Notes: generated by a model from the sequence alone, not told the origin. DNA of 64,000 bases from Thermoanaerobaculia bacterium (GCA_963816185.1 CAWFJJ010000025.1:352001-416000), one strand, 5' to 3'. Shown: positions 1-64,000, counted from the first letter of the stretch. Program-made: numbers and translations.

Positions 1-941
1 GGTCCCCACACGCCGGCGAGCTCGGCGTCCCACTGCCCGACGTTGTCGACCCCGTTCATCGTCCCGGTGTTGAGAAACTTCGCCTTGCTGACCTTCGTGG
101 CCTCGGGTCGGGAGGAGAAGTCGATGGCGTACACGATCGGCGCGAAGGCCGCGGAGCTGGCCGAGGCGGCGTCCGGCGTGCGGTTGTTGTACGCGAAGCC
201 GATGTGGACGGCCTCCTTCTTGGACTGGAAGATCGGCGCGCCGCTCGCGCGGACGGCCCAGCCCCAGCCCTGGTCGACGCCCGTGCTGTCGACCGAAATC
301 GTCTGCATGAAGATGTCGGCGGAAGCCTGCCAGCGGTCGGCGCCGTAGTAGTAGCCGAAGCCGAGGCGGCGGTCCGGCGTCATGGCGTCGCTGTAGGAAC
401 GCTCGACGAACCAGATGTCCTTCGAGGACGTCAGGGTGTCGAACCCGAACGGCACCTTGAAGTGGCCCGCCTGGATCGTGCTGTCCGTGATGCCCGTGTA
501 GCCGACGAAGGCATCCTTGATGTCCGTGGCATTCTCGGCGAAGTCCACGGAGAGCTCGGAGATCCAGTCTTTCGCGACGGTGGCCTTGTAGCCGATGCGC
601 ACGCGGCGGAGCGTGAAGCCGTTCGAAAGGCGGTTGTCGGAGTCGCTGTTGAACAGGCCGTCGAGCTGCACGCGGCCGGTGAGGCGGAACTTGTAGGCGC
701 CGTCCGCGCTCTCCCACCCGAGCTGGCCCTTGTCCGTGACGGCCCGGAGCTCGATGCCCTTCTTCTTCTTGGTGTCCTTGTCCGCGGCCTTCGTCTCGGC
801 CTTGGCGGCATCCTTCTTCGTGAGCTTCTCGACCTGCTGCTCGAGGTCACGAATCCTCTTCTCGGTGTCGGTGGGCTCCTGCGCCATGACCGGCACGGCC
901 AGCAGGGCGAGGAGCAGGGGGGTCACGAGAGACTTCTTCAT
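1..941 (-). CDS. OprO/OprP-family phosphate/pyrophosphate-selective porin (3' end runs off the window)
   Basis: Not in the ORF track; translated by hand: MKKSLVTPLLLALLAVPVMA signal peptide, coiled coil, then GRVQLD, LRRVRIG, IKDAFVGY, GHFKVPFG, FVERS, DRRLG porin O/P motifs. SD AGGAG upstream. Confidence 0.8.
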   Translation of the reverse strand, partial: MKKSLVTPLLLALLAVPVMAQEPTDTEKRIRDLEQQVEKLTKKDAAKAETKAADKDTKKKKGIELRAVTDKGQLGWESADGAYKFRLTGRVQLDGLFNSDSDNRLSNGFTLRRVRIGYKATVAKDWISELSVDFAENATDIKDAFVGYTGITDSTIQAGHFKVPFGFDTLTSSKDIWFVERSYSDAMTPDRRLGFGYYYGADRWQASADIFMQTISVDSTGVDQGWGWAVRASGAPIFQSKKEAVHIGFAYNNRTPDAASASSAAFAPIVYAIDFSSRPEATKVSKAKFLNTGTMNGVDNVGQWDAELAGVWG

Positions 942-1006
942 GGTTTCTCCTACTCGTTTTGGCGCCTTGCCCCGCGGGCGAGGCACATCGTCGTCTGAAC
1001 CTGTTT

Positions 1007-1022
1007 CGCAAACCTCGAGCCA
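1007..1022 (-). promoter_or_regulatory. sigma-54 (-24/-12) promoter of the porin gene
   Basis: Minus strand reads TGGCTCGAGGTTTGCG, i.e. GG-N10-GC. Confidence 0.75.
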
Positions 1023-1098
1023 TGTCGGGGCGGAGTGCCAAGTTCTTGTTGGAGAATCGCTTGGGCTCTTGTCTCGCCGCGGCACCACGCGCGCTTGC

Positions 1099-1135
1099 GT
1101 GCGGGAAACCGCACTCGCTGTGCGGCTCACCGCTC
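1099..1135. promoter_or_regulatory. Tandem palindromic enhancer (UAS type A)
   Basis: GTGCGGGAAACCGCAC-tcgct-GTGCGGCTCACCGCTC; near-identical copy at 3951-3987. Confidence 0.7.
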
Positions 1136-1151
1136 GGAAGGCAGCGGCGGG

Positions 1152-1192
1152 AAAAAAGAGGGGAAGCGGGCAGGAGGTGGCCCCGCTTCCCC
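1152..1192 (-). terminator. Rho-independent terminator after the pyrophosphatase gene
   Basis: 11-bp stem GGGGAAGCGGG/CCCGCTTCCCC followed on the minus strand by TCTTTTTT. Confidence 0.8.
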
Positions 1193-1218
1193 ATGCAATC
1201 GAAAGACGTGGAGAGCGG

Positions 1219-1986
1219 CTACTCGCCGAGGTTCTTCGCGCCCGGCCAGCGGTAGAGGTAGGGGTTGCCCTTCTCGTCGAGCGGCCGGCGGTCGGCGTCT
1301 GTCGTGACGGACTTCTCGTAGTCGAGGACGGCGTCGCCGATGAGCTTGATCGTCTCGGTGCGGCCCTTGAAACCCGGCGAGTTCAGGAAGAGCTTGCCGT
1401 CCTTGTCCCGGCCCTTGTAGGACGTGAACCAGGTCTGCAGGATCGAGGTCACCCCGGGGAACTTGCGGTCCAGCTCGTCGATGCTGCGCACCGGGAAGAA
1501 CGGCGTGTTCTCCATGACGACGACGACCTTGTCGTCCTTTTCGCCGGTGTCCATCAGGCTCATGATTCCGATCGCGCGGCCGCGCACGACGGAGCCCGTC
1601 GGGACGGACGGCCCGAGAACGAGCGCGTCCAGCGCGTCGCCGTCGCCGCCCTTCGACTTCAGGAAGACGGAGCGCGGGATGTTCCCGTAGTTGCACGGGT
1701 AGCCGAGGTACTGCACGTACCGCGGGGCGCCGTTCTTCTGCTCGAGCTCGATGTTCCCGGACTTCAGGTCGACCATGTACTTGGCGGTCGTGCCCGCGGG
1801 GATCTCGATGACGACGTTGACGGTCCCGTCCACGTTGACGGGGTCGTAACCGTTCAGGAAGTTCCTCTCGCCCTTGAGGACGGAGACCTGCGGCTGAAGC
1901 GTCTCGGCGGCGGCCGAGAGGCCGACGGCCGTCCCGAGCAGCAGCGCGAGGGCGACGACGCCGGACTTGATGAGGTTCTTCTTCAT
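1219..1986 (-). CDS. ppa: Family I inorganic pyrophosphatase with N-terminal signal peptide
   Basis: IEIPAG..K, YPCNYG, DGDALD, MDxGEKDDK and YK motifs; Sec-type leader MKKNLIKSGVVALALLLGTAVGLSAAA. Confidence 0.85.
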   Translation of the reverse strand: MKKNLIKSGVVALALLLGTAVGLSAAAETLQPQVSVLKGERNFLNGYDPVNVDGTVNVVIEIPAGTTAKYMVDLKSGNIELEQKNGAPRYVQYLGYPCNYGNIPRSVFLKSKGGDGDALDALVLGPSVPTGSVVRGRAIGIMSLMDTGEKDDKVVVVMENTPFFPVRSIDELDRKFPGVTSILQTWFTSYKGRDKDGKLFLNSPGFKGRTETIKLIGDAVLDYEKSVTTDADRRPLDEKGNPYLYRWPGAKNLGE

Positions 1987-2009
1987 GGTGTGTCAGCTCC
2001 TCGTTTCAT

Positions 2010-2855
2010 TTACGACGGGTCGTCGTTGTTCGCGGCCTTGGGCTTCTTCGTCTTCTTCTTCGGGGCGTCGGCCGGCTTGTCGGCGGGCTTCTCGTCGGCC
2101 TTCGTCGCCGTCGTCTCGGCCGGCTTGGGTGCTTCGAACGCCTTCTCGTACCGGATCACGGGCGCCCCGGCCTCCATCACCACCACGTGCGGGCGGCTCT
2201 TCTTCTTCGCGTCGTCGTACGCGAGCTTCGGGCTCTTCATGAGCTCCTCCCGGATCTCCTCGGGCGCGTACTCGAGGAGGTAGGCGACGTTCCCCCACGT
2301 CGCCGCGCCCGGGTCCACGATCTCGTGGATGTACTTCGCGGCGTTCACGAGCTGCTCCGGCGTGCGGTCCGTGTTGTGCTTCGAGTAGCGGCCCGACTTG
2401 TTGTTGAGCGTCCAGGTGTTCGAGGCCTTGTCGTAGAGGATCTCGCCGCTGATGCGGCCCGGGGCGCCGCCGAGCTCCGACACGTGCCCGAAGTTCTCGC
2501 GCGTGCCGGGCTTGCGCTGGGACTGGTCCTCCGGGCGGAAGAAGCCCTTCTCGTAGGTGCGGCCGAGCGGGTGGGCGGCCTCGGGGGCGATCGCGACGCG
2601 GCCTTCCGTGTCGATGACCCAGTTGTACGGCGCTTGCTTCACGTCGAGGATGGCCGGGAACTCTTTCGAGGCGATCTGAAGGTACGGGTTCAGGATCACC
2701 TTTCCGGTCTTGTCGGCCTCGTAGTGCTTGATGTACGCGGGCTGCGACGCGACCCCGAACTGCTGGTCGAGCGAAGCCGGAGCCTCGGCACACAAGGGCA
2801 GCGCCGAGAGGAGCAGGGCTCCGAGTAGGGTCTTGAGCGTTTGTCTCATCGTCAT
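2010..2855 (-). CDS. Secreted protein of unknown function (GHVSELGG..RISGEI..NNKSGRY motif)
   Basis: Signal peptide, SD upstream, lies in the operon between the CYTH-like gene and ppa. Confidence 0.7.
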   Translation of the reverse strand: MTMRQTLKTLLGALLLSALPLCAEAPASLDQQFGVASQPAYIKHYEADKTGKVILNPYLQIASKEFPAILDVKQAPYNWVIDTEGRVAIAPEAAHPLGRTYEKGFFRPEDQSQRKPGTRENFGHVSELGGAPGRISGEILYDKASNTWTLNNKSGRYSKHNTDRTPEQLVNAAKYIHEIVDPGAATWGNVAYLLEYAPEEIREELMKSPKLAYDDAKKKSRPHVVVMEAGAPVIRYEKAFEAPKPAETTATKADEKPADKPADAPKKKTKKPKAANNDDPS

Positions 2856-2889
2856 GCGTCTCCTTGGGTCTTGGTCTTGAATCTCGTGG

Positions 2890-3849
2890 CTATTTCGCCG
2901 TCACCGGTCTGTTCATGAGCTTGCGGACCTTCGAGCCCCCCCACTTGGGGCCGTCGGGCATGGCGAGAGAGGAGAGCTCGCCCATGACGACCTTGAGAAG
3001 GAACTGCTCACCGGCCGCGTGAACCTCGGCAATGTTGTAGAAGTCGAGGTCGCCGTAGCCGTATGAGAAGTCGTAGAGGTACGGCGCGCCGCCCTCCTTC
3101 GTGGCCCAGCCCTCCATCGAGACGCCGCAGGGCTCCGTGCCGGGCAGGACGACGGCGCCGGGGCGGACGCGATAGGACCACGCCTTCGTCCCGACGAGCT
3201 TCGTCGTGGCGGGGAGGCCCAGCTTGAGGAGCTCGGGCATGTACTTCCCGAAGTCGCCGAGCGTCCTCTCGCCGAGGTCGGCGGGCTTGACGCTGAAGCT
3301 GGATCCCTTCTCGATGATCTCGACGAGGCCGCCGCCGGGAGCGGGGCCGACGTTGCCCTCGGCCTCGGTCTTCGTCTTGAGGTCGACGACGGCGAGCGGG
3401 GTCGCGAGCGTCCTGACCGCGTCGTCCATGACCGACTTGACGGTCACGCCGACGTTTTCATCGGGCTTGCCGTCCTTGTACTTCGTCGTGATGCGGACGA
3501 GGTAGCCCTTGTTCCAGAGCGCCTGGTCGGGCGTGTCGAAGTATTCCTTCGTCGACATCTCGAGCTTGAGCGGGTTCTTCTCCTTTTCGGCGACGGTGAA
3601 GCCTTTCTTGGCAGCGGCGGCCTTGACCTGGCCCCAGATGTCCTTGAAGGCCTCTTCCGGCGTCCCTTTGGTTTTCGCGGGGTCGATGAGGAACTTGTAT
3701 TCGCGCCCGCCGACGTCCTCGAGCTTCGGGGCGGGGTACTTGGCGATGGTCTGCTCGTAGAGCGGCTTCGGAGCGTCGGCCGCGGCCACCATGCCGACGG
3801 CGGCGACGACGGCCGCGAGGAGCAGCCGTGGGACGGCACGGGTCTTCAT
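2890..3849 (-). CDS. Secreted CYTH/triphosphate-tunnel-like protein
   Basis: Start MKTRAVPR after AGGAGG; signal peptide; REYKFL (ExExK-like) and YFDTPDQALWNKGYLVRI motifs. Confidence 0.65.
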   Translation of the reverse strand: MKTRAVPRLLLAAVVAAVGMVAAADAPKPLYEQTIAKYPAPKLEDVGGREYKFLIDPAKTKGTPEEAFKDIWGQVKAAAAKKGFTVAEKEKNPLKLEMSTKEYFDTPDQALWNKGYLVRITTKYKDGKPDENVGVTVKSVMDDAVRTLATPLAVVDLKTKTEAEGNVGPAPGGGLVEIIEKGSSFSVKPADLGERTLGDFGKYMPELLKLGLPATTKLVGTKAWSYRVRPGAVVLPGTEPCGVSMEGWATKEGGAPYLYDFSYGYGDLDFYNIAEVHAAGEQFLLKVVMGELSSLAMPDGPKWGGSKVRKLMNRPVTAK

Positions 3850-3871
3850 GAAAATCCTCCTGCGGCTGCGG

Positions 3872-3887
3872 TGCAAGGCTCGAGCCA
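3872..3887 (-). promoter_or_regulatory. sigma-54 promoter of the CYTH-unknown-ppa operon
   Basis: Minus strand reads TGGCTCGAGCCTTGCA (GG-N10-GC). Confidence 0.8.
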
Positions 3888-3950
3888 CGCCGCCGAGAGC
3901 GCCTAGTCCTTCGGGATGAGCTGGATGGAGACCCAGCCGGAGGGTGTCGG

Positions 3951-3987
3951 GTGCGGAAAACCGCACTTGCTGTGCGGGGGGCCGCTC
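3951..3987. promoter_or_regulatory. Tandem palindromic enhancer (UAS type A, second copy)
   Basis: GTGCGGAAAACCGCAC-ttgct-GTGCGGGGGGCCGCTC. Confidence 0.7.
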
Positions 3988-5332
3988 AGTCGCCCGCGGG
4001 GGCGAGCCCGAGAACCTTGAGGCGGTCGTAGAGGGTCCGTCGGGCCATCCCGAGGACGGCGGCGGCCTCTGCGACGTTGCCTCCCGTGTGCTGCAGGACG
4101 CGCTCGATGTGGAGCCGCTCCATCTCCTTCATCGTCGCGAGCTCGCCCTCGGGCGTGGCGGCGGGCCGGGAGCCGTCCAGGCTCACGTCGAGGGCCTCGA
4201 GCCGGTCACCCTTGAGGAGGATCATCGCGCGCTCGAGGACGTTCGCGAGTTCGCGGATATTCCCGGGCCATGGGTAGCGCAGCAGCTGCGATTCCGCGAG
4301 GGTGCCGAGCTGGACCTCGGGCTTGCCCATGCGGCCGCAGACGCTCTGGAGGATGTGTTGCGCGAGGACCGGGATGTCCTCCGTCCGCTCGCGCAGGGGC
4401 GGGATCCTGAGGGTGAGCGTGCTGACGCGGTAGTACAGGTCGTCGCGAAACTTCTTCTCCCGCACGGCTTCCTCGAGGTCGAGATTCGTGCTCGCGAGGA
4501 GCCGGATGTCGACGTGACGATCCCGCACGTCGCCGAGACGGCGGAAAGTCTTCTCCTCGAGGGCCTTCAGGAGCTTGGGCTGGATCGCGGGGTCCATGTC
4601 GCCGATCTCGTCGAGGAAGACGATCCCGCGGTGGCCGACCTCGAGAAGCCCCTGCTTCGGGCTCACGGCGCCCGTGAACGCGCCTCGCTCGTAGCCGAAC
4701 AGCTCGGACTCGAGAAGCTCGCGCGAGAGTCCCGCGCAGTTCAGGTTGACGAAAGCCTCCTCGCGGCGCGGGCCGTTCGCGTGGATCCAGCGCGCGAGGA
4801 TGCCTTTACCCGAGCCCGTCTCGCCGAGGATGAGGACGGGACTGTCCCACTCGAGCATGAGGCGCGCGCGCTCCTCGAGCTCCTTGAGCACCCGGCTCAC
4901 GCCGAGGAACGGGTCGAATGCGCCCGGCTGCTCGCGGAGGGCGACTTCCTGACGTTTGCGGAGGCGCTGCTGCTCGAGGAGGCGGCGCACGAGAACGAGG
5001 AGAGCCTTGGACTCCACGGGCTTCGTCAGGAACTGTTCGGCGCCCTCCTTGATCGCGCGGACGGCGAGGTCGATAGAGCCGTGCGCGGTCAGGATGATGA
5101 AGGGCGTGTCCTCGCTGATCTTCTTGACCTCGGGCAGAAGGTCCAGAGAGGTGCCGTCGGGCAGGCTGTAGTCGGCGACGACGATGTCGTGCCCGACCTC
5201 GCGGAATCGCTCGAGAGCCTTCCGGTACGTCTCGGTCTCGTCGACGTCCAGGCCGTTCGCGCGAAGGAACGCGGCCATCCCGTGGCGCACCGCCGGATCG
5301 TCTTCGACGAGGAGGATCCGCGACTCAGGCAC
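3986..5332 (-). CDS. NtrC-family sigma-54 response regulator (REC-AAA+-Fis HTH)
   Basis: LLVEDD receiver, GETGSGK, GAFTGA, FLDEIG, WPGNIREL, C-terminal HTH. Confidence 0.95.
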   Translation of the reverse strand: MPESRILLVEDDPAVRHGMAAFLRANGLDVDETETYRKALERFREVGHDIVVADYSLPDGTSLDLLPEVKKISEDTPFIILTAHGSIDLAVRAIKEGAEQFLTKPVESKALLVLVRRLLEQQRLRKRQEVALREQPGAFDPFLGVSRVLKELEERARLMLEWDSPVLILGETGSGKGILARWIHANGPRREEAFVNLNCAGLSRELLESELFGYERGAFTGAVSPKQGLLEVGHRGIVFLDEIGDMDPAIQPKLLKALEEKTFRRLGDVRDRHVDIRLLASTNLDLEEAVREKKFRDDLYYRVSTLTLRIPPLRERTEDIPVLAQHILQSVCGRMGKPEVQLGTLAESQLLRYPWPGNIRELANVLERAMILLKGDRLEALDVSLDGSRPAATPEGELATMKEMERLHIERVLQHTGGNVAEAAAVLGMARRTLYDRLKVLGLAPAGD

Positions 5333-7246
5333 GTGTCGCCTCCGGGAGCTCCATCCTCAGGCGGGGTGCCGGGAGCCTCACGGTGACGCGTGCGCCTCCC
5401 CCGGCCGGTTGCTGGCTTCCACGGTGCCGCCGTGCTCCTCGACGACGCGTTTCACGATCGAGAGCCCGAGCCCCGTACCGCCCGCCCGGCGCGTGAAGAA
5501 GGGCTCGAACGCCCGCAACAGGGTCTCGCCCTCGAAGCCGGGTCCGTCGTCGTCGACGGAGAAGGACCACGAGTCGTGGCCGGCGGCGCCTGTGCGACGG
5601 CCGGTCACCGTGACGACGCTCCCGCTTGGCGCGTGCTGCAGCGCGTTCTCGAGGAGGTTGCGGAAGACCTGGTGCATGCGCCGCGCGTTCAGCGGGAGGA
5701 CGAGCCCCTCATCCTCGAGGTCGATGTGCACCGTGCACGAGGCGGCCGCCGCCGCCGCCTCGCACGACCGCCACGCGTCGCCGAGCAGTCCGCGCACGAG
5801 GCACGGCTCGGGGTTCAGCGTGCGTGGCTCGCCGTAGTCGCGAAGGTCGTTCATGAGGTTCGAAATCCGCTCGGCGCTTTCCCGAAGGGCCGACACGAAG
5901 GAGGCGTACCGAGGCTCGTCGCCGAAGGTCGCCTCGAGCGCGTCGAGGTTGATCGAGATCCCGTAGACGGGATTTCGGATCTCGTGGACGACGCCGCCGA
6001 CGAGGGCGCGGAGCGACTCCTCGGCGCGCCGCCGCTCCGTGATGTCCGTGCACAGGCCCGCCACGCGCGTCGCGCGGCCCGCGGCGTCCCAGGCCACGAT
6101 CTTTCCGGCGTCGAAGATCCAGATCCACTCGCCCGTCCGCGCGCGGATGCGGTACTCCGCCTGGTAGCGAGGGAGCCGGCCCTCGAGATGGGCGTTGAGC
6201 GCGGCCTCGACCTGGCGTCGGTCCTCCGGATGGATCCGGTCGAGGCCCGCGGCGAGCGTCGCCTCGACGGAGCCGGGGTCGAGGCCGGTCATCTCGAACC
6301 AGCGCGGGCTCCGGTAGAGCCGGCCGCTCCCGAGATCCCAGTCCCACAGCCCCTGCTGCGTGCCCTCGAGCGCGTGGTTGAGCCGCTCCTCGCTCGCGCG
6401 CAGGGCCGCGAGGGCCTCCTTGAGGGCCGTGATGTCGCGCGAGATCCCCGCGATGCGGTGGATGCGCCCCCACTTGTTTCGCACCGGCGTGAGGACCGTC
6501 TGGAAGATCCGCGTGCGCCCCCCGAGGGCGTGCTCCTCCTCGAACTGGAGCGGCCGTCCTTCCGCCTGGACGCGCTCGAAGTGGGGAACGAGCTGGGCGG
6601 CGCTCGTCCCGTCGAGACAGTCGGCGGCGGCGCGGCCCGCGAAGTCGGGGTTCAGGAAACCAATCCCCGCGTTCAGCGGGGGGTTCACGGTCTCGAACGT
6701 CATGACGCCGTCCTCGGCGATGCCGAGGACGTAGATCCAGTCGAAGAGGTTCGGGAACAGGCCGTCGACTCCCCGCTCCGCGCCATCGGAAGGTGCGGGA
6801 GCCGCCGCGGCGGCGAGACCGTGCTCGGGCGAGGCGAGCCGGGCGCGAACGCGCGCGCGCGCCGCCGCTTCCGGAAGGGAGGCGAGCTCGACGACGAGCT
6901 CGTGCACGCCGGCGGCCAGGAGCGCGGCCTCGAGATCAGGACGCTTCTCCGGCACGCGGGCAACGACGGGCAGCGAGGGATTGAGGGCCTGGAACGCGCG
7001 CAGCGGCTCGAGGTCGGGCGAGGCGCCGTCTCCCGCCCACAGGAGGAGGACGTCGTCCGCCGCGGCGCGAAAGTCGACGAGGAGAGCTTCGTTCCAACAC
7101 GTCACGTCGAGGACCAGGGGCGTGTCGTCCGGCCCGGGAAGGACGGCCCGGACGTCCGGAGGCACTCCCACCGCGAGGATCCGCCGCGTCGCCGGAAGCG
7201 TCTCTCGCGCCGGGGCTCCCTCGACCGCGACGTGGATTTCGTCCAT
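5325..7246 (-). CDS. Soluble PAS-PAS sensor histidine kinase with degenerate N-terminal receiver-like domain; frameshift near 5400
   Basis: HEIRNP, NLLENA, DDGPG, FEPFFT and GTGLGL boxes; no TM segment. One extra G in the G5 run restores NRPGGGARVTVRLP and a stop overlapping the regulator start. Confidence 0.85.
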
Positions 7247-7259
7247 ACAGGCTCCCCGC

Positions 7260-8399
7260 TCAGCGGTCCGAGGATAACGGGTTTCCGCCATCCGGGACCG
7301 GGGAGGCCGGCCCGACGACCGCCGCGGCCGGAGGGGCACCCCGGCGACCCGGTGACGCCGCGCTGACCGGCAACTCGAACACGTTCTGAAAAACGAAGAG
7401 GCCGACGAGGGAAAAGACGAGGGCGGCGAGGGGCGCCGCCACCCACCCCGCCGCGATCTCGCCGAGCGCCCGGAACCGGATGCCGCTCCTTCTCACGAGC
7501 GAGATCCCGAGAATCGCGCCGACGACCGCCTGCGAGCCCGAGATGGGGACGAGGGGCCAGCCCGGCAGTCCGAGGGACCTCAGAAGCGCCTGCAGTTCCT
7601 TCGAACCGAAGAGGAAGAGGACCGTTGACGCCGAGAGGACGACGATGAGCGCGGCGAGAGGGGACAGCGAGGTGAGGCCGGCCCCCAGACGGACCATGAT
7701 CTGCCGCGAGTACGTCGTGATTCCGGCCGCGATCGCGAGGCCGCCGAGGAAGAAGAGCATCTGGACGCTCGTCGCGCTGAAGCCGCCGAGCGAGACCGAC
7801 TCCGGGAAGGGCGAGACCCTCACGAAGACGCCCATGACGTTCGCGATCGCGTTCTGTCCCAGGCTGAACGCCGCGAACGCGCCGACGCCGATCAGTCCGG
7901 CCCGCGTCCAGACGTCGACCTCGAGATCGTGCACCTTGAGGCGCGGAATCGCCGCACGTGCTCCCACGAAGAGCAGCGCGGCCAGGGCGCCGGCGAGCGC
8001 GGGGCTCACGACCCACGAGGAGAGGAGCGTCGAGAGAGTCGCGAGGTCGGTCGGCCGGCCCGTGAAGAGATTCCAGCCCACGATCGCGCCGACGATCGAC
8101 TGGGTGATCGAAACCGGAAGCCTGTTGCGCGTCAGAAGGATGACGACGGCGAGGCCCGCGGCGAGCGCGACGACGAAGGCCCCCGCAGGAGCGTCGATCG
8201 CACCCAGTCGGCCCAGCGTGCGTGCCGTTCCATGCGCGCCCGCGACGGCGCCGATCACCACGAAGACCGCCGCGACCCAGGCCGCGGTCCGGAACCGCAC
8301 CATCCGCGTGCCGACGGCCGTGCCGAAGATGTTCGCGCCGTCATTCGCGCCGAGGGACCATCCGAGGAAGATCCCGCTGGAGAGGAAGAGCCACGTCAC
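7260..8399 (-). CDS. pit: PiT-family inorganic phosphate transporter
   Basis: GANDGANIFGTAVG signature, PVSITQ, second half GQNAIAN; multiple TM segments. Confidence 0.9.
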   Translation of the reverse strand: MTWLFLSSGIFLGWSLGANDGANIFGTAVGTRMVRFRTAAWVAAVFVVIGAVAGAHGTARTLGRLGAIDAPAGAFVVALAAGLAVVILLTRNRLPVSITQSIVGAIVGWNLFTGRPTDLATLSTLLSSWVVSPALAGALAALLFVGARAAIPRLKVHDLEVDVWTRAGLIGVGAFAAFSLGQNAIANVMGVFVRVSPFPESVSLGGFSATSVQMLFFLGGLAIAAGITTYSRQIMVRLGAGLTSLSPLAALIVVLSASTVLFLFGSKELQALLRSLGLPGWPLVPISGSQAVVGAILGISLVRRSGIRFRALGEIAAGWVAAPLAALVFSLVGLFVFQNVFELPVSAASPGRRGAPPAAAVVGPASPVPDGGNPLSSDR

Positions 8400-8412
8400 G
8401 GCCGCACCCCCG

Positions 8413-9057
8413 CTAGATCGTCCGTTTGATCGTGTAGATCGAGAGGCGGTCGGCCACGTCCTCGGCGCGGTCCGAGAGCGTCTCGACGTGCAGGCAGAAG
8501 TAGCGGAGGTGGATCTTGTGCGCAAGGTCGAGATCCATCGCGAAGATGCGCCGCTTCAGCCGGTCCGCGAGGCGGTCCGCTTCCTTTTCGTAGAAGTAGA
8601 CCTTGTGGATGTGGTCGGGCACGGCCGTGATGTCGCGGAAGAACGCGCGGACCGCCGAGACGAGGTGCTGGGCACCCTCGACCCCGGCCTTCGCGAGCTC
8701 GAGGTAATCGCTCGCGAGGTCGGCGGGGACGTCGGGGCGCTCGACCGCGAACTGGTTGAGCGTCTTCTTCGCCTCGTCGATCACGTTGTCGATGTTCTCG
8801 AGGAGGCCGAGGACGTCGCCGCGGTGGTCCGGGATCAGGGACTCGCGGTAGAGCCGCGTCTCGATCTCGCGTCTCAGTCCGTCCGCCTTCCTCTCGAACT
8901 CGGCGATCGCCATGAGGTGCTGCTGGAAGCGCTCCTCGTTCTTCTGGAGATAGTCCGCGATCCCCTGCTGGAAGACGAGCGTCCCCTCGCTGATCGCATC
9001 GAGTAGCCCGTCGATCTGCGCCTCGATGGCCCGCGTGCGGCGGAAGAGTAGTGTCAT
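8413..9057 (-). CDS. DUF47 (PhoU-like) phosphate transport regulator
   Basis: Repeated ERKAD/EKEAD helical motifs; directly upstream of pit. Confidence 0.9.
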   Translation of the reverse strand: MTLLFRRTRAIEAQIDGLLDAISEGTLVFQQGIADYLQKNEERFQQHLMAIAEFERKADGLRREIETRLYRESLIPDHRGDVLGLLENIDNVIDEAKKTLNQFAVERPDVPADLASDYLELAKAGVEGAQHLVSAVRAFFRDITAVPDHIHKVYFYEKEADRLADRLKRRIFAMDLDLAHKIHLRYFCLHVETLSDRAEDVADRLSIYTIKRTI

Positions 9058-9078
9058 GTCCTGACCCCCAGGAGCGCC

Positions 9079-9726
9079 TTATGAGCGCTGATCCATGCCG
9101 ACGACATGCTTGGCCGCCTTGAGGTAATTCGTGTTGGGCATGCCGGCGATGCCGAGTCCCTCGACGACCTGCTTCAGCCCCTGATAGTTCTCGCTCTCCG
9201 CACAGGCGGACTCCACCATTGCACCGTTGAACCACACCCGGGCGTATTCGCAGGTGACGCCGTCGATCGTGAACCCCCAGCGCATCTTCTCCACGGAGAC
9301 GGCCGTCATGTCGGGATGCCGGCGGACCATCCGGACGAAATCGTCGATCGTGTACGTGTCCTGGTCCAAGGCCATCTCGACCTTGAGGTTCGCCAGGATC
9401 GTGACGAGATCCGCCTTCTTCACCGGAAACTGAAACTTGCCGCGGGGCTGGAAGATCTCGTAGCCCTCGGGCGTCTCGCCCGTCTTCGTCTTGATGTCGA
9501 GCAGGCCGTCGCGCACCTTCACGTTCGCCTCGTCGGTACGGACGCTCAGGAAGTAGGTCTCGGCGGGCATCTTCCTGGCCTGGAAGAGGACGGTCTTTCC
9601 GTTCCACATCTTTTCCTTGACGAGGTCGATCACGCCCTTGCCGAAGACCCGGAATTCGGCCCGGGGCGTGATCTTCGCGGCATCCTCCGCGGACGTCGCG
9701 GTGTTCCTGGCAAACGGGTCGATCAT
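9079..9726 (-). CDS. Cytoplasmic CYTH-like hypothetical protein
   Basis: PRAEFRVF, ETYFLS, NVKVRDGLLDIK, VEKMRWGF..CEY..ESE pattern resembling tunnel-fold strands. Confidence 0.55.
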   Translation of the reverse strand: MIDPFARNTATSAEDAAKITPRAEFRVFGKGVIDLVKEKMWNGKTVLFQARKMPAETYFLSVRTDEANVKVRDGLLDIKTKTGETPEGYEIFQPRGKFQFPVKKADLVTILANLKVEMALDQDTYTIDDFVRMVRRHPDMTAVSVEKMRWGFTIDGVTCEYARVWFNGAMVESACAESENYQGLKQVVEGLGIAGMPNTNYLKAAKHVVGMDQRS

Positions 9727-9772
9727 GTTTCCCCCTGTCGATCTGTTTCGTCGACGGTCCCCATGGGCACCC

Positions 9773-10495
9773 TCACCCGCCTCCGCGGGCGACGAGGTCG
9801 CGGAAGCGAAAAAGGTAGAGACCGGACAGCGCGACTCCCGCCGCGAGCCACAGGAGCGACCTTCGGCTCGGCACGACTTCCAGCCGCATCGACGTGTCGT
9901 CGCCCTGACCGAGGTTCGCAAGCCTCAGGAGGGCGTTCTGCCGGCCGCCTTCGCCCCCGAGACGGACGCGGGGCTCCACCTCGGACCTCGTCTGCTTCGG
10001 CAGCTGCTCGCGGATGGCCTGGAAGCGCGTGTCCTCGGGGAGGGTCACGAGGAACCGGAAGTCCATGATGAGCGTGACCTGCGAGTTCACGAAGGCGTAG
10101 CGGAGGATGCGGCTGTCGCGGGGCATCGTCAGCTTCATTCCCTCCGCGGGCTCCGGGGCCTTGGCGAAGACCCTCGGGACGTCGAAGGCGAACGCGAGCC
10201 GACCCGCGCCGGCCGTCGCAGGGGGCAGAGTCACCTGGAGCGTGGCCGACTTCTCCGTCGGCGGCTCCACGCGAAGGCCGTCCGTGGCCTCCGTCAGCCG
10301 GAAGTTCATCCCGGCACCGTGACTCAGCGGAATCACGACGGTCTCCGAGGGGTCGCCCGCGATGACGAGGGTGCTGGTCGCGCGGCCTGCGCCGCTGGCG
10401 TCGACGTCCAGCCGCGTCGCGTATTCCCGGATCTCCGCCGCGCTGGCGGGGCCCGGGGCGGACGCGAGGAGCGCGAACGCGAGGATCCTCTTCAT
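9773..10495 (-). CDS. Exported beta-rich protein with C-terminal membrane anchor
   Basis: MKRILAFALLA signal peptide; C-terminal TM; ATGA overlap with the DASS stop. Confidence 0.7.
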   Translation of the reverse strand: MKRILAFALLASAPGPASAAEIREYATRLDVDASGAGRATSTLVIAGDPSETVVIPLSHGAGMNFRLTEATDGLRVEPPTEKSATLQVTLPPATAGAGRLAFAFDVPRVFAKAPEPAEGMKLTMPRDSRILRYAFVNSQVTLIMDFRFLVTLPEDTRFQAIREQLPKQTRSEVEPRVRLGGEGGRQNALLRLANLGQGDDTSMRLEVVPSRRSLLWLAAGVALSGLYLFRFRDLVARGGG

Positions 10496-12054
10496 TTCGG
10501 CATCGCCCAGAAGGACGGCGTGATCCCGAGCCAGTGGAACCACGTGGCGGCGGAGAGGACGAGAAGGACGAGCCCGACCGTGCAGACGGTGATCCCGTAC
10601 TTGAAGTTGTCGATCACGGAGTACTGGTTCGTGGAGAAGAGAATCACGTTCGGCTTTCCGCTGATCGGGAGGCCGACGACCCAGTCGATCGTGAGCGCCG
10701 CGGGAAGGGCGAGCGACACGGGGTCCCAGCCGAGGGCCTTCGCCATCGTGATGATGATCGGGATCATGATGATCGTCCGCACGGTCTTCGAGGTCGTGAG
10801 GAGGTGGCTGTACATCATCACGGCCACGATGATCGTGAAGGCCGCGCCGAAGGGAATCACCTTCAGGTTCATCCCCCCGAACAGCATCCTCACGCCCCAC
10901 TCGGCTGCGCCCGTGTCGTCGAGGGCGAGGCCGCCGGCGTAGGCCCCGGCGCTGAAGATGAGCAGGTGCCACGGGATGTCGGCCTCCTGCCACTGAAGGA
11001 CTCCCCACCGGGGGAACAGCACGAGCACCGCGCCCAGGAGCGCGGCGAACGGAGCGCTGATCTCCACGCCGAACCACCGCATGTGGAAGATGTCCGTCAT
11101 CCAGAGGAAGAGCACGAGGGCGAAGATGGCGAGGGCCTTCTTCTCCTGGAAGCTCAACGGCCCCATCGCCGCGTGCTGCGCCTCGACGAGCGGAAGTCCT
11201 CCCTCCACGCTCGGGACCTGCTCCGCCGCCGGGATCGGAAAGATCAACTTCCGGCCCAGGAACCACATGATCAGCATCGTCACGATGGCGATCGGGGCTC
11301 CGGCGCGCATCCAGTCCATGTAGTAGATGCGGCGGCCGCCCATGCTCTGGATGAAGCCCACGGCGATGAGGTTCGCGCTCGACCCCGTCATGCTGATGGA
11401 CGAGAGCGCCGAGATCCCCGCGAGGTTGAGCAGGAACATGTTCTTGCCGAAGTTGTTCGGATGGGCCTCGCTCGACCCGTAGATGTTCGCGACGACGATC
11501 ATCAGGGGCAGCGTCATGACGCAGCGGGCGGCCGTGGCGGGGATGAGCGGGGCGAGGGCGAGCTGGATGATCACGAACGCGAGGAGCGCCCAGGACGCCT
11601 TGCGGCCGAACTTCACGATGAGGAAGAGCGACATCCGCTTGGCGAGTCGCGTCTTCACGAGCATCGCGGCGAGGATGAACGCCAGGAGGTTGAGCCAGAT
11701 GACCTCCATGCCGAGGACGTCCATGATCGGCTTGGCCGCCGACGTCCGGGTCACGAGGAGCAGGAACATCAGGACCAGGGACGTGACGTACGTCGGGAAG
11801 GGCTCCGTGACCCACCAGACCAGCGCGAGCAGGAAGCAGGCGGTGCCGGATTGGGCCGCCGCGCTGAGGCCCGTTCCGGGCGGGAGGTAGAGGATCAGGA
11901 GGAAGAGGGCGATGCCGCCCGGGAACCCCAGGTAGCGCATCCAGCGCTCGGCGACGCTCTGCGCGTCCCGAGGCTTCGCCGACAGCGTCATCTTCTCCAT
12001 GTCCAGGAGCTCCTGGAGCGTGGGGGCCCTGGCCGGCAGCGCGCTCTCCGCCAT
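10492..12054 (-). CDS. DASS/SLC13 divalent anion:sodium symporter
   Basis: WWVTEPFP, IPATAAR, MTGSSAN and LPISGKPN hairpin motifs. Start may instead be 12000 (SD AGGAG). Confidence 0.9.
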   Translation of the reverse strand: MAESALPARAPTLQELLDMEKMTLSAKPRDAQSVAERWMRYLGFPGGIALFLLILYLPPGTGLSAAAQSGTACFLLALVWWVTEPFPTYVTSLVLMFLLLVTRTSAAKPIMDVLGMEVIWLNLLAFILAAMLVKTRLAKRMSLFLIVKFGRKASWALLAFVIIQLALAPLIPATAARCVMTLPLMIVVANIYGSSEAHPNNFGKNMFLLNLAGISALSSISMTGSSANLIAVGFIQSMGGRRIYYMDWMRAGAPIAIVTMLIMWFLGRKLIFPIPAAEQVPSVEGGLPLVEAQHAAMGPLSFQEKKALAIFALVLFLWMTDIFHMRWFGVEISAPFAALLGAVLVLFPRWGVLQWQEADIPWHLLIFSAGAYAGGLALDDTGAAEWGVRMLFGGMNLKVIPFGAAFTIIVAVMMYSHLLTTSKTVRTIIMIPIIITMAKALGWDPVSLALPAALTIDWVVGLPISGKPNVILFSTNQYSVIDNFKYGITVCTVGLVLLVLSAATWFHWLGITPSFWAMPK

Positions 12055-12069
12055 TGACTCGGCCGGAGC

Positions 12070-12085
12070 TGCACGCGGGGTGCCA
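12070..12085 (-). promoter_or_regulatory. sigma-54 promoter of the DASS-to-regulator operon
   Basis: Minus strand reads TGGCACCCCGCGTGCA (GG-N10-GC). Confidence 0.75.
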
Positions 12086-12137
12086 TGGCCTGTGGGGCGC
12101 GAAAGACCGCAGGATCCGTGCTCATCGCGATCGAGAT

Positions 12138-12192
12138 GGCGAACATTCGCCGCCGAGTGGCGAAATTTCGCCCATGGCGGCGAGATTTCGCT
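12138..12192. promoter_or_regulatory. Three phased palindromes GGCGA-N4-TCGC(C) (UAS type B)
   Basis: Copies at 12138, 12159 and 12179, spaced 21 and 20 bp. Confidence 0.7.
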
Positions 12193-12287
12193 ACTCTGGC
12201 CTCGTGCTCGAAGCGACAGGCAGCGCGCCCTCCGCCTCTTCTCTCGGGATCGGACCGCGGCACGGGCCTTGTAAGGACCGTGCCGCA

Positions 12288-13187
12288 ATGAGGCGGGTCC
12301 GGCTCTTCGGCTCGGCGCTCGCCGCGCTCGTGGCGGTGGCGGCGGTCGCGCTCTTCGTCCGCATTCGCGACCTCACGTCGGAGGGCGCCCTCCTCGCGGC
12401 GCCGTCCGGCGCGGCAGCATCGGACACGCGGCCCGAGCGCGTGATCGGCGTCGTGTCCCGGCTCGCGCCCGTGAGCCTTTACGAGGGTTACCAGCCCATC
12501 CTCGATTACCTCGGCCGGACGACGCCTTATCGGTACCGCCTCCGCGTGGCACGCGGCTACGGCGACGCCGTCGAGGACCTCGTCGCGGGGCGCACGCAGG
12601 GAGCGTTCCTCGGCAGCCTCCTTTACGTGCAGGCACACGCCGTCCACAGGGTGGAACCGCTCGTCCGTCCGCGCAACGCGCGCGGAGAACCGACCTTCGA
12701 GTCGGTCGTCGTGGTCCGCGAGGACAGCCCGGTCCGCCGCCTCGACGACCTAACGCGACACACGGTCGCGGTGCCGCCGCCGGATTCGTTCTCGGCGAAC
12801 TGGCTCCGCGCCGCGGCGCCGGGCGCGGCGTTCGTCGAGCGCACGTTCGCCCACCACGAGGCGGTCGTCCACCAGGTGCTGCGCGGGGCGTGCGACGCCG
12901 GCGTCGTCAAGGAGCGCGTGGCGGCGCCGTACCTCGCGCGCGGCCTGAGGATCGTCGCGCGTTCGGGCCCGATGCCGGGCTCGCCGTTCGTCGTCCTGGG
13001 CGACGCGGAGCCCGCGTTCGTTCGGGCTGTCGCGTCGGCGCTCCTCGCGCTCGATCCGGCACGGCCGGCCGACCGCGAGATCCTCACGAGCTGGGATCCC
13101 GAATTCGCGTGGGGGTTCGCCCCGGCGGCCGACCGCGACTATGACGCCGTCCGCCTGTTCGCCGCCGCACGGGCGCCGTCGCCGTGA
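12288..13187 (+). CDS. PhnD-like phosphate/phosphonate substrate-binding protein
   Basis: N-terminal hydrophobic anchor; YQPILDYL, AFLGSLLY, FESVVVVREDS, SFSAN, HEAVV..V..G..DAG motifs. Confidence 0.85.
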   Translation: MRRVRLFGSALAALVAVAAVALFVRIRDLTSEGALLAAPSGAAASDTRPERVIGVVSRLAPVSLYEGYQPILDYLGRTTPYRYRLRVARGYGDAVEDLVAGRTQGAFLGSLLYVQAHAVHRVEPLVRPRNARGEPTFESVVVVREDSPVRRLDDLTRHTVAVPPPDSFSANWLRAAAPGAAFVERTFAHHEAVVHQVLRGACDAGVVKERVAAPYLARGLRIVARSGPMPGSPFVVLGDAEPAFVRAVASALLALDPARPADREILTSWDPEFAWGFAPAADRDYDAVRLFAAARAPSP

Positions 13188-14635
13188 CGTTTCCCCCAGC
13201 GCGCTCGACGCTCCGCGGGCGCCTGCTCGTCGCGACGGGCGGGACCGTCGCGGTCCTTCTTCTCGCGGTCTTCGTCGTCGTCCTCGTGACGTGGCGCGGA
13301 CGAATCGTCGGCGACCTCGAGCGCAGCGCCCTCGCCGTGACGCGCGCGTTCTCCGTCTCGGTCCTCGAAACGCTCCTCGAGGCCGAGAACGGCGCCGTCA
13401 AGGCGCCCGAGCGGCTCGACGAGTACATCGAGCACCTCATGCGCGACGACCGCCAGATCCGCAGCGTGCGCGTCTACGACCCGGCGGGCGTCCTCGTCTC
13501 CTCCAGCACGCTCTACGAGGTCCCGGCTGCGGCGTCGGCCGCGAAGCCGGCCGCGAGCCGGCGCCTGAGCGCCGTCTACCATAGCCCGCGGTGGGGCTGG
13601 GTCGTCGAGACGAACCTGCCGCTCCGGACGGGCGGGAAGGACTGGGGCCTCCTCGAGGTTCTCTACGACGCCGAGGCGACACGGCGCGAGCTGACGGGCC
13701 TCTACGTCCTCCTCGGCGGCGGGACCCTCGTCATCGTCGCGGTCCTCCTCGTCGTCCTTCGCGCGCTCGTCGTCCGCGAGACGCGTCCGCTGACGGCCCT
13801 CGCGTCGGTCATGGACCGCGTCGACCTCGAATCGGGCGGCGGGCCGCCGCTGCCCGAGTCCGACGACGAGATCGGGACGGTCGTCGCGCAGTTCAACCGG
13901 ATGCGCGCGCGCCTCGCGCAATCGCGCGAGGAGCTGCTCTCGGCGCAGCGCCAGATCTTCCACGCCGAACGCCTCGCCTCGATCGGCCGCCTCGCGTCCG
14001 GCGTGGCGCACGAGGTCAACAACCCGCTCAACGGGATCCGGAGCTGTCTCTACGCGATGCGCCAGGAGCCCGAGAACCGCGCGCAGACGGCCGAATACCT
14101 GGGTCTCATCGAGGAGGGAATCGGCAGGATCGAATCGATCGTCCAGAAGCTTCTCGGCTTCTCCCGAACGTCGCGCGGGGACGCTCCCGTCGATCTGAAC
14201 GCCGAGATCTCCGCCGTCCTCGCCCTTCTCGCATACCGGCTCGACGAGAAGAACGCCGACGTCGTGCGCGTCCTCGCGGAGGACCTCCCGCCCGTGCGCG
14301 GCGAGGCGACGCTCGTGCAGGAGGTCCTCATGAACCTCGTCCTGAATGCCTTCGACGCGATCGGGCCCGGTGGGCGCGTGACGGCCCGGACGGCGCGCGA
14401 CGGGCAGTTCGTGCGCGTGGACGTCGAGGACGACGGCTGCGGGATCGCGGAGGAGGATCTCCCGAAGGTCTTCGATCCGTTCTTCACGACGAAGGATCCC
14501 GGCAAGGGGACCGGGCTCGGCCTCTCGGTCGCCCAGCGAATCGTCGAGGCGCACGGCGGCACGATCGACGTGACGAGCCTCGCCGCGGGAGGGACCTGCT
14601 TCACCGTGCGCCTTCCCGTCGGAGGCGCGGCGTGA
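13184..14635 (+). CDS. Membrane HAMP sensor histidine kinase
   Basis: Two TM segments, [15 protein letters not shown]1/F/G2 boxes. Confidence 0.93.
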
Positions 14636-15987
14636 GGATCCTCCTCGTCGAGGACGAGAAGATCACGCGGGTCTCCCTCTCGCGCACGCTCGCGAAGGCC
14701 GGTCACGCCGTGACGGCCTGCGAGACCGCGGCCGAGGCGCTCGAGGCCCTCGGGAAACCGGCGTTCGACCTCGTCCTGACGGACCTCCGCCTCCCGCGGG
14801 GGTCCGGGATGGACGTCCTCAGGGCCGCGCTTTCTCTCGAGCGGCCGCCGGCCGTCATCCTGATGACGGCGTATGCGTCCGTCGAGACGGCGGTCGAGGC
14901 GATCAAGCTCGGCGCGGCGGACTATCTTACGAAGCCATTCTCGCCGGAACAGCTCCTCCACCGCATCGGCAGGATCGAGGAACTCCGCGCCGCGAAGACC
15001 GAAGTGAGCCGTCTCAGGCGGACGCTCGAGGGCGAGGAGGCACGTTCGATCGTCGGCGCCTCCGCCGTGATGCGCCGCCTTCAGCAGACACTGCGCGTCG
15101 TCGGGGCGCGCGACACGACGGTCCTCGTCGAGGGAGAGAGCGGGACGGGGAAGGAGCTCGTCGCGCGCGCGCTCCATCGGCTCTCGGAGCGCGCCGACGG
15201 ACCCTTCGTCCCCGTGAACTGCGCGGCCATTCCCGAGACGCTCCTCGAGAGCGAGCTTTTCGGGCACGAGAAGGGCTCCTTCTCGGGCGCCGCCTCTCGC
15301 CACGAGGGCTATTTCGAGCGCGCCAACCGCGGAACGATCTTCATCGACGATGTCGACGACTTTCCAATGCCGCTCCAGGTCAAGCTCCTGCGCGTCCTGC
15401 AGGAGCGGGAGTTCCTGCGCGTGGGGGGGCGGACGCCCGTGCGCGTCGACATCCGCGTCGTGTGCGCGACGAAGGTGCGCCTCGCCGAACTCGTCCGGCA
15501 GGGGAGGTTCCGGGAAGATCTCTACTACCGCCTCGCGATCGTCCCGCTGCGCGTGCCGCCGCTCCGCGAACGAAAGGAAGACATCCCGGCCCTCCTCGAC
15601 CATTTCTTCGCCCGATACGGCGCAGGCGCGAAGGCGCGGGCTCGCCTCGCGGCGCTCCTCCCGTCTCTTCTCGAGCACGGCTGGCCGGGCAACGTGCGCG
15701 AGCTCGAGAACGTCGCACAGCGGATCATCGCGCTTCCGGAGATCGAGCGGCTCGACTTCGACGACGTCGCGCGCGTCTCGGCGCCGGCGCTGCCGCCCGT
15801 CATCGCGCCGTCCGACGGAAAGATCGCCTACCGCGACGTCATGGAAACGGCGGACCGGCAGCTCATCCAGTGGGCGCTCGACCGCGCGGGCGGGCACGTG
15901 ACCGCCGCGGCCGAGCTCCTCGACCTGCCGCGCAGCACGCTTCGGAGCAAGATCGAGAAGTACGGGCTGTCCTCGACGGACGCGTGA
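14632..15987 (+). CDS. sigma-54 response regulator with variant motifs
   Basis: GTG start overlapping the kinase stop; [34 protein letters not shown]. Confidence 0.92.
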
Positions 15988-16565
15988 GACTCACCGCGCA
16001 CTCTCCACCCGGGTCCTTGCCGCGTGTCTCGCTCGCGCGGCTCGCGGGGACGTTCGCGCTCGTCGGCGCGACGAGCTTCGGCGGCGGCCTGACGGGCTAC
16101 ATCCGGCGGACGCTCGTCGAGGACCGGCGCTGGCTGACGGACGACGAGTTCCTCGAGGGATTTTCCGTCGCGCAAGCGGTCCCCGGCCCGAACGCGGTCA
16201 ACCTCGCGATCTTCGCCGGCTGGCGGCTGAACGGATCCGCGGGCGCCGCCGTCGCGGTCGCCGCCGTGATGTTCGTGCCGCTTCTCTTCGTCTCCGCGCT
16301 CGCGGCAGGTTGGTCCGCCTGGGCCGCCCAGCCGCACGCGGCCGGCGTCATGAAAGGTCTAGGCGCCTTCGGCGTCGGTATTCTGGCCTCGAGCGGCCTC
16401 TCGATGCTGCGGGCGGCGCGCTTCCGCGGACCGGATCTGCTCCTCGCGCTCGCCGCTTTCCTCTGTGTCGCCATGCTCGGATTCTCCGTGCCAGCCGTTC
16501 TCTTCGGCCTCGCAGCCCTGTCGGCCCTGCGTCCGCGGGGGGCGGACGCGGAGAGGACCCCGTGA
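15984..16565 (+). CDS. Short-chain chromate ion transporter (CHR) subunit 1
   Basis: SFGGG, WLTDDEF, AQAVPGP. Confidence 0.85.
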
Positions 16566-17083
16566 ACGGGACGCTCGTCGAGCTCGCGCGCGTCTTCGCG
16601 CTCCTCTCGCTGACGTCTTTCGGCGGCGGGAACGTCGTGATTCCGGAAATCCAACGCCAGGCCGTCACGATCCACGGCTGGCTCACGCAGGAGGCCTTCA
16701 CGGAAGCGTTCGCGCTCTCGCGCTCGGCGCCGGGGCCGTCGACGCTGTTCGTGCTGCTCGTGGGGTGGCGCGCGGCCGGCGGTCCCGGCGCCGCCGCGGC
16801 AGTCGTCGCGATGTTCCTGCCCGGCGCCGCGCTCATGCAGGGTGCGTGCGCGGCCCTTGCCCGCTGGGGCCGGCGCCCGCTCGTGGGCCGGGCCGTTGCC
16901 GCGTTTCGCCCCGTGACGATCGGGCTCGTCTTCGCGAGCGTCGCCGTCATGGCGCGGTCCACGCTCGTCGATCCCTTCACGCTCGTCGTCGCGGTGCTCG
17001 TCGCCGGTGCCGCGACCTTCACGCGTGCGCCGCTCATCGGTCTGCTCGCGGCGGCGGCCGCCGCCGGGTGGTTCGCCCCGTGA
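16562..17083 (+). CDS. Short-chain chromate ion transporter (CHR) subunit 2
   Basis: SFGGG, GWLT, SRSAPGP. Confidence 0.85.
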   Translation: MNGTLVELARVFALLSLTSFGGGNVVIPEIQRQAVTIHGWLTQEAFTEAFALSRSAPGPSTLFVLLVGWRAAGGPGAAAAVVAMFLPGAALMQGACAALARWGRRPLVGRAVAAFRPVTIGLVFASVAVMARSTLVDPFTLVVAVLVAGAATFTRAPLIGLLAAAAAAGWFAP

Positions 17084-17188
17084 GCGCGGCGGTCGTTCCA
17101 CCCAATTGCGCGGACACCCTCAGGCCGTGTTCTTCCTCTTCTGGTTCGGCAGCGACCTGAAAGAGGACCGGACTGACCGCACGCGGGC

Positions 17189-17641
17189 CTAGCGGAGACC
17201 GAACTTCCTGCGCGCGGCGGAGAGTCGATTGTCGATGGCTTCCTGCCGCATGGCGCCCTGGAAACCTCCCGCGCCGAGCGCGGCGTGCGCTCCCTCGGTG
17301 AGCGTCTCGCGCATGAGGGTGAGCCCTTGCCGCGCTTCCTCCATGCCCGCGCGCTCGTCCTCCGTCGTGCCGCCTCTGCAGGCCGACTCGGCGCTCGCGA
17401 TGGCGGAGGAGACGCGGCCCTCGGCGTCGCTCCACTTCGAGGAGTCGACCGGCATCGACAGGAGGAGACGCGTTGCCTCGGCCAGCGAGCTGTTCGCGCT
17501 CTCGGCGGCCATCAGGCAGCCCGGGCCGGGAGACGTTTCGGCTCCGGCGGACGGGGTGGCCGGAGCGGCATCCTTGTGCGACTTTCGGTAGAACCACACG
17601 GCGAGAGCGATCACGGCGACGAGGATCAGGAACCTGCGCAT
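17189..17641 (-). CDS. Membrane-anchored helical hypothetical protein
   Basis: MRRFLILVAVIALAVWF N-terminal TM; SD GGAGG. Confidence 0.6.
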   Translation of the reverse strand: MRRFLILVAVIALAVWFYRKSHKDAAPATPSAGAETSPGPGCLMAAESANSSLAEATRLLLSMPVDSSKWSDAEGRVSSAIASAESACRGGTTEDERAGMEEARQGLTLMRETLTEGAHAALGAGGFQGAMRQEAIDNRLSAARRKFGLR

Positions 17642-17722
17642 GCAGGCCTCCGGTGCGTTCTCAGCGTAGCACGCGTTCCGCGAGGAGACCGGCACTGCGA
17701 AGAACCGACGTAGACTCGCCGC

Positions 17723-19343
17723 ATGGATGGCGCGTTCGACGCCGACGTCGTAGTCGTCGGCTCCGGGTTCGGCGGGAGCGTGAGCGCGCTGCGTCTCTCG
17801 GAGAAGGGCTATCGCGTCCTCGTCCTCGAGAAGGGCACGCGCTTTGCCGCCTCCGACTTCCCGAAGTCGAACTGGAACGTGAAGCGCTGGCTCTGGCTGC
17901 CGTCCGTGGGCTGCCGCGGCCTCTTCAAGATGACGTTCCTCCCGCACGTCACGGCCCTCTCGGGAGTCGGCGTGGGCGGCGGATCGCTCGTCTACGCGAA
18001 CACGCTCCCCGTCCCGGCCGACGAGTTCTTCTCCGCGCCGTCCTGGGGAGATCTCGCCGACTGGAAGCGCGAGCTCGCTCCTCACTACGCCACCGCCAAG
18101 CGGATGCTGGGCGACTACGCGCGTGCCGTTCACGACGCTGCCCGACGAGGTTCTCCGCGAGGTGGCGAAGGACATCGGCCGCGAGGACGGCTGGTCGCCG
18201 ACGGACGTCGCCGTCTTCTTCGGGGAGCCGGGCGTGACGGTGCCCGATCCCTACTTCGGCGGCGAGGGGCCGGAGCGCGCCGGCTGCACGCGCTGCGGCG
18301 GCTGCATGGTCGGCTGCCGGCACGAGGCCAAGAACACGCTCGACAAGAACTACCTCTGGCTCGCCGAGAAGCGCGGCGCGAAAGTCGAGGCCGACACGGA
18401 GGTCACGTGGGTGCGGCCGCTCGAGGGCGGCGGCTACTCGATCACGGCGCGCACCGGCCGCTCGGCGTTTCCGTTCTTCAGGAGAACGCGGACGATCACC
18501 GCGAAGAGCGTCGTCTTTTCGGGAGGCGTCCTCGGCACGGTGGAGCTCCTTCTCAAGCTGAAGGAGAGCCCCGCCGGCCTTCCGAGGATCTCGGAGAAGC
18601 TCGGCGACTTCGTGCGCACGAACTCGGAAGTCCTCATGGGCGTCGTGACCGAGCGGCGCGACGTGGATCTCTCGGAGGGCATCGCGATCGGCTCGATCCT
18701 GCAGACGGACGCGCACTCGCACCTCGAGCCCGTGCGCTATCCCTCGGGCTCGGGCTTCTTCCGCCCGCTCGCGATGCCGCACGCGCCGGGCGACACCGTG
18801 GGCACGCGTCTCCTGAACGCCGGCGCGATGTTCGTGAAGAAGCCCTGGGCCACGCTCAAGGCGGCGTGCGTGCCGGACTGGGCGAAATACACGATGATCC
18901 TCCTCTACATGCGGACGTCCGAGGGGACGCTGCGCATGAAGCTCGGCCGCGGCATCCGGACTCTCTTCCGGCGCGGTCTCACGACCGGGACCGGCAGCGG
19001 GCCGCAGGCGAAAGCGTGGGTCCCGGAAGCCACCGAGCTCGCGCGCCGCGTGGAGAAGAAGCTCGACGGCTACACGGAGAGCCTCGCGACCGAGACGCTC
19101 CTCGGCATCCCGACGACCGCGCACATCCTCGGCGGCTGCTGCATGGGAGCGTCGGTGGAGAGCGGTGTCATCGACGAAAGCCACCGCGTCTTCGGGTACG
19201 AGGGCCTCTACGTCGTCGACGGCTCGGCCATCTCGGCGAACCCTGGGGTGAACCCCTCTCTCACGATCACGGCGCTCGCCGAGCGTGCGATGAGCCTCAT
19301 CCCGGCCGCGGACGCGCGGACCTCGACGACGCGTGCCGCCTGA
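17723..19343 (+). CDS. Cholesterol-oxidase-like GMC flavoprotein, frameshifted near 18110
   Basis: GSGFGG and GVGGGSLVYAN in frame 1; CxxCGGCMVGC, TAHILGG and NPSLTI in frame 2. Confidence 0.85.
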
Positions 19344-19352
19344 GGCGGCTCG

Positions 19353-21149
19353 CTAACCTTCTTCCTTCCGCTCCTGCCGCTTCAGGCTCCACATGATGAG
19401 GATGAAGCAGACGATCGCGACGTCGAGAAGCTCGAAGCCCGTCCAGAGCTGCCCGAACACGATCTTGCCGATGCCGAAGAGCGCCGTGTAGACGAGGACG
19501 ATGCCGAGAATCCAGTTCACGAACGACATCGCGCCTCCCGGAATCGGCTCGCGCCCGAATCCGAGCCGCCGCGAGACCGTCTCCCACCCGGGCCCGCCCG
19601 GGCGAACGCGCCGGTAGAACGCGTCGAGCGTCGCGTCGGGCACGGGCCTCGTCAGGAACGTGACGAGGACCCACACGACCGTCGTGATCGCGACCGTGAG
19701 AAGCATGACGATCGCCTGGATGCGGAACTCCTCGGCACCGAATCCCGGGTCCGTCCTCGGGAGAGGGTTCTTGATCAGCACGAGGCTCGTCACGGAGACG
19801 ACCATGGACGCGAGCATCGCGGAGATCTCGCTCCACGCGTTGATGCGCCACCAGTACCACCGCAGGATCAGGACGAGGCCCGTGCCGCTTCCGAGCGCGA
19901 GGAGGAACCGCCACGCGCTCTCGATCGTGGAGAGATTCAGCGTCACGACGATGGAGGCGAGAAACAATCCGACCGTCGTCCAGCGCGAGACGGCCACGTA
20001 GTGCTTCTCGCTGGCGCCCTTTCTCAGAAATCTCTTGTAGACGTCCCCAACGAGATACGACGCCCCCCAGTTGAGGTGCGTCCCGACGGTCGACATGTAC
20101 GCCGCCGCGAAGCCTGCGAGCATGAAGCCCTTCCAGCCCGGGGGGAGAAGGTCGACCATGGCCTGCACGTACGCGGCTTCCTTGTCCGGACGGCCGTTCA
20201 CCATCACGCCGCCCGGATAGAGAATCACGGTCGCGAGACCCGTGATGATCCACGGCCACGGGCGGAGCGCGTAATGCCCGACGTTGAAGAACAGCGTCGC
20301 GAGGATGCCGTCGCGCTCGGTCCGTGCCGAGAAGATGCGCTGCGCGATGTAGCCGCCGCCGCCCGGCTCGGCGCCCGGGTACCACGCGGCCCACCACTGC
20401 ACGGCGAGGAACGTGAAGAGCGCGATCGCGGGCATCCAGACGGAGCCCGCGGGCGGGAGGAACGAGATCGCGAGGTCGATCGAGCCGAAGTGCTTCTCGA
20501 GCCCGGTCTTCAGCGCGTCGACGCCGCCGACTTTCCGGACGGCGAACCACGCGAGGAGGATGACGGCCGTCATCTTGATGACGAGCTGCACGAGGTCCGT
20601 CCAGAGGACCGCCCACATGCCCGCGGCCGCCGAATAGCCCACCGTGATGACGAAGCAGAGGCCGACGGCCCAGAGCGGCTGGATGCCGAGCGCGATCTGG
20701 AGGATCTTCACCATCGCGAGCGTCACCCAGCCGAGGATGATGAGGTTGATGGGGAGCGCGAGGTAGAGCGCGCGGAAGCCGCGCAGGAACGTGGCGGGCC
20801 TGCCGCTGTAGCGGATCTCGGCGAACTCCACGTCGGTCATCACCTTCGCGCGCCTCCAGAGCCTCGCGTAGAGGAAAACCGTCAGCGTGCCGCTCATGAC
20901 GAAGTTCCACCAGAGCCAGTTGCCGGCGACGCCGTGCGCGGCGACGAGGCCGGTCACGACGAGCGGCGTGTCCGCGGCGAACGTCGTCGCGATCATCGCG
21001 GCGCCCGCGAGCCACCACGGCACCGCACGGCCGGCGACGAAGTACTGCTCCAGCGACTCGCCGCCCCGCTTCGTGAACGCAATCCCGACGCCGATCGAGA
21101 GAATGAAGTACGCGGCGACGATGCCCCAGTCGAGCGGCGTCAGAGTCAT
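19353..21149 (-). CDS. Sodium:solute symporter (SSS family)
   Basis: YFVAGRAVPWW, ATTFAADTP, AAYMST; many TM segments. Confidence 0.9.
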   Translation of the reverse strand: MTLTPLDWGIVAAYFILSIGVGIAFTKRGGESLEQYFVAGRAVPWWLAGAAMIATTFAADTPLVVTGLVAAHGVAGNWLWWNFVMSGTLTVFLYARLWRRAKVMTDVEFAEIRYSGRPATFLRGFRALYLALPINLIILGWVTLAMVKILQIALGIQPLWAVGLCFVITVGYSAAAGMWAVLWTDLVQLVIKMTAVILLAWFAVRKVGGVDALKTGLEKHFGSIDLAISFLPPAGSVWMPAIALFTFLAVQWWAAWYPGAEPGGGGYIAQRIFSARTERDGILATLFFNVGHYALRPWPWIITGLATVILYPGGVMVNGRPDKEAAYVQAMVDLLPPGWKGFMLAGFAAAYMSTVGTHLNWGASYLVGDVYKRFLRKGASEKHYVAVSRWTTVGLFLASIVVTLNLSTIESAWRFLLALGSGTGLVLILRWYWWRINAWSEISAMLASMVVSVTSLVLIKNPLPRTDPGFGAEEFRIQAIVMLLTVAITTVVWVLVTFLTRPVPDATLDAFYRRVRPGGPGWETVSRRLGFGREPIPGGAMSFVNWILGIVLVYTALFGIGKIVFGQLWTGFELLDVAIVCFILIMWSLKRQERKEEG

Positions 21150-21198
21150 GCGCGGATGTTAAACGCGGCCCGAGGTCCGGCGAGCCGGCGCCGGATAC

Positions 21199-22626
21199 TC
21201 ACTTCTTCGGGACTGCCGTGGTGGCCGGCGCGGGACGCGTGGCCGGTTTCGGCGCCTCGGCCGCCACGTACCCGGGCGGGCGCCTCACGGCGGCGACTGC
21301 CGGGACGGCGATGCTCTTTCTCCCGTTCTTCCCGACGCTTCGCGCCGCGAAGTAATTGTTGTCGGTTGAGATCGAAGAGAGAACAGAAGAAAGAGATTCT
21401 TCGAATGAGGAAGAGGGCGACGGAGGCGTGGGGGCGGCAGGCGGCGCGCCCGAGGTTCCCGTCGCCACTGTCGCGGTGGCCGGGTTCGCCTCGACGGTCT
21501 TGACCACGCTCCAGCGAGCCTCCGTCGTCTCCCGCCACAGAATTTCATATCCCGCGCGCTCGGTATCCTTATCACCTTCTAAGAAAACCACCGCTGACGG
21601 CGTGACGGCGCCTCCCAATGTGACCTTGCGGGGGGGCGCAGGAGCATTTGCCATCTCTTCCAGCGTCTTCTCCGCGACTCTCGCCGTCTCGGCGACGAAG
21701 TCGAAATCCATGAACTTCACGAGGTCGCCGTACTCGACTCCGTTCTCGACGCGCGGGGTCTGGTGCTCGTGGCGGTAATCTTCGAGCGGCTCCGTGAAGC
21801 GCACGGCGGGGAGGCCCGCCTCGACGAACGGCCGGTGGTCTCCGCCTCGCCCGAAGCGGTCGAGCCGGAAGACGAGGCGCACGTTGTCCTTGCCCGCGAC
21901 CTCCTCGACGAGGCGCGCCATCTGCCGGCCCGGCGAGTCGACGCCGTCCGGGCCGCCTTCGGAGAAAACGCGCACGCGCCGGTCGGCGCTGCCGTTCGTG
22001 GCGCCCACGATGTCGCACGTGATCATGCCGCCGACCGTGTAACCCTGCTTCGTGAGCCATTCGAGGAGGCGCTTTCCGCCGAGGAGGCCCTGCTCCTCGC
22101 CCGCGACCGCCGCGAAGACGAGCGTCGCGCGCGTCCTCGTCGGCGCGAGCGCCTGCGCGGCGAGAATCGAGACGGCCGTGCCGGAGGCGTCGTCGTCGGC
22201 GCCGGGCGCGTCCGCCGCCGGATCCATGATGTCCGAGGGCATCGAGTCGTAATGGCCGGAGACGACGAACGCCGTCCTCTCCAGCGCCGGGTCCGTGCCG
22301 GGCAGGATCGCGTAGACGTTTTCCATCGGGACGGGCGCGTTCTTCGTGCGCGGCGCGCTCGTTTCGAATTTGTCGACGACGACCCGCATCCGCTTTCCAG
22401 ACTCGTTTTCGACCGCTTCGAGCTGGCGGACGACCACGTCGCGCCCGCAGCCGATTCCACGCTTCGTGTCGCTCCAGGAGGACAGGGAATGGCGAGTGCC
22501 GCACGCGACAAGCGCTTCGACGATTGCGCGCGCATCGTCGGGAGGCGCGGCCGAGGCGGGCGGCGCGGCGGAGACTCCCGCGAGCAGCGCCAAAACCCTC
22601 AGCCTTCCAAGGCATTTGTTTCGCAT
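21199..22626 (-). CDS. Secreted M28-family metallopeptidase
   Basis: GHYDS, GADDDASG, GEEQGLLG, GGDH. Confidence 0.9.
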   Translation of the reverse strand: MRNKCLGRLRVLALLAGVSAAPPASAAPPDDARAIVEALVACGTRHSLSSWSDTKRGIGCGRDVVVRQLEAVENESGKRMRVVVDKFETSAPRTKNAPVPMENVYAILPGTDPALERTAFVVSGHYDSMPSDIMDPAADAPGADDDASGTAVSILAAQALAPTRTRATLVFAAVAGEEQGLLGGKRLLEWLTKQGYTVGGMITCDIVGATNGSADRRVRVFSEGGPDGVDSPGRQMARLVEEVAGKDNVRLVFRLDRFGRGGDHRPFVEAGLPAVRFTEPLEDYRHEHQTPRVENGVEYGDLVKFMDFDFVAETARVAEKTLEEMANAPAPPRKVTLGGAVTPSAVVFLEGDKDTERAGYEILWRETTEARWSVVKTVEANPATATVATGTSGAPPAAPTPPSPSSSFEESLSSVLSSISTDNNYFAARSVGKNGRKSIAVPAVAAVRRPPGYVAAEAPKPATRPAPATTAVPKK

Positions 22627-22638
22627 ACTTGGGACGCG

Positions 22639-25600
22639 ATGCTACGACACTCGTCCACTCTTCCGGCCGTCCTCGCCCTCCTTCTGCTCCCGGTCCGATC
22701 GGAGGCCGTCCAGCCGGTCGGCCAGAACGTGCGCGTGAACGACCCGGCGACGGACGTCCTCGGCCACACGCAGAGCGAGAGCTCGATCGCCGCCCGGGGC
22801 GCAAACATCATCGTGGGGTTTCAGGATGCGAACGAGGAGAACATCTCGGCCTACGGCATCTCGACCGACGGGGGGAGCACGTTTCGGCAGCAGAACCTTC
22901 CGTTTGCGGGGCAGAACCTCGGCGACCCGGTGGTCGCCTTCGGTCCGAACGGCGAGATTTACTACTCCACGGTCGCGCTCGGGGGCAGCGGCCTGAGCGT
23001 CGTCGCTCTGTGCGCCTCGACGGACAATGCCGCGACCTGGAGCTGCGGCGAAGCGAGCGGCGGAGTCGCGAACGTCTACGACACTCAGGACAAGAGCTGG
23101 ATGGCGGTCGACACGTCGACCTCGAAGTATCGGGGGACGGTCTACGTGGTCTGGAGGGACCTGTCGTCGTTCTACGGCGGGTCGTTCATCCTCTTCACGT
23201 ACACGAAGGACGGCGGCCAGACGTACTCCGTTCCCAAGCCGCTCTCGGCGATCGACGGCAGCGCCGTCGTGCAGGATGTGACCGTCTCCGTCGGCCCGAG
23301 CGGCGAAGTCTGGGTCGCGTATTTCGACCGCCACTTCGGCGGCCCCGGCATTACCGTGGCGAAATCGGTCGACGGCGGGACTTCCTTCTCGACGCCCGTG
23401 TCGGCGGCGCTCGTCTCGCCGCTTTCGGGGACGCTGACCGGCGGCAACGGCGTCGCGGTCGCGACCTTTCCGGCAACTGCGGTCGACAAGAACGACACGT
23501 TCCATCTCGTCTATGCGGCCGTCCCGCCGGGGCAGGCGCTCGACCGGTCGGACATCTTCTACGTTCGCTCGACGGACGGAGGCCTGACGTTCAGCACGCC
23601 GGTGCGCCTGAACGACGACGCGACCCATACGAGCCAGTGGCTTCCCGCGATCACCGCAGCCGCGGACGGGACGGTCGCCGTGAAGTGGTGGGACCGGCGC
23701 AACGACCCCGTGAACGACAGCCTCACGGACGTCTACATGACGACCTCGACGGACGGTGGCAAGACGTGGGGAACGAACATACGCGTGACGGACCACAACT
23801 GGGTGTTCGGCCCGAGCACGCTCGGCAGCTATCACGGCGGGCACGACGGCCTCGCGGCCGACTCCGGGAACCTCCACTTGTCGTGGAGCGACGAGCGCGG
23901 CAGCGACCCTGACGTCTATTACGCGACCTTCCCGACGAACGTCACGGCGGGCCCGGACTTCAATGTGTCGGCGGTCCAGACGTATGCGGTCGTTCGTGCC
24001 GGTGAATCGGCCTCGTACGACCTCGCCACGACAGCCGCAAACGGCTTCTCCGGAACGCTCGCCCTCTCCGCCTCACCGGCGGTCTCGGGCCTGACGTACT
24101 CGTTTTCGAGCCCGAGCGTGTCCGCCGGCCAGCCGTCGCGCCTCACGGTGTCGTCGACGGCCGCGGCGCCGCCGGGCACGTATCTGATTTCCGTGACGGC
24201 CGAGGGGCCGACGTCGACTCGCAAGACGAACGTGCGTTTCAACGTGGACGCGGCCGCGCGAATCGCGGCCCTCCCGATGAACGTGAGCCGCTCGGCCGGC
24301 TTCACGAGCGTGGCCGGGCCGCCCCGCGTCGACTCCAACGGCACGCTCCACGTCGTCTACGACGACGACACGCAGAACGTGACGGGCTCGGACGTCCTCT
24401 ATCGGCGGTCGACGGACCGGGGCCTCACCTGGTCGGCGCCGCTGAAAGTCTCCCCGAATGCGGCCATGGCGACGGGCGGCGTCCTCGCTCTCGACACGGC
24501 CGGGAACCCGTACGTCGCCTACACCCTTCTGAACGGATCGACCGGTGAGGTCTGGGTGACGCGCTCGAAGGACGGGGGGAGTTCCTTCCAGCCGCCCGTG
24601 CGGGTCAGCCCGGCCGGGTGGTACTCCGACCTCTCGGCGATCGCGGTCGACGCGACGGGTAACGTCGTAGTGGCATTCATCGACCAGGATCCGTCGAACA
24701 GTCTCCTCGTCCTCAACGCCGTGCGTTCCACCGACGGCGGCGCGACATTCGGAGCAGTTCAGTCCTTTGCCGGGGAGAACGACATCAACCCGCTCCAGCC
24801 GCTCTCGCTCGCCTTCGACTCGAAGGGCATCGCCTATCTGGCCTGGAGCGCCACGACGGCTCCGTTCGCGTGCCGCATGGCGATCGCGAAGGACGGCAAG
24901 ACGTTCTCCGTGAAGAAGACCGTCTCCGATCCGAGCCTGGATGCCTTCGAGCCCCGGATCGCCGTGGACAAGAGCGACGCGGTCTATGTCACGTTCTACG
25001 ACCGTTACCCGAACGCAGACCTGTCGTTCAACCGTGAGGTCATGGTGACCAAGTCCACGGACGGCGGAACGACCTTCTCGACTCCGCTCAACGTCTCGAA
25101 CGACGCAGGTCAGAGTACGGCCCCTTCCGTCTTGCCGGACGGGCGCGGCGGCGTCTCGGTCGTCTGGGAGGACACCACCGGGAACGACCAGAGCGACATC
25201 TTCTACGCGCACTCCACCGACGGCGGGAAGACCTTCGGCGCGGGTGTGAACCTCTCGGCGAATCCCGGCGTCTCGACCGGCGCCGTTGGCGCTGTCGATG
25301 CGCTCGGAAACGTCTTCGTGATGTGGACCGACGACTCGTCCGCGAACACGGAGGTCCTCTCGGCATGGGCGCCGACGGGCGACTCCGCCCCGACTTCGGC
25401 GATCGGTCCGCTGCCGGGCGGAGGAACCGTGGACGCGGGCACGGCGATCCCCTTCGCCGCAAACGTCACCGAGCTGGATCCGAATGATCCGGTGACCGTG
25501 ACCTGGGACTTCGGCGACGGCACGACGGGAGCCGGCACGCCCGCCAGTCACGCGTACGCCCGGCCGGGCACGTACGTCGTGACGCTGCGGGTGCGCGACA

Positions 25601-27072
25601 GCCTCGGCTTCCTTTCGACGACGACCGTGACCGTCACGGTGACGGCGCCTTCCTTCTCGGGGGGGACGCTCTTGCTCCTGCCGGTCGTCCTCGACACGCC
25701 CGGCGCCGGGGGCGCCCACTACACGACGGAGCTGACGCTCGGCTCGAAGGCCGCGACTCCCGTCAACGTCGTCCTCCAATACACGGCGTCGGTCGGCTCG
25801 GGCAGCGGCTACGCGGCCGCGGCGCTCGCGGCGGGACAGCAGATCATCATTCCGGACGCCATCGCCTTCCTGCGCGCGCGGGGCCTCCCGATCCCGAACG
25901 ACGGAAGCGCGCAGATCGGGACCCTGAGCGCGTTCTTCGGAGGCGTCTCCACGCCCTCCGCCGTCTTCATCGGCGGGCGCACCTCCACACCTGGGGCGGG
26001 CGGCACGTTCGGGCTCTTCTACACGGGCACGGCCACCTCGACCACGACAGCTACGGTCTTCGGCCTGCAGCAGAACGCCGCACAGCGCAGCAACCTCGCC
26101 TTCGTCAACGCGGGGCCGGATCCGATCACGCTTCGCGTCGCGCTCGAAGGCCCGAACGGCGAGGCCCTGTCGGGCCCGGCCGACCAGACGCTTGCCGGGT
26201 GGGGCTGGGCGCAGCTCAACCAGCCGCTTCTCGGCCAGGCGAATTCGGGCCGGGCGATCGCCACGAAGATCTCGGGAAGCTCGCCGTTCGCGGTCTATGG
26301 GGTCCTCAACGACGCCGTCACGTCGGACGGATCGTTCGTTCCGGCAATCGTGCCCGGCGACGCGACCGGAGCCGATCGGCTCATCCCGATCATCCTCTCG
26401 GCCGCGGGCTACCAGAGCGAGCTGACGCTGACGAACTTCACGTCGCAACCCATGGCGATCACCCTCGCCTACACCGGCTCGCCGCAGCTCTCTGCGTCCG
26501 GTTCCGGCGCCGTACCCCTCACGCTCCAGCCTGGCGAACAAAAGATCCTGCCTGACTCGATGACCTTTCTAAGAAATCTTGGTCTTCCGATTCCCTCTTC
26601 CGGCAACGTCGGCGGCGCGTTGCTCGTCCATGCGCCCGCGGGCACGCCCGCCTCGTCGCTTGCGGCCGGCGCCCGCACCTTCACGAACGCCGCCGGCGGC
26701 GGCACTTTCGGCCTCTTCTATCCCGGCCTGACGCTGGGCGAGAGCGCGACGGCGCTCGCGTACGTCAACGGACTGCAGCAGAACGGCGTCCAGCGCTCGA
26801 ACCTCGCGGTCGTCAACCGCGGCGACGCGGGCGATGCAATCACGCTGAAGGTCACGTATTACGGTCCGGACGGCAGCGTGCTCCCGAATCCGGATACGGC
26901 GGCGCTCGCGCCGGGGGAGTGGAGACAGTTCAACGGGCCTCTCGCCTCGCGCGGCGCGACGGCCGGCTTCGCGAAAGTCGAGCGGCTCTCCGGCTCGTCC
27001 CTCTGGGTCGCGTACGGAGTCCTCAACGACCAGCACAACTCCGACGGCAGCTACATCCCGATGAGCCGGTGA
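22639..27072 (+). CDS. Large secreted protein: Asp-box (BNR) propellers, PKD domain, two tandem C-terminal domains
   Basis: Signal peptide at 22639; many SxDGGxTF/W repeats; WDFGDG PKD motif. Confidence 0.85.
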   Translation: MLRHSSTLPAVLALLLLPVRSEAVQPVGQNVRVNDPATDVLGHTQSESSIAARGANIIVGFQDANEENISAYGISTDGGSTFRQQNLPFAGQNLGDPVVAFGPNGEIYYSTVALGGSGLSVVALCASTDNAATWSCGEASGGVANVYDTQDKSWMAVDTSTSKYRGTVYVVWRDLSSFYGGSFILFTYTKDGGQTYSVPKPLSAIDGSAVVQDVTVSVGPSGEVWVAYFDRHFGGPGITVAKSVDGGTSFSTPVSAALVSPLSGTLTGGNGVAVATFPATAVDKNDTFHLVYAAVPPGQALDRSDIFYVRSTDGGLTFSTPVRLNDDATHTSQWLPAITAAADGTVAVKWWDRRNDPVNDSLTDVYMTTSTDGGKTWGTNIRVTDHNWVFGPSTLGSYHGGHDGLAADSGNLHLSWSDERGSDPDVYYATFPTNVTAGPDFNVSAVQTYAVVRAGESASYDLATTAANGFSGTLALSASPAVSGLTYSFSSPSVSAGQPSRLTVSSTAAAPPGTYLISVTAEGPTSTRKTNVRFNVDAAARIAALPMNVSRSAGFTSVAGPPRVDSNGTLHVVYDDDTQNVTGSDVLYRRSTDRGLTWSAPLKVSPNAAMATGGVLALDTAGNPYVAYTLLNGSTGEVWVTRSKDGGSSFQPPVRVSPAGWYSDLSAIAVDATGNVVVAFIDQDPSNSLLVLNAVRSTDGGATFGAVQSFAGENDINPLQPLSLAFDSKGIAYLAWSATTAPFACRMAIAKDGKTFSVKKTVSDPSLDAFEPRIAVDKSDAVYVTFYDRYPNADLSFNREVMVTKSTDGGTTFSTPLNVSNDAGQSTAPSVLPDGRGGVSVVWEDTTGNDQSDIFYAHSTDGGKTFGAGVNLSANPGVSTGAVGAVDALGNVFVMWTDDSSANTEVLSAWAPTGDSAPTSAIGPLPGGGTVDAGTAIPFAANVTELDPNDPVTVTWDFGDGTTGAGTPASHAYARPGTYVVTLRVRDSLGFLSTTTVTVTVTAPSFSGGTLLLLPVVLDTPGAGGAHYTTELTLGSKAATPVNVVLQYTASVGSGSGYAAAALAAGQQIIIPDAIAFLRARGLPIPNDGSAQIGTLSAFFGGVSTPSAVFIGGRTSTPGAGGTFGLFYTGTATSTTTATVFGLQQNAAQRSNLAFVNAGPDPITLRVALEGPNGEALSGPADQTLAGWGWAQLNQPLLGQANSGRAIATKISGSSPFAVYGVLNDAVTSDGSFVPAIVPGDATGADRLIPIILSAAGYQSELTLTNFTSQPMAITLAYTGSPQLSASGSGAVPLTLQPGEQKILPDSMTFLRNLGLPIPSSGNVGGALLVHAPAGTPASSLAAGARTFTNAAGGGTFGLFYPGLTLGESATALAYVNGLQQNGVQRSNLAVVNRGDAGDAITLKVTYYGPDGSVLPNPDTAALAPGEWRQFNGPLASRGATAGFAKVERLSGSSLWVAYGVLNDQHNSDGSYIPMSR

Positions 27073-27138
27073 CGGTTCCGAGGGACCCGCTCACGTTCGC
27101 AGGCGCGTGGCGGATTCCCTTTCGTATGATGGGCGTCC

Positions 27139-27807
27139 ATGTCGTACGTCGAGAAGAACCTCGCCCCGGGAGAGGATCTCCTGCTGAGGGCGCGGTATCA
27201 CTGGGTGAGGTTCGTTCCGGGCGCGTCGGTCGCCGCCCTCGGCGCGGCTCTCGCGGCGGCGAGCGTCTTCTTCGTTCCGGCCGGGGCGGAAGGGACGGAC
27301 TCCCCGCTCAGGACCGCGCTTTTCGTCGTCGCCGCCGTCCTCTTCATCGCCGGCGGCGTCGCCATGGCCTGGCGCGCCCTCGTCGATTCCTTCGATGAGT
27401 TCGCCATCACGTCGTTTCGGGTCATCAAGAAGAGCGGGTTCGTCACGCGGACCGTGCGCCAGATTCCGCTCGAGAAGATTCAGGACGTGAACGTGCGGTC
27501 GACGCTCGGGGGCCGCTGGCTCTCCTACGGCGACGTGGAGCTGCAGACCGCCGGGAGCGACAGCACCGTCGTCTTTCCGCGCATCCTCCACCCGGAAGAG
27601 TTCCGCAACGTGCTGTTCACGCACACGCGCCCGCAAGGCGCCGGAACCGACGGGCTCGGCGGGCGCGTCCCAAGTTCGCCGTCCGCGCAGCCCTCGCGCG
27701 CCTCGGTCGAGGAGCGGCTCAAGGAGGCGGAGCGGCTCTACAAGACGGGAGTCCTTTCCGAGGCGGAGTACCAGGTGAAGCGCCAGGCTCTGATCAAGGA
27801 GCTGTGA
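27139..27807 (+). CDS. Bacterial PH-domain membrane protein with C-terminal SHOCT
   Basis: Two TM segments; KSGFVTR..IPLEKIQDV; LYKTGVLSEAEYQVKR. Confidence 0.8.
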   Translation: MSYVEKNLAPGEDLLLRARYHWVRFVPGASVAALGAALAAASVFFVPAGAEGTDSPLRTALFVVAAVLFIAGGVAMAWRALVDSFDEFAITSFRVIKKSGFVTRTVRQIPLEKIQDVNVRSTLGGRWLSYGDVELQTAGSDSTVVFPRILHPEEFRNVLFTHTRPQGAGTDGLGGRVPSSPSAQPSRASVEERLKEAERLYKTGVLSEAEYQVKRQALIKEL

Positions 27808-27843
27808 GGGCGCTAAGATCCGCGCCTGGGAGAAGATGCGGCC

Positions 27844-28689
27844 GTGACGCGCTACGCCCCCGCCCCGCCGAAGCCGATCGCCGCGGGCGCCGGCGAGCTC
27901 GTCCCCCTCGACCCCGACCATCCCGGCTTCCGCGACGCGGTCTACCGCGCGCGCCGAAACGAGATCGCCCGCATGGCGCTCGCGTACCGAGAGGGCGATC
28001 CGCTGCCGCGCGTCGCGTACACGCCCGAAGAAGAAGAGGTCTGGCGCGCGGTGTGGGAGAAGCTCGGGCCGCTGCACGAGCGCCTCGCGGCGGCCCCGTG
28101 GAGGGAGAGCGCCGACGCGCTTTCCCTCGATCGCACGAATGTGCCGCAGCTCGCGGATGTGAGCGAGACGCTGCGGGCGGGCTCCGGCTTCCGGATGATT
28201 CCCGTGGCGGGGCTCATCTCGGGGCGCGGGTTTCTCGGCGCGATGGCCGAGAACGTGTTTCTTGCGACGCAGTACGTGAGACACCACAGCGTACCCCTCT
28301 ACACCCCCGAGCCGGACGTCGTGCACGAGCTCGTGGGCCACGCCGCCGGCCTCTTCCACCCGGACATCGTCCGGCTCTCGCGCCTCTTCGGCGAAGCCGC
28401 GCGCCGCGCCGGCGAGGCCACGATGAAGCGCCTCGAACTCGCGTACTGGTACACAGTGGAGTTCGGCGTCATCGAGGAAAAGGGGAAGCTCAAGGCATGG
28501 GGCGCGGGGCTCCTGTCTTCGTTCGGCGAGCTGGGCGACCTCCAGAGGCATCCGAATCTCGTCCCGTTGGACCTCGAGGTCGCGTCGCGCACGCCTTACG
28601 ACCCGACGCAGTATCAGAAGACGCTTTTCGTGTCTCCGTCGTGGGACCGCATGGTCGCCGACGTGTCGGACTGGTTGAAGACGATCTGA
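27844..28689 (+). CDS. phhA: Phenylalanine 4-monooxygenase (aromatic amino acid hydroxylase)
   Basis: YTPEPDVVHELVGH, YWYTVEFG, GAGLLSS. Confidence 0.88.
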   Translation: MTRYAPAPPKPIAAGAGELVPLDPDHPGFRDAVYRARRNEIARMALAYREGDPLPRVAYTPEEEEVWRAVWEKLGPLHERLAAAPWRESADALSLDRTNVPQLADVSETLRAGSGFRMIPVAGLISGRGFLGAMAENVFLATQYVRHHSVPLYTPEPDVVHELVGHAAGLFHPDIVRLSRLFGEAARRAGEATMKRLELAYWYTVEFGVIEEKGKLKAWGAGLLSSFGELGDLQRHPNLVPLDLEVASRTPYDPTQYQKTLFVSPSWDRMVADVSDWLKTI

Positions 28690-28723
28690 GGCGCCCGCTT
28701 CGCCTCCCCTAAACTCCGGGGCC

Positions 28724-30022
28724 TTGGCCGCGTCCCGTCCTTACGAGGCCCTTCGGCACCGCGACTTCCGCCGTATGGCCGTCTCGATGCTCGTGTCCCT
28801 CGTCGGCACGCAGATGCAGAACGCCGCGATCGACTGGCACGTCTGGGTCCTCACGCGCTCGCCTCTGGCGCTCGGCTTCGTGGGCCTCGTGCGCATCGTT
28901 CCGATCGTGGCGTTCTCGCTCGTCGGCGGCCTCGTAGCGGACCGGCGAGACCGGCGCCGCGTCCTCGTCGTCACGCAGTCCTCGATGACGCTCGTCGCGC
29001 TCGCGCTCGGCACCGCGACGCTCTTGGGGCGCGATTCCGTCGGGCTCGTCTATCTCCTGACGGCGCTCACCTCCGCGGCCGGCGCGTTCGACAACCCCTC
29101 CCGCCAATCCCTGATCCCGCGTCTCGTGCCGAAGAAGGATCTGCCCGGCGCGCTCTCGATCATGTTGTCGTCCTTTCAGCTCGCGTCCATCGGAGGCCCC
29201 GCGCTCACGGGACTCGTGCTCGCCGGAGCGGCAGCGACCGGACCGGCGCCGACGTCGCACGCACATGCCGGCGGCCTCGCGCTCATCTATTTTCTCAACG
29301 CCGCGTCGTTCCTCGGCGTCCTCTTGACGCTGGTCACGCTGAAGACGTCAGGCGAGATCGTGCGTGCCGAAGGAGCGTCCGAGCATCCGATCACGTCCCT
29401 CAAGGAAGGCCTGCGTTTCGTCTTCACGACGCCGATCCTCGTCTGGACGATGACACTCGACTTCTTCGCGACGTTCTTCGCGGGCTCGATGACGCTCCTT
29501 CCGATCTTCGCGGACCAGATCCTGAAGGCGGGACCGGCGGGATACGGCTGGCTGCGCGCGGCGCCCGGAATCGGGGCTCTGCTCGGGTCGGTGTGGGCCT
29601 CCGTGCACGGCCTGCCGCGGAGGCAGGGGCGCGTTTTCCTGTGGGCGGTCGCGGCATACGGCGCCGTGACGATCGTCTTCGGCCTTTCGCGGAGCTTTGT
29701 CCTCACCTTCGCCGCGCTCGCCCTCGTCGGGCTCTCGGACACGATCTCCACGGTCGTGCGCCAGGCCGTGCGGCAGCTCGGCACGCCCGACGCGCTTCGC
29801 GGTCGGATGACGGGCGTGAACATGGTCTTCTTCATGGGCGGCCCGCAGCTCGGCGAGCTGGAGGCCGGTTTCGTCGCGAGCCTCTTCGCGTCGGCGGCGC
29901 TCGGGGCGTCCGTCGCGGTCGTCTCGGGCGGCGTCGGGACGCTCCTCGTCGTCGCATTCGTCGCGGCGCGCGCGAAGGTGGTGCGCGACTACGACTGGAC
30001 ATCCTTGTCCTCGACGCCTTGA
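28724..30022 (+). CDS. MFS transporter (about 12 TM)
   Basis: GLVADRRDRRR motif A; TPDALRGR. Confidence 0.9.
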   Translation: MAASRPYEALRHRDFRRMAVSMLVSLVGTQMQNAAIDWHVWVLTRSPLALGFVGLVRIVPIVAFSLVGGLVADRRDRRRVLVVTQSSMTLVALALGTATLLGRDSVGLVYLLTALTSAAGAFDNPSRQSLIPRLVPKKDLPGALSIMLSSFQLASIGGPALTGLVLAGAAATGPAPTSHAHAGGLALIYFLNAASFLGVLLTLVTLKTSGEIVRAEGASEHPITSLKEGLRFVFTTPILVWTMTLDFFATFFAGSMTLLPIFADQILKAGPAGYGWLRAAPGIGALLGSVWASVHGLPRRQGRVFLWAVAAYGAVTIVFGLSRSFVLTFAALALVGLSDTISTVVRQAVRQLGTPDALRGRMTGVNMVFFMGGPQLGELEAGFVASLFASAALGASVAVVSGGVGTLLVVAFVAARAKVVRDYDWTSLSSTP

Positions 30023-30029
30023 TATCGTC

Positions 30030-30074
30030 GAAGGGAAGAGGAAGAGGAAGAGGAAGAGGAAGAGAAGAGGAAGA
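30030..30074 (+). repeat. (GGAAGA)5 microsatellite inside a 45-nt pure purine tract
   Basis: Five perfect units at 30034-30063, then GAAGAGGAAGA. Confidence 0.9.
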
Positions 30075-30098
30075 TTTTCTTAGAAAGGGGAAGAGAGG

Positions 30099-33000
30099 AT
30101 GGGGAGAATATTCATCGCGGCGGCCGCGCTCGCGATCGCCCTCTGCGCGCAGGCGTCGCCTGAGCCGATGCCCAATCCCCCTTCTAAGAAAAATCCATCA
30201 TCACCCTTTGCTTCACCAGCAGCAGGCACAGCACCGGCGAACCCCTCTTCTTCCGAAACAGAAAAGAAACCTCTTACGCTTTCCGACGAGCTCGCCGGCC
30301 TCCAGTTCCGCAACATCGGCCCCTTCCGTGGCGGGCGCGTCACGGCCGTGGCCGGCGTCCCCGGCCAGCCGCTCACGTTCTACTTCGGCGGCACGGGCGG
30401 CGGCGTGTGGAAGACGACGGATGGAGGCGCGAGCTGGGACAGTGTGTCGGACAAGTTCTTCAGGACGGGCTCCGTGGGCGCGCTTGCCGTGGCGGACTCG
30501 GATCCGAATGTGATTTACGCGGGGATGGGCGAAGGCTGCATCCGCGGCAATGCCTCCGCGGGCGACGGCGTCTGGAAGTCCACGGACGCCGGGAAGACGT
30601 GGGCTTACGCGGGCCTGAAAGACACGCAGCAGATTCCGCGCGTCCGCGTGCACCCGAAGAACCCCGATCTCGTCTACGTCGCGGCGCTCGGGCACACGTG
30701 GGGCCCCAACCCCGAGCGCGGCATCTTCCGTTCGCAGGACGGCGGGAAGACGTGGAAGAAGATTCTCTTCGTGGACGAGAAGACCGGGGCGTCCGATCTC
30801 GTCATGGATCCCGTGAACCCGCGCGTCCTCTACGCGGGCTTCTGGCAGGTCGGCAGGAAGCCGTGGACCCTGGAGAGCGGCGGACCGGGCGGCGGCCTCT
30901 GGAAGACGACGGACGGCGGCGACACGTGGAAGAAGCTCGCGGGCGGGCTGCCCGAGGGCGTCGTGGGGCGCGTGGGCGTCGCGGTGTCCCCGGCGCGGCC
31001 CGAGCGCGTGTGGGCCGTCGTCGAGGCCGAGAAGGGCGGCGTCTTCCGAACGGACGACGGCGGCGAGACGTGGAAGAAGCTGAACGACGAGAACAAGCTC
31101 CGGCAGCGCGCCTGGTATTACTCGCACGTCTACGCGGACCCGAAGAACGCCGACGCCGTCTACGTGCTGAACGTCGCGTTCTTCCGGTCCGGCGACGGCG
31201 GGAAGACGTTCGATCCCATCCGCACGCCGCACGGCGACAACCACGACCTCTGGATCGATCCGAACGAGCCGGGCCGCATGATCGAAGGCAACGACGGCGG
31301 CGCGACGGTCACGTTCAACGGCGGCGTGAGCTGGTCGTCGCTTCTGAACCAGCCGACGGCGCAGTTCTATCGCGTCACGACCGACGACCGCTTTCCCTAT
31401 CGCGTCTTCGGCGCCCAGCAGGACAACACGACGGTCGAGATCCTGAGCCGGACGCGCGGCAGAAGCATCGGCCCGGGCGACTGGCATGCCGTGGGCGGGT
31501 GCGAGAGCGGCTGGATCGCGCCGAAGCCGGGCGACCCCGACGTCTCCTTCGCCGGCTGCTACGGAGGTGCGATCGACCGCTACGATTTCCGGACGGGCGA
31601 GAAGCGGAACGTCGTCGCGTGGCCGCAGCTCGCGGTCGGGCAGGCGCCGAAGGACCTGAAGTATCGCTTCCAGTGGAACGCGCCGATTCTCATCTCCCCC
31701 CACGACCCGAAGACTCTTTATCACGCCGCCCAGGTCCTCCTGAAGAGCACGGACGACGGCGCAACGTGGCAGGAGATCAGCCCCGACCTCACCCGGAACG
31801 AGAAGGACACGCAGGGCTACTCCGGCGGCCCGATCACGCACGACAACACGGGCGTCGAGGTGTACGGCGTCATCTTCGCGCTCGCGGAAAGCCCGCACGA
31901 GGCGGGCACGATCTGGGCGGGTACGGACGACGGCCTCGTCCAGCTCACGCGCGACGGCGGGAAGAACTGGCGGAACGTCACGCCGAGCGGCCTGCCCGAG
32001 CGCATCCAGATCAACTCCGTCGAGCTGTCGCCGCACGACCCGGCGACCGCGTACGTGGCGGCCACGATGTACAAGCACGACGACACGCGCCCGTATCTCT
32101 ACAGGACGCGTGACTACGGCAGGACGTGGACGAAGATCGTGAGGGGCATCCCGGACGGCGCGTTCACGCGTGTGGTGCGCGAGGACCCCGTGCGCCGCGG
32201 CCTTCTCTATGCCGGCACGGAGACCGGCCTCTATCTCTCGTTCGACGACGGCGCCTCGTGGCAGCCCTGTCAGCGGAATCTGCCGGTCGTGCCCGTCACG
32301 GACCTCACGATCAAGGGAGGGGACCTCGTCGTCGCGACGCAGGGACGCGCGTTCTGGATCCTCGACGACCTCGCGCCGCTCGAGACGTGGAACGCCGACG
32401 TCGAGAGGAAGGACCTCTACCTATTCCGCCCGAGCCCTGCCGTGCGATTCGGGTCCGGCGGCGGCTTCGGGAGCGCGGAAGCCGGGCCCCCTCGCGGCGT
32501 CGGGCAGAACCCGCCCGTGGGCGCCCTCATTTCGTACTGGTTGAAGGACGCGCCCTCGAAGAAAGCGACCGCGAAAGATGCGGTCGTGATCGAGATCCTC
32601 GACGGCGAGAAGGTGCTCCGCCGTTTCACGAGCGAGAAGCCCGCCGAGGAGAACGGCTCGGCCGAGGTCCGGAACGAAGACGCCGAAAAGCCTCTCGAGC
32701 CGAAAGCCGGCCTCAACCGTTTCGCGTGGGATCTGCGCATGTGGAAGGCGTCGCTCGTTCCGAAGGCGATTCTCTGGGGCAGCAAGGACGGCCCGCGCGT
32801 CGCGCCCGGCACGTATCAAGTGCGGCTGAGGAAGGGCGAGACGACTCTGACCGAGCCCCTCGAAGTGCGCGCGAACCCGAACCTCACGGTCTCCCCGGTC
32901 GATCTGAAGAAGCAGGCTGATTTTCTCGCGGAGGCGCGCGACCGCCTCTCGGAGACGCACGAGACCGCGCTTTTGTGCCGCGACGTCGAGCGTCAGGCGA

Positions 33001-33374
33001 AGGAGGTCGCGGACCGGGCGGCGAAGCTCGGGAAGAAGGAGCCTCTCGGAGAGAAGGCGAAGGCGCTTTCCGAGAAGCTCTCGGCCCTCGAGGACAAGCT
33101 CGTGAACCCGAAGGTCAAGAGCGAGCAGGACGTCCTCAACTTCCCGCCGCAGCTCGACAATCAGTTCGTCGGCATCGCGAGCGTCGTCTCCTCGGGGGAG
33201 GCCGCCCCCTCGAAAGCCGCGGTCGCGTATTTCGAGGAGCTGAAGGGCCGTCTGGCCGACCTGAAGAAGCAGCTCAAGAGCGTCTTCGACACCGACCTCG
33301 CAGACTTCAACAAGACGGTTCAGGAACAGGGCATCCCGCCGGTCGCGGCGGTGCCCATGGGGAAGAAGAAATGA
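30099..33374 (+). CDS. Secreted VPS10/BNR-repeat glycosyl-hydrolase-like protein
   Basis: Signal peptide; RNIGPFRGGR; repeated TTDGGxTW. Confidence 0.88.
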   Translation: MGRIFIAAAALAIALCAQASPEPMPNPPSKKNPSSPFASPAAGTAPANPSSSETEKKPLTLSDELAGLQFRNIGPFRGGRVTAVAGVPGQPLTFYFGGTGGGVWKTTDGGASWDSVSDKFFRTGSVGALAVADSDPNVIYAGMGEGCIRGNASAGDGVWKSTDAGKTWAYAGLKDTQQIPRVRVHPKNPDLVYVAALGHTWGPNPERGIFRSQDGGKTWKKILFVDEKTGASDLVMDPVNPRVLYAGFWQVGRKPWTLESGGPGGGLWKTTDGGDTWKKLAGGLPEGVVGRVGVAVSPARPERVWAVVEAEKGGVFRTDDGGETWKKLNDENKLRQRAWYYSHVYADPKNADAVYVLNVAFFRSGDGGKTFDPIRTPHGDNHDLWIDPNEPGRMIEGNDGGATVTFNGGVSWSSLLNQPTAQFYRVTTDDRFPYRVFGAQQDNTTVEILSRTRGRSIGPGDWHAVGGCESGWIAPKPGDPDVSFAGCYGGAIDRYDFRTGEKRNVVAWPQLAVGQAPKDLKYRFQWNAPILISPHDPKTLYHAAQVLLKSTDDGATWQEISPDLTRNEKDTQGYSGGPITHDNTGVEVYGVIFALAESPHEAGTIWAGTDDGLVQLTRDGGKNWRNVTPSGLPERIQINSVELSPHDPATAYVAATMYKHDDTRPYLYRTRDYGRTWTKIVRGIPDGAFTRVVREDPVRRGLLYAGTETGLYLSFDDGASWQPCQRNLPVVPVTDLTIKGGDLVVATQGRAFWILDDLAPLETWNADVERKDLYLFRPSPAVRFGSGGGFGSAEAGPPRGVGQNPPVGALISYWLKDAPSKKATAKDAVVIEILDGEKVLRRFTSEKPAEENGSAEVRNEDAEKPLEPKAGLNRFAWDLRMWKASLVPKAILWGSKDGPRVAPGTYQVRLRKGETTLTEPLEVRANPNLTVSPVDLKKQADFLAEARDRLSETHETALLCRDVERQAKEVADRAAKLGKKEPLGEKAKALSEKLSALEDKLVNPKVKSEQDVLNFPPQLDNQFVGIASVVSSGEAAPSKAAVAYFEELKGRLADLKKQLKSVFDTDLADFNKTVQEQGIPPVAAVPMGKKK

Positions 33375-33397
33375 GACGGTCCGCATCGGAGGAGAAA

Positions 33398-33868
33398 ATG
33401 CAAATCACGTCGACCGCATTCGCGAACCACGGCTCGATCCCGTCGAAATACACGTGCGACGGCCCCGACCTCTCGCCCGCGCTCGCGTGGGTGGGCGCGC
33501 CGCCGGGGACGAAATCTTTCGCCCTCATCGTCGACGACCCCGACGCTCCCGATCCGGCCGCCCCGAAGATGACGTGGGTTCACTGGGTCCTCTACGACCT
33601 CCCGGCGTCGGCGACGGGACTTCCCGAGGCCGTCGCGGCGAAGGATCTCCCGAAGGGCGCTCTGGAAGGGACGAACGACTGGAAGCGAACCGGATATGGC
33701 GGCCCCTGTCCCCCGATCGGCCGCCATCGCTACTTCTTCAAGCTTTACGCCCTCGATGCCGTCCTTCCCGCACTCGGCAAGCCGACGAAAGCGAAGCTCG
33801 ACGAGGCGATGAAGGGCCACGTTCTGGCCGAGGCGCAGCTGATGGGGACGTACCAGAAGGCGAAGTAG
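33398..33868 (+). CDS. YbhB/YbcL (PEBP/Raf kinase inhibitor-like) protein
   Basis: DDPDAP, WVHW, GYGGPCPP, HRYFF; SD GGAGG. Confidence 0.92.
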   Translation: MQITSTAFANHGSIPSKYTCDGPDLSPALAWVGAPPGTKSFALIVDDPDAPDPAAPKMTWVHWVLYDLPASATGLPEAVAAKDLPKGALEGTNDWKRTGYGGPCPPIGRHRYFFKLYALDAVLPALGKPTKAKLDEAMKGHVLAEAQLMGTYQKAK

Positions 33869-33871
33869 ACG

Positions 33872-34783
33872 GTGGAAGACCTCTCGCGGCGCGATACCTT
33901 GCGCGTCCTCGGGGCCACGGCCGCGGGAGCCTTTCTCGGCGCCTCCGGCGCGGGCGCGTTCCCCGAGCCGATCATCCGAGCGATCCCGTCGTCCGGCGAG
34001 CGGATCCCCGTCGTGGGTCTCGGGACCTTTTCGACGTTCAACGTGGGCCCGGCGGCGGCGGCGCGCGCGCCCCTCGAGGAGGTCCTTGCGCGGTTCGTGG
34101 AGAGGGGCGGGCGCGTCGTGGACTCCTCCCCGATGTACGGGCGATCCGAGGAGGTCGTCGGCGCGATCGCGGCGAAGCTGGGCTTGACGGAACGACTCTT
34201 TCTCGCGACGAAGGTCTGGACGCGCGGGCGCGAGGCCGGCCTTCGCCAGATCGAGGCGTCCGAGCGGCTTCTCGGAAAGAAACGCCTCGATCTCCTCCAG
34301 GTGCACAACCTGCTCGACCTCGGGACGCACCTCGCGACCCTTCGCGCGATGAAAGACGCGGGAGTCGTGCGCTACATCGGCGTCACGCACTACACATCGA
34401 GCGCGTATCCCGAGCTCGAGCGCGTCCTTCTCCGGGAGAAGCTGGACTTCCTCCAGGTGAACTACTCGCTCGCCGAGCGCGAGGCGGAGGGGCGGATTCT
34501 GCCGCTCGCGCGGGACAAAAGCGTCGCCGTTCTCGTGAACCGCCCGTTCGCGGGAGGCGAGGCCCTGAAGCGCGTCCTCTCGCGGCCCTTGCCCGCATGG
34601 GCCTCGGAATTCGACTGCACGTCCTGGCCGCAGTTCTTCCTGAAGTGGATTCTCTCCAACCCCGCCGTCACGTGCGCGATTCCCGCGACCAGCAAGCGCG
34701 CGCACCTCGACGACGATCTCGACGCGGCGTTCGGACGCCTGCCGGACGAGAAGCTCAGGCGCCGGATGGCCGACGTGATCTGA
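33872..34783 (+). CDS. Aldo/keto reductase with Tat-like leader
   Basis: SRRDTL; GLGT, DSSPMYG, ATK, QVHN. Confidence 0.88.
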   Translation: MEDLSRRDTLRVLGATAAGAFLGASGAGAFPEPIIRAIPSSGERIPVVGLGTFSTFNVGPAAAARAPLEEVLARFVERGGRVVDSSPMYGRSEEVVGAIAAKLGLTERLFLATKVWTRGREAGLRQIEASERLLGKKRLDLLQVHNLLDLGTHLATLRAMKDAGVVRYIGVTHYTSSAYPELERVLLREKLDFLQVNYSLAEREAEGRILPLARDKSVAVLVNRPFAGGEALKRVLSRPLPAWASEFDCTSWPQFFLKWILSNPAVTCAIPATSKRAHLDDDLDAAFGRLPDEKLRRRMADVI

Positions 34784-35708
34784 AGCCGGCCTCCAGACAG
34801 TCTCCGCGGGCAGCTTCCTTACGCTCCTCCATCTCCTCGAGGCTTTTCGGCCAGTCGCCGCGGAGAAGGCGCGAGAGGGACCGGTCCGCGAGGAGCTTGC
34901 CGCCCGTCTGGCACGCCGGGCAGTAGTTCGTCTCGTTGTCGGCGTAAACGATGCGCTGGACCTTCGTCCCACAGGCCGGGCACGGCTCGCCGTACTTGCC
35001 GTGAACGGCCATGTCGTCGCGGAACGCCGTCACCTTCTCGGGAAACTTCCCGCCGGCGTCCCGGCGCAGCCGCTCCGTCCAGTCGCGGAGCGTCTTCTTC
35101 GTCGCGTCGTGAAGGCGGGAGACCTCCTCGTCGGACAGCCGCGACGTGAGCGCGACGGGAGAAAGCCTCGCCGCGTGGAGGATCTCGTCGGAGTACGCGT
35201 TTCCAATGCCGGAGAAGAGCGTCGGATCCGTCAGGGCGCGCTTCAGAGTGTGGTTCTCGCCCCTGAGCCGCGCGGAAAAGGCCGCGCGCGTTGCTTCGAG
35301 AGGCTCGAGACCGCCGGGATCGAGCGCGGTGAGCGCCGCCTTCCCGGCGACGACCCGCACCCACGCGCGCTTCTTCGGACTCGCCTCGGTCAGAAGGAGA
35401 GATCCTGGATCGAAGTCGAGAGAAAGCAAGCCGATTTTCTTGGGAATGGGCACCAGGGGCGGCCTCCATTTGAGCCGCCCCGAGATCATGAGATGAAGAA
35501 CGAGAAAGAGATTTTCTTCGAAAGAAAATACGAGTCGCTTTCCGAGCCGTGAGACCGCCATGAGGCGCTTGCCTTCGACGGTCCGGACCGGAGGAGCCAC
35601 CGACCGCACGACGAATGGGCTCGCGAGGCGGACCTTCCTGAGGACCTCCCCCCTGACGAGGCGGTCGAGGTACTCGAGGTAGACAGTGATGTCCGGCAGT
35701 TCCGGCAT
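34755..35708 (-). CDS. Fpg/Nei-family DNA glycosylase/AP lyase
   Basis: MPELPD start, GIGNAYSDEIL, CPAC..CPAC zinc finger. Confidence 0.92.
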   Translation of the reverse strand: MPELPDITVYLEYLDRLVRGEVLRKVRLASPFVVRSVAPPVRTVEGKRLMAVSRLGKRLVFSFEENLFLVLHLMISGRLKWRPPLVPIPKKIGLLSLDFDPGSLLLTEASPKKRAWVRVVAGKAALTALDPGGLEPLEATRAAFSARLRGENHTLKRALTDPTLFSGIGNAYSDEILHAARLSPVALTSRLSDEEVSRLHDATKKTLRDWTERLRRDAGGKFPEKVTAFRDDMAVHGKYGEPCPACGTKVQRIVYADNETNYCPACQTGGKLLADRSLSRLLRGDWPKSLEEMEERKEAARGDCLEAGFRSRRPSGA

Positions 35709-35726
35709 TCGAGGGAGAATAGGCCG

Positions 35727-37331
35727 ATGATGCGGACCTGCCGCAAGGCCGATTCCTCGGCGACCCCCTCCCACGGGCCGCGCACGCTGCCTCCGGAGCT
35801 GCTGTGCGCGGGGGCGAGGCGCCTCGGGATCATGGCGCTCCTCTCGGCGTTCGCGAGCGTGGGAATGGGCGTCGGCTCGCGGCTTCTCGGGGCGCGGCTC
35901 GGGCTGCCTCCACCTTCGGGAATCGTGCTCTTCGCGGAGATCGCGGCGGTCGCGGCCTCCCTCGGGATGTTCGCTCTCACGCGGCGCACGGAGCAAGACG
36001 CGGCCGAGCTGCTCGACCGCGGCCTCGTCTACGAGGTCGGGATGGGGTTTCTCATCGCCGTGACGTACCACTGCTGGCCGGCGCCGCCCGGCCAGATCCC
36101 GAAGGGATGGTCGCCCGTGGCCGTGTGGCTGATCGCGTTCGCGCTGCTCGTGCCGGCGACGCACGGCAAGAACGTCCTCGCCACCGTCGCCACCGCGCTC
36201 ATGGACCCGCTCGGCCTGACGGTGTCCTTCGCGCTCGGGAGCCCGTCCCCGCCCGCGGTCGTCGTGACGAGCATGTTCCTGCCGACCGCCATCGCGGCCG
36301 CCGCCGCGATCGTGGGCTCGCGCGTCGTGAGCGAGCTGTCCGAGCAGGCCGGCCGTGCGGAGGAGCTCGGGAGCTACCGTCTCGTCGAGCTGCTCGGCCA
36401 TGGCGGCATGGGAGAGGTGTGGCGCGCGGAGCACCGCATGCTGGCGCGCGACGCGGCGATCAAGCTCGTGCGCGGCGGTACCGACGCATCGGGGCGCGAG
36501 ATGATGGCGCGGTTCGAGCGCGAGGCGAAGGCCACGGCCGCGCTTCGGTCGCCGCACACCGTCCAGCTCTACGATTTCGGACGCTCCGACGACGGCGCGT
36601 TCTACTACGTGATGGAGCTCCTCGAAGGCTTCACGCTCGAGGAGATCGTCCGCCGCTTCGGACCTCTTCCGGCGGGGCGCGTCGTCCACCTCCTCCGGCA
36701 GGTCTGCCATTCGCTCGCCGAGGCGCACGCCGCAGGCCTCGTCCACCGCGACATCAAGCCCGGCAACATCTTCGTCGCCCGCTACGGCGGCGATCCCGAT
36801 TTCGTGAAGGTGCTCGACTTCGGCCTCGTGAAGACGCTCGCGGCTTCTGCCGCGGACCTCACGCAGGCCGGCCTCCTCGCGGGCACGCCCGCCTTCATGC
36901 CGCCGGAGATGGCGCTCGGGCGAGCCGTGGACGGCCGCACGGACCTCTACGCGCTCGGCGCCGTCGGATACACGCTTCTCACGGGCGTCCCGGTCTTCGA
37001 ACGGAAGACCGCCCTGGAGACGATCCACGATCACGCCTCGACGCCTCCGATTCCGCCCTCGAGGCGCGTCGCGACGCCGGTGCCAGCGGACCTCGAGCGC
37101 GTCATCCTCGACTGTCTCGCGAAGGAGCCGGACGAACGGCCCGAGAGCGCGCGGGCTCTCGACGCGCTGCTCGCCGCCATCGTCCTGCCGGAGCCCTGGA
37201 CGCGGGAGATGGCCGAACGGTGGTGGACCCGGAACGGGGCCGTGGCGATTCCCGTCAAGATTCCGGCACCGAGCTCGGAGAGCGACGCGGAAGGGACGCG
37301 CATCACGCCGCCGGCGGCCGCGGCCGGCTGA
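35727..37331 (+). CDS. Membrane Ser/Thr protein kinase (N-terminal TMs, C-terminal kinase)
   Basis: GHGGMGEV, AIK, HRDIKPGN, DFG. Confidence 0.92.
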   Translation: MMRTCRKADSSATPSHGPRTLPPELLCAGARRLGIMALLSAFASVGMGVGSRLLGARLGLPPPSGIVLFAEIAAVAASLGMFALTRRTEQDAAELLDRGLVYEVGMGFLIAVTYHCWPAPPGQIPKGWSPVAVWLIAFALLVPATHGKNVLATVATALMDPLGLTVSFALGSPSPPAVVVTSMFLPTAIAAAAAIVGSRVVSELSEQAGRAEELGSYRLVELLGHGGMGEVWRAEHRMLARDAAIKLVRGGTDASGREMMARFEREAKATAALRSPHTVQLYDFGRSDDGAFYYVMELLEGFTLEEIVRRFGPLPAGRVVHLLRQVCHSLAEAHAAGLVHRDIKPGNIFVARYGGDPDFVKVLDFGLVKTLAASAADLTQAGLLAGTPAFMPPEMALGRAVDGRTDLYALGAVGYTLLTGVPVFERKTALETIHDHASTPPIPPSRRVATPVPADLERVILDCLAKEPDERPESARALDALLAAIVLPEPWTREMAERWWTRNGAVAIPVKIPAPSSESDAEGTRITPPAAAAG

Positions 37332-37350
37332 GGCGCCGCAGAATCGGCTC

Positions 37351-38109
37351 ATGTGCGGCCGGTACTGGATCACGTCGCCCGCCGACGTCCTGATCTCTCG
37401 CTTTCGTGTTCCGGGGGAGGCGATTCCGCTTCGGCCGCGGTGGAATGCGGCGCCCGGACAGGACCTGCCGGTCATCCACGTCGGGGACAGGGGAGAGCGC
37501 CGTCTCGAGCCGATGCGTTGGGGACTCGTGCCCGGGTGGGCCTCGGATCCCGCGGACGCGGGCCGGCCGATCAACGCACGCGCCGAGACCGCCGCGGCGA
37601 AACCGAGCTTTCGCGAATCGTTCCGGCGGCGGCGCGCCCTCGTGCCCGCAGACGGCTTCTACGAGTGGAAGCGCTACGGCCACGTGGCGGTGCCGTCCGG
37701 ATTCCGGGTGAAGTCGAGAGAGCCGTTCGCGATCGCGGCCCTGTGGGACGAATGGCGCCCGCGGCAAGGGCCGCCGCTGCGGACGTTCGTGCTCCTCACG
37801 ACGGACGCGAACCCCGAAGTCGCGCGCGTGCACGACCGCATGCCAGTCATCCTCGAGCCGGGCGGGGAGGAGCTGTGGCTCGACCCCCGCGTCGAGGACC
37901 CGGCGTCGCTCGCGAAGGTGCTTCACCCATTTCCGGCGGGTGCCCTCGAGTCGTTCGACGTGTCGCCGCGGGTCAACTCGCCGGAGGTCGACGACCCGTC
38001 GGTCTTCGATCTCGCCGCGCCGCCCGCCGCGGAGCCGCCGAAGCGCGCGCAACCCGCACGGAAAATCCAGCGAACACTCTGGGAAAATGGAGACGACGAT
38101 GCCGCGTAG
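37351..38109 (+). CDS. SRAP/HMCES (YedK-like) abasic-site processing protein
   Basis: MCGRY, INARAE, GFYEW, HDRMP. Confidence 0.95.
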   Translation: MCGRYWITSPADVLISRFRVPGEAIPLRPRWNAAPGQDLPVIHVGDRGERRLEPMRWGLVPGWASDPADAGRPINARAETAAAKPSFRESFRRRRALVPADGFYEWKRYGHVAVPSGFRVKSREPFAIAALWDEWRPRQGPPLRTFVLLTTDANPEVARVHDRMPVILEPGGEELWLDPRVEDPASLAKVLHPFPAGALESFDVSPRVNSPEVDDPSVFDLAAPPAAEPPKRAQPARKIQRTLWENGDDDAA

Positions 38110-39460
38110 CCGCGTTGCCCGGGCGCTTCTCTGCTCGGCGCTCCTCGGGGGAGCCTCGGGTTGCGCCGGGTCACGCCCTCTTGCTTCGTCCGCGGCCCCG
38201 CCGCGGCTCGGCCGGGCCAAGATGAGCATCGTCGAGAACAGCTACGCGTGGGGCAACCGAGCCTTCAGCCGCCGTGACTGGCAAAGCGCGTCGGAAGCTT
38301 TTTCGCGCGTCTACTCGGCCAACCCGAAAGACGACATTGCGGTCTATCTCGCGGCGGCGGCCGGGGTGCGCGCCGGAAGGCCCGAGGCGGCTTTCGAGTG
38401 GCTTCAGCGCCTCTGGGAGATGGGAAGCTGCCTGACGCCGAGCCCGAAGTCCTTCGCCGCGATTCAGAGCAACGTGCGCTTCAAGGACGCGGACGCCATT
38501 CTTCGCGCCCAGGCCGCGAAAGAGCATCGCGCGGCCGTGGCGTTCACGGTGCCGGAAAAGGACCTCGTGCCGGAGAGCATTGCGTACGACCCCGTCGAGA
38601 AAGTCTTCTACATCTCGAGTCTCTGGAAACGAAAGATCGTCCGGGCGAAGCCCGGCGAGCCCGGAGCACCCGCCGCCGTCAGCGACTTCGTGGAGGAGGG
38701 CGCGGACTCTCTCGACGCCGTACTTGGAATCAAGGTGGACGCCAGGCGCCGCCGCCTGTGGGCCGTGAGCGGGGCCGAGCCGGAAATGAAGGGCTTCAGA
38801 ACCGAAACCTACGGGCGCTCGGCCCTCTACGAGTACGACCTCGTCTCGAAGAAGCTCGTGAGGAGGTTCGCCCTCCCGGGGCCGCCGACCCACCTCTTCA
38901 GCGACCTCGTCCTCGACGCGGCCGGCAGCGTCTACGTGACCGACGCCGAGTCGGCCGAGGTTCACGTTCTGAAGGCCGGCGAGGGAGAGCTGAGGACGCT
39001 CGTCCCGAAGGGCCCGTTCGTGGCGCCGAACGGCATCGCGCTGAGTGCGGACGGGAAACATCTCTACGTGGCCGACGTCGCGCAGGGCCTCTTCCACGTC
39101 GACCCGGCGACAGGCGAGGTCCAGTCGCTCGACCAGGCGCCGGGCATCTTCCCGGCGGGCCTCGACGGGCTCGTCACCCACGAGGGATCGATCATCGGGA
39201 TCATGAACGTCGTGAGTGCCGGGCGCGTCGTGCGCTGGCGGGTCGCGGCGGACGGCATGGCGCTCGAAGACGGAGAAGTGCTCGAGTGCGGGCACCCCAC
39301 GTTCCATCAGCCCACGAGGGGCGTCGTGGCGGACGGCGCGTTCTATTTCATTGCGAACAGCCAGTCCGACCAGATCGGGGATGGAGAGCTCGCTGTCGAA
39401 AAGCTCGAGGACGTCGTGATCCTCAAGCTGCCGCTCTCACGCCATAATCCCCGCCCATGA
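38099..39460 (+). CDS. Putative lipoprotein, TPR plus SMP-30/gluconolactonase-like propeller
   Basis: Lipobox-like ASGC; PESIAYD, PNGIALS, GLDGL. Confidence 0.75.
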   Translation: MPRSRVARALLCSALLGGASGCAGSRPLASSAAPPRLGRAKMSIVENSYAWGNRAFSRRDWQSASEAFSRVYSANPKDDIAVYLAAAAGVRAGRPEAAFEWLQRLWEMGSCLTPSPKSFAAIQSNVRFKDADAILRAQAAKEHRAAVAFTVPEKDLVPESIAYDPVEKVFYISSLWKRKIVRAKPGEPGAPAAVSDFVEEGADSLDAVLGIKVDARRRRLWAVSGAEPEMKGFRTETYGRSALYEYDLVSKKLVRRFALPGPPTHLFSDLVLDAAGSVYVTDAESAEVHVLKAGEGELRTLVPKGPFVAPNGIALSADGKHLYVADVAQGLFHVDPATGEVQSLDQAPGIFPAGLDGLVTHEGSIIGIMNVVSAGRVVRWRVAADGMALEDGEVLECGHPTFHQPTRGVVADGAFYFIANSQSDQIGDGELAVEKLEDVVILKLPLSRHNPRP

Positions 39461-39613
39461 AAAAGCTCATGTGGGTGATTCTCATTCTGGCTCTTGGCCT
39501 CGTCGCCGTCGTGGGAATCGCCGTCGCGGCTCTCGCCCTTCGCCGTCCTGCGTAGCGGCCGCCGTCGGCCGAGCGCATCGAACTCACCTCCGAGCACCTC
39601 GAGCGCGGCCGTT
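39457..39613 (+). pseudogene. Truncated 5' gene fragment, possibly a membrane-anchored cytochrome c
   Basis: MKKLMWV..TM..RRPA*RPPSAERIELTSEHLERGR; in-frame TAG at 39553; ends at the cassette array. Confidence 0.5.
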
Positions 39614-39646
39614 GTTGGGCGGCCGGTAGTTACAGAGGCGCATCGC

Positions 39647-40120
39647 CTACAGCGCTTCTGCCAAGCGCTTCACGCCCTCAATGGTGCGCAATGCCCTGCG
39701 TGCCATGAGACGCCGTAGAAAGAGAGCGTTCAACACTCGCATCTTCCACCCAATTGGTTCGTAGTAAGCTTCAAGAACCACATCCGTCTCGAAATCCCCA
39801 TTCGGTACCAGGATACTGTCCACGACAAAGCCCCGCAACATCTTGCTGATTCCCCAGGTGTCTTCAGGAAAAGCCGTGGCGAATCGTTCGCCCGGGACGT
39901 AGTCGACGACCTCTTCAACACAACTGCCCTTCCTACCCTTCAGGACCGTGCATCGGTACTTCACGCCAGTCGCCCTCGTGCTCCGCCCTGATAGGAGATC
40001 AACCTCCCCGACCTCCGCATGGTACTTGGGAATCAGGGATATGTCGTCAACGATCGCCCATAGCCGGTCGCGCGAGGCCCTGATCCTCAACGATGTTCTC
40101 CACTGAAAGCGCCCTCTCAT
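39647..40120 (-). CDS. SRPBCC/polyketide-cyclase-family cassette gene
   Basis: IRASRDRLWAIV..IPKYH N-terminus; C-terminal helix GVKRLAE. Confidence 0.75.
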   Translation of the reverse strand: MRGRFQWRTSLRIRASRDRLWAIVDDISLIPKYHAEVGEVDLLSGRSTRATGVKYRCTVLKGRKGSCVEEVVDYVPGERFATAFPEDTWGISKMLRGFVVDSILVPNGDFETDVVLEAYYEPIGWKMRVLNALFLRRLMARRALRTIEGVKRLAEAL

Positions 40121-40185
40121 CTCAGAGTTCCGTCCGCTTCATGAGTGCCTTGTCCGCAGTTTGCAGCCGTCACTAACGATCCTGC

Positions 40186-40572
40186 TCATTGGCCCTGAGG
40201 CGGCTGCCATAGCTCGACCTTGTTTCCCTCTAGATCAATGACCCAGGCAAACTTCCCATACTCGGATTCGTCAATCTTCTCGAGCACTTTGCAGCCTTCT
40301 TCCTTCAAGACCTTGACCAAGGCGTGGAGGTCTTCCACTCGGTAGTTGACCATGAAGGGAGCAGGGCTCGGAGCAAAGTGATCACTTTCTTCCGGATCGA
40401 TGAGCCAGGCAGTTGTACCCGCAACTGGTTTGCCCTCGGCGTCGGTCCAAGTGAAGGCAGCGCCGCCCCAGCCTTGGACATCGATTCCCAAGTGCCGCTT
40501 GTACCAGGCCTGCAGTGATGGAGCGTCTTTGGCCTTAAAGAAGATGCCGCCGATGCCAGTGACTCGTGTCAT
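40186..40572 (-). CDS. VOC/glyoxalase-family cassette gene
   Basis: RVTGIGGIFFKA, YGKFAWVIDLEGNKVELW. Confidence 0.9.
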   Translation of the reverse strand: MTRVTGIGGIFFKAKDAPSLQAWYKRHLGIDVQGWGGAAFTWTDAEGKPVAGTTAWLIDPEESDHFAPSPAPFMVNYRVEDLHALVKVLKEEGCKVLEKIDESEYGKFAWVIDLEGNKVELWQPPQGQ

Positions 40573-40618
40573 GTGACCTCCGGTGCGCGGTGGTGGTAAA
40601 AAGAATGTGCCTTCTGCG

Positions 40619-40697
40619 GTTTAACGATTCAAGCTCAGCGGCGAGGAAAAAGGAGCGCAGCGTCTGACGACGAGCCCATTGAAGCGCGTTGTTAGGT
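40619..40697 (-). repeat. Complete attC site
   Basis: Minus strand: ACCTAAC-AACGC-GCTTCAAT...GCTGAGC-TTGAATC-GTTAAAC. Confidence 0.8.
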
Positions 40698-40726
40698 GGC
40701 GACCGGGGTAAATGTTGGGCCTGAGC

Positions 40727-41056
40727 TCACTGGTGCCTGACGATATCGACTGAGATCTCCACCGCCCGCGTCGTTCCTCTATTCTCAAGCCAATGCGTGG
40801 TGTTCTTATCCTCGGGCCAGCCCACTCCCGGCCCATACTCCTTAGCCACTTCTTTCCGATGGTCAGTGATCGTTCCTTGCAGTATGTAGACCATGCCCGG
40901 CCTGTCTTTATGTTCGTGAATCGGGCCGAAGACGCCTCCAGGTTCGATGGTCACCATGCGCATTCGAAGTTGGCGCCCTGCCATGCCCTCGATTTCGGGG
41001 CCAAGGTCAAGCGCTGCTAGTAGCTTCACCGTAACACCTTTCGTCTCAGGTGCCAC
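40727..41056 (-). CDS. Cupin-domain cassette gene
   Basis: IEPGGVFGPIHEHKDRPG..HW. Confidence 0.85.
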   Translation of the reverse strand: MAPETKGVTVKLLAALDLGPEIEGMAGRQLRMRMVTIEPGGVFGPIHEHKDRPGMVYILQGTITDHRKEVAKEYGPGVGWPEDKNTTHWLENRGTTRAVEISVDIVRHQ

Positions 41057-41230
41057 CTGCTCGTTTCGAATCGTCGTCTCCTTTCTGTACGTTCTGGTCG
41101 CCTAACGATATCGTTTCAATGAAGACGAGAAAAGGGCTGTCCTCGCCGACGTGGTCACCGAAGAATCGGGCCACACAGTTTAACGGGGTCAACCTCCGAG
41201 GAGGTGCCCCAAGCAAGGGAGGACAGCCCG

Positions 41231-42334
41231 ATGAAATCTTATGTGGGACTGGACGTTCACAGCAAGTCGAGCGTTTTCATGATTCAGAACGAGCGGGGAG
41301 AGGAGCTGGGACGAGGCGAGGTGCCGACCTCTGTGGAAGGGTTTTCCTCGTTGCGGCTACGTTTCAAGCTTCGCGCCTCGACGCTGGTGGCTCTCGAATC
41401 GGGGACGATGGCGTTTTTTGCGGCGCGAAAGCTCAGTGAGCTGGGGCTTTCACCTGTCGTGGTGGATGCGCGAGAGGTCAGGATCAAAGCCCATCGGCCC
41501 CGGCAGAAAAGCGACACGAGAGACGCCGTTGAACTGTGCGAAGGCCTGCGGCGTGGAATCTACCGGTCGATCGTGCATGTGCCGCCGGAGAAGATCGAGC
41601 ACCTTAGAAATACCCTCTCGAGGCGCCGCCATTTCGTGCGTCTCGGGACGGCGCAGATCAACGCGGCGAAAAAGATGCTCCGGAGCGCGGGGCTCTCCGA
41701 GCTCAGCCGCCAGCATCTCGGGACCCTTCGCGCGTGGCAGCGCCTTCTTGGGGCCCTGGTTCCACATCCGCAGGTAAGGAGCTACGTCGAGCTTCACCAC
41801 CGCGCCTGGCAGACTGCCCTCGAGCAGAAGAACGCGTGCGAGAAGAGCCTCGAAAGCCAGCACGCCGCCTTCGGCGAAGACCTCGAGAGACTCAAAACCG
41901 TTCCAGGAGTCGGGGAGATCGTGGCGCTGACGGCAATCGCTGTCTTCTCAGACGCCACGCGCTTTCCGACCGCCAAGCATGCGGCGAGCTACGCGGGGCT
42001 CGTCCCGCAAACCTACCAGTCGGGCGAAACGAACCGCCAGGGCCACATCACCAGGACGGGTTCGCCGGAGCTGCGGGCCATGCTCGTGCAGGCGGCTCAC
42101 ACGGCCAGGCGGCAAAGCAGCCCACTGAATCCGTTTCTGAGAACTCTCACGTTGCGCCTGGGGACACGCCGGGCTGTCACCGCCGTGGCGCATCGTCTTT
42201 GCCGGGTTCTTTACGCGATGCTTCGAGACAAGACGAGCTTTGATCGATCGATGCTGAAAGCCCACGAGCCGCGCACGGCGGTAAAGGATGCCCGGATCTA
42301 TCGACTGAAACCTCAAGCGGCAAAGAGCCGCTGA
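41231..42334 (+). CDS. IS110-family DEDD recombinase/transposase
   Basis: VGLDVH, ALESG, KSDTRDA, VPGVG, YAGLVP..QSG. Confidence 0.95.
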   Translation: MKSYVGLDVHSKSSVFMIQNERGEELGRGEVPTSVEGFSSLRLRFKLRASTLVALESGTMAFFAARKLSELGLSPVVVDAREVRIKAHRPRQKSDTRDAVELCEGLRRGIYRSIVHVPPEKIEHLRNTLSRRRHFVRLGTAQINAAKKMLRSAGLSELSRQHLGTLRAWQRLLGALVPHPQVRSYVELHHRAWQTALEQKNACEKSLESQHAAFGEDLERLKTVPGVGEIVALTAIAVFSDATRFPTAKHAASYAGLVPQTYQSGETNRQGHITRTGSPELRAMLVQAAHTARRQSSPLNPFLRTLTLRLGTRRAVTAVAHRLCRVLYAMLRDKTSFDRSMLKAHEPRTAVKDARIYRLKPQAAKSR

Positions 42335-42530
42335 AGACGAAGAAAGGAAAAGCACGCCGCAAATCTTGCCGAGAATCGGGTGGATGACCCTGCTGCTGAG
42401 CATTGGGCCTCAGAGCCCGGGATATCGTTTGGGGCGCCATCCGCTGAAGTGATACGTGGGGCTCTGACCCCGAATGGACGAGTGGCCGGCTGTTTCGTGC
42501 GGCGCAAGCAAGACATTATTCAGCGAGGGG
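42335..42530 (+). ncRNA. Candidate bridge/seek RNA of the IS1111 element
   Basis: Stem TCAGAGCCC/GGGCTCTGA (42410-42467) enclosing target-matching segments; boundaries are a guess. Confidence 0.55.
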
Positions 42531-42564
42531 CTTGACAGGAATCTTCATGGGCAAGCTCAGCGGC

Positions 42565-43113
<549 letters not shown>

Positions 43114-43242
43114 TACGTAACAGTACCGCCGATGGGGTTTCGATGCTCGTTGCAGCCTAACTGGTATTAGACGGCAAGTGGGTCGGGGAGGAAATCGACA
43201 TCGCTATCCCAATTCTGGCGCGAATGGGTAGAGATAGCCAGA

Positions 43243-43758
43243 TTGCGGTGGGCAGGGATATTCGACCCTTACAGGCGAGCTTGCTGGTTCGCGCTTCCCG
43301 CCTCGGGGCTCGCCGCAGCGTTTCTCGCCTCGGTCCGCGGCCGGCGGCACATGCAGATCCTGGCGGGACTCTTCGGCCTCCTGCTCTGCCTGCACCTGAG
43401 AAAGCGGTCTGCCGAGACGTACGAGGACATTCTCAGGGTCCAGCTCGGCACGGCAGAGGACATCGAGTTCCTGAAGTCGCTCCGGCAGGACCGGTTCGAT
43501 CGGATGGTCTTCGTGCCGCTGACGGAGGACCCCCTGAACGAATGGTTCCAGGGGCCCTTATTCGAGTACTACACGGATCGTCCGGTCGCGATCCTCGATC
43601 CTGAAAAGACGCCGCCGAAGAGCGGCGAGAAGCTGCTCGTGCTCAAGTGCGAAGAGCGACACCTCGCGCTCCACGAGCTCGAGAGGCGCTTCGGATTGCG
43701 GCTCACGCACGAAACCTGCGGGCCGCCGTTCTGCGCCTATGACGTCGGGGAGCGCTGA
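43243..43758 (+). pseudogene. Probable C-terminal remnant of a membrane protein
   Basis: No clear start or SD; begins mid-hydrophobic segment next to the array edge. Confidence 0.35.
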
Positions 43759-43761
43759 CCT

Positions 43762-44793
43762 TTAGTCCCCGTCCTGGAACCTGCGGATCCGGGGAGCCGC
43801 GAGCGGCGCCGCGGGGACCGTGCCGCGGCGTTCGAGAAGGTGCCTCACGATCGCGACGGCGTGGAGCCGGCCGTTCTCGATGAAGAGGGAGCCGATCCTC
43901 TCACCCGCGGCCACGACGCCGGCGACGTAGAGGTCCGGCACGTTCGTCTCCATCGTCTCCGGGTCGTGGACGACCTGAAGGTCGTCCGTGACGGTGATGC
44001 CGCACGTCTCGAGGAGCGCGAAATCGGGCCGATAGCCCGTGAGCGCGAAGACGAAGTCGTTCGGAACCGTGAAGATCTTCCCCGCCGTCTCGAGGACGAC
44101 GCAGTGCTCCTCGATCCGGCTGACCGTCGTGTCGAAATGCGCGCGGATCGAGCCTTCCTTGACGCGGTTCTCGATGTCTGGCTTCAGCCAGTACTTCACG
44201 CTCGCCCCGAAAGCGCTCTTGCGGACGGCCATCGTGACGCGGACGCCGTTCCGGTGGAGGTCGAGCGCCGCTTCGACGGCGGAGTTCTTTCCTCCCACGA
44301 CGAGGACGTCCGTGCACGCGTGCGCGAACGGCTCGGTGTAGTAATGCGACACCTTCGGTAGGTCCTCGCCGGGAACGCCGAGGAGGTTCGGGTTCGCGTA
44401 GAAGCCGGTCGCCAGAGCGACGGCGCGGGCCATGTGGACGCCCTTCGCCGTCTCGACGCGGAAGAGAGCGCCTTCGCGGTTCACCGAGAGCACGCGCTCG
44501 TGAAGACGGATCGCGAGCCCCTCGCGGTCGGCCACCTTCCGGTAGTAGACGAGGCCCTCGCGCCGCGTGGGCTTCCCGGATGCGGTGACGAACGGATGGC
44601 CGCCGATCTCGAGCAGCTCGGGAGTCGAGAAGAAGACCGTGTACGTGGGCCAGTGGACGAGCGTGTCGAGGAGCGCGCCTTTTTCGATCACGACGTGCGA
44701 GAGGCCCTGGCGCGCCGCCTCGAGCGCACATGCGAGGCCGACCGGGCCTGCACCGACGACGAGGAGGTCGAGGGGGGCGTCCGCAGTTTCCAT
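43762..44793 (-). CDS. YpdA-family putative bacillithiol disulfide reductase
   Basis: GAGPVG, FFSTPELLEIG, GGKNSA, KYWLKPDIENR, FIENGR. Confidence 0.9.
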   Translation of the reverse strand: METADAPLDLLVVGAGPVGLACALEAARQGLSHVVIEKGALLDTLVHWPTYTVFFSTPELLEIGGHPFVTASGKPTRREGLVYYRKVADREGLAIRLHERVLSVNREGALFRVETAKGVHMARAVALATGFYANPNLLGVPGEDLPKVSHYYTEPFAHACTDVLVVGGKNSAVEAALDLHRNGVRVTMAVRKSAFGASVKYWLKPDIENRVKEGSIRAHFDTTVSRIEEHCVVLETAGKIFTVPNDFVFALTGYRPDFALLETCGITVTDDLQVVHDPETMETNVPDLYVAGVVAAGERIGSLFIENGRLHAVAIVRHLLERRGTVPAAPLAAPRIRRFQDGD

Positions 44794-44833
44794 GACGAGA
44801 GGATAACGGGAGGCGGGCGTACACTTTGCCTTC

Positions 44834-45442
44834 ATGAAGGCCCTGTACCGCTTCGCCGCCCTCGCCGCCTCTCTGCCGCTTCTCGGGTGCGCTTCCGCGT
44901 CCGCCACGAGCTCCGCGGCGTCCGGCGCCGTCCCGGCGCCGAAGAAGGCGATCGTCCTCGTCGAGGCGAAGGGACCGGAGCCGGAGGTCGAGCGTTTCGT
45001 TCCGCGCTTTCTCTCCGCCGCGAGCGACCGTGGCCTCGGCGCGATCGTGGATGCGCGGCTCTCGGGCGCGCGTCTCGCCGACGTGGCCGTGACCGGCGAG
45101 GCGAGCACGGAGTTTCGGAAGGCCTGGCCCGGTGACGTCTATCTCGGCATCGCGCTCGCCCCGTGCGCCATCCGACGGCACGAAGGCCGCGTCTACAACC
45201 GCCGGGCGGACCCGGGGACGGGTCTGGACGTGCGCGTGGAGGATGTCGTCGTCTCGTACGAGGCGGACTGCTCCGTGAGCGTCTCGATCGTGACGGCGCC
45301 GGGCGCGCCCGGGAAAGCGATCGACGTCATCGGCCGCAACGGCACCTCCGAGGTGTCGACCGCCGACACGGAGGCGGAGGCCCAGGCCGCCGAGGACGCC
45401 GCTGAACGCGCGGTGAAAAAGCTCGTCCCGGCGCTGCGCTGA
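44834..45442 (+). CDS. Lipoprotein of unknown function
   Basis: Lipobox LLGC. Confidence 0.7.
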   Translation: MKALYRFAALAASLPLLGCASASATSSAASGAVPAPKKAIVLVEAKGPEPEVERFVPRFLSAASDRGLGAIVDARLSGARLADVAVTGEASTEFRKAWPGDVYLGIALAPCAIRRHEGRVYNRRADPGTGLDVRVEDVVVSYEADCSVSVSIVTAPGAPGKAIDVIGRNGTSEVSTADTEAEAQAAEDAAERAVKKLVPALR

Positions 45443-45465
45443 GCCGGCCGCGGACGCGCGACACG

Positions 45466-45870
45466 ATGGGCGAGCGCCGCTCCCACGGGGTCTTCCTCCT
45501 CGAGGCGCTCGTCTCCCTTGCGATCCTCGGAATCGTCCTGACGCTCGGCGCAAGCTTCCTGGCGCGCCGCCGCGCGCTCGAGCGTGATCGCCTCGACCGC
45601 GAGCGCGCCGTGCGCGCGCTCGCGAGCGAATGGATCTACCTGCGCACGTCGTTCCGAAACGACGTGTTTCCGAAGGACCGCCGGCCGTTCGTGGGTCCGG
45701 GCGATTTCGTGGATGCGCTCGACGAGAGAAACCCGCTCCTCAGGGTGAAGTCGACCGAGGTCGACGGGCTCTGCTTCGTCCACCTCGAGATCGGATACGG
45801 CGAGAGGATGGCGAAGCAGATCGTGCAGGAGGGTTACGTCTTCCGCGGCGCCGTGGGACCGCCGCCGTGA
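45466..45870 (+). CDS. Type IV pilin-like minor (pseudo)pilin
   Basis: HG-VFLLEAL followed by a hydrophobic helix. Confidence 0.7.
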   Translation: MGERRSHGVFLLEALVSLAILGIVLTLGASFLARRRALERDRLDRERAVRALASEWIYLRTSFRNDVFPKDRRPFVGPGDFVDALDERNPLLRVKSTEVDGLCFVHLEIGYGERMAKQIVQEGYVFRGAVGPPP

Positions 45871-46382
45871 AAAAGCGGGACTCGTCTCTCGGCTTGTCTC
45901 TTGGTTTCTCCCTCGTCGAGCTGTGCGTCGTCCTTTTCATCGGCGTGGTTTTGCTGTTCTCGCTGCTGCCCGTTTCGCTGGGCCTCCTGAGGCAGCAGGC
46001 CGGCCTCGACGCGAGGAGGCTGTCCGTCGAGATGTTCCCGCTCCTCTGGGAGCGTCTTTCCGCCGATTTCGCGCGTGCGTCGGCGGCCGTCGTCTCACCG
46101 CCGTTTCCCTCGCCCGCCTTTCGGCTGGATCTCGTGCCGCTCCGCGGGGAGGACCCTCGGATCTCGTGGGCCGTCCACGGGAGCAAAGTCGAGAGGACGA
46201 GCACGAGAGAGAAGGCGGAAGGGGAGACCGTGAGCGCGACCTCGGCCTGGACGCTCCCGGGCACGCTGTCCCTCGATCCGGACGAGCTCGCGAACGGGCG
46301 TCTGCTTTTGCGGTGGAGCGAGGGGAAAAAGACCGAGCTGATCGCGCTGGCCTGCGGCCGCCCCACGGAGAAGGCGCCATGA
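45867..46382 (+). CDS. Type IV pilin-like minor (pseudo)pilin (GspJ/PilW-like)
   Basis: G-FSLVEL plus hydrophobic helix; GTGA overlap. Confidence 0.75.
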   Translation: MKKRDSSLGLSLGFSLVELCVVLFIGVVLLFSLLPVSLGLLRQQAGLDARRLSVEMFPLLWERLSADFARASAAVVSPPFPSPAFRLDLVPLRGEDPRISWAVHGSKVERTSTREKAEGETVSATSAWTLPGTLSLDPDELANGRLLLRWSEGKKTELIALACGRPTEKAP

Positions 46383-46783
46383 GGTCCGGGAGGCGCCGCG
46401 AACGGGGGAGCTCGCTCCTTCTCGTGATGGGGATCCTCGTCGTCTTCGGCCTCGTCCTCGGAGTTCTGGCCACGATTCTCCTGACCGATCTTCGCGCGAG
46501 CCGCCGCCGCGCGAACGACCGCTACGCGGTCGAGCTCGCGCGTTCGGGCGTGGACTGGGCGCGCGCGTGGCTCATGGAGAAAGGACAGGTTCCGCCGGGG
46601 CGCCTGAAGCTCGAGGGCGGCGAGATCGAGGTGCGCGCCGAGGAGCTGCCGTCGGGCGGCCGGCGGATCGTGTCCGTCGGGCGCGTCCTGGAAAGCTCGG
46701 CCGTGCTCGCAGCGCGGGTCGAGATCGCGGTGATGGAGGCCCCCGCCCCGCCGTCTCCTGTGGATCTCAGCGCGACTCCGTGA
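46379..46783 (+). CDS. GspK/PilX-like minor pilin
   Basis: RERG-SSLLLV lacking E5; A..LARSG..WA. Confidence 0.7.
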   Translation: MRSGRRRERGSSLLLVMGILVVFGLVLGVLATILLTDLRASRRRANDRYAVELARSGVDWARAWLMEKGQVPPGRLKLEGGEIEVRAEELPSGGRRIVSVGRVLESSAVLAARVEIAVMEAPAPPSPVDLSATP

Positions 46784-47951
46784 GCGTCACGTTCACGGTG
46801 ATCGTGCGGTCGTTCCTGACGATCCTGACGGGAACGGTATCGCCGATCTTTTGCGACTCGAGCGTGGTGACGAGGTCGTCGTAGCTCGCGACCTTCTTGC
46901 CGGCCACGCCCACGATGATGTCGCCGAGGACGAGCGACCCGTCTTCGTCGCGCCCGGTGCCGCGCAGCCCGGCTTTCGCGGCTCCGCTCCCTTCCTGCAC
47001 GCCGAGGACGAGGACGCCCGAGACGCCGAGCTGCTGTGTGATGGCTTCGTTTGCGGGAAAGATGCCGAGGCGCGGGCGCACGATCCTGCCGTGCGCGATG
47101 AGCTCGGGAACGACCTCGTTCACCGTGTCGACGGGCACGGCGAAGCCGATCCCGGCGCTCGCGCCGGAGGGGCTCGCGATCTGCGTGTTCACCCCGATGA
47201 GGCGCCCGGCGCTGTCGAGCAACGGGCCTCCGGAATTGCCGGGGTTGATCGCGGCGTCCGTCTGGATGACGTTTTGGATCTTGCGGCTCGTCAGCGACTC
47301 GATCGTGCGTCCGAGCGCGCTCACGACGCCGGTCGTGAGGGTCTCGTCGAGGCCGAACGGGTTTCCGATCGCGAACACTTTCTGACCTACCTGCAGCCCC
47401 CGGCTTGTGCCGACGAGAATCGGCGGCAGCTTCTCGGGCGGGGCCGAGATCCTGAGGACGGCGAGGTCCCGGTCCGGCTCGGTGCCGACGACGGTGGCCT
47501 TCCAGTTCGACTGGTCCGAGAGCGTGACGACGAACGAGTCCCCGCCCAGGAGGATGACGTGAGCATTCGTGACGACGTGTCCCTGCCGGTCCCACACGAA
47601 GCCCGAGCCCGCGCCCTGCGGCACCTCGGTCATCTCGAAGAAGTTGATCGCGCGCTTGGCGAGCGTCGTGATGTAGACGACCGAGGGGCTTGAGGCCTTG
47701 AAGAGCGCGATCGTGGCCTTCTCATCCTCGGCGAGATCGCCGCGCGCAACGACGGGCCGCGGGTCGGCCGAGCCGCCCGAGAACTTCTGCGGGGCGGGGC
47801 CGATCCCGTCACGCCGCCCGAGGCCTCCGCGCAGGAGAAAGAACGCTCCCCAGCCGGCGAGAAGGACGACGAGGAGCGGCCCGAAAAAGCTTCGTCGCCG
47901 CACCGAAGGAGGCGGCGGGGGATACCCGATCGGCGGCGGGACGCTCGACAC
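46767..47951 (-). CDS. HtrA/DegP-like serine protease with PDZ
   Basis: TNAHV, DLAVL, GNSGGP. Confidence 0.93.
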   Translation of the reverse strand: MSSVPPPIGYPPPPPSVRRRSFFGPLLVVLLAGWGAFFLLRGGLGRRDGIGPAPQKFSGGSADPRPVVARGDLAEDEKATIALFKASSPSVVYITTLAKRAINFFEMTEVPQGAGSGFVWDRQGHVVTNAHVILLGGDSFVVTLSDQSNWKATVVGTEPDRDLAVLRISAPPEKLPPILVGTSRGLQVGQKVFAIGNPFGLDETLTTGVVSALGRTIESLTSRKIQNVIQTDAAINPGNSGGPLLDSAGRLIGVNTQIASPSGASAGIGFAVPVDTVNEVVPELIAHGRIVRPRLGIFPANEAITQQLGVSGVLVLGVQEGSGAAKAGLRGTGRDEDGSLVLGDIIVGVAGKKVASYDDLVTTLESQKIGDTVPVRIVRNDRTITVNVTLTESR

Positions 47952-47970
47952 CGAGAAACGCTCCTACCTG

Positions 47971-48537
47971 TCAGGGCACGGCGCGGATGGACTCGATGAC
48001 GACCTGCGTCTTCGGGATGTCCTGGGGCCCCGTGGGCACGGCCTTGATCTTGTCCACCACGTCCATGCCGGACGTGACCTTGCCGAACACGCAGTAGCCG
48101 ATGCCCTCCGGCGAGGAGTCCTGGTAGTCCAGACTTCCGTTGTTCTTCACGTTGATGTAGAACTGAGACGTCGCGCTGTTCGGGTCGGACGTCCGCGCCA
48201 TCGCGATCGTCCCGAGATCGTTCTTGAGGCGGTTCGCCGCCTCGTTCTTGATCGCGGCGCGCGTCGGCTTCTTGTTCATGGCCGTGTCGAAGCCGCCGCC
48301 CTGGACCATGAAATTGTTGATCACGCGGTGGAAGATCGTGCCGTCGTAGAACTTGTCGTTCACGTACTGCAGGAAGTTCTTGACGGTCTCCGGCGCCTTG
48401 TCCGGATAGAGCTCGATCGTGACGCTCCCGAGGGAGGTCTTCATGACGACGGTCGGGTGCTTCACGGGGCTTGCTCCCTTCAGGGTGGCAGTTAAGAGAA
48501 ACGCTCCGGCGAGGACGAAAGCAAGGTCTCTTCTCAT
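47971..48537 (-). CDS. ppiA: Cyclophilin-type peptidyl-prolyl isomerase
   Basis: FHRVI..FMVQGGG, AMART..SATSQFYIN; signal peptide. Confidence 0.93.
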   Translation of the reverse strand: MRRDLAFVLAGAFLLTATLKGASPVKHPTVVMKTSLGSVTIELYPDKAPETVKNFLQYVNDKFYDGTIFHRVINNFMVQGGGFDTAMNKKPTRAAIKNEAANRLKNDLGTIAMARTSDPNSATSQFYINVKNNGSLDYQDSSPEGIGYCVFGKVTSGMDVVDKIKAVPTGPQDIPKTQVVIESIRAVP

Positions 48538-48616
48538 GCGCGAGAAGGTATCACGCTCGGGGGAGCCGTCGGGCGGCGAGGAAGAGGAGGGTCGCCGCGA
48601 CCGCCTGAGCCGCCCG

Positions 48617-50143
48617 TCAGTACAGGAAGCCGGGCGCCGTGCGGACGGTGCCGCGCGCGGCGCGGATCTCGACCGGATGAAATGAGCCGGCGCGCTTCGC
48701 GTTGCTCACGAACGAGACGAGATAGCGCGTCCTGAGATCGCGCTCGAGCTTTGCGAAGACGTCGTTCAGGGCGCCGGCGTTCGGAACGACGTAGGTGCGT
48801 CCGCCGGTCGCTTCCGTGAAGCGCTCGAGCACCTCGCGGTTCGGGAGCTGCTGAACGTGGGTGACGCTCATTTCCTCGACGACCTTTCCGTCCGCGTCCT
48901 TGTGGCGCTTGAAGTGCTGGACCTCCTCAATCCACGGGAGAGCCAGGGCGAAGATCGGGACTCCGGCCTGGCGTGCGAAGTCGAGGGCGTGCACTTCCGT
49001 GACGTCGTCTTCGAACGCGTTCCCGTCCGTAACGAGGAGCAGCGCGCGCGCGCCTTCTCCTCCGCGTAGCTGATAGAGGGCATCGACGATGGCCTCGTGG
49101 AGGACGGTGCCGGGGACCGGGTCCTCCCCGAGGGCGAGGACGGCATCCTCGAGGGCCTGGCGCGACCTCGTCCAGTCGAGGACATGTCCGACGGTGACCC
49201 CGAACCGCTGGAGAAACGCGGTGTCGCGGGGGCCCAGCGCCTTGAGAAACCGGTCCGCGACGATGTCGCGAAGCTCCCGCGTGTAGAGGAGGCTCTGGGA
49301 CGTGTCGATCGCGATGCCGACCGCGAGGCTCCCGTCGCGCACGAGCCGCGCTTCGCGGATCTCGCATTTCCCCCGGCTGTCGCGCACCGTGAAGTCCGAG
49401 GCCGCGAGGTCTTCCACGGGCTTGCCGTGCTTCGTGACCGCGACCATCTGCTCGACGACGTGAGTATCGAGCGAGGCCTGCAGCCCGCGTCCGTTCAGGA
49501 GGATCGAACGCTCGGCGGCGCGCCCGAGCGCCGTCTTCACGCGCGCGGTGAGCACGACAGGGGAGTCGGGGAGGTGAACGGGCGCGTTTCGGACGTCGCC
49601 GGCGCCTTCCAGCGGGACGTTCCGTCCATCCACATCGAGCGTGACCGAGGCCAGCGTGTCCGCCGCCGGCGCGACGGCGCGGACGAGCGCGGTCACGGAG
49701 CCCGAGACCCGCTGCCCGTCGAGCGGCGCGAGGAACTGCAGGGTGAGCCGGCGGCCCCCCGCGTTGAGGGGCGTCTCGACGCGGTAGAGGGGGCGGCGAT
49801 CGTGGTCGAGCGCGAGGGCGACAACGGTCTTCTCGTGCGGCACGGGGCCGACGTCCAGAAAGAACTCGAACGGGCGCGAGGTCGTGCGCGACCAGTCCTC
49901 GACCTGCCATTTCACGAACGCGACATCGCGGTCGCGCGTCTCCGCCTGAAGGCGCACCCGGCCGGTGACCATTCCCTCCGGCGCGCGCACCTCGAAAAGC
50001 GTCTCGCCGGGCGCGGCGCCTTCCGTGAGACTCGCAGGCACGACGAGGGCAAGGACGACCAGGGCCTGCGCGGGCCGTCCGCCCGCCCCATGCCTAGCCC
50101 GCGCCGCCAGGCCCCACCATCTTGGAGGGATCGATCCACGCAT
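48617..50143 (-). CDS. Secreted Ig-like plus VWA-domain protein (start uncertain)
   Basis: DTSQS MIDAS, LLVTDG, TGGR. Confidence 0.8.
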
Positions 50144-51491
50144 CGAACTCTTCGGACGTCAAGAAGCCGAGCTTGAGGGCGGCCTCCTTGAGCGTCAGGC
50201 CTTCCCGGTGGGCCGTCTTCGCGATCGCGGCCGCCTTGTCGTACCCGATGTGGGGATTCAGCGCCGTGACGAGCATGAGCGACTTCTTCACGAGGTCGTC
50301 GATGCGCGCGCGGTCGGCCTCGAGCCCTTCGGCGCAATGGATACGGAAGCTGCGGCAGCCGTCCGCGAGCAGCCGCGTCGACTCGAGGACGTTGTGGATC
50401 ATCACGGGCTTGAAGACGTGCAGGTCGAAGTTGCCCTGGCTCGCGGCGAACGCGACGGCGGCGTCGTTGCCGTAAACCTGGACGACGACCATCGTGAGGG
50501 CCTCGGCCTGCGTCGGGTTCACTTTGCCCGGCATGATGGAGCTCCCCGGCTCGTTCTCGGGAATGCGGAGCTCGCCGATGCCGCAGCGCGGGCCGGAGGC
50601 GAGCCAGCGCACGTCGTTCGCGATCTTCATCAGCGAGCCGGCGAGCGTCCGAAGCGCGCCGGAGGCGAACGCGAGGGCGTCGTGCGCCGCGAGCGCCTCG
50701 AACTTGTTCGGCGCCGAGACGAAAGGAAGGCCCGTCATCTCCGCGACGCGCCTCGCGACCCGGACGGCGTACTCGGGATGCGTGTTGAGTCCCGTGCCGA
50801 CGGCCGTCCCGCCGATCGCGAGCTCGAGGAGGTGAGGCAACGCTTGCCTGACGTGCGCGATCCCGTGGTCGAGCTGCGACACCCAGCCGGAGATCTCCTG
50901 GCCGAGCGTCAGCGGGACGGCGTCCTGCAGGTGCGTGCGGCCGATCTTCACGACGTCCTTGAACTCCCGCGCCTTGCCGTCGAGCACGTCGCGCAGCTTC
51001 TTCACCTCGGGGAGCAGCCGCTCCTCGATCTCCGAGACGGCCGCGATGTGCATCGCCGTCGGGAACGTGTCGTTCGAGGACTGCGACTTGTTCACGTCGT
51101 CGTTCGGGTGGACGGGAACCTTCGAGCCCATGGCGCCGCCCGCCATCTCGATCGCGCGGTTGCCGATGACCTCGTTCACGTTCATGTTCGTCTGCGTGCC
51201 GCTGCCGGTCTGGAAGATGACGAGCGGGAAGTGCGCGTCGAGCTTGCCGTCGATGACTTCCTGCGCGGCGGCCGCAATGAGCCTCGCGCGATCCTGAGGC
51301 AGCAGGCCGAGCTCCTGGTTCACCTCGGCGGCGGCCTTCTTCAGAATTCCGAAGGCCCAGATCATCGGGCGCGTGAACCGGATCTCCCCGATCTCGAAGT
51401 TCTGGAGCGAGCGCTGCGTCTGCGCGCCCCAGTAGCGGTCGGCCTCGACCGCGATCTCTCCCATCGTGTCCTTCTCGATCCGTGTCGCCAT
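50094..51491 (-). CDS. fumC: Fumarate hydratase class II
   Basis: [22 protein letters not shown]. Confidence 0.97.
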
Positions 51492-51604
51492 GGCGTCCCT
51501 CGCGTCCGGGAACGGGCGACTGATTCTAGTTCTTGCCCGCGCCTTTCGAGCTCTCCGCGTGACCGCGCTCACAGGAGACGCGCTCGGCCGGTAAAATGGC
51601 GGCC

Positions 51605-52579
51605 ATGAAAGCCATCCGCGTCCACGCTCCCGGCGGTCCCGAGGCGCTCCACCTCGAGGAGGTCGCAGACCCGTCTCCGAAGGCCGGCGAGGCGCTCGTC
51701 CGCGCCGAGGCGATCGGCGTCAACTTCATCGAAGTCTATTTCCGTCTCGGTCTCTACAAGCCACCCGGATACCCCTTCACGCCGGGCGGCGAGGTCGCGG
51801 GCGTCGTGGAAAGCGTGGGGCCCGGCGTTACTTCTCTGAAGCCGGGCGACCGCGTGGCGACCGTGAACGCGGCTGGTGCGTATGCGGGGAAAGCGCTCGT
51901 CCCCGAAGGCCGCCTCGTCGCCGTTCCGGACGGCGTCACGGCGCGGCAGGCCGCCGCGGTGATGCTCCAGGGCATGACGGCCCACTACCTCGCGACATCC
52001 ACGTATCCCTTGAGGAAGGGCGACACGTGCCTCGTCCACGCGGCTGCGGGCGGAGTCGGCTTGCTCCTGTGCCGCATCGCGAAGAACCGCGGCGCGCGCG
52101 TGATCGGGACGGTCTCGACGGAGGAGAAGGCGGCGAGGGCGCGCGAGGCCGGGGCGGACGACGTCATCCTCTACACGCGGAGCGATTTCGTCGTCGAGAC
52201 GAAGCGCCTGACCGGAGGAAAGGGCGTTCAGGCCGTCTACGACTCGGTCGGGAAGACGACGTTCGAAAAGGGTCTCGACGTCCTCGCGCTGCGCGGCACG
52301 ATGGCGCTCTTCGGGCAGTCGAGCGGCCCCGCCGGACCGATCGACCCCCAGGTCCTCAACCAGAAGGGCTCGATCTTCCTGACGCGGCCTTCGCTCTTCC
52401 ATTACATCGCTTCGCGCGAGGAGCTCCTGTCGCGTGCAGGCGACGTCCTCTCCTGGGTGAAGGACGGCTCGCTGCCGGTTCACATCGACCGCACGTTCCC
52501 GCTCGCCGAGGCCGCTGCGGCCCACCGCGCGCTCGAGGCGCGCGAAACTTCCGGAAAGGTGCTGCTCCTGCCGGGCTGA
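51605..52579 (+). CDS. qor: NADPH:quinone oxidoreductase (zeta-crystallin type)
   Basis: [20 protein letters not shown]. Confidence 0.9.
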
Positions 52580-53425
52580 TCAGTCGGGATCGCGGCGCTC
52601 GACGGTCTGGCTGACCAGGCCCTCCGCCTCGGCGGCGTCGGGGTTCGTTCGCAGGAGGGCCGCCACGCCGGCCTCGCCCCGCGCGGCGATCGCGAGCTCG
52701 AGCCACTCCTCGTTCACGCGCCAGCCGATGGCCCGGTTTCCCCCTTGCGCCTGTGCGCGCCGGAGGGCGGCGTCGACGAGGCCGAGATGGTCGCGGAACG
52801 AGGCGAGATGCGGACGCGCGCGCGAGAGCGGCTCGATCGAGAAGCCGACGGACAGGGAGACGGGGCGTCCGCCGGCGCCGGCGGGCACGCGCACGTTTTC
52901 GGCGACGGACGCCCGGAGGCGCATGGCCAAAGAGCGCGCTTCGCCCGCAAACCTTATGCGCGCGACGATGAGGAACGCGATCTCGGTCCAGCGCGCGATG
53001 ACGGTGCCGCCTCGCACGACCGCCTGAAGGGCGCGCGCCGTGTCGCGAAGGAGCGCGTCTCCCAACTCGCGTCCGCGCGCGTCGATCTCGTCGAAGTCGT
53101 CGACTTCGGCCAGCATCAGGGCGACGTGCTCCGGCGGCGGATCGCCTCCCCGCGACGGCCTCCGGGCCGGCGCGAGGAGGGTCCCGATCGCGGCGTCGAC
53201 GAAGCGCCGGTTGTGAACGCCGGTCAGGGCGTCCGTGAGCGACGTCTCGGCGAGGAGCTTCTGCGCGTCTTTCAGCTCCTCGTCCCGGCGCTTCAGCTCG
53301 TCCTCGAGGGCGTGCACGGAGGCGGCCGACCGGTGCGCGAGGAAAGCCCGAACGGCCCATCCGATCCCGAAGCCCGCGAGAAGGGCGATTCCGCCGAGCC
53401 AGGCCGACCCGGCGGAGAGGATCAC
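52580..53425 (-). CDS. Membrane-anchored degenerate GGDEF-domain protein
   Basis: TDALTGVHNRR present, but the signature reads RWTEIAF. Confidence 0.8.
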   Translation of the reverse strand: MILSAGSAWLGGIALLAGFGIGWAVRAFLAHRSAASVHALEDELKRRDEELKDAQKLLAETSLTDALTGVHNRRFVDAAIGTLLAPARRPSRGGDPPPEHVALMLAEVDDFDEIDARGRELGDALLRDTARALQAVVRGGTVIARWTEIAFLIVARIRFAGEARSLAMRLRASVAENVRVPAGAGGRPVSLSVGFSIEPLSRARPHLASFRDHLGLVDAALRRAQAQGGNRAIGWRVNEEWLELAIAARGEAGVAALLRTNPDAAEAEGLVSQTVERRDPD

Positions 53426-54405
53426 TTGAAGCCGCGCACCGCGTGCGGGCGGTAAGGAGCCTCGAGCGCGCGGATCTCCTCGTCCGCAAGCGTCAGGTCC
53501 AGCGCCGAGAGGGCCGTCTCCAGGTGCGCGAGCTTCGTCGCCCCGATGATCGGCGCCGTCAGGGCAGGACGCGAAAGGAGCCAGGCGAGCGCGACGGCCG
53601 CGGGCTCGACCCCTCGCGACGCCGCGACGTTCTTGACCGTCTCGAGGACGGCGTCGTCCGACGGATGGTCGTAGAGGTTCCGCGCATAGTCGTCCGAGGC
53701 GGCGCGCGGCGTTGCCTCGGTGTCGGCGGCGCTCTTTCGCGTGCCCGCCAGGAGGCCGCGCGCGAGGGGCGACCACGGAATGACCGCAATCCCTTCACCC
53801 GCGCACAGAGGGAGCATCTCGCGCTCCTCTTCGCGGTAGACGAGGTTGTAGTGATTCTGCATCGAGGCGAAACGGGCCCATCCCCTCGCGTCCGAGAGAG
53901 CGAGCGCCTTCGCGAAGCGGTACGCCGGGCCCGAGCTCGCGCCGATGAAACGCACCTTCCCCTGCTTCACGAGGAGGTCGAGGGCCGCGAGCGTCTCGTC
54001 GAGAGGCACGGCGTGGTCGAAACGGTGAATCTGGTAAAGGTCGATCGTCTCGACGCCGAGGCGCCTCAGGCTCGCCTCGCAGGCCTGCACGACGTGCTTG
54101 CGCGAGAGCCCTCCCATGTTCGGGCCCGGCGACATCGGGAAGTTGACCTTCGTTGCGAGGACGATCTCTTCCAATCGCCCGTACTCGCGCAGGGCGCGGC
54201 CGGTGACCTCCTCGCTGACGCCGAGCGAGTACATGTCGGCGGTGTCGAAGAAGTTGATGCCCGCCTCGAGCGCGCGTCGGAAAAACGGCTGTGCGGCGGC
54301 CTCGTCGAGGACCCACGGCCGCCAGGAGGGCGTCCCGTAGCTCATGCACCCGAGGCACAGGCGAGACACGGTGACTCCCGTGCGGCCGAGCGTCGTGTAC
54401 TTCAT
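53422..54405 (-). CDS. Aldo/keto reductase (YajO-like)
   Basis: LCLGCMSYG, FDTADMY, DLYQIHR. Confidence 0.93.
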   Translation of the reverse strand: MKYTTLGRTGVTVSRLCLGCMSYGTPSWRPWVLDEAAAQPFFRRALEAGINFFDTADMYSLGVSEEVTGRALREYGRLEEIVLATKVNFPMSPGPNMGGLSRKHVVQACEASLRRLGVETIDLYQIHRFDHAVPLDETLAALDLLVKQGKVRFIGASSGPAYRFAKALALSDARGWARFASMQNHYNLVYREEEREMLPLCAGEGIAVIPWSPLARGLLAGTRKSAADTEATPRAASDDYARNLYDHPSDDAVLETVKNVAASRGVEPAAVALAWLLSRPALTAPIIGATKLAHLETALSALDLTLADEEIRALEAPYRPHAVRGFK

Positions 54406-55129
54406 GCCGATAGTCAACAGTGAAGGGCCCGAATCGTTAGCGTGCTGGCGGTCTGCGGCCAGCGTGGTCTCGACCGTCATCTGCGTGGTGTTCAGACACG
54501 GTGAGGGTGACGGTGATGTCGAGGGTCTTATCGGCGGCGGGTGGGATGCGGATCCGAAGCCTGATGTCGATTGTTATCCTCCCGGCTCGCGCTCTTGCTG
54601 GGTGAAGTCACAAGCCGTCGGATCGTGGCGTCGTGGCGGAGCTTCGCGCGAAGGTCGCCGGCGTGCCCGATCGAGGCATCCGCGTGCCCTTGCGAGATCC
54701 TCACGACACCGCCTTCGGAATCGGAGGCTGTTGACGACGGCAGCCAGCCGCCGGTCAGACGTCGTCAACGACAGAGCCTCGCCGATCGGCATTCGAAGCG
54801 CAGCGTGAGGACCGGTCGGAGCTCGGCTGGGGTCGCCGCTCGTATCGGCACGCGCGGTCGGGGCCAGAGCTGCCCTGGAGCGGCGGAACTCGAGAAGGAG
54901 TAGGAGGAACCGGCTCAGGCGAAGCGAATGGCGGACCCCGCGTTTGTAAGGCGGGTGGAACGTAACCCCTGGAAGATCGTGGCGGAATCCGGAGAACCAT
55001 CTGAATCCTGCAGCGGGGATCCCGGTCTCTCCTTGCGTCGCGAGCTCCCAGCGGTCTTGCGCGGAAGCGATGCGACCGGACGCCAGCAGGAAGAGAGCCA
55101 TCCCGATCCGCTCGCGCAGGAACGCCGCC

Positions 55130-55960
55130 CTAGAAAGAGGCACTTGCCGTGAAACCCAGGCTGCCGGCCGAGACGACGGGCGCAATGCGAAAGCTGTATG
55201 CGGCAGGTGGCGCCTCCTGCTGCGTCTCCTCGCGCCGGTGGCGTTTCACGACTGTGCGCCCGATGAGGGTGCCGACGAGCCCTCCCGCGATGACGTCCGA
55301 GGCCCAGTGCCCGCGGTCGTGCACGCGGGCATACCCGACGCAGCTCGCGAGCGTGTAGGAGACGACCGGCACGAGCCATCCGTCGGCTCGCGCCGACAGC
55401 ACGGACGCGACCGCGAACGCCTCGGTCGATTCTCCCGATGGAAACGAGGAGTTCCCGGAGAAGGGCTTGAATTCATCCGCATCGGCTCCGCCGCTTGGGC
55501 GGACGCGTCCGACGGCGTACTTCAGGAGCGGCGTCGTGATGCCGGCCGCGAGAATCTCGGCCTCCACCGCGTCGCGGCCCGTTTCGAGAAGGCGCTCGTT
55601 GTGCGAGACGAGGCCGCCCCCGAGCGCGACGGCCGATACGCCGATCGCCGCCCAGGTCCCGAAAGGCTTCACGACGCGGGCGAAGTCCTCGGTCTGCTTC
55701 GAGCGGTGGCTCTGAACCCACGCGTCGATGCGGTCGTCGCGCGTGCCGACGAAGACGACGCCGCCGGAAATCGAGGCCACCTCGGCCCAGTCCCCGACGT
55801 CGAAGCGGGACGGAGCCATCGCAATGGCCGCGCCATCGTTCAGATACCGCTTCAGCTCGGCGACAAGAGGGGAATCCGTGGTCTGGGCGAGCCCCGGTCC
55901 AGCCGCCAGGAGTACGACCACCTCGAGAGGTACGAGCCCGAGCCGACGCGCGAGTTTCAC
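55130..55960 (-). CDS. PAP2-superfamily protein
   Basis: K..VGRVRP, SFPSGE, ARV..HWASD. Confidence 0.85.
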   Translation of the reverse strand: MKLARRLGLVPLEVVVLLAAGPGLAQTTDSPLVAELKRYLNDGAAIAMAPSRFDVGDWAEVASISGGVVFVGTRDDRIDAWVQSHRSKQTEDFARVVKPFGTWAAIGVSAVALGGGLVSHNERLLETGRDAVEAEILAAGITTPLLKYAVGRVRPSGGADADEFKPFSGNSSFPSGESTEAFAVASVLSARADGWLVPVVSYTLASCVGYARVHDRGHWASDVIAGGLVGTLIGRTVVKRHRREETQQEAPPAAYSFRIAPVVSAGSLGFTASASF

Positions 55961-56052
55961 TTCGAGCGTCGTCGTTCCGCGACAAAGCCGGCTGCGGCCG
56001 GAACGACCAAGAAGAGCTGCATCAAAGCGACATCTCTCTCTGGAGCGCGCGT

Positions 56053-56104
56053 CGATGCAAGAGCAGTACCTCGAACGAATGTCTCAGGATTCGGACGGAC
56101 GCGA
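56053..56104 (-). promoter_or_regulatory. sigma-54 promoter plus adjacent palindrome (copy 1 of a 52-bp repeat)
   Basis: AGGTACTGCTCTTGCA (GG-N10-GC); GTCTCA-N4-TCGGAC. Confidence 0.65.
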
Positions 56105-56155
56105 GGATGGACGAGCGATTAGGCTACGCTTCGCCGGCTTCTGGAGGGAGTCGCC

Positions 56156-56677
56156 ATGGGAAAGGGATTCGTCCTGGGTTTTGTCGTTGCCATCATCACG
56201 TTGATTGCCGCCGGCTATTTCTTCGTGACGAGCGGCGCCCTGCCCGCCGGACAGGACTCGAAACCAGGCAGGCTGGAGACGTGGGCTGCGAAGAGATCGC
56301 TTCAGGCGACGATGCGCCGAGAGGCTCAGGGCCTGACGAGCCCCCTCCAGCCCACGGACGAAAATCTCACTGCGGGCATCGCGCTCTACCGCGCCCACTG
56401 TCAGGTGTGCCATGGAGGAGCCGATGGTGAGGTGTCGTTGATCGCGAGAGGCTTGACTCCGAATCCGCCGCAGCTCGCGAAGGATGGAGTCGAGGATGAT
56501 CCCGTGGGAGTGACTTACTGGAAGGTCGCCCACGGGATTCGCTTTACCGGAATGCCGGCCTTCGGCAAGACCCTGTCTGGCCGCGAGATGTGGCAGATCG
56601 CGCTTCTTGCGAAGTACATGAACTCACTGCCATCTGGAGCTCGCAGCGCGTGGCTGGCAGGGAAGTCGGCGCCCTGA
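56156..56677 (+). CDS. Membrane-anchored monoheme cytochrome c
   Basis: CQVCH; GIRFTGMP. Confidence 0.9.
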   Translation: MGKGFVLGFVVAIITLIAAGYFFVTSGALPAGQDSKPGRLETWAAKRSLQATMRREAQGLTSPLQPTDENLTAGIALYRAHCQVCHGGADGEVSLIARGLTPNPPQLAKDGVEDDPVGVTYWKVAHGIRFTGMPAFGKTLSGREMWQIALLAKYMNSLPSGARSAWLAGKSAP

Positions 56678-56709
56678 CGACGTCCGCCTGTCAAGGCTCC
56701 CGCCCCTCT

Positions 56710-57270
56710 TCACATCGGACGCCAGGTCGTCTCCACTCGCACCGGCATTTCATTCTTGACGGGGACCGTCAGGAGCGAGGGCGGGGGAATCTTGAAATCG
56801 GAAAGCGTCGCCGGGATCGTTCCCGAGATCTTCGTGTAGATTCCCTCTTTCACCTGCTGGAAGGGAACCTGCGTGTACCGGACGGTCTGACCCGCGAACT
56901 CGATCTCGAGATCGCAGTGGACCGTGGGTGATCCGAAGGCGGATTCGGGCAATCGGATGCGCACGCTGACGATGGGAAACTGTGCGCCGTGCGTGGCTTG
57001 AAGCATGTGAAGATCGCGGTTGCTGTCCCCCGAATCGAACGACTTCACGGGCGCCGCGATCAGGACATCGCATTGTCTGGCTTGGCACACCACCTTTCCC
57101 CGGGCCGCGTGGCTGGTGCCCTCGGTCTCATGCAGCGGATGAGATACGTGATACGTGAGAGTGGACTTTTCGAGCACCCATTGACCGTCCGCCAGGGCAA
57201 ATCCGGGAAGCGCCAGAAGCAGACAGACGATTCGGATCGCGCCGTTCTTGGTGCACCCATGTTCTTTCAT
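56710..57270 (-). CDS. YceI-family protein
   Basis: FDSGDSNRDLHM; signal peptide. Confidence 0.8.
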   Translation of the reverse strand: MKEHGCTKNGAIRIVCLLLALPGFALADGQWVLEKSTLTYHVSHPLHETEGTSHAARGKVVCQARQCDVLIAAPVKSFDSGDSNRDLHMLQATHGAQFPIVSVRIRLPESAFGSPTVHCDLEIEFAGQTVRYTQVPFQQVKEGIYTKISGTIPATLSDFKIPPPSLLTVPVKNEMPVRVETTWRPM

Positions 57271-57280
57271 GAACAGCGCC

Positions 57281-58057
57281 TCAGAATTTGAGCGCTACGG
57301 ATCCGATCGCGGCGGCATAGGCCGCGATCGTCACGTCGGCCACGGCCGAGTGCGCCGAGGCAATCCCGTGAACCTTTTCTCCGCGGTCGAGCTGAGCGCG
57401 CGCCATCGCGCCCAGGATGGGCGTCAGGATCATTCCGGCGCCATGGACCCACGCGAGGGCCTTGTGCAGACGGATGGGGCCGCGGACCGAAGTCCCAGGA
57501 ATATTCGGTGCTCGGATCGCAAAGGAAGCGCTCGTGATGTACAAGCCAGCCGTCAGCAGGCCCAGGGCGCCATGAAGGTTGCGCGCCGACGTGCTGCCGT
57601 GCCTCGTCGCTCCGTTCGACGTGATGACCGTCGCGAGCATGGGGATGAGTGTTATCAAGCCGAGGCGTTGATGGATCTTGAGCATGTGCGATCGCTTGTC
57701 GAGCCTCGCCTGAGCCTCGGCGTTCGCCCGCGTCAGATCCGGAGGAAACCCCAAATCCTGCAGCGACGGCTTGGCCGCCTTTTCCTGAGGCGGGGCCGCC
57801 TTCTCGTCCACTTCTTGCGCAGCCTCCGCCGACGGCCGGCCGAGACCCGCCGTGTCGGTGACATTGACCGTCGCGGAAAGTGCCTCCACGGAGTCGAGGC
57901 AAGCGGTCTCGAAGCTCCCCCTGAAACTGCCGGGGGACACCAGGTCGGCGACCGGATCCAGCGTCGAGTCTGCCGCCCTCGCGGTCTCGGCAAATGACGC
58001 TGGAGCGAAGATGAGCATCACGGAAACGACGGCAGGACCGAAAGGACTCGCCATCAC
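57281..58057 (-). CDS. Membrane protein with His-bearing TM helices (cytochrome b561-like?)
   Basis: IHQRLG, LHGALG, LHKALAWVH, AHSAVA. Confidence 0.55.
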   Translation of the reverse strand: MMASPFGPAVVSVMLIFAPASFAETARAADSTLDPVADLVSPGSFRGSFETACLDSVEALSATVNVTDTAGLGRPSAEAAQEVDEKAAPPQEKAAKPSLQDLGFPPDLTRANAEAQARLDKRSHMLKIHQRLGLITLIPMLATVITSNGATRHGSTSARNLHGALGLLTAGLYITSASFAIRAPNIPGTSVRGPIRLHKALAWVHGAGMILTPILGAMARAQLDRGEKVHGIASAHSAVADVTIAAYAAAIGSVALKF

Positions 58058-58078
58058 TCACCTCGTTCGCGGGCGGGC

Positions 58079-58130
58079 CGATGCAAGAGCAGTGCCTTGA
58101 GAGGGAGTCTCAGGATTCGGACGGACGCGA
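58079..58130 (-). promoter_or_regulatory. sigma-54 promoter plus adjacent palindrome (copy 2)
   Basis: AGGCACTGCTCTTGCA; 45/52 identical to 56053-56104. Confidence 0.7.
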
Positions 58131-58279
58131 TCCCGAGTGCCGAGAACATGCCGTTGCGCACATCGGTCTCGACGGCTGCCGACGAGAGGCGCCGACTCAT
58201 TCCGAGCCCTGAAGACCATCCGGCTCCTCGCAGCGGTAGGATGCGTCCCACAAAGACCGGATTTCATCAGGAGGTTCCC

Positions 58280-58987
58280 ATGTCGAGCGTCCCCCCACAG
58301 GGTCCCGGACCCATGCCACCCCCGCCTCCGCCCCAGCCCCCGTACGCGGCTCCGCCCTCCGGAGGACTGCCGTGGGAGACGCAAGCCATCGGACCGGAGC
58401 CGTTCTTCGAGACAGCGAAGCTCTTCATCATGGCGCCGGTTGAGGCCTGGCGTCGGACGAGGGAGACCGGCGATTACATGCGCCCGCTTCTTTTCGGCGT
58501 CGTCGTGGGGTGGGTCGGTCTCGTCTTCCGCGCGGTCTGGGGAACGATTTTCGGCGCCGGTCTCATGAGGATGATCCCGGCGCAGTACGCGGGGTTCACG
58601 CGATTCGGGGGAGGGTCGCTCGTCGTGCAGATCATCCTCGGGCCGCTCTTCGTGGCGCTCGGCCTCTTCATCGGCGCCGCGATCCTCCACGTCTCGTTCA
58701 TGATCGTCGGAGCCTTGAAGGGCTCGAGGTCGCAGTTCGAGGGGACGTTCCGGCTTTGCGCGTACGCGAGCGTGGCGAACGTCGCGAACGTGGTCCCGAT
58801 CGTGGGCGGACTCGCCGCGGGAATTTGGGCGATCTACCTCATGGTCGTCGGCGCGCAACAGCTCCACAAGACCACGCAGGGCAAAGCGCTCGCGGGCATC
58901 CTTTTGCCCGTGCTGGTCTGCTGCGTGTGTGCGGCAATCGGGATGGCCTTCGCGGGTGCCGCGCTCTTCTCGGCTTTCCGCCACTAG
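58280..58987 (+). CDS. Yip1-family membrane protein
   Basis: Pro-rich N-terminus, LPWE, about five TM segments; SD AGGAGG. Confidence 0.8.
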   Translation: MSSVPPQGPGPMPPPPPPQPPYAAPPSGGLPWETQAIGPEPFFETAKLFIMAPVEAWRRTRETGDYMRPLLFGVVVGWVGLVFRAVWGTIFGAGLMRMIPAQYAGFTRFGGGSLVVQIILGPLFVALGLFIGAAILHVSFMIVGALKGSRSQFEGTFRLCAYASVANVANVVPIVGGLAAGIWAIYLMVVGAQQLHKTTQGKALAGILLPVLVCCVCAAIGMAFAGAALFSAFRH

Positions 58988-58994
58988 ATTTCGC

Positions 58995-59372
58995 GTGACG
59001 CCGGGCCGGCAGCTTGCGTTTCTCTGGGGCGGCACGGCGCTCGCCTGCGCCGCGGCCGCCCCGTGGGTGCCCGCGCTCGCACGAGGATTGCCGCCGTGCC
59101 CGTTCCGGTCACTTGTCGGGATTCCGTGCCTCACGTGCGGCAGTACGCGAACGCTCCTGGCCCTCGCCCGTTTCGACGTGGGCGGCGCATTCTCCTGGAA
59201 CCCGCTCGCCGCGGCAGCGGGGATTCTCCTCGTCCTGGGCGGTCTCGTCGCCCTCGGCGCGGCTCTTTCGGGCCGGGGCGTGGAGGCTCCACGTCCGACG
59301 CCTGCTCTGCGCGCCGCCCTCGCCCTCGCGCTCGCCGCGAACTGGATCTTCCTCGTCGCGGCGGGCCGCTAG
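58995..59372 (+). CDS. DUF2752 family protein
   Basis: CPF..GIPCLTCG.TR..NP. Confidence 0.85.
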   Translation: MTPGRQLAFLWGGTALACAAAAPWVPALARGLPPCPFRSLVGIPCLTCGSTRTLLALARFDVGGAFSWNPLAAAAGILLVLGGLVALGAALSGRGVEAPRPTPALRAALALALAANWIFLVAAGR

Positions 59373-60283
59373 CCGCGGGAGCTCGTGGGACGGATCCCGG
59401 ACTGCGGAATGGGCGTCGCCGTCGGTAGCGGCGCCGCGAGAGCGCGTGAGAGCGCGTTCTGCCACGAGGGCAGCTCGATCCCGAGGTTCGCGAGCTTCTC
59501 GTTCGAGAGCGCCGCGAACTTCGGCCGGAAGACCTTGCTCGCGAGGCCGTCGGCCGAGACCGGCACGACGCTGGAGGGGCTTCCGATCTGGCGGGTCAGC
59601 TCCATCGCCAGCTCGTGCCACGTCGTGAACCCCGCGTTCACGCAGTGGTAAACGCCGGACGCCGCTTTTCCCTCGAGGAGACGCCGGGTCGCGGCCGCGA
59701 CGTCAACCATGTAGGCGGGGGAGACCGTGCGGTCGTAGAAGGCGCTCACGGTGCGCCCCGCGCGGATGTCCGCGCACATCCGGTCGATCGTGCTTCGGCC
59801 TTCGGGGTTTCCGAAGAGGCTCTCGACGCGCAGGACGAAGTATCGCGGCGCTCCCGCCGCGTACCACTCGCCGAGGAGCTTCGTGGCGCCGTAGACGCTG
59901 CCGGGGTTGGGCCGGTCCGTCTCGCGATAGGGCGACGTCGTCGCTCCGTCGAAGACGAAGTCGGACGAGAAGTGCACAAGCGTCGCGTCGGCGGTGCGGC
60001 AAGCCTCGGCGAGCGTGCGCACCGCGAAGGCGTTCACGGCGAGCGCGGTCTTTGGATCCCCCTCGGACTCCTCGACGCCGAAGGCCGACGTGTTCACGAT
60101 CGCCTGCGGACGAAGCTTGACGAGGCGCTCGAGGACCTGCTCGCGCTGCGTCAGGTCCAGGGCGGCGCGGGTCAGGGCCGCGACCTCGTGACCTCCCCGG
60201 CGAAGCTCGCGCACGACGGTCAGGCCGAGCTGGCCCCCGGCCCCGGTGACGAAAATGCGAAGCGGCACGCCTGAGCGTGACAT
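59369..60283 (-). CDS. rfbD: dTDP-4-dehydrorhamnose reductase
   Basis: GAGGQLG, SSDFVFDG, YGATK. Confidence 0.88.
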   Translation of the reverse strand: MSRSGVPLRIFVTGAGGQLGLTVVRELRRGGHEVAALTRAALDLTQREQVLERLVKLRPQAIVNTSAFGVEESEGDPKTALAVNAFAVRTLAEACRTADATLVHFSSDFVFDGATTSPYRETDRPNPGSVYGATKLLGEWYAAGAPRYFVLRVESLFGNPEGRSTIDRMCADIRAGRTVSAFYDRTVSPAYMVDVAAATRRLLEGKAASGVYHCVNAGFTTWHELAMELTRQIGSPSSVVPVSADGLASKVFRPKFAALSNEKLANLGIELPSWQNALSRALAAPLPTATPIPQSGIRPTSSRG

Positions 60284-60321
60284 GGGCCGCGGGCCGGAGC
60301 AAGGGGCCTTATGCTTGCCGC

Positions 60322-61290
60322 GTGAATCCGGATGTGACCGCCGCCGTCGGGCGCCTTCACAGCGACGGCTTGCTCGGGGATTTCACGGCGAATCTCTTCG
60401 GGCGCGTTGCGCGGCGTGAGCTCGTCTCCGTACGGCTCGAGATCCGCGCCGCGCTCTACCTCGGCGTCCTCCTCCTGACCGGGGGGATCGGCCTTTTCGT
60501 GAAGGAGAATCACGAGCGGATCGGTCCGGCGGCGATCGCCGTCGCGATCGGCCTCGGGGCGGCTGTGTGCCTCGTCTGGGCCGTGAGGCGTTCGGCGCCT
60601 TTCGCCTGGGGGGAGGCGACCTCGGCACACGCGGGATTCGACTATGTTCTTCTTCTCGGCGCGCTCCTCGTCGCGACGGATCTCGCCTACCTCGAAACCC
60701 AGTTCGCCCTGCTCGGTCGGGACTGGCCCTGGCACCTTCTCGTCGTCGCGGTCTTCTACGGGCTCCTCGCGTACCGCTTCGATTCGAAGATGCTCCTTTC
60801 GCTCGCCCTCGCGTCCTTCGCCGCATGGAGGGGAATTGCCGTGAACATCGAGAGGACTTCTCTCGGGTCGGGCGACCCCGCGCGCCTTCGAGTCGAGGCG
60901 CTCGCCATAGGCGCGCTCTTCGCGGTTCTGGGCCTCCTGTCGGTGCGTGCGGGAAGGAAGGCGCACTTCGAAGACGTGTACGTCAACGCAGGGCTTCTCC
61001 TCGCGCTCGGCGGCCTCCTCTCCGGAGTCTTCGGCATTCGAGAGAACGGCTGGGGAGGATGGCTGCTCTTGCTTCTCCTCGTCTCTTCCGCCGTCGCGTT
61101 CGCCGCGTTTCGCACGAGGCGCACGCTGCCGTTCGCCCTCGCGATCGTGGCGGCCTGGCTGGGCCTCCAGAGGTTGGTTTTCGAAAGCGCCGGGGCCGCG
61201 CCGGCCGGAGCTCTCCTGGTCTCGGCGATGACGGCGGCCGGAGCCCTCGGAGGCGTGATCGCCGCACATCGGAAGATGAAGATTCCATGA
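60322..61290 (+). CDS. DUF2157-like multi-pass membrane protein
   Basis: SV..EIR..LYLGVLL..G.G; many TM segments. Confidence 0.7.
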   Translation: MNPDVTAAVGRLHSDGLLGDFTANLFGRVARRELVSVRLEIRAALYLGVLLLTGGIGLFVKENHERIGPAAIAVAIGLGAAVCLVWAVRRSAPFAWGEATSAHAGFDYVLLLGALLVATDLAYLETQFALLGRDWPWHLLVVAVFYGLLAYRFDSKMLLSLALASFAAWRGIAVNIERTSLGSGDPARLRVEALAIGALFAVLGLLSVRAGRKAHFEDVYVNAGLLLALGGLLSGVFGIRENGWGGWLLLLLLVSSAVAFAAFRTRRTLPFALAIVAAWLGLQRLVFESAGAAPAGALLVSAMTAAGALGGVIAAHRKMKIP

Positions 61291-62465
61291 AACGGGCCTG
61301 GATCGAGGCGGAGCGCGTCGAGGAGGTCCGCGCCGCCGCCCGCGGCTGGAAGAGAGGCGGCGCGATCGGCGCGGGCACTTTCGACGAAATCCTTCGAAGG
61401 TATCCCGAGCCGAGAGCCTTGCCCGCGCTGCTTTGGCGCGTCCTCGTGTTCGTTTTCGTATCGCTCGCCGTCCTGCTGCTCCTGGGAGCGTTCGCGCTTG
61501 GCGCTCGCGGGGGCGTGAACACCTACACGACTCTCCTCTTCTTTTTCGGGGTCGCCTGTCTCGTCGCGACGGAAGCGCAGGAGAACGCACCGCGCCTTGC
61601 CCTTCGCGGGGGAGCCGGCGCGACCTGCTTCTGGGGAATCGTCTTTTTCCTGGGCGGCCTCTTCCTGCTCCTCGAGGAGACGCTGAAGGTGCGCGAGGAA
61701 AGCGGCGTGACGATCCTCGTTCTGGCCTCTCTCGCCCTCTGGGCGCTCGCCGCGTGGCGCTGGGGCAGCCCCGTATGGGCAGGCTTCGCGGGGATGTCGC
61801 TCTTTCTCCTCCTGACGCGCGCCCCCTTCGGCCGCCTGCTCTGGATCGCCGGCGGCGTCGCGCTGGCGCTCGCCTTCGAGCGTCTTCTCGATCGACCCTC
61901 GTGGTCACCTTCCCGCCGAAGGTGCGCGGCCGTTCTCGTCGTCGTGGGCCTCATGGGCGTGTACGGTGCGGTGAACCTGTACTCGCTCGACCATCGGTTC
62001 GTCGAAAGCCTCGGAAGAGCCGGGCGCGACGCTCCCGGTCCGCGCTTCAGCGAAAGGATCGGGTCGATGGCCCTGACCGCGCTCTTCCCTCTCGCGGTCG
62101 TCGGCTGGGCCATCCGTGCACGCCGGGCTTTCGCGCTCGACGTCGGGCTCGTTCTCTTGGCCCTTTCCCTTGTCACGCTTCGCTTCTATGTCCATCTCGC
62201 GGCCCCGTGGCTCCTCCTGACGCTCGCAGGAGCCGCGCTCTTGCTCGTCGCTCTGGGCGCCAACCGGTGGCTCGCGAGGGGTGGCGGGAGAGAGCGAAAC
62301 GGTTTCACGGGGGAACCTCTCTTCGGGGACGAACGACGGCTTCGCGCGCTCGAGCTGGTGCCCGTCGTCGCCGCTCACGCGCCCGACTCCCGGCCGCCGG
62401 TCGAGCCCGGGTACCAGGGCGGCGGAGGAAGCTTCGGAGGCGGTGGCGCCGGCGGGTCGTACTGA
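61287..62465 (+). CDS. Multi-pass membrane protein with GGGSFGGGGA tail
   Basis: ATGA overlap with the previous gene; about 10 TM segments. Confidence 0.75.
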   Translation: MKRAWIEAERVEEVRAAARGWKRGGAIGAGTFDEILRRYPEPRALPALLWRVLVFVFVSLAVLLLLGAFALGARGGVNTYTTLLFFFGVACLVATEAQENAPRLALRGGAGATCFWGIVFFLGGLFLLLEETLKVREESGVTILVLASLALWALAAWRWGSPVWAGFAGMSLFLLLTRAPFGRLLWIAGGVALALAFERLLDRPSWSPSRRRCAAVLVVVGLMGVYGAVNLYSLDHRFVESLGRAGRDAPGPRFSERIGSMALTALFPLAVVGWAIRARRAFALDVGLVLLALSLVTLRFYVHLAAPWLLLTLAGAALLLVALGANRWLARGGGRERNGFTGEPLFGDERRLRALELVPVVAAHAPDSRPPVEPGYQGGGGSFGGGGAGGSY

Positions 62466-62529
62466 TTCATCTGCTTCGTTTCGTCGAGACGAGTCTCACT
62501 CGAAGATCGACGAGTCAAGGGAGGACGCC

Positions 62530-62790
62530 GTGAACCAGCCCGTCGTCGCCATGCTCAGTCCAACCGAAATGGCGCTCATCCGTCTCCTGCGTGAAAGCTC
62601 GCCGTCGGCGATTCGCGGACGGGTGAAGACGGTCGTCGAGGCGCTTCTCGAAGCGGCGAGAGAGCCGTACTGCCCCGAAAAACCTTGCCCCCACGCGCCG
62701 GGAGAGTGCGACCGCTGCGTGCAGACGCTGCGCGTGCTGGACGGGCTCGAGGCCATGGAGCTTCAGATCCGGGGCCTTCCCGGCGCCTGA
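62530..62790 (+). CDS. Small hypothetical protein with a 4-Cys cluster
   Basis: SD GGAGG; CPEKPCPHAPGECDRC. Confidence 0.55.
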   Translation: MNQPVVAMLSPTEMALIRLLRESSPSAIRGRVKTVVEALLEAAREPYCPEKPCPHAPGECDRCVQTLRVLDGLEAMELQIRGLPGA

Positions 62791-62859
62791 GGCTGCGGTT
62801 CGGGCGCTCTCGGGCGCCGCGGGTTGAGGTACCCTCTCTCATTCGAGCACGGAGGACGC

Positions 62860-64000
62860 ATGCGCTTCTCGTCGCTCCTCGTGGTTCTCGCCATGGCATC
62901 GACCGCCCGCCCCGCCCCCGCCGAGCCCTCCGTCGCCGCCCCCGCGCCGCCGGTCGCCAAGCGTGTCGAGAAAGTCGTCACGCTGCACGGCGAGGCGCGA
63001 TCCGACCCGTACTTCTGGCTGCGCGACAAGCCGAATCCGGACGTCGCCGCCTATCTCGAAGCCGAGAACGCATACACGGCCGCCGTGATGAAGCCGACGG
63101 AGCCCCTGCAGGGCGCTCTGTATTCGGAGATGCTCGCTCACATCAAGGAGACGGACCTCTCCGTCCCGTACCGCGAAGGCGCCTGGCTGTACTACTTCCG
63201 CACCGAGAAAGGGAAGCAGTACCGCATCTACTGCCGGAAAAAGTTCCCGGACGGACCCGAGCAGGTCACGCTCGACCTGAACGAGCTCGCGAAGGGCCAG
63301 AAGTTCATGGCGCTCGGGCGATATGCCGTGAGCGACGACGGAAACCTCCTCGCCTACTCGACGGACATCACGGGGTTCCGCCAGTACACGCTCTTCGTCA
63401 AGGACCTGCGCGCGAACGCCCTCCGGCCCGAGCGCATCGAGAAGACGACCGACGCCGTGTGGGCGGCGGACAACATGACGCTCTTCTACGGAGTTGAGGA
63501 TGCCGCGAAGCGCCCGTATCGCATCTACCGCCACCGCCTTCTCGAACCGCAGAGCGCCGACGTCCTCGTCTACGACGAGAAGGACGAGCGCTTCAGCGCG
63601 TCCGTCGGCAGGACGCGGAGCCGCGCGTGGCTCGTCTTGTCCGCGCACAGCCACACGACCTCCGAGTCCCGCGTTCTGAAGGCCGACACGCCTGTCGGCG
63701 AATGGACGATGGTCGCTCCGCGGGAGCCGGAGCACGAGTACGAGGTCGACCACCGCGGCGACCTCTTCTACATCCGGACGAACTCGGGCGGCCGGAACTT
63801 CCGCCTCGTCACCGCGCCCGTCGCGGCTCCCGGCCGCGCGAACTGGAAGGAGATCGTTCCGCATCGGGCCGACGTGATGCTCGAGGACGTCGACCTCTTC
63901 GCGAACCATCTCGTCCTCCACGAGAGAGCGAACTCTCTTCCGCGCTTCACCGTCACGAATCTCACGACGAACGCTTCGCACGTCATCGCGTTCCCCGAGC
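62860..64000 (+). CDS. ptrB: Oligopeptidase B (S9A), truncated at the window end
   Basis: Translated by hand: signal peptide, PPVAKR..HG..DPYFWLRD..YLEAENAY. Confidence 0.9.
   Translation, partial: MRFSSLLVVLAMASTARPAPAEPSVAAPAPPVAKRVEKVVTLHGEARSDPYFWLRDKPNPDVAAYLEAENAYTAAVMKPTEPLQGALYSEMLAHIKETDLSVPYREGAWLYYFRTEKGKQYRIYCRKKFPDGPEQVTLDLNELAKGQKFMALGRYAVSDDGNLLAYSTDITGFRQYTLFVKDLRANALRPERIEKTTDAVWAADNMTLFYGVEDAAKRPYRIYRHRLLEPQSADVLVYDEKDERFSASVGRTRSRAWLVLSAHSHTTSESRVLKADTPVGEWTMVAPREPEHEYEVDHRGDLFYIRTNSGGRNFRLVTAPVAAPGRANWKEIVPHRADVMLEDVDLFANHLVLHERANSLPRFTVTNLTTNASHVIAFPE

Follow-up and report, generated by a model that had tools for sequence, protein, structure and literature searches.

What might a bacterium do with genes for a phosphate-type porin, a secreted pyrophosphatase, anion carriers and triphosphate-tunnel proteins placed side by side? 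This question is raised by the first 17,083 positions of the window, the 64,000-nucleotide stretch of Thermoanaerobaculia DNA analysed here, which an earlier note had interpreted as a candidate island for sensing and scavenging pyro- and tripolyphosphate under sigma-54 control. We know of no bacterial uptake genes described for pyro-, tri- or polyphosphate, and our literature searches found no description of such a cluster. The interpretation as a whole is partly supported by our results. Judging from sequence, we hold with moderate confidence that the island most likely serves, under sigma-54 control, to take up condensed phosphate from outside and hydrolyse it step by step.

All 16 genes announced at positions 1-17083 were found, contiguous and where the earlier note had placed them, with reading frames picked by GC3. 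The island is not confined to the window from base 1, as had been supposed, but continues for about 1.6 kb to the left. This extension holds the C-terminus of the porin and two more genes, par198 (L013:16864-17460), a paralogue of the 215-residue protein unk215, and the canonical CYTH gene CYTH155 (L013:16369-16836; PF01928, 5.7e-14), bringing the island to 18 genes. The window itself carries the N-terminal 313 codons of the 455-residue outer-membrane porin (3..941, minus strand). Its partial gene matches Porin_O_P at 3.2e-24 and the full gene (L103:1574-2941) at 3.6e-54 along the entire model (1-370 of 370), which places it in the OprO/OprP family. OprO prefers pyrophosphate, a preference that particular residues are said to decide; Porin_O_P membership alone cannot tell whether a porin has it.

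The pyrophosphatase gene (1219..1986, minus strand; 255 residues) is the sole PF00719 gene of the genome (3.9e-29; 101.9 bits for a cut-off of 23.5). It encodes a family I enzyme with the D-x-D-x-x-D metal motif, in which GDGDALD pairs with GDNDPLD of 8qpt. The protein scored below the NCBIfam equivalog cut-offs (65 versus 200 bits) and is therefore a divergent enzyme that stands closer to those of eukaryote type. A membrane H+-pyrophosphatase is encoded elsewhere in the genome. Signal peptides of the pyrophosphatase, unk281 (2010..2855, minus strand), unk319 (2890..3849, minus strand) and acc240 (9773..10495, minus strand) were read by eye from the N-termini; a hydrophobicity scan scored a segment in the pyrophosphatase (residues 9-27, a signal-peptide-like N-terminus) and in unk319, and none in unk281 or acc240. 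The secreted unk281, which gave no Pfam or PDB sequence match, belongs to no known family; its C-terminal KAAxNDDPS is invariant in the alignment. In five loci, unk319 and unk281 are fused in one stop-free reading frame. A likely terminator, a GC-rich hairpin with a T-run read directly from the sequence, follows the pyrophosphatase gene (1151..1192, minus strand); it is kept in related loci and is unlisted by a consensus terminator scan.

Four tunnel-fold proteins are carried by the island: the cytoplasmic unk215 (9079..9726, minus strand), the secreted unk319, par198, which is 32% identical to unk215, and CYTH155. Only the last matched PF01928, par198 being searched to E<=0.01 and the other two to E<=10; at this latter threshold no Pfam model at all matched unk215, unk319, unk281 or acc240. 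Profile comparisons also failed to link unk215 and unk319 to CYTH at the sequence level. Their predicted structures (pLDDT 94.8 for unk215, 91.8 for unk319) both model as the eight-stranded beta-barrel tunnel of the CYTH/triphosphate tunnel metalloenzyme superfamily, and their top structural matches are tunnel enzymes without exception, in agreement with the earlier description of these proteins as CYTH-like.

The first strand of CYTH enzymes bears the signature E-x-E-x-K. CYTH155 begins with MAKEIERKF and presents EIERK at this place. Neither unk215 nor unk319 has the signature: an invariant R22-x-E24-x-R26 replaces it in the unk215 family, and unk319 shows G-R-E-Y-K (x-x-E-x-K), so that the first Glu is absent. 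Many other charged residues of the strands are invariant despite the altered motif, and unk215 or unk319 could bind instead of hydrolysing. Of five longer proteins in the wider unk215 family, three contain a Ppx/GppA domain. The alignment of CYTH155 with NE1496 (2fbl; 1.9e-15, residues 4-146) runs from end to end, the QGYL and TIKG of CYTH155 pairing with QGYL and TLKS, and CYTH155 has Tyr and Lys at the sites expected for Tyr-28 and Lys-52 if, as we infer, chain numbering is offset by one residue. In the available part of PMC3440374, these two residues are suggested to form a catalytic dyad and the CYTH protein of N. europaea is described as a specific tripolyphosphatase. With full-length similarity to NE1496 and the Tyr/Lys pair, CYTH155 is a predicted NeuTTM-type enzyme. 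The same portion of that source presents NeuTTM (NE1496, PDB 2fbl/3typ) and E. coli YgiF as stand-alone cytoplasmic proteins with no known physiological role (PMC3440374), whereas the NeuTTM-like gene of the island has as neighbours a porin, carriers, enzymes that are secreted and another three tunnel-fold proteins, of which two come from families without a Pfam model, one of these being secreted.

Symporters of the DASS (SLC13) type typically carry two SNT hairpin motifs. The DASS gene of the island (10492..12000, minus strand; ATG at 12000 with an AGGAG ribosome site, alternative ATG at 12054) encodes an atypical anion carrier which lacks them despite its strong Na_sulph_symp match (7.7e-61), and which scores 187.1 bits against TIGR00785, under the cut-off of 198.6. 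ISNTAT and TSNVAT of human NaDC1 correspond to IPATAA(R) and TSKTVR in this protein, and cluster DASS carriers from five phyla show (P/S)AT..(R/K) and SKT.R at the same sites. The idea that DASS imports condensed phosphate directly gains support from this replacement of both motifs by Lys/Arg-bearing ones. It gains further support from Spirochaetota, which swap DASS and CYTH for TctABC and a cytoplasmic PPX1-type exopolyphosphatase. Export and a membrane anchor at the C-terminus were both read by eye for the neighbouring acc240, which had no family match; it occurs in 33 of the best 80 of 234 unk215-related loci, and in every one of these it either accompanies a DASS gene or lies at the end of a contig. 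A PiT/PHO4 phosphate carrier (7260..8399, minus strand; PHO4 3.6e-42), with a GTG start at 8399 in a PHO4-bearing frame spanning 7260-8525, is accompanied by its DUF47 partner (8413..9057, minus strand; PhoU_div 1.6e-26). Two half-size CHR (ChrA-like) proteins are encoded on the plus strand at 16008..16565 (start approximate; Chromate_transp 1.8e-32) and 16562..17083 (GTG start at 16562; 7.5e-33). Of the best 80 of 234 loci, 6 have such a pair beside the cluster; it is adjacent here and in five Betaproteobacteria loci. Neither this pair nor the SulP carriers found at other loci have an obvious place in a condensed-phosphate scheme.

Gene order matches in six other genomes of the genus and recurs in part across phyla, so the arrangement is not due to chance. 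Counts out of 80 refer to the best 80 of 234 unk215-related loci, in which unk215, the exceptionally conserved core of the cluster, is 71-86% identical and which span at least seven phyla; the neighbourhood is thus conserved, as the island hypothesis demanded. An anion carrier (DASS, TctABC, SulP or PiT) adjoins unk215 in 69 of these best 80 loci, and in 42 of 44 among loci of at least 15 kb. A pyrophosphatase or a PPX1-type exopolyphosphatase lies beside unk215 in 48 of the 80. Most of the loci lack the family I pyrophosphatase (found in 20/80), unk319 (17/80) and unk281 (19/80), which counts against the proposed function; these figures are lower bounds because many contigs are cut. A DHH protein is present in 29 of the 80, including 22 of the 23 Spirochaetota loci; the one from L051, the sole DHH protein searched, has yeast exopolyphosphatase PPX1 as its best solved relative (2qb6, 3e-22). 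PiT and DUF47 were found in 14 of the same 80 loci, and PiT in 6 of the 23 from Spirochaetota. Identity of unk215 is about 75% between genes with GC3 of 0.85 and 0.37, and taxon labels change 15 times on the unk215 tree, compared with 42.5 times when shuffled, which points to long purifying selection and not only recent transfer.

Two kinase-activator pairs are candidates for the control of these genes. Kinase 1 (5378..7246, minus strand; Pfam PAS/HisKA/HATPase) is a cytoplasmic PAS-PAS kinase without membrane segment; its frame extends to 7339 and, from a check of start codons, its likely start is the ATG at 7246. Activator 1 (3986..5332, minus strand) combines a receiver (Response_reg), an AAA+ domain (Sigma54_activat) and HTH_8. 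The plus strand encodes a membrane-anchored PhnD/PtxB/ArrX-like periplasmic binding protein (12288..13187; Phosphonate-bd 2.3e-50; anchor at residues 6-24), the HAMP-containing membrane kinase 2 (13184..14635), which by Pfam and membrane-segment scan has two segments in the membrane and some 140 residues in a periplasmic loop, and activator 2 (14632..15987; Sigma54_activat 7.4e-67, Response_reg, HTH_8).

A motif scan located sigma-54-type -24/-12 elements, all on the minus strand, before the porin operon (TGGCTCGAGGTTTGCG, 1007..1022), before unk319-unk281-pyrophosphatase (TGGCTCGAGCCTTGCA, 3872..3887) and before the DASS operon (TGGCACCCCGCGTGCA, 12070..12085). The first is found in five of five close loci (four by regex; L014, TGGCTTGGGCTTTGCG, by eye), as is the second (three by regex; L014 and L018, TGGCTTGGGCCTTGCA, by eye), and the third is conserved in L018. 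The palindrome CCGCAC-N5-GTGCGG (UAS1), the presumed site of activator 1, was recognised by reading and conservation at 1109..1125, where TTTCCCGCAC follows, and again at 3961..3977, where TTTTCCGCAC follows; it precedes unk319 and the porin in all five orthologous loci. Three UAS2 palindromes, GCGA(A/G)-N2-TTCGC, spaced 20-21 bp apart, were read in the divergent promoter region (12139..12191). The case for UAS1 is made by placement and conservation, not by genomic counts: the 5.09-Mb genome has only two sites, both in the island, and the reversed-pattern control gave three, so there is no enrichment. Taken over the whole window, the number of sigma-54-like matches does not exceed chance (17, for 11.3 +/- 3.5 expected; 6 of 100 shuffles reach 17). 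Together with the presence of rpoN in the genome, the three correctly placed elements and the UAS1 palindromes kept in five of five loci support, at the level of sequence, the proposed sigma-54 control. This control is lineage-specific: regulators vary among lineages, and a LysR-type gene adjoins the Desulfovibrio cluster. The PhnD-kinase-activator trio, which the earlier note had counted among the genes of the island, was found in only 4 of the best 80 of 234 loci and is therefore not core.

The island porin resembles Pseudomonas OprP and OprO in matching Porin_O_P over its full length and in lying among phosphate-acquisition genes. In contrast to the Pho-regulon porins of Pseudomonas, it is accompanied by no PhoB/PhoR or PstSCAB genes in the window, and its promoters look sigma-54-dependent. 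No PstB-class gene and no full-length PhoB-class match was found in the window, and the best PstB and PhoB-like matches of the genome lie together on another contig, so that the absence of PhoBR and Pst genes reported earlier stands. Judged by gene layout alone, the sensor trio has the three-component architecture of AioXSR and ArrXSR: a PhnD/PtxB-family protein, a membrane kinase, a sigma-54 activator and an adjoining sigma-54-type promoter, as far as those systems are described in the available parts of PMC7565993 and PMC5908839. Similarity of the sensor is low, its best solved relatives being PtxB (6.2e-13), ArrX (2.7e-10) and AioX (6.5e-5), and the genes controlled are carriers and phosphoanhydride hydrolases instead of arsenite oxidase or arsenate reductase.

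From gene content, folds, conservation and promoter-like elements we infer the following substrates, activities, transport directions and signals. Pyrophosphate, tripolyphosphate, short polyphosphate and perhaps cyclic trimetaphosphate would enter through the porin. In the periplasm, unk319 with unk281 would act on them, the secreted pyrophosphatase trimming the products to orthophosphate, which PiT with DUF47 would take up. Alongside this, the atypical DASS carrier would, together with acc240, bring a condensed species in intact, for cytoplasmic processing by unk215, par198 and the NeuTTM-like putative tripolyphosphatase CYTH155; the resulting pyrophosphate could pass to the membrane H+-pyrophosphatase. 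The PhnD-like sensor may signal through kinase 2 and activator 2 to UAS2 and the DASS operon, which encodes kinase 1 and activator 1; these would in turn drive the secreted enzymes and the porin operon from the two UAS1 promoters. The apparent recruitment of independent phosphoanhydride hydrolases (pyrophosphatase, PPX1-type DHH, Ppx/GppA) to the same core counts for this function. As for kinship with yeast PPX1 and h-prune (DHH), the PPX1-like gene of Spirochaetota holds the place that CYTH155 has elsewhere, and some unk215 relatives are fused to Ppx/GppA exopolyphosphatase domains. None of these three types is encoded in the window; they are clues to what the shared core does and say nothing about membership. 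Prune is the main tripolyphosphatase of mammalian tissue, according to PMC3440374.

Could the cargo be organic? Tunnel enzymes might strip terminal phosphates from extracellular nucleoside triphosphates, thiamine triphosphate or inositol (pyro)phosphates, with the carriers importing the organic anion or the phosphate. We regard such scavenging of organic tri- and polyphosphates as unlikely: the closest solved relative of CYTH155 is the tripolyphosphate-specific NE1496, the recurring partners are of inorganic pyrophosphatase and exopolyphosphatase types, and no nucleosidase, nucleotidase, nucleoside carrier or thiamine gene was found in the loci scanned.

It is quite unlikely that the island serves orthophosphate uptake and homeostasis, the porin, PiT-DUF47 and carriers moving orthophosphate (or sulfate), the secreted enzymes being general phosphatases and the cytoplasmic tunnel proteins managing polyphosphate or tripolyphosphate that belongs to the cell itself. 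Phosphate uptake is indeed the ordinary role of the Porin_O_P, PHO4 and PhoU_div families, the low-affinity phosphate carriers of yeast belong to the DASS family, and models of the PhoR and PnpS types give the kinases some score, though far under cut-offs. This explanation leaves the secreted pyrophosphatase and the unk281-fused secreted tunnel protein unexplained. Furthermore, PiT and DUF47 occur in only 14 of the best 80 of 234 loci, and in Spirochaetota unk215 is strictly paired with TctABC and PPX1-type enzymes, PiT being present in only 6 of 23.

Sensing or handling of a different oxyanion, be it phosphite, arsenate, chromate or sulfate, in the style of AioXSR/ArrXSR islands, would fit a sensor nearest to PtxB, ArrX and AioX (solved relatives whose ligands are phosphite or arsenate and not condensed phosphate, a point against our proposal), the AioXSR-like layout (PMC7565993 and PMC5908839, in their available parts), the CHR pair here and in the five Betaproteobacteria loci, and the SulP carriers of 14 of the best 80 of 234 loci. 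We find it improbable for an island without oxidase, reductase, ars or ptx gene, in which the constant parts are the tunnel proteins and pyrophosphatases and the sensor trio recurs in just 4 of those 80 loci. Hardly credible is cyclic-nucleotide signalling by CYTH155 as a class IV adenylate cyclase: such cyclases are CYTH proteins found among the fold matches, and 14 of the best 80 of 234 loci have, after unk215, a gene for a SulP-STAS-cNMP_binding carrier that the product might gate. But the window has no such gene, the best alignment of CYTH155 is with a triphosphatase, NE1496, rather than with a cyclase, and the pyrophosphatases, porin and secreted proteins are left unexplained.

Uptake and hydrolysis of condensed phosphate thus remains our preferred reading, and with the island the cell can probably subsist on pyro-, tri- and polyphosphate. 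The same physiology is found in an archaeon, Haloferax volcanii, which grows on exogenous polyphosphate as sole phosphorus source, apparently degraded intracellularly; the available part of that report names neither enzyme nor uptake route, and the likeness is one of physiology, without gene comparison (PMC13318637). Counting against our proposal, significant tripolyphosphate was not detectable in E. coli, in the part of PMC3440374 available, and the natural abundance of the substrate is therefore uncertain. A bolder version, in which condensed phosphate is taken up whole as well as digested outside, and carrier uptake, tunnel cleavage, pyrophosphate release and energy capture all follow one another, is in our view a tentative possibility. 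DASS, its sodium/substrate SNT motifs lost to Lys/Arg, or TctABC in Spirochaetota, would take up a tri-anionic condensed phosphate, either tripolyphosphate or cyclic trimetaphosphate, similar in charge to a tricarboxylate; unk215 would open or cleave the anion, a NeuTTM-like or PPX1-like enzyme would free pyrophosphate, and the H+-pyrophosphatase would convert it to proton-motive force. If this is true, environmental condensed phosphate would be a source of energy as well as of phosphorus, and the unk215 family would represent a new enzyme class in the tunnel superfamily.

The DNA of the window has a G+C content of 65-73%, and open frames are therefore plentiful; reading frames were chosen by third-position G+C together with family searches. 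These searches, and checks of frames and starts, bore out the list of 16 genes drawn up in the earlier note. The minus strand carries an atypical DASS carrier (10492-12000, or 12054 with the longer start), an exported, membrane-anchored protein without family that we call acc240 (9773-10495), a cytoplasmic 215-residue protein without family, unk215 (9079-9726), DUF47 (8413-9057), the phosphate carrier PiT (7260-8399), a PAS-PAS histidine kinase (kinase 1, 5378-7246), a sigma-54 activator (activator 1, 3986-5332), two secreted proteins of 319 and 281 residues, unk319 (2890-3849) and unk281 (2010-2855), a secreted family I pyrophosphatase (1219-1986), and, from 941 leftwards to where the window cuts it, an OprO/P-family porin. 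Encoded on the plus strand are a PhnD-like binding protein (12288-13187), a HAMP kinase (kinase 2, 13184-14635), a second sigma-54 activator (activator 2, 14632-15987) and two half-size CHR genes (about 16008-17083). No Pst or PhoB gene lies within the window, as had been stated before; in this genome PstB (above the curated cut-off) and the best PhoB-like gene are located together on another contig.

The island extends to the left, beyond its part in the window. The left flank (locus L013) carries the C-terminus of the porin, whose complete sequence covers the whole Porin_O_P model (3.6e-54). A search of the genome with unk215 uncovered a paralogue, par198, 32% identical and 0.5 kb left of the window (L013:16864-17460). 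Next to it lies CYTH155, a canonical CYTH protein of 155 residues (L013:16369-16836), and beyond this an unrelated PLP enzyme on the opposite strand. A second CYTH gene is present elsewhere in the genome. The island pyrophosphatase is the single PF00719 gene of the genome; its N-terminus resembles a signal peptide and it is nearer to the eukaryote-type than to the E. coli-type enzymes. A membrane H+-pyrophosphatase is encoded elsewhere (G000:C5:156186-158369, 852 bits) and presumably handles cytoplasmic pyrophosphate. Farther left, an ArsP-type permease and a Crp-family regulator (L013:5039-7085) are found about 9 kb from the island, with no sign of membership in it.

CYTH155 is an ordinary CYTH member; it matches PF01928 (5.7e-14), and its N-terminus reads MAKEIERKF. 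The earlier note had called unk215 and unk319 CYTH-like, a label that fails at the level of sequence but stands by predicted fold. Neither protein matched Pfam at E<=10. PDB profile searches gave insignificant hits for unk215 (1yem, 0.25; 2dc4, 0.34) and nothing relevant for unk319, and hhalign comparisons among the alignments A1 and A2 and CYTH155 returned probabilities below 1%. We thus dropped a sequence-level link to CYTH, leaving the comparison of predicted folds as the sole link. The signature of the CYTH family, E-x-E-x-K, lies in the first strand. In the unk215 family the first-strand motif is R-x-E-x-R, invariant in 74 sequences, and in unk319 it is G-R-E-Y-K. Since the motif deviates, yet both families keep many further charged residues of the strands invariant, catalysis by unk215 and unk319 is plausible but not assured. 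Residues 4-146 of CYTH155 align with NE1496 (2fbl; NeuTTM), the CYTH protein of N. europaea (1.9e-15), with a Tyr and a Lys at matching places, the chain numbering being one residue off Tyr-28 and Lys-52. Despite this offset, they are probably the same residues as the pair that the authors of PMC3440374 suggest to be a catalytic dyad. The same paper describes the N. europaea enzyme as a specific tripolyphosphatase, and states that the substrate of NeuTTM-type tripolyphosphatases has never been found in cells.

The secreted proteins unk319 and unk281 occur fused in a single frame of 581-610 codons, without internal stops, at five loci (L027, L038, L040, L070 and L086). The order is unk319, an Ala/Pro-rich linker and the mature unk281 without its signal peptide; a sixth long frame, at L091, does not start as unk319. 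None of 12 unk281 members matched Pfam, and no match was obtained in the PDB. The sole family match of unk281, to XopV in NCBIfam (2.5e-7; 30.6 bits, where the cut-off is 220), was not taken as meaningful. In the ESM Atlas both unk281 and acc240 fell into unnamed clusters only. Many His, Arg, Lys, Asp and Glu residues of unk281 are invariant. In Acidobacteriota, Betaproteobacteria and Desulfovibrio alike (alignment A4), its C-terminus consists of a variable Lys/Pro/Ala-rich linker followed by an invariant KAAxNDDPS, which may be a sorting or docking peptide.

The DASS protein matches Na_sulph_symp (7.7e-61) and scores slightly below the TIGR00785 cut-off. In DASS carriers the SNT stretches form the sodium- and substrate-binding hairpin tips. 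When aligned with human NaDC1, the island protein places IPATAA(R) and TSKTVR opposite ISNTAT and TSNVAT. The patterns (P/S)AT..(R/K) and SKT.R are common to the cluster DASS genes of five phyla, including a second subgroup that is 34-38% identical. These substitutions suggest that the binding site of the cluster carriers has been rebuilt and is positively charged.

Conservation of the neighbourhood was then assessed from loci mapped by tblastn, and the cluster proved to recur in the genus and, in part, across phyla. Among 41 genomes searched, unk215 was detected in seven, namely its own genome and 6 of 24 others of the genus; it was not detected in the 16 from two further families of the order. 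Mapping of the island proteins onto the fetched genus loci revealed three arrangements. Arrangement A (four genomes) comprises kinase 1, activator 1, unk319, unk281, the pyrophosphatase, the porin, par198, CYTH155, DASS, acc240, unk215, DUF47 and PiT, all on a single strand and without the trio of PhnD-like protein, kinase 2 and activator 2. Arrangement B (this genome and one other locus) has the two modules of A swapped, plus the divergent PhnD-kinase-activator-CHR genes. Arrangement C is shorter, occupies the same chromosomal site and lacks the secreted module. In 301 genomes drawn from the phylum, a close orthologue (E<=1e-60) occurs in six, counting this one; the other five belong to one different family.

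Across phyla, 1871 of 1995 candidates scored in a 90%-clustered collection are unk215 relatives at E<=0.001, the best 120 being at least 79% identical, and clustering at 50% leaves 729 representatives of the wider family. With the narrower alignment A3 and one genome per species, 234 unk215-related loci were obtained, of which the best 80 are 71-86% identical. By our own labelling of record titles, these 80 comprise Acidobacteriota (30), Spirochaetota (23), Betaproteobacteria (11), Chloroflexota (3), Desulfovibrionaceae (3), Gammaproteobacteria (3), Gemmatimonadota (2) and others (5). The island proteins and four further neighbours were mapped on them (tblastn E<=1e-6, at least 45% query coverage); the counts are lower bounds because many loci are cut by contig ends, and weak matches to large families may be paralogues. 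We found CYTH155 in 43 of the 80 loci, DASS in 44, acc240 in 33, the porin in 25, the pyrophosphatase in 20, unk281 in 19, unk319 in 17, PiT and DUF47 in 14 each, CHR in 6, the PhnD-like protein in 4, and kinase 1 and activator 1 in 3 each. For the further neighbours the figures are 29 (DHH), 20 (TctC), 16 (TctA) and 14 (SulP-STAS-cNMP). Some anion carrier is present at 69/80 loci (42/44 among those of at least 15 kb), and a pyrophosphatase or DHH enzyme at 48/80 (29/44).

In Spirochaetota, unk215 is paired with a DHH/DHHA2 protein at 22 of 23 loci, most of them also with TctCBA. The sole DHH protein searched (L051) has yeast exopolyphosphatase PPX1 as its best solved relative (3e-22), ahead of family II pyrophosphatases, and a signal peptide is absent from the three Spirochaetota DHH proteins inspected. 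A Ppx/GppA domain follows the unk215-like part in three of five longer relatives scanned. The partners of unk215 thus include phosphoanhydride hydrolases of four unrelated kinds and anion carriers of four kinds. Third-position G+C of unk215 is 0.85 in this genome and 0.37 in a spirochaete with a protein of 75% identity, and taxon labels on a quick tree of 78 of 81 sequences (three rows dropped for stops, short length or low identity) require 15 changes as against 42.5 when shuffled, the backbone being unresolved. Both observations argue that the conservation is not just due to recent transfer.

Several neighbours were noted in passing. A SulP-STAS carrier with a cyclic-nucleotide-binding domain lies directly 3' of unk215 at the 14 loci, mostly of Betaproteobacteria (L040:8665-10905, L056:8667-10883 and 12 others); it is absent from this window. 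Where the cluster takes the TctABC-DHH form, a conserved protein of about 905 residues without Pfam match lies downstream of it (L051:13053-15770 and four other spirochaete-type loci). The half-size, ChrA-like CHR pair adjoins the cluster here and in Betaproteobacteria (L040, L045, L061, L070 and L088), which suggests a role other than chromate efflux. To the right of this pair in the window, a GMC-type oxidoreductase (17723-19396) appears split: its FAD-binding N-terminus is read in the frame of 17723, the GMC_oxred_N and C domains in that of 18123-19343. Either a frameshift or a fault of the assembly could be the cause. At 21199-27072, the plus-strand frame of a 1824-residue BNR/PKD-repeat protein overlaps that of a minus-strand M28 peptidase, so that one of the two starts must make its gene shorter than the open frame.

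For regulation, two -24/-12 elements of sigma-54 type, each with two mismatches or fewer, were located 23-81 bases upstream of unk319 (3872-3887) and of the porin (1007-1022). For the DASS gene, a third such element (12070-12085) precedes the ATG at 12054 by 16 bases and the likelier start at 12000 by 70. Over the whole window such matches are no commoner than chance would give (17 found, 11.3 +/- 3.5 expected), so that it is placement and conservation that carry the case. All five close loci share the unk319 and porin elements, with L014 and L018 showing, as read by eye, the variant TGGCTTGGG.... About 75-100 bases upstream of each lies a palindrome, UAS1 (CCGCAC-N5-GTGCGG then TTT(T/C)CCGCAC), which occurs only at these two sites in the 5.09-Mb genome (three for the reversed control pattern). 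The promoter subtype TGGCTCGRGNNTTGC has four occurrences in the genome, two of them in the island (control, none). Upstream of more distant porin genes, a loose regular expression without chance control matched sigma-54-like elements in 12 of 20 and UAS1-like palindromes in 5 of 20, which is only a hint. Three GCGA(A/G)-N2-TTCGC palindromes, 20-21 bases apart, occupy the DASS-PhnD intergenic region, and rpoN is present in the genome. A sigma-70 promoter scan gave no site in 19.5 kb, an uninformative result with 0.4 expected, and a terminator scan did not list the hairpin 3' of the pyrophosphatase gene.

Membrane segments are absent from kinase 1; kinase 2 contains two, enclosing a periplasmic loop of about 140 residues. 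The PhnD-like protein carries an anchor at its N-terminus, and among solved structures it is closest to PtxB (6.2e-13), ArrX (2.7e-10) and AioX (6.5e-5). The layout of PhnD-like protein, kinase and activator is that of the AioXSR sensors. Kinase 1 starts 13 bases past the PiT stop, so that the importer operon and this second sensor pair could be switched on together. A two-step cascade could thus operate in this genome: the outer sensor would switch on the importer operon and the cytoplasmic pair encoded with it, and kinase 1 and activator 1 would then turn on the secreted enzymes and the porin. Sigma-54 control belongs to particular lineages rather than to the core, since the PhnD trio is found at 4 of the 80 loci and a LysR-type gene adjoins the cluster at an annotated Desulfovibrio locus.

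As the best explanation, we consider it somewhat more likely than not that the island serves the uptake and stepwise hydrolysis of exogenous condensed phosphate, by both periplasmic digestion and direct import. Organic triphosphates as the substrate would explain some parts of the island, as would plain orthophosphate homeostasis or the handling of another oxyanion, but none of these accounts for the constant core; cyclic-nucleotide signalling, which also fits some parts, fails on the same ground. Polyphosphate, pyrophosphate and tripolyphosphate are released in large amounts from lysing cells, phosphorus-removal sludge, detergents and food additives. Full-text literature searches, part of which returned almost only clinical or eukaryotic work, yielded no description of a bacterial gene set for condensed-phosphate uptake or of such a cluster. 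According to a 2026 paper (PMC13318637), the archaeon Haloferax grows on exogenous polyphosphate by an uptake route there called unresolved.

The carriers include cultured organisms, a Desulfovibrio falkowii strain (L098) and, by the names on homologues, Mesoterricola silvestris, which makes direct testing possible. If uptake and hydrolysis of condensed phosphate is indeed the function, the analysis would define at least three families of proteins that lack a Pfam model (unk215/par198, unk281 and acc240) and a DASS subtype with a rebuilt binding site. It would also give NeuTTM-type tripolyphosphatases a physiological role, and point to candidate genes behind a flux of the phosphorus cycle that has gone untracked.
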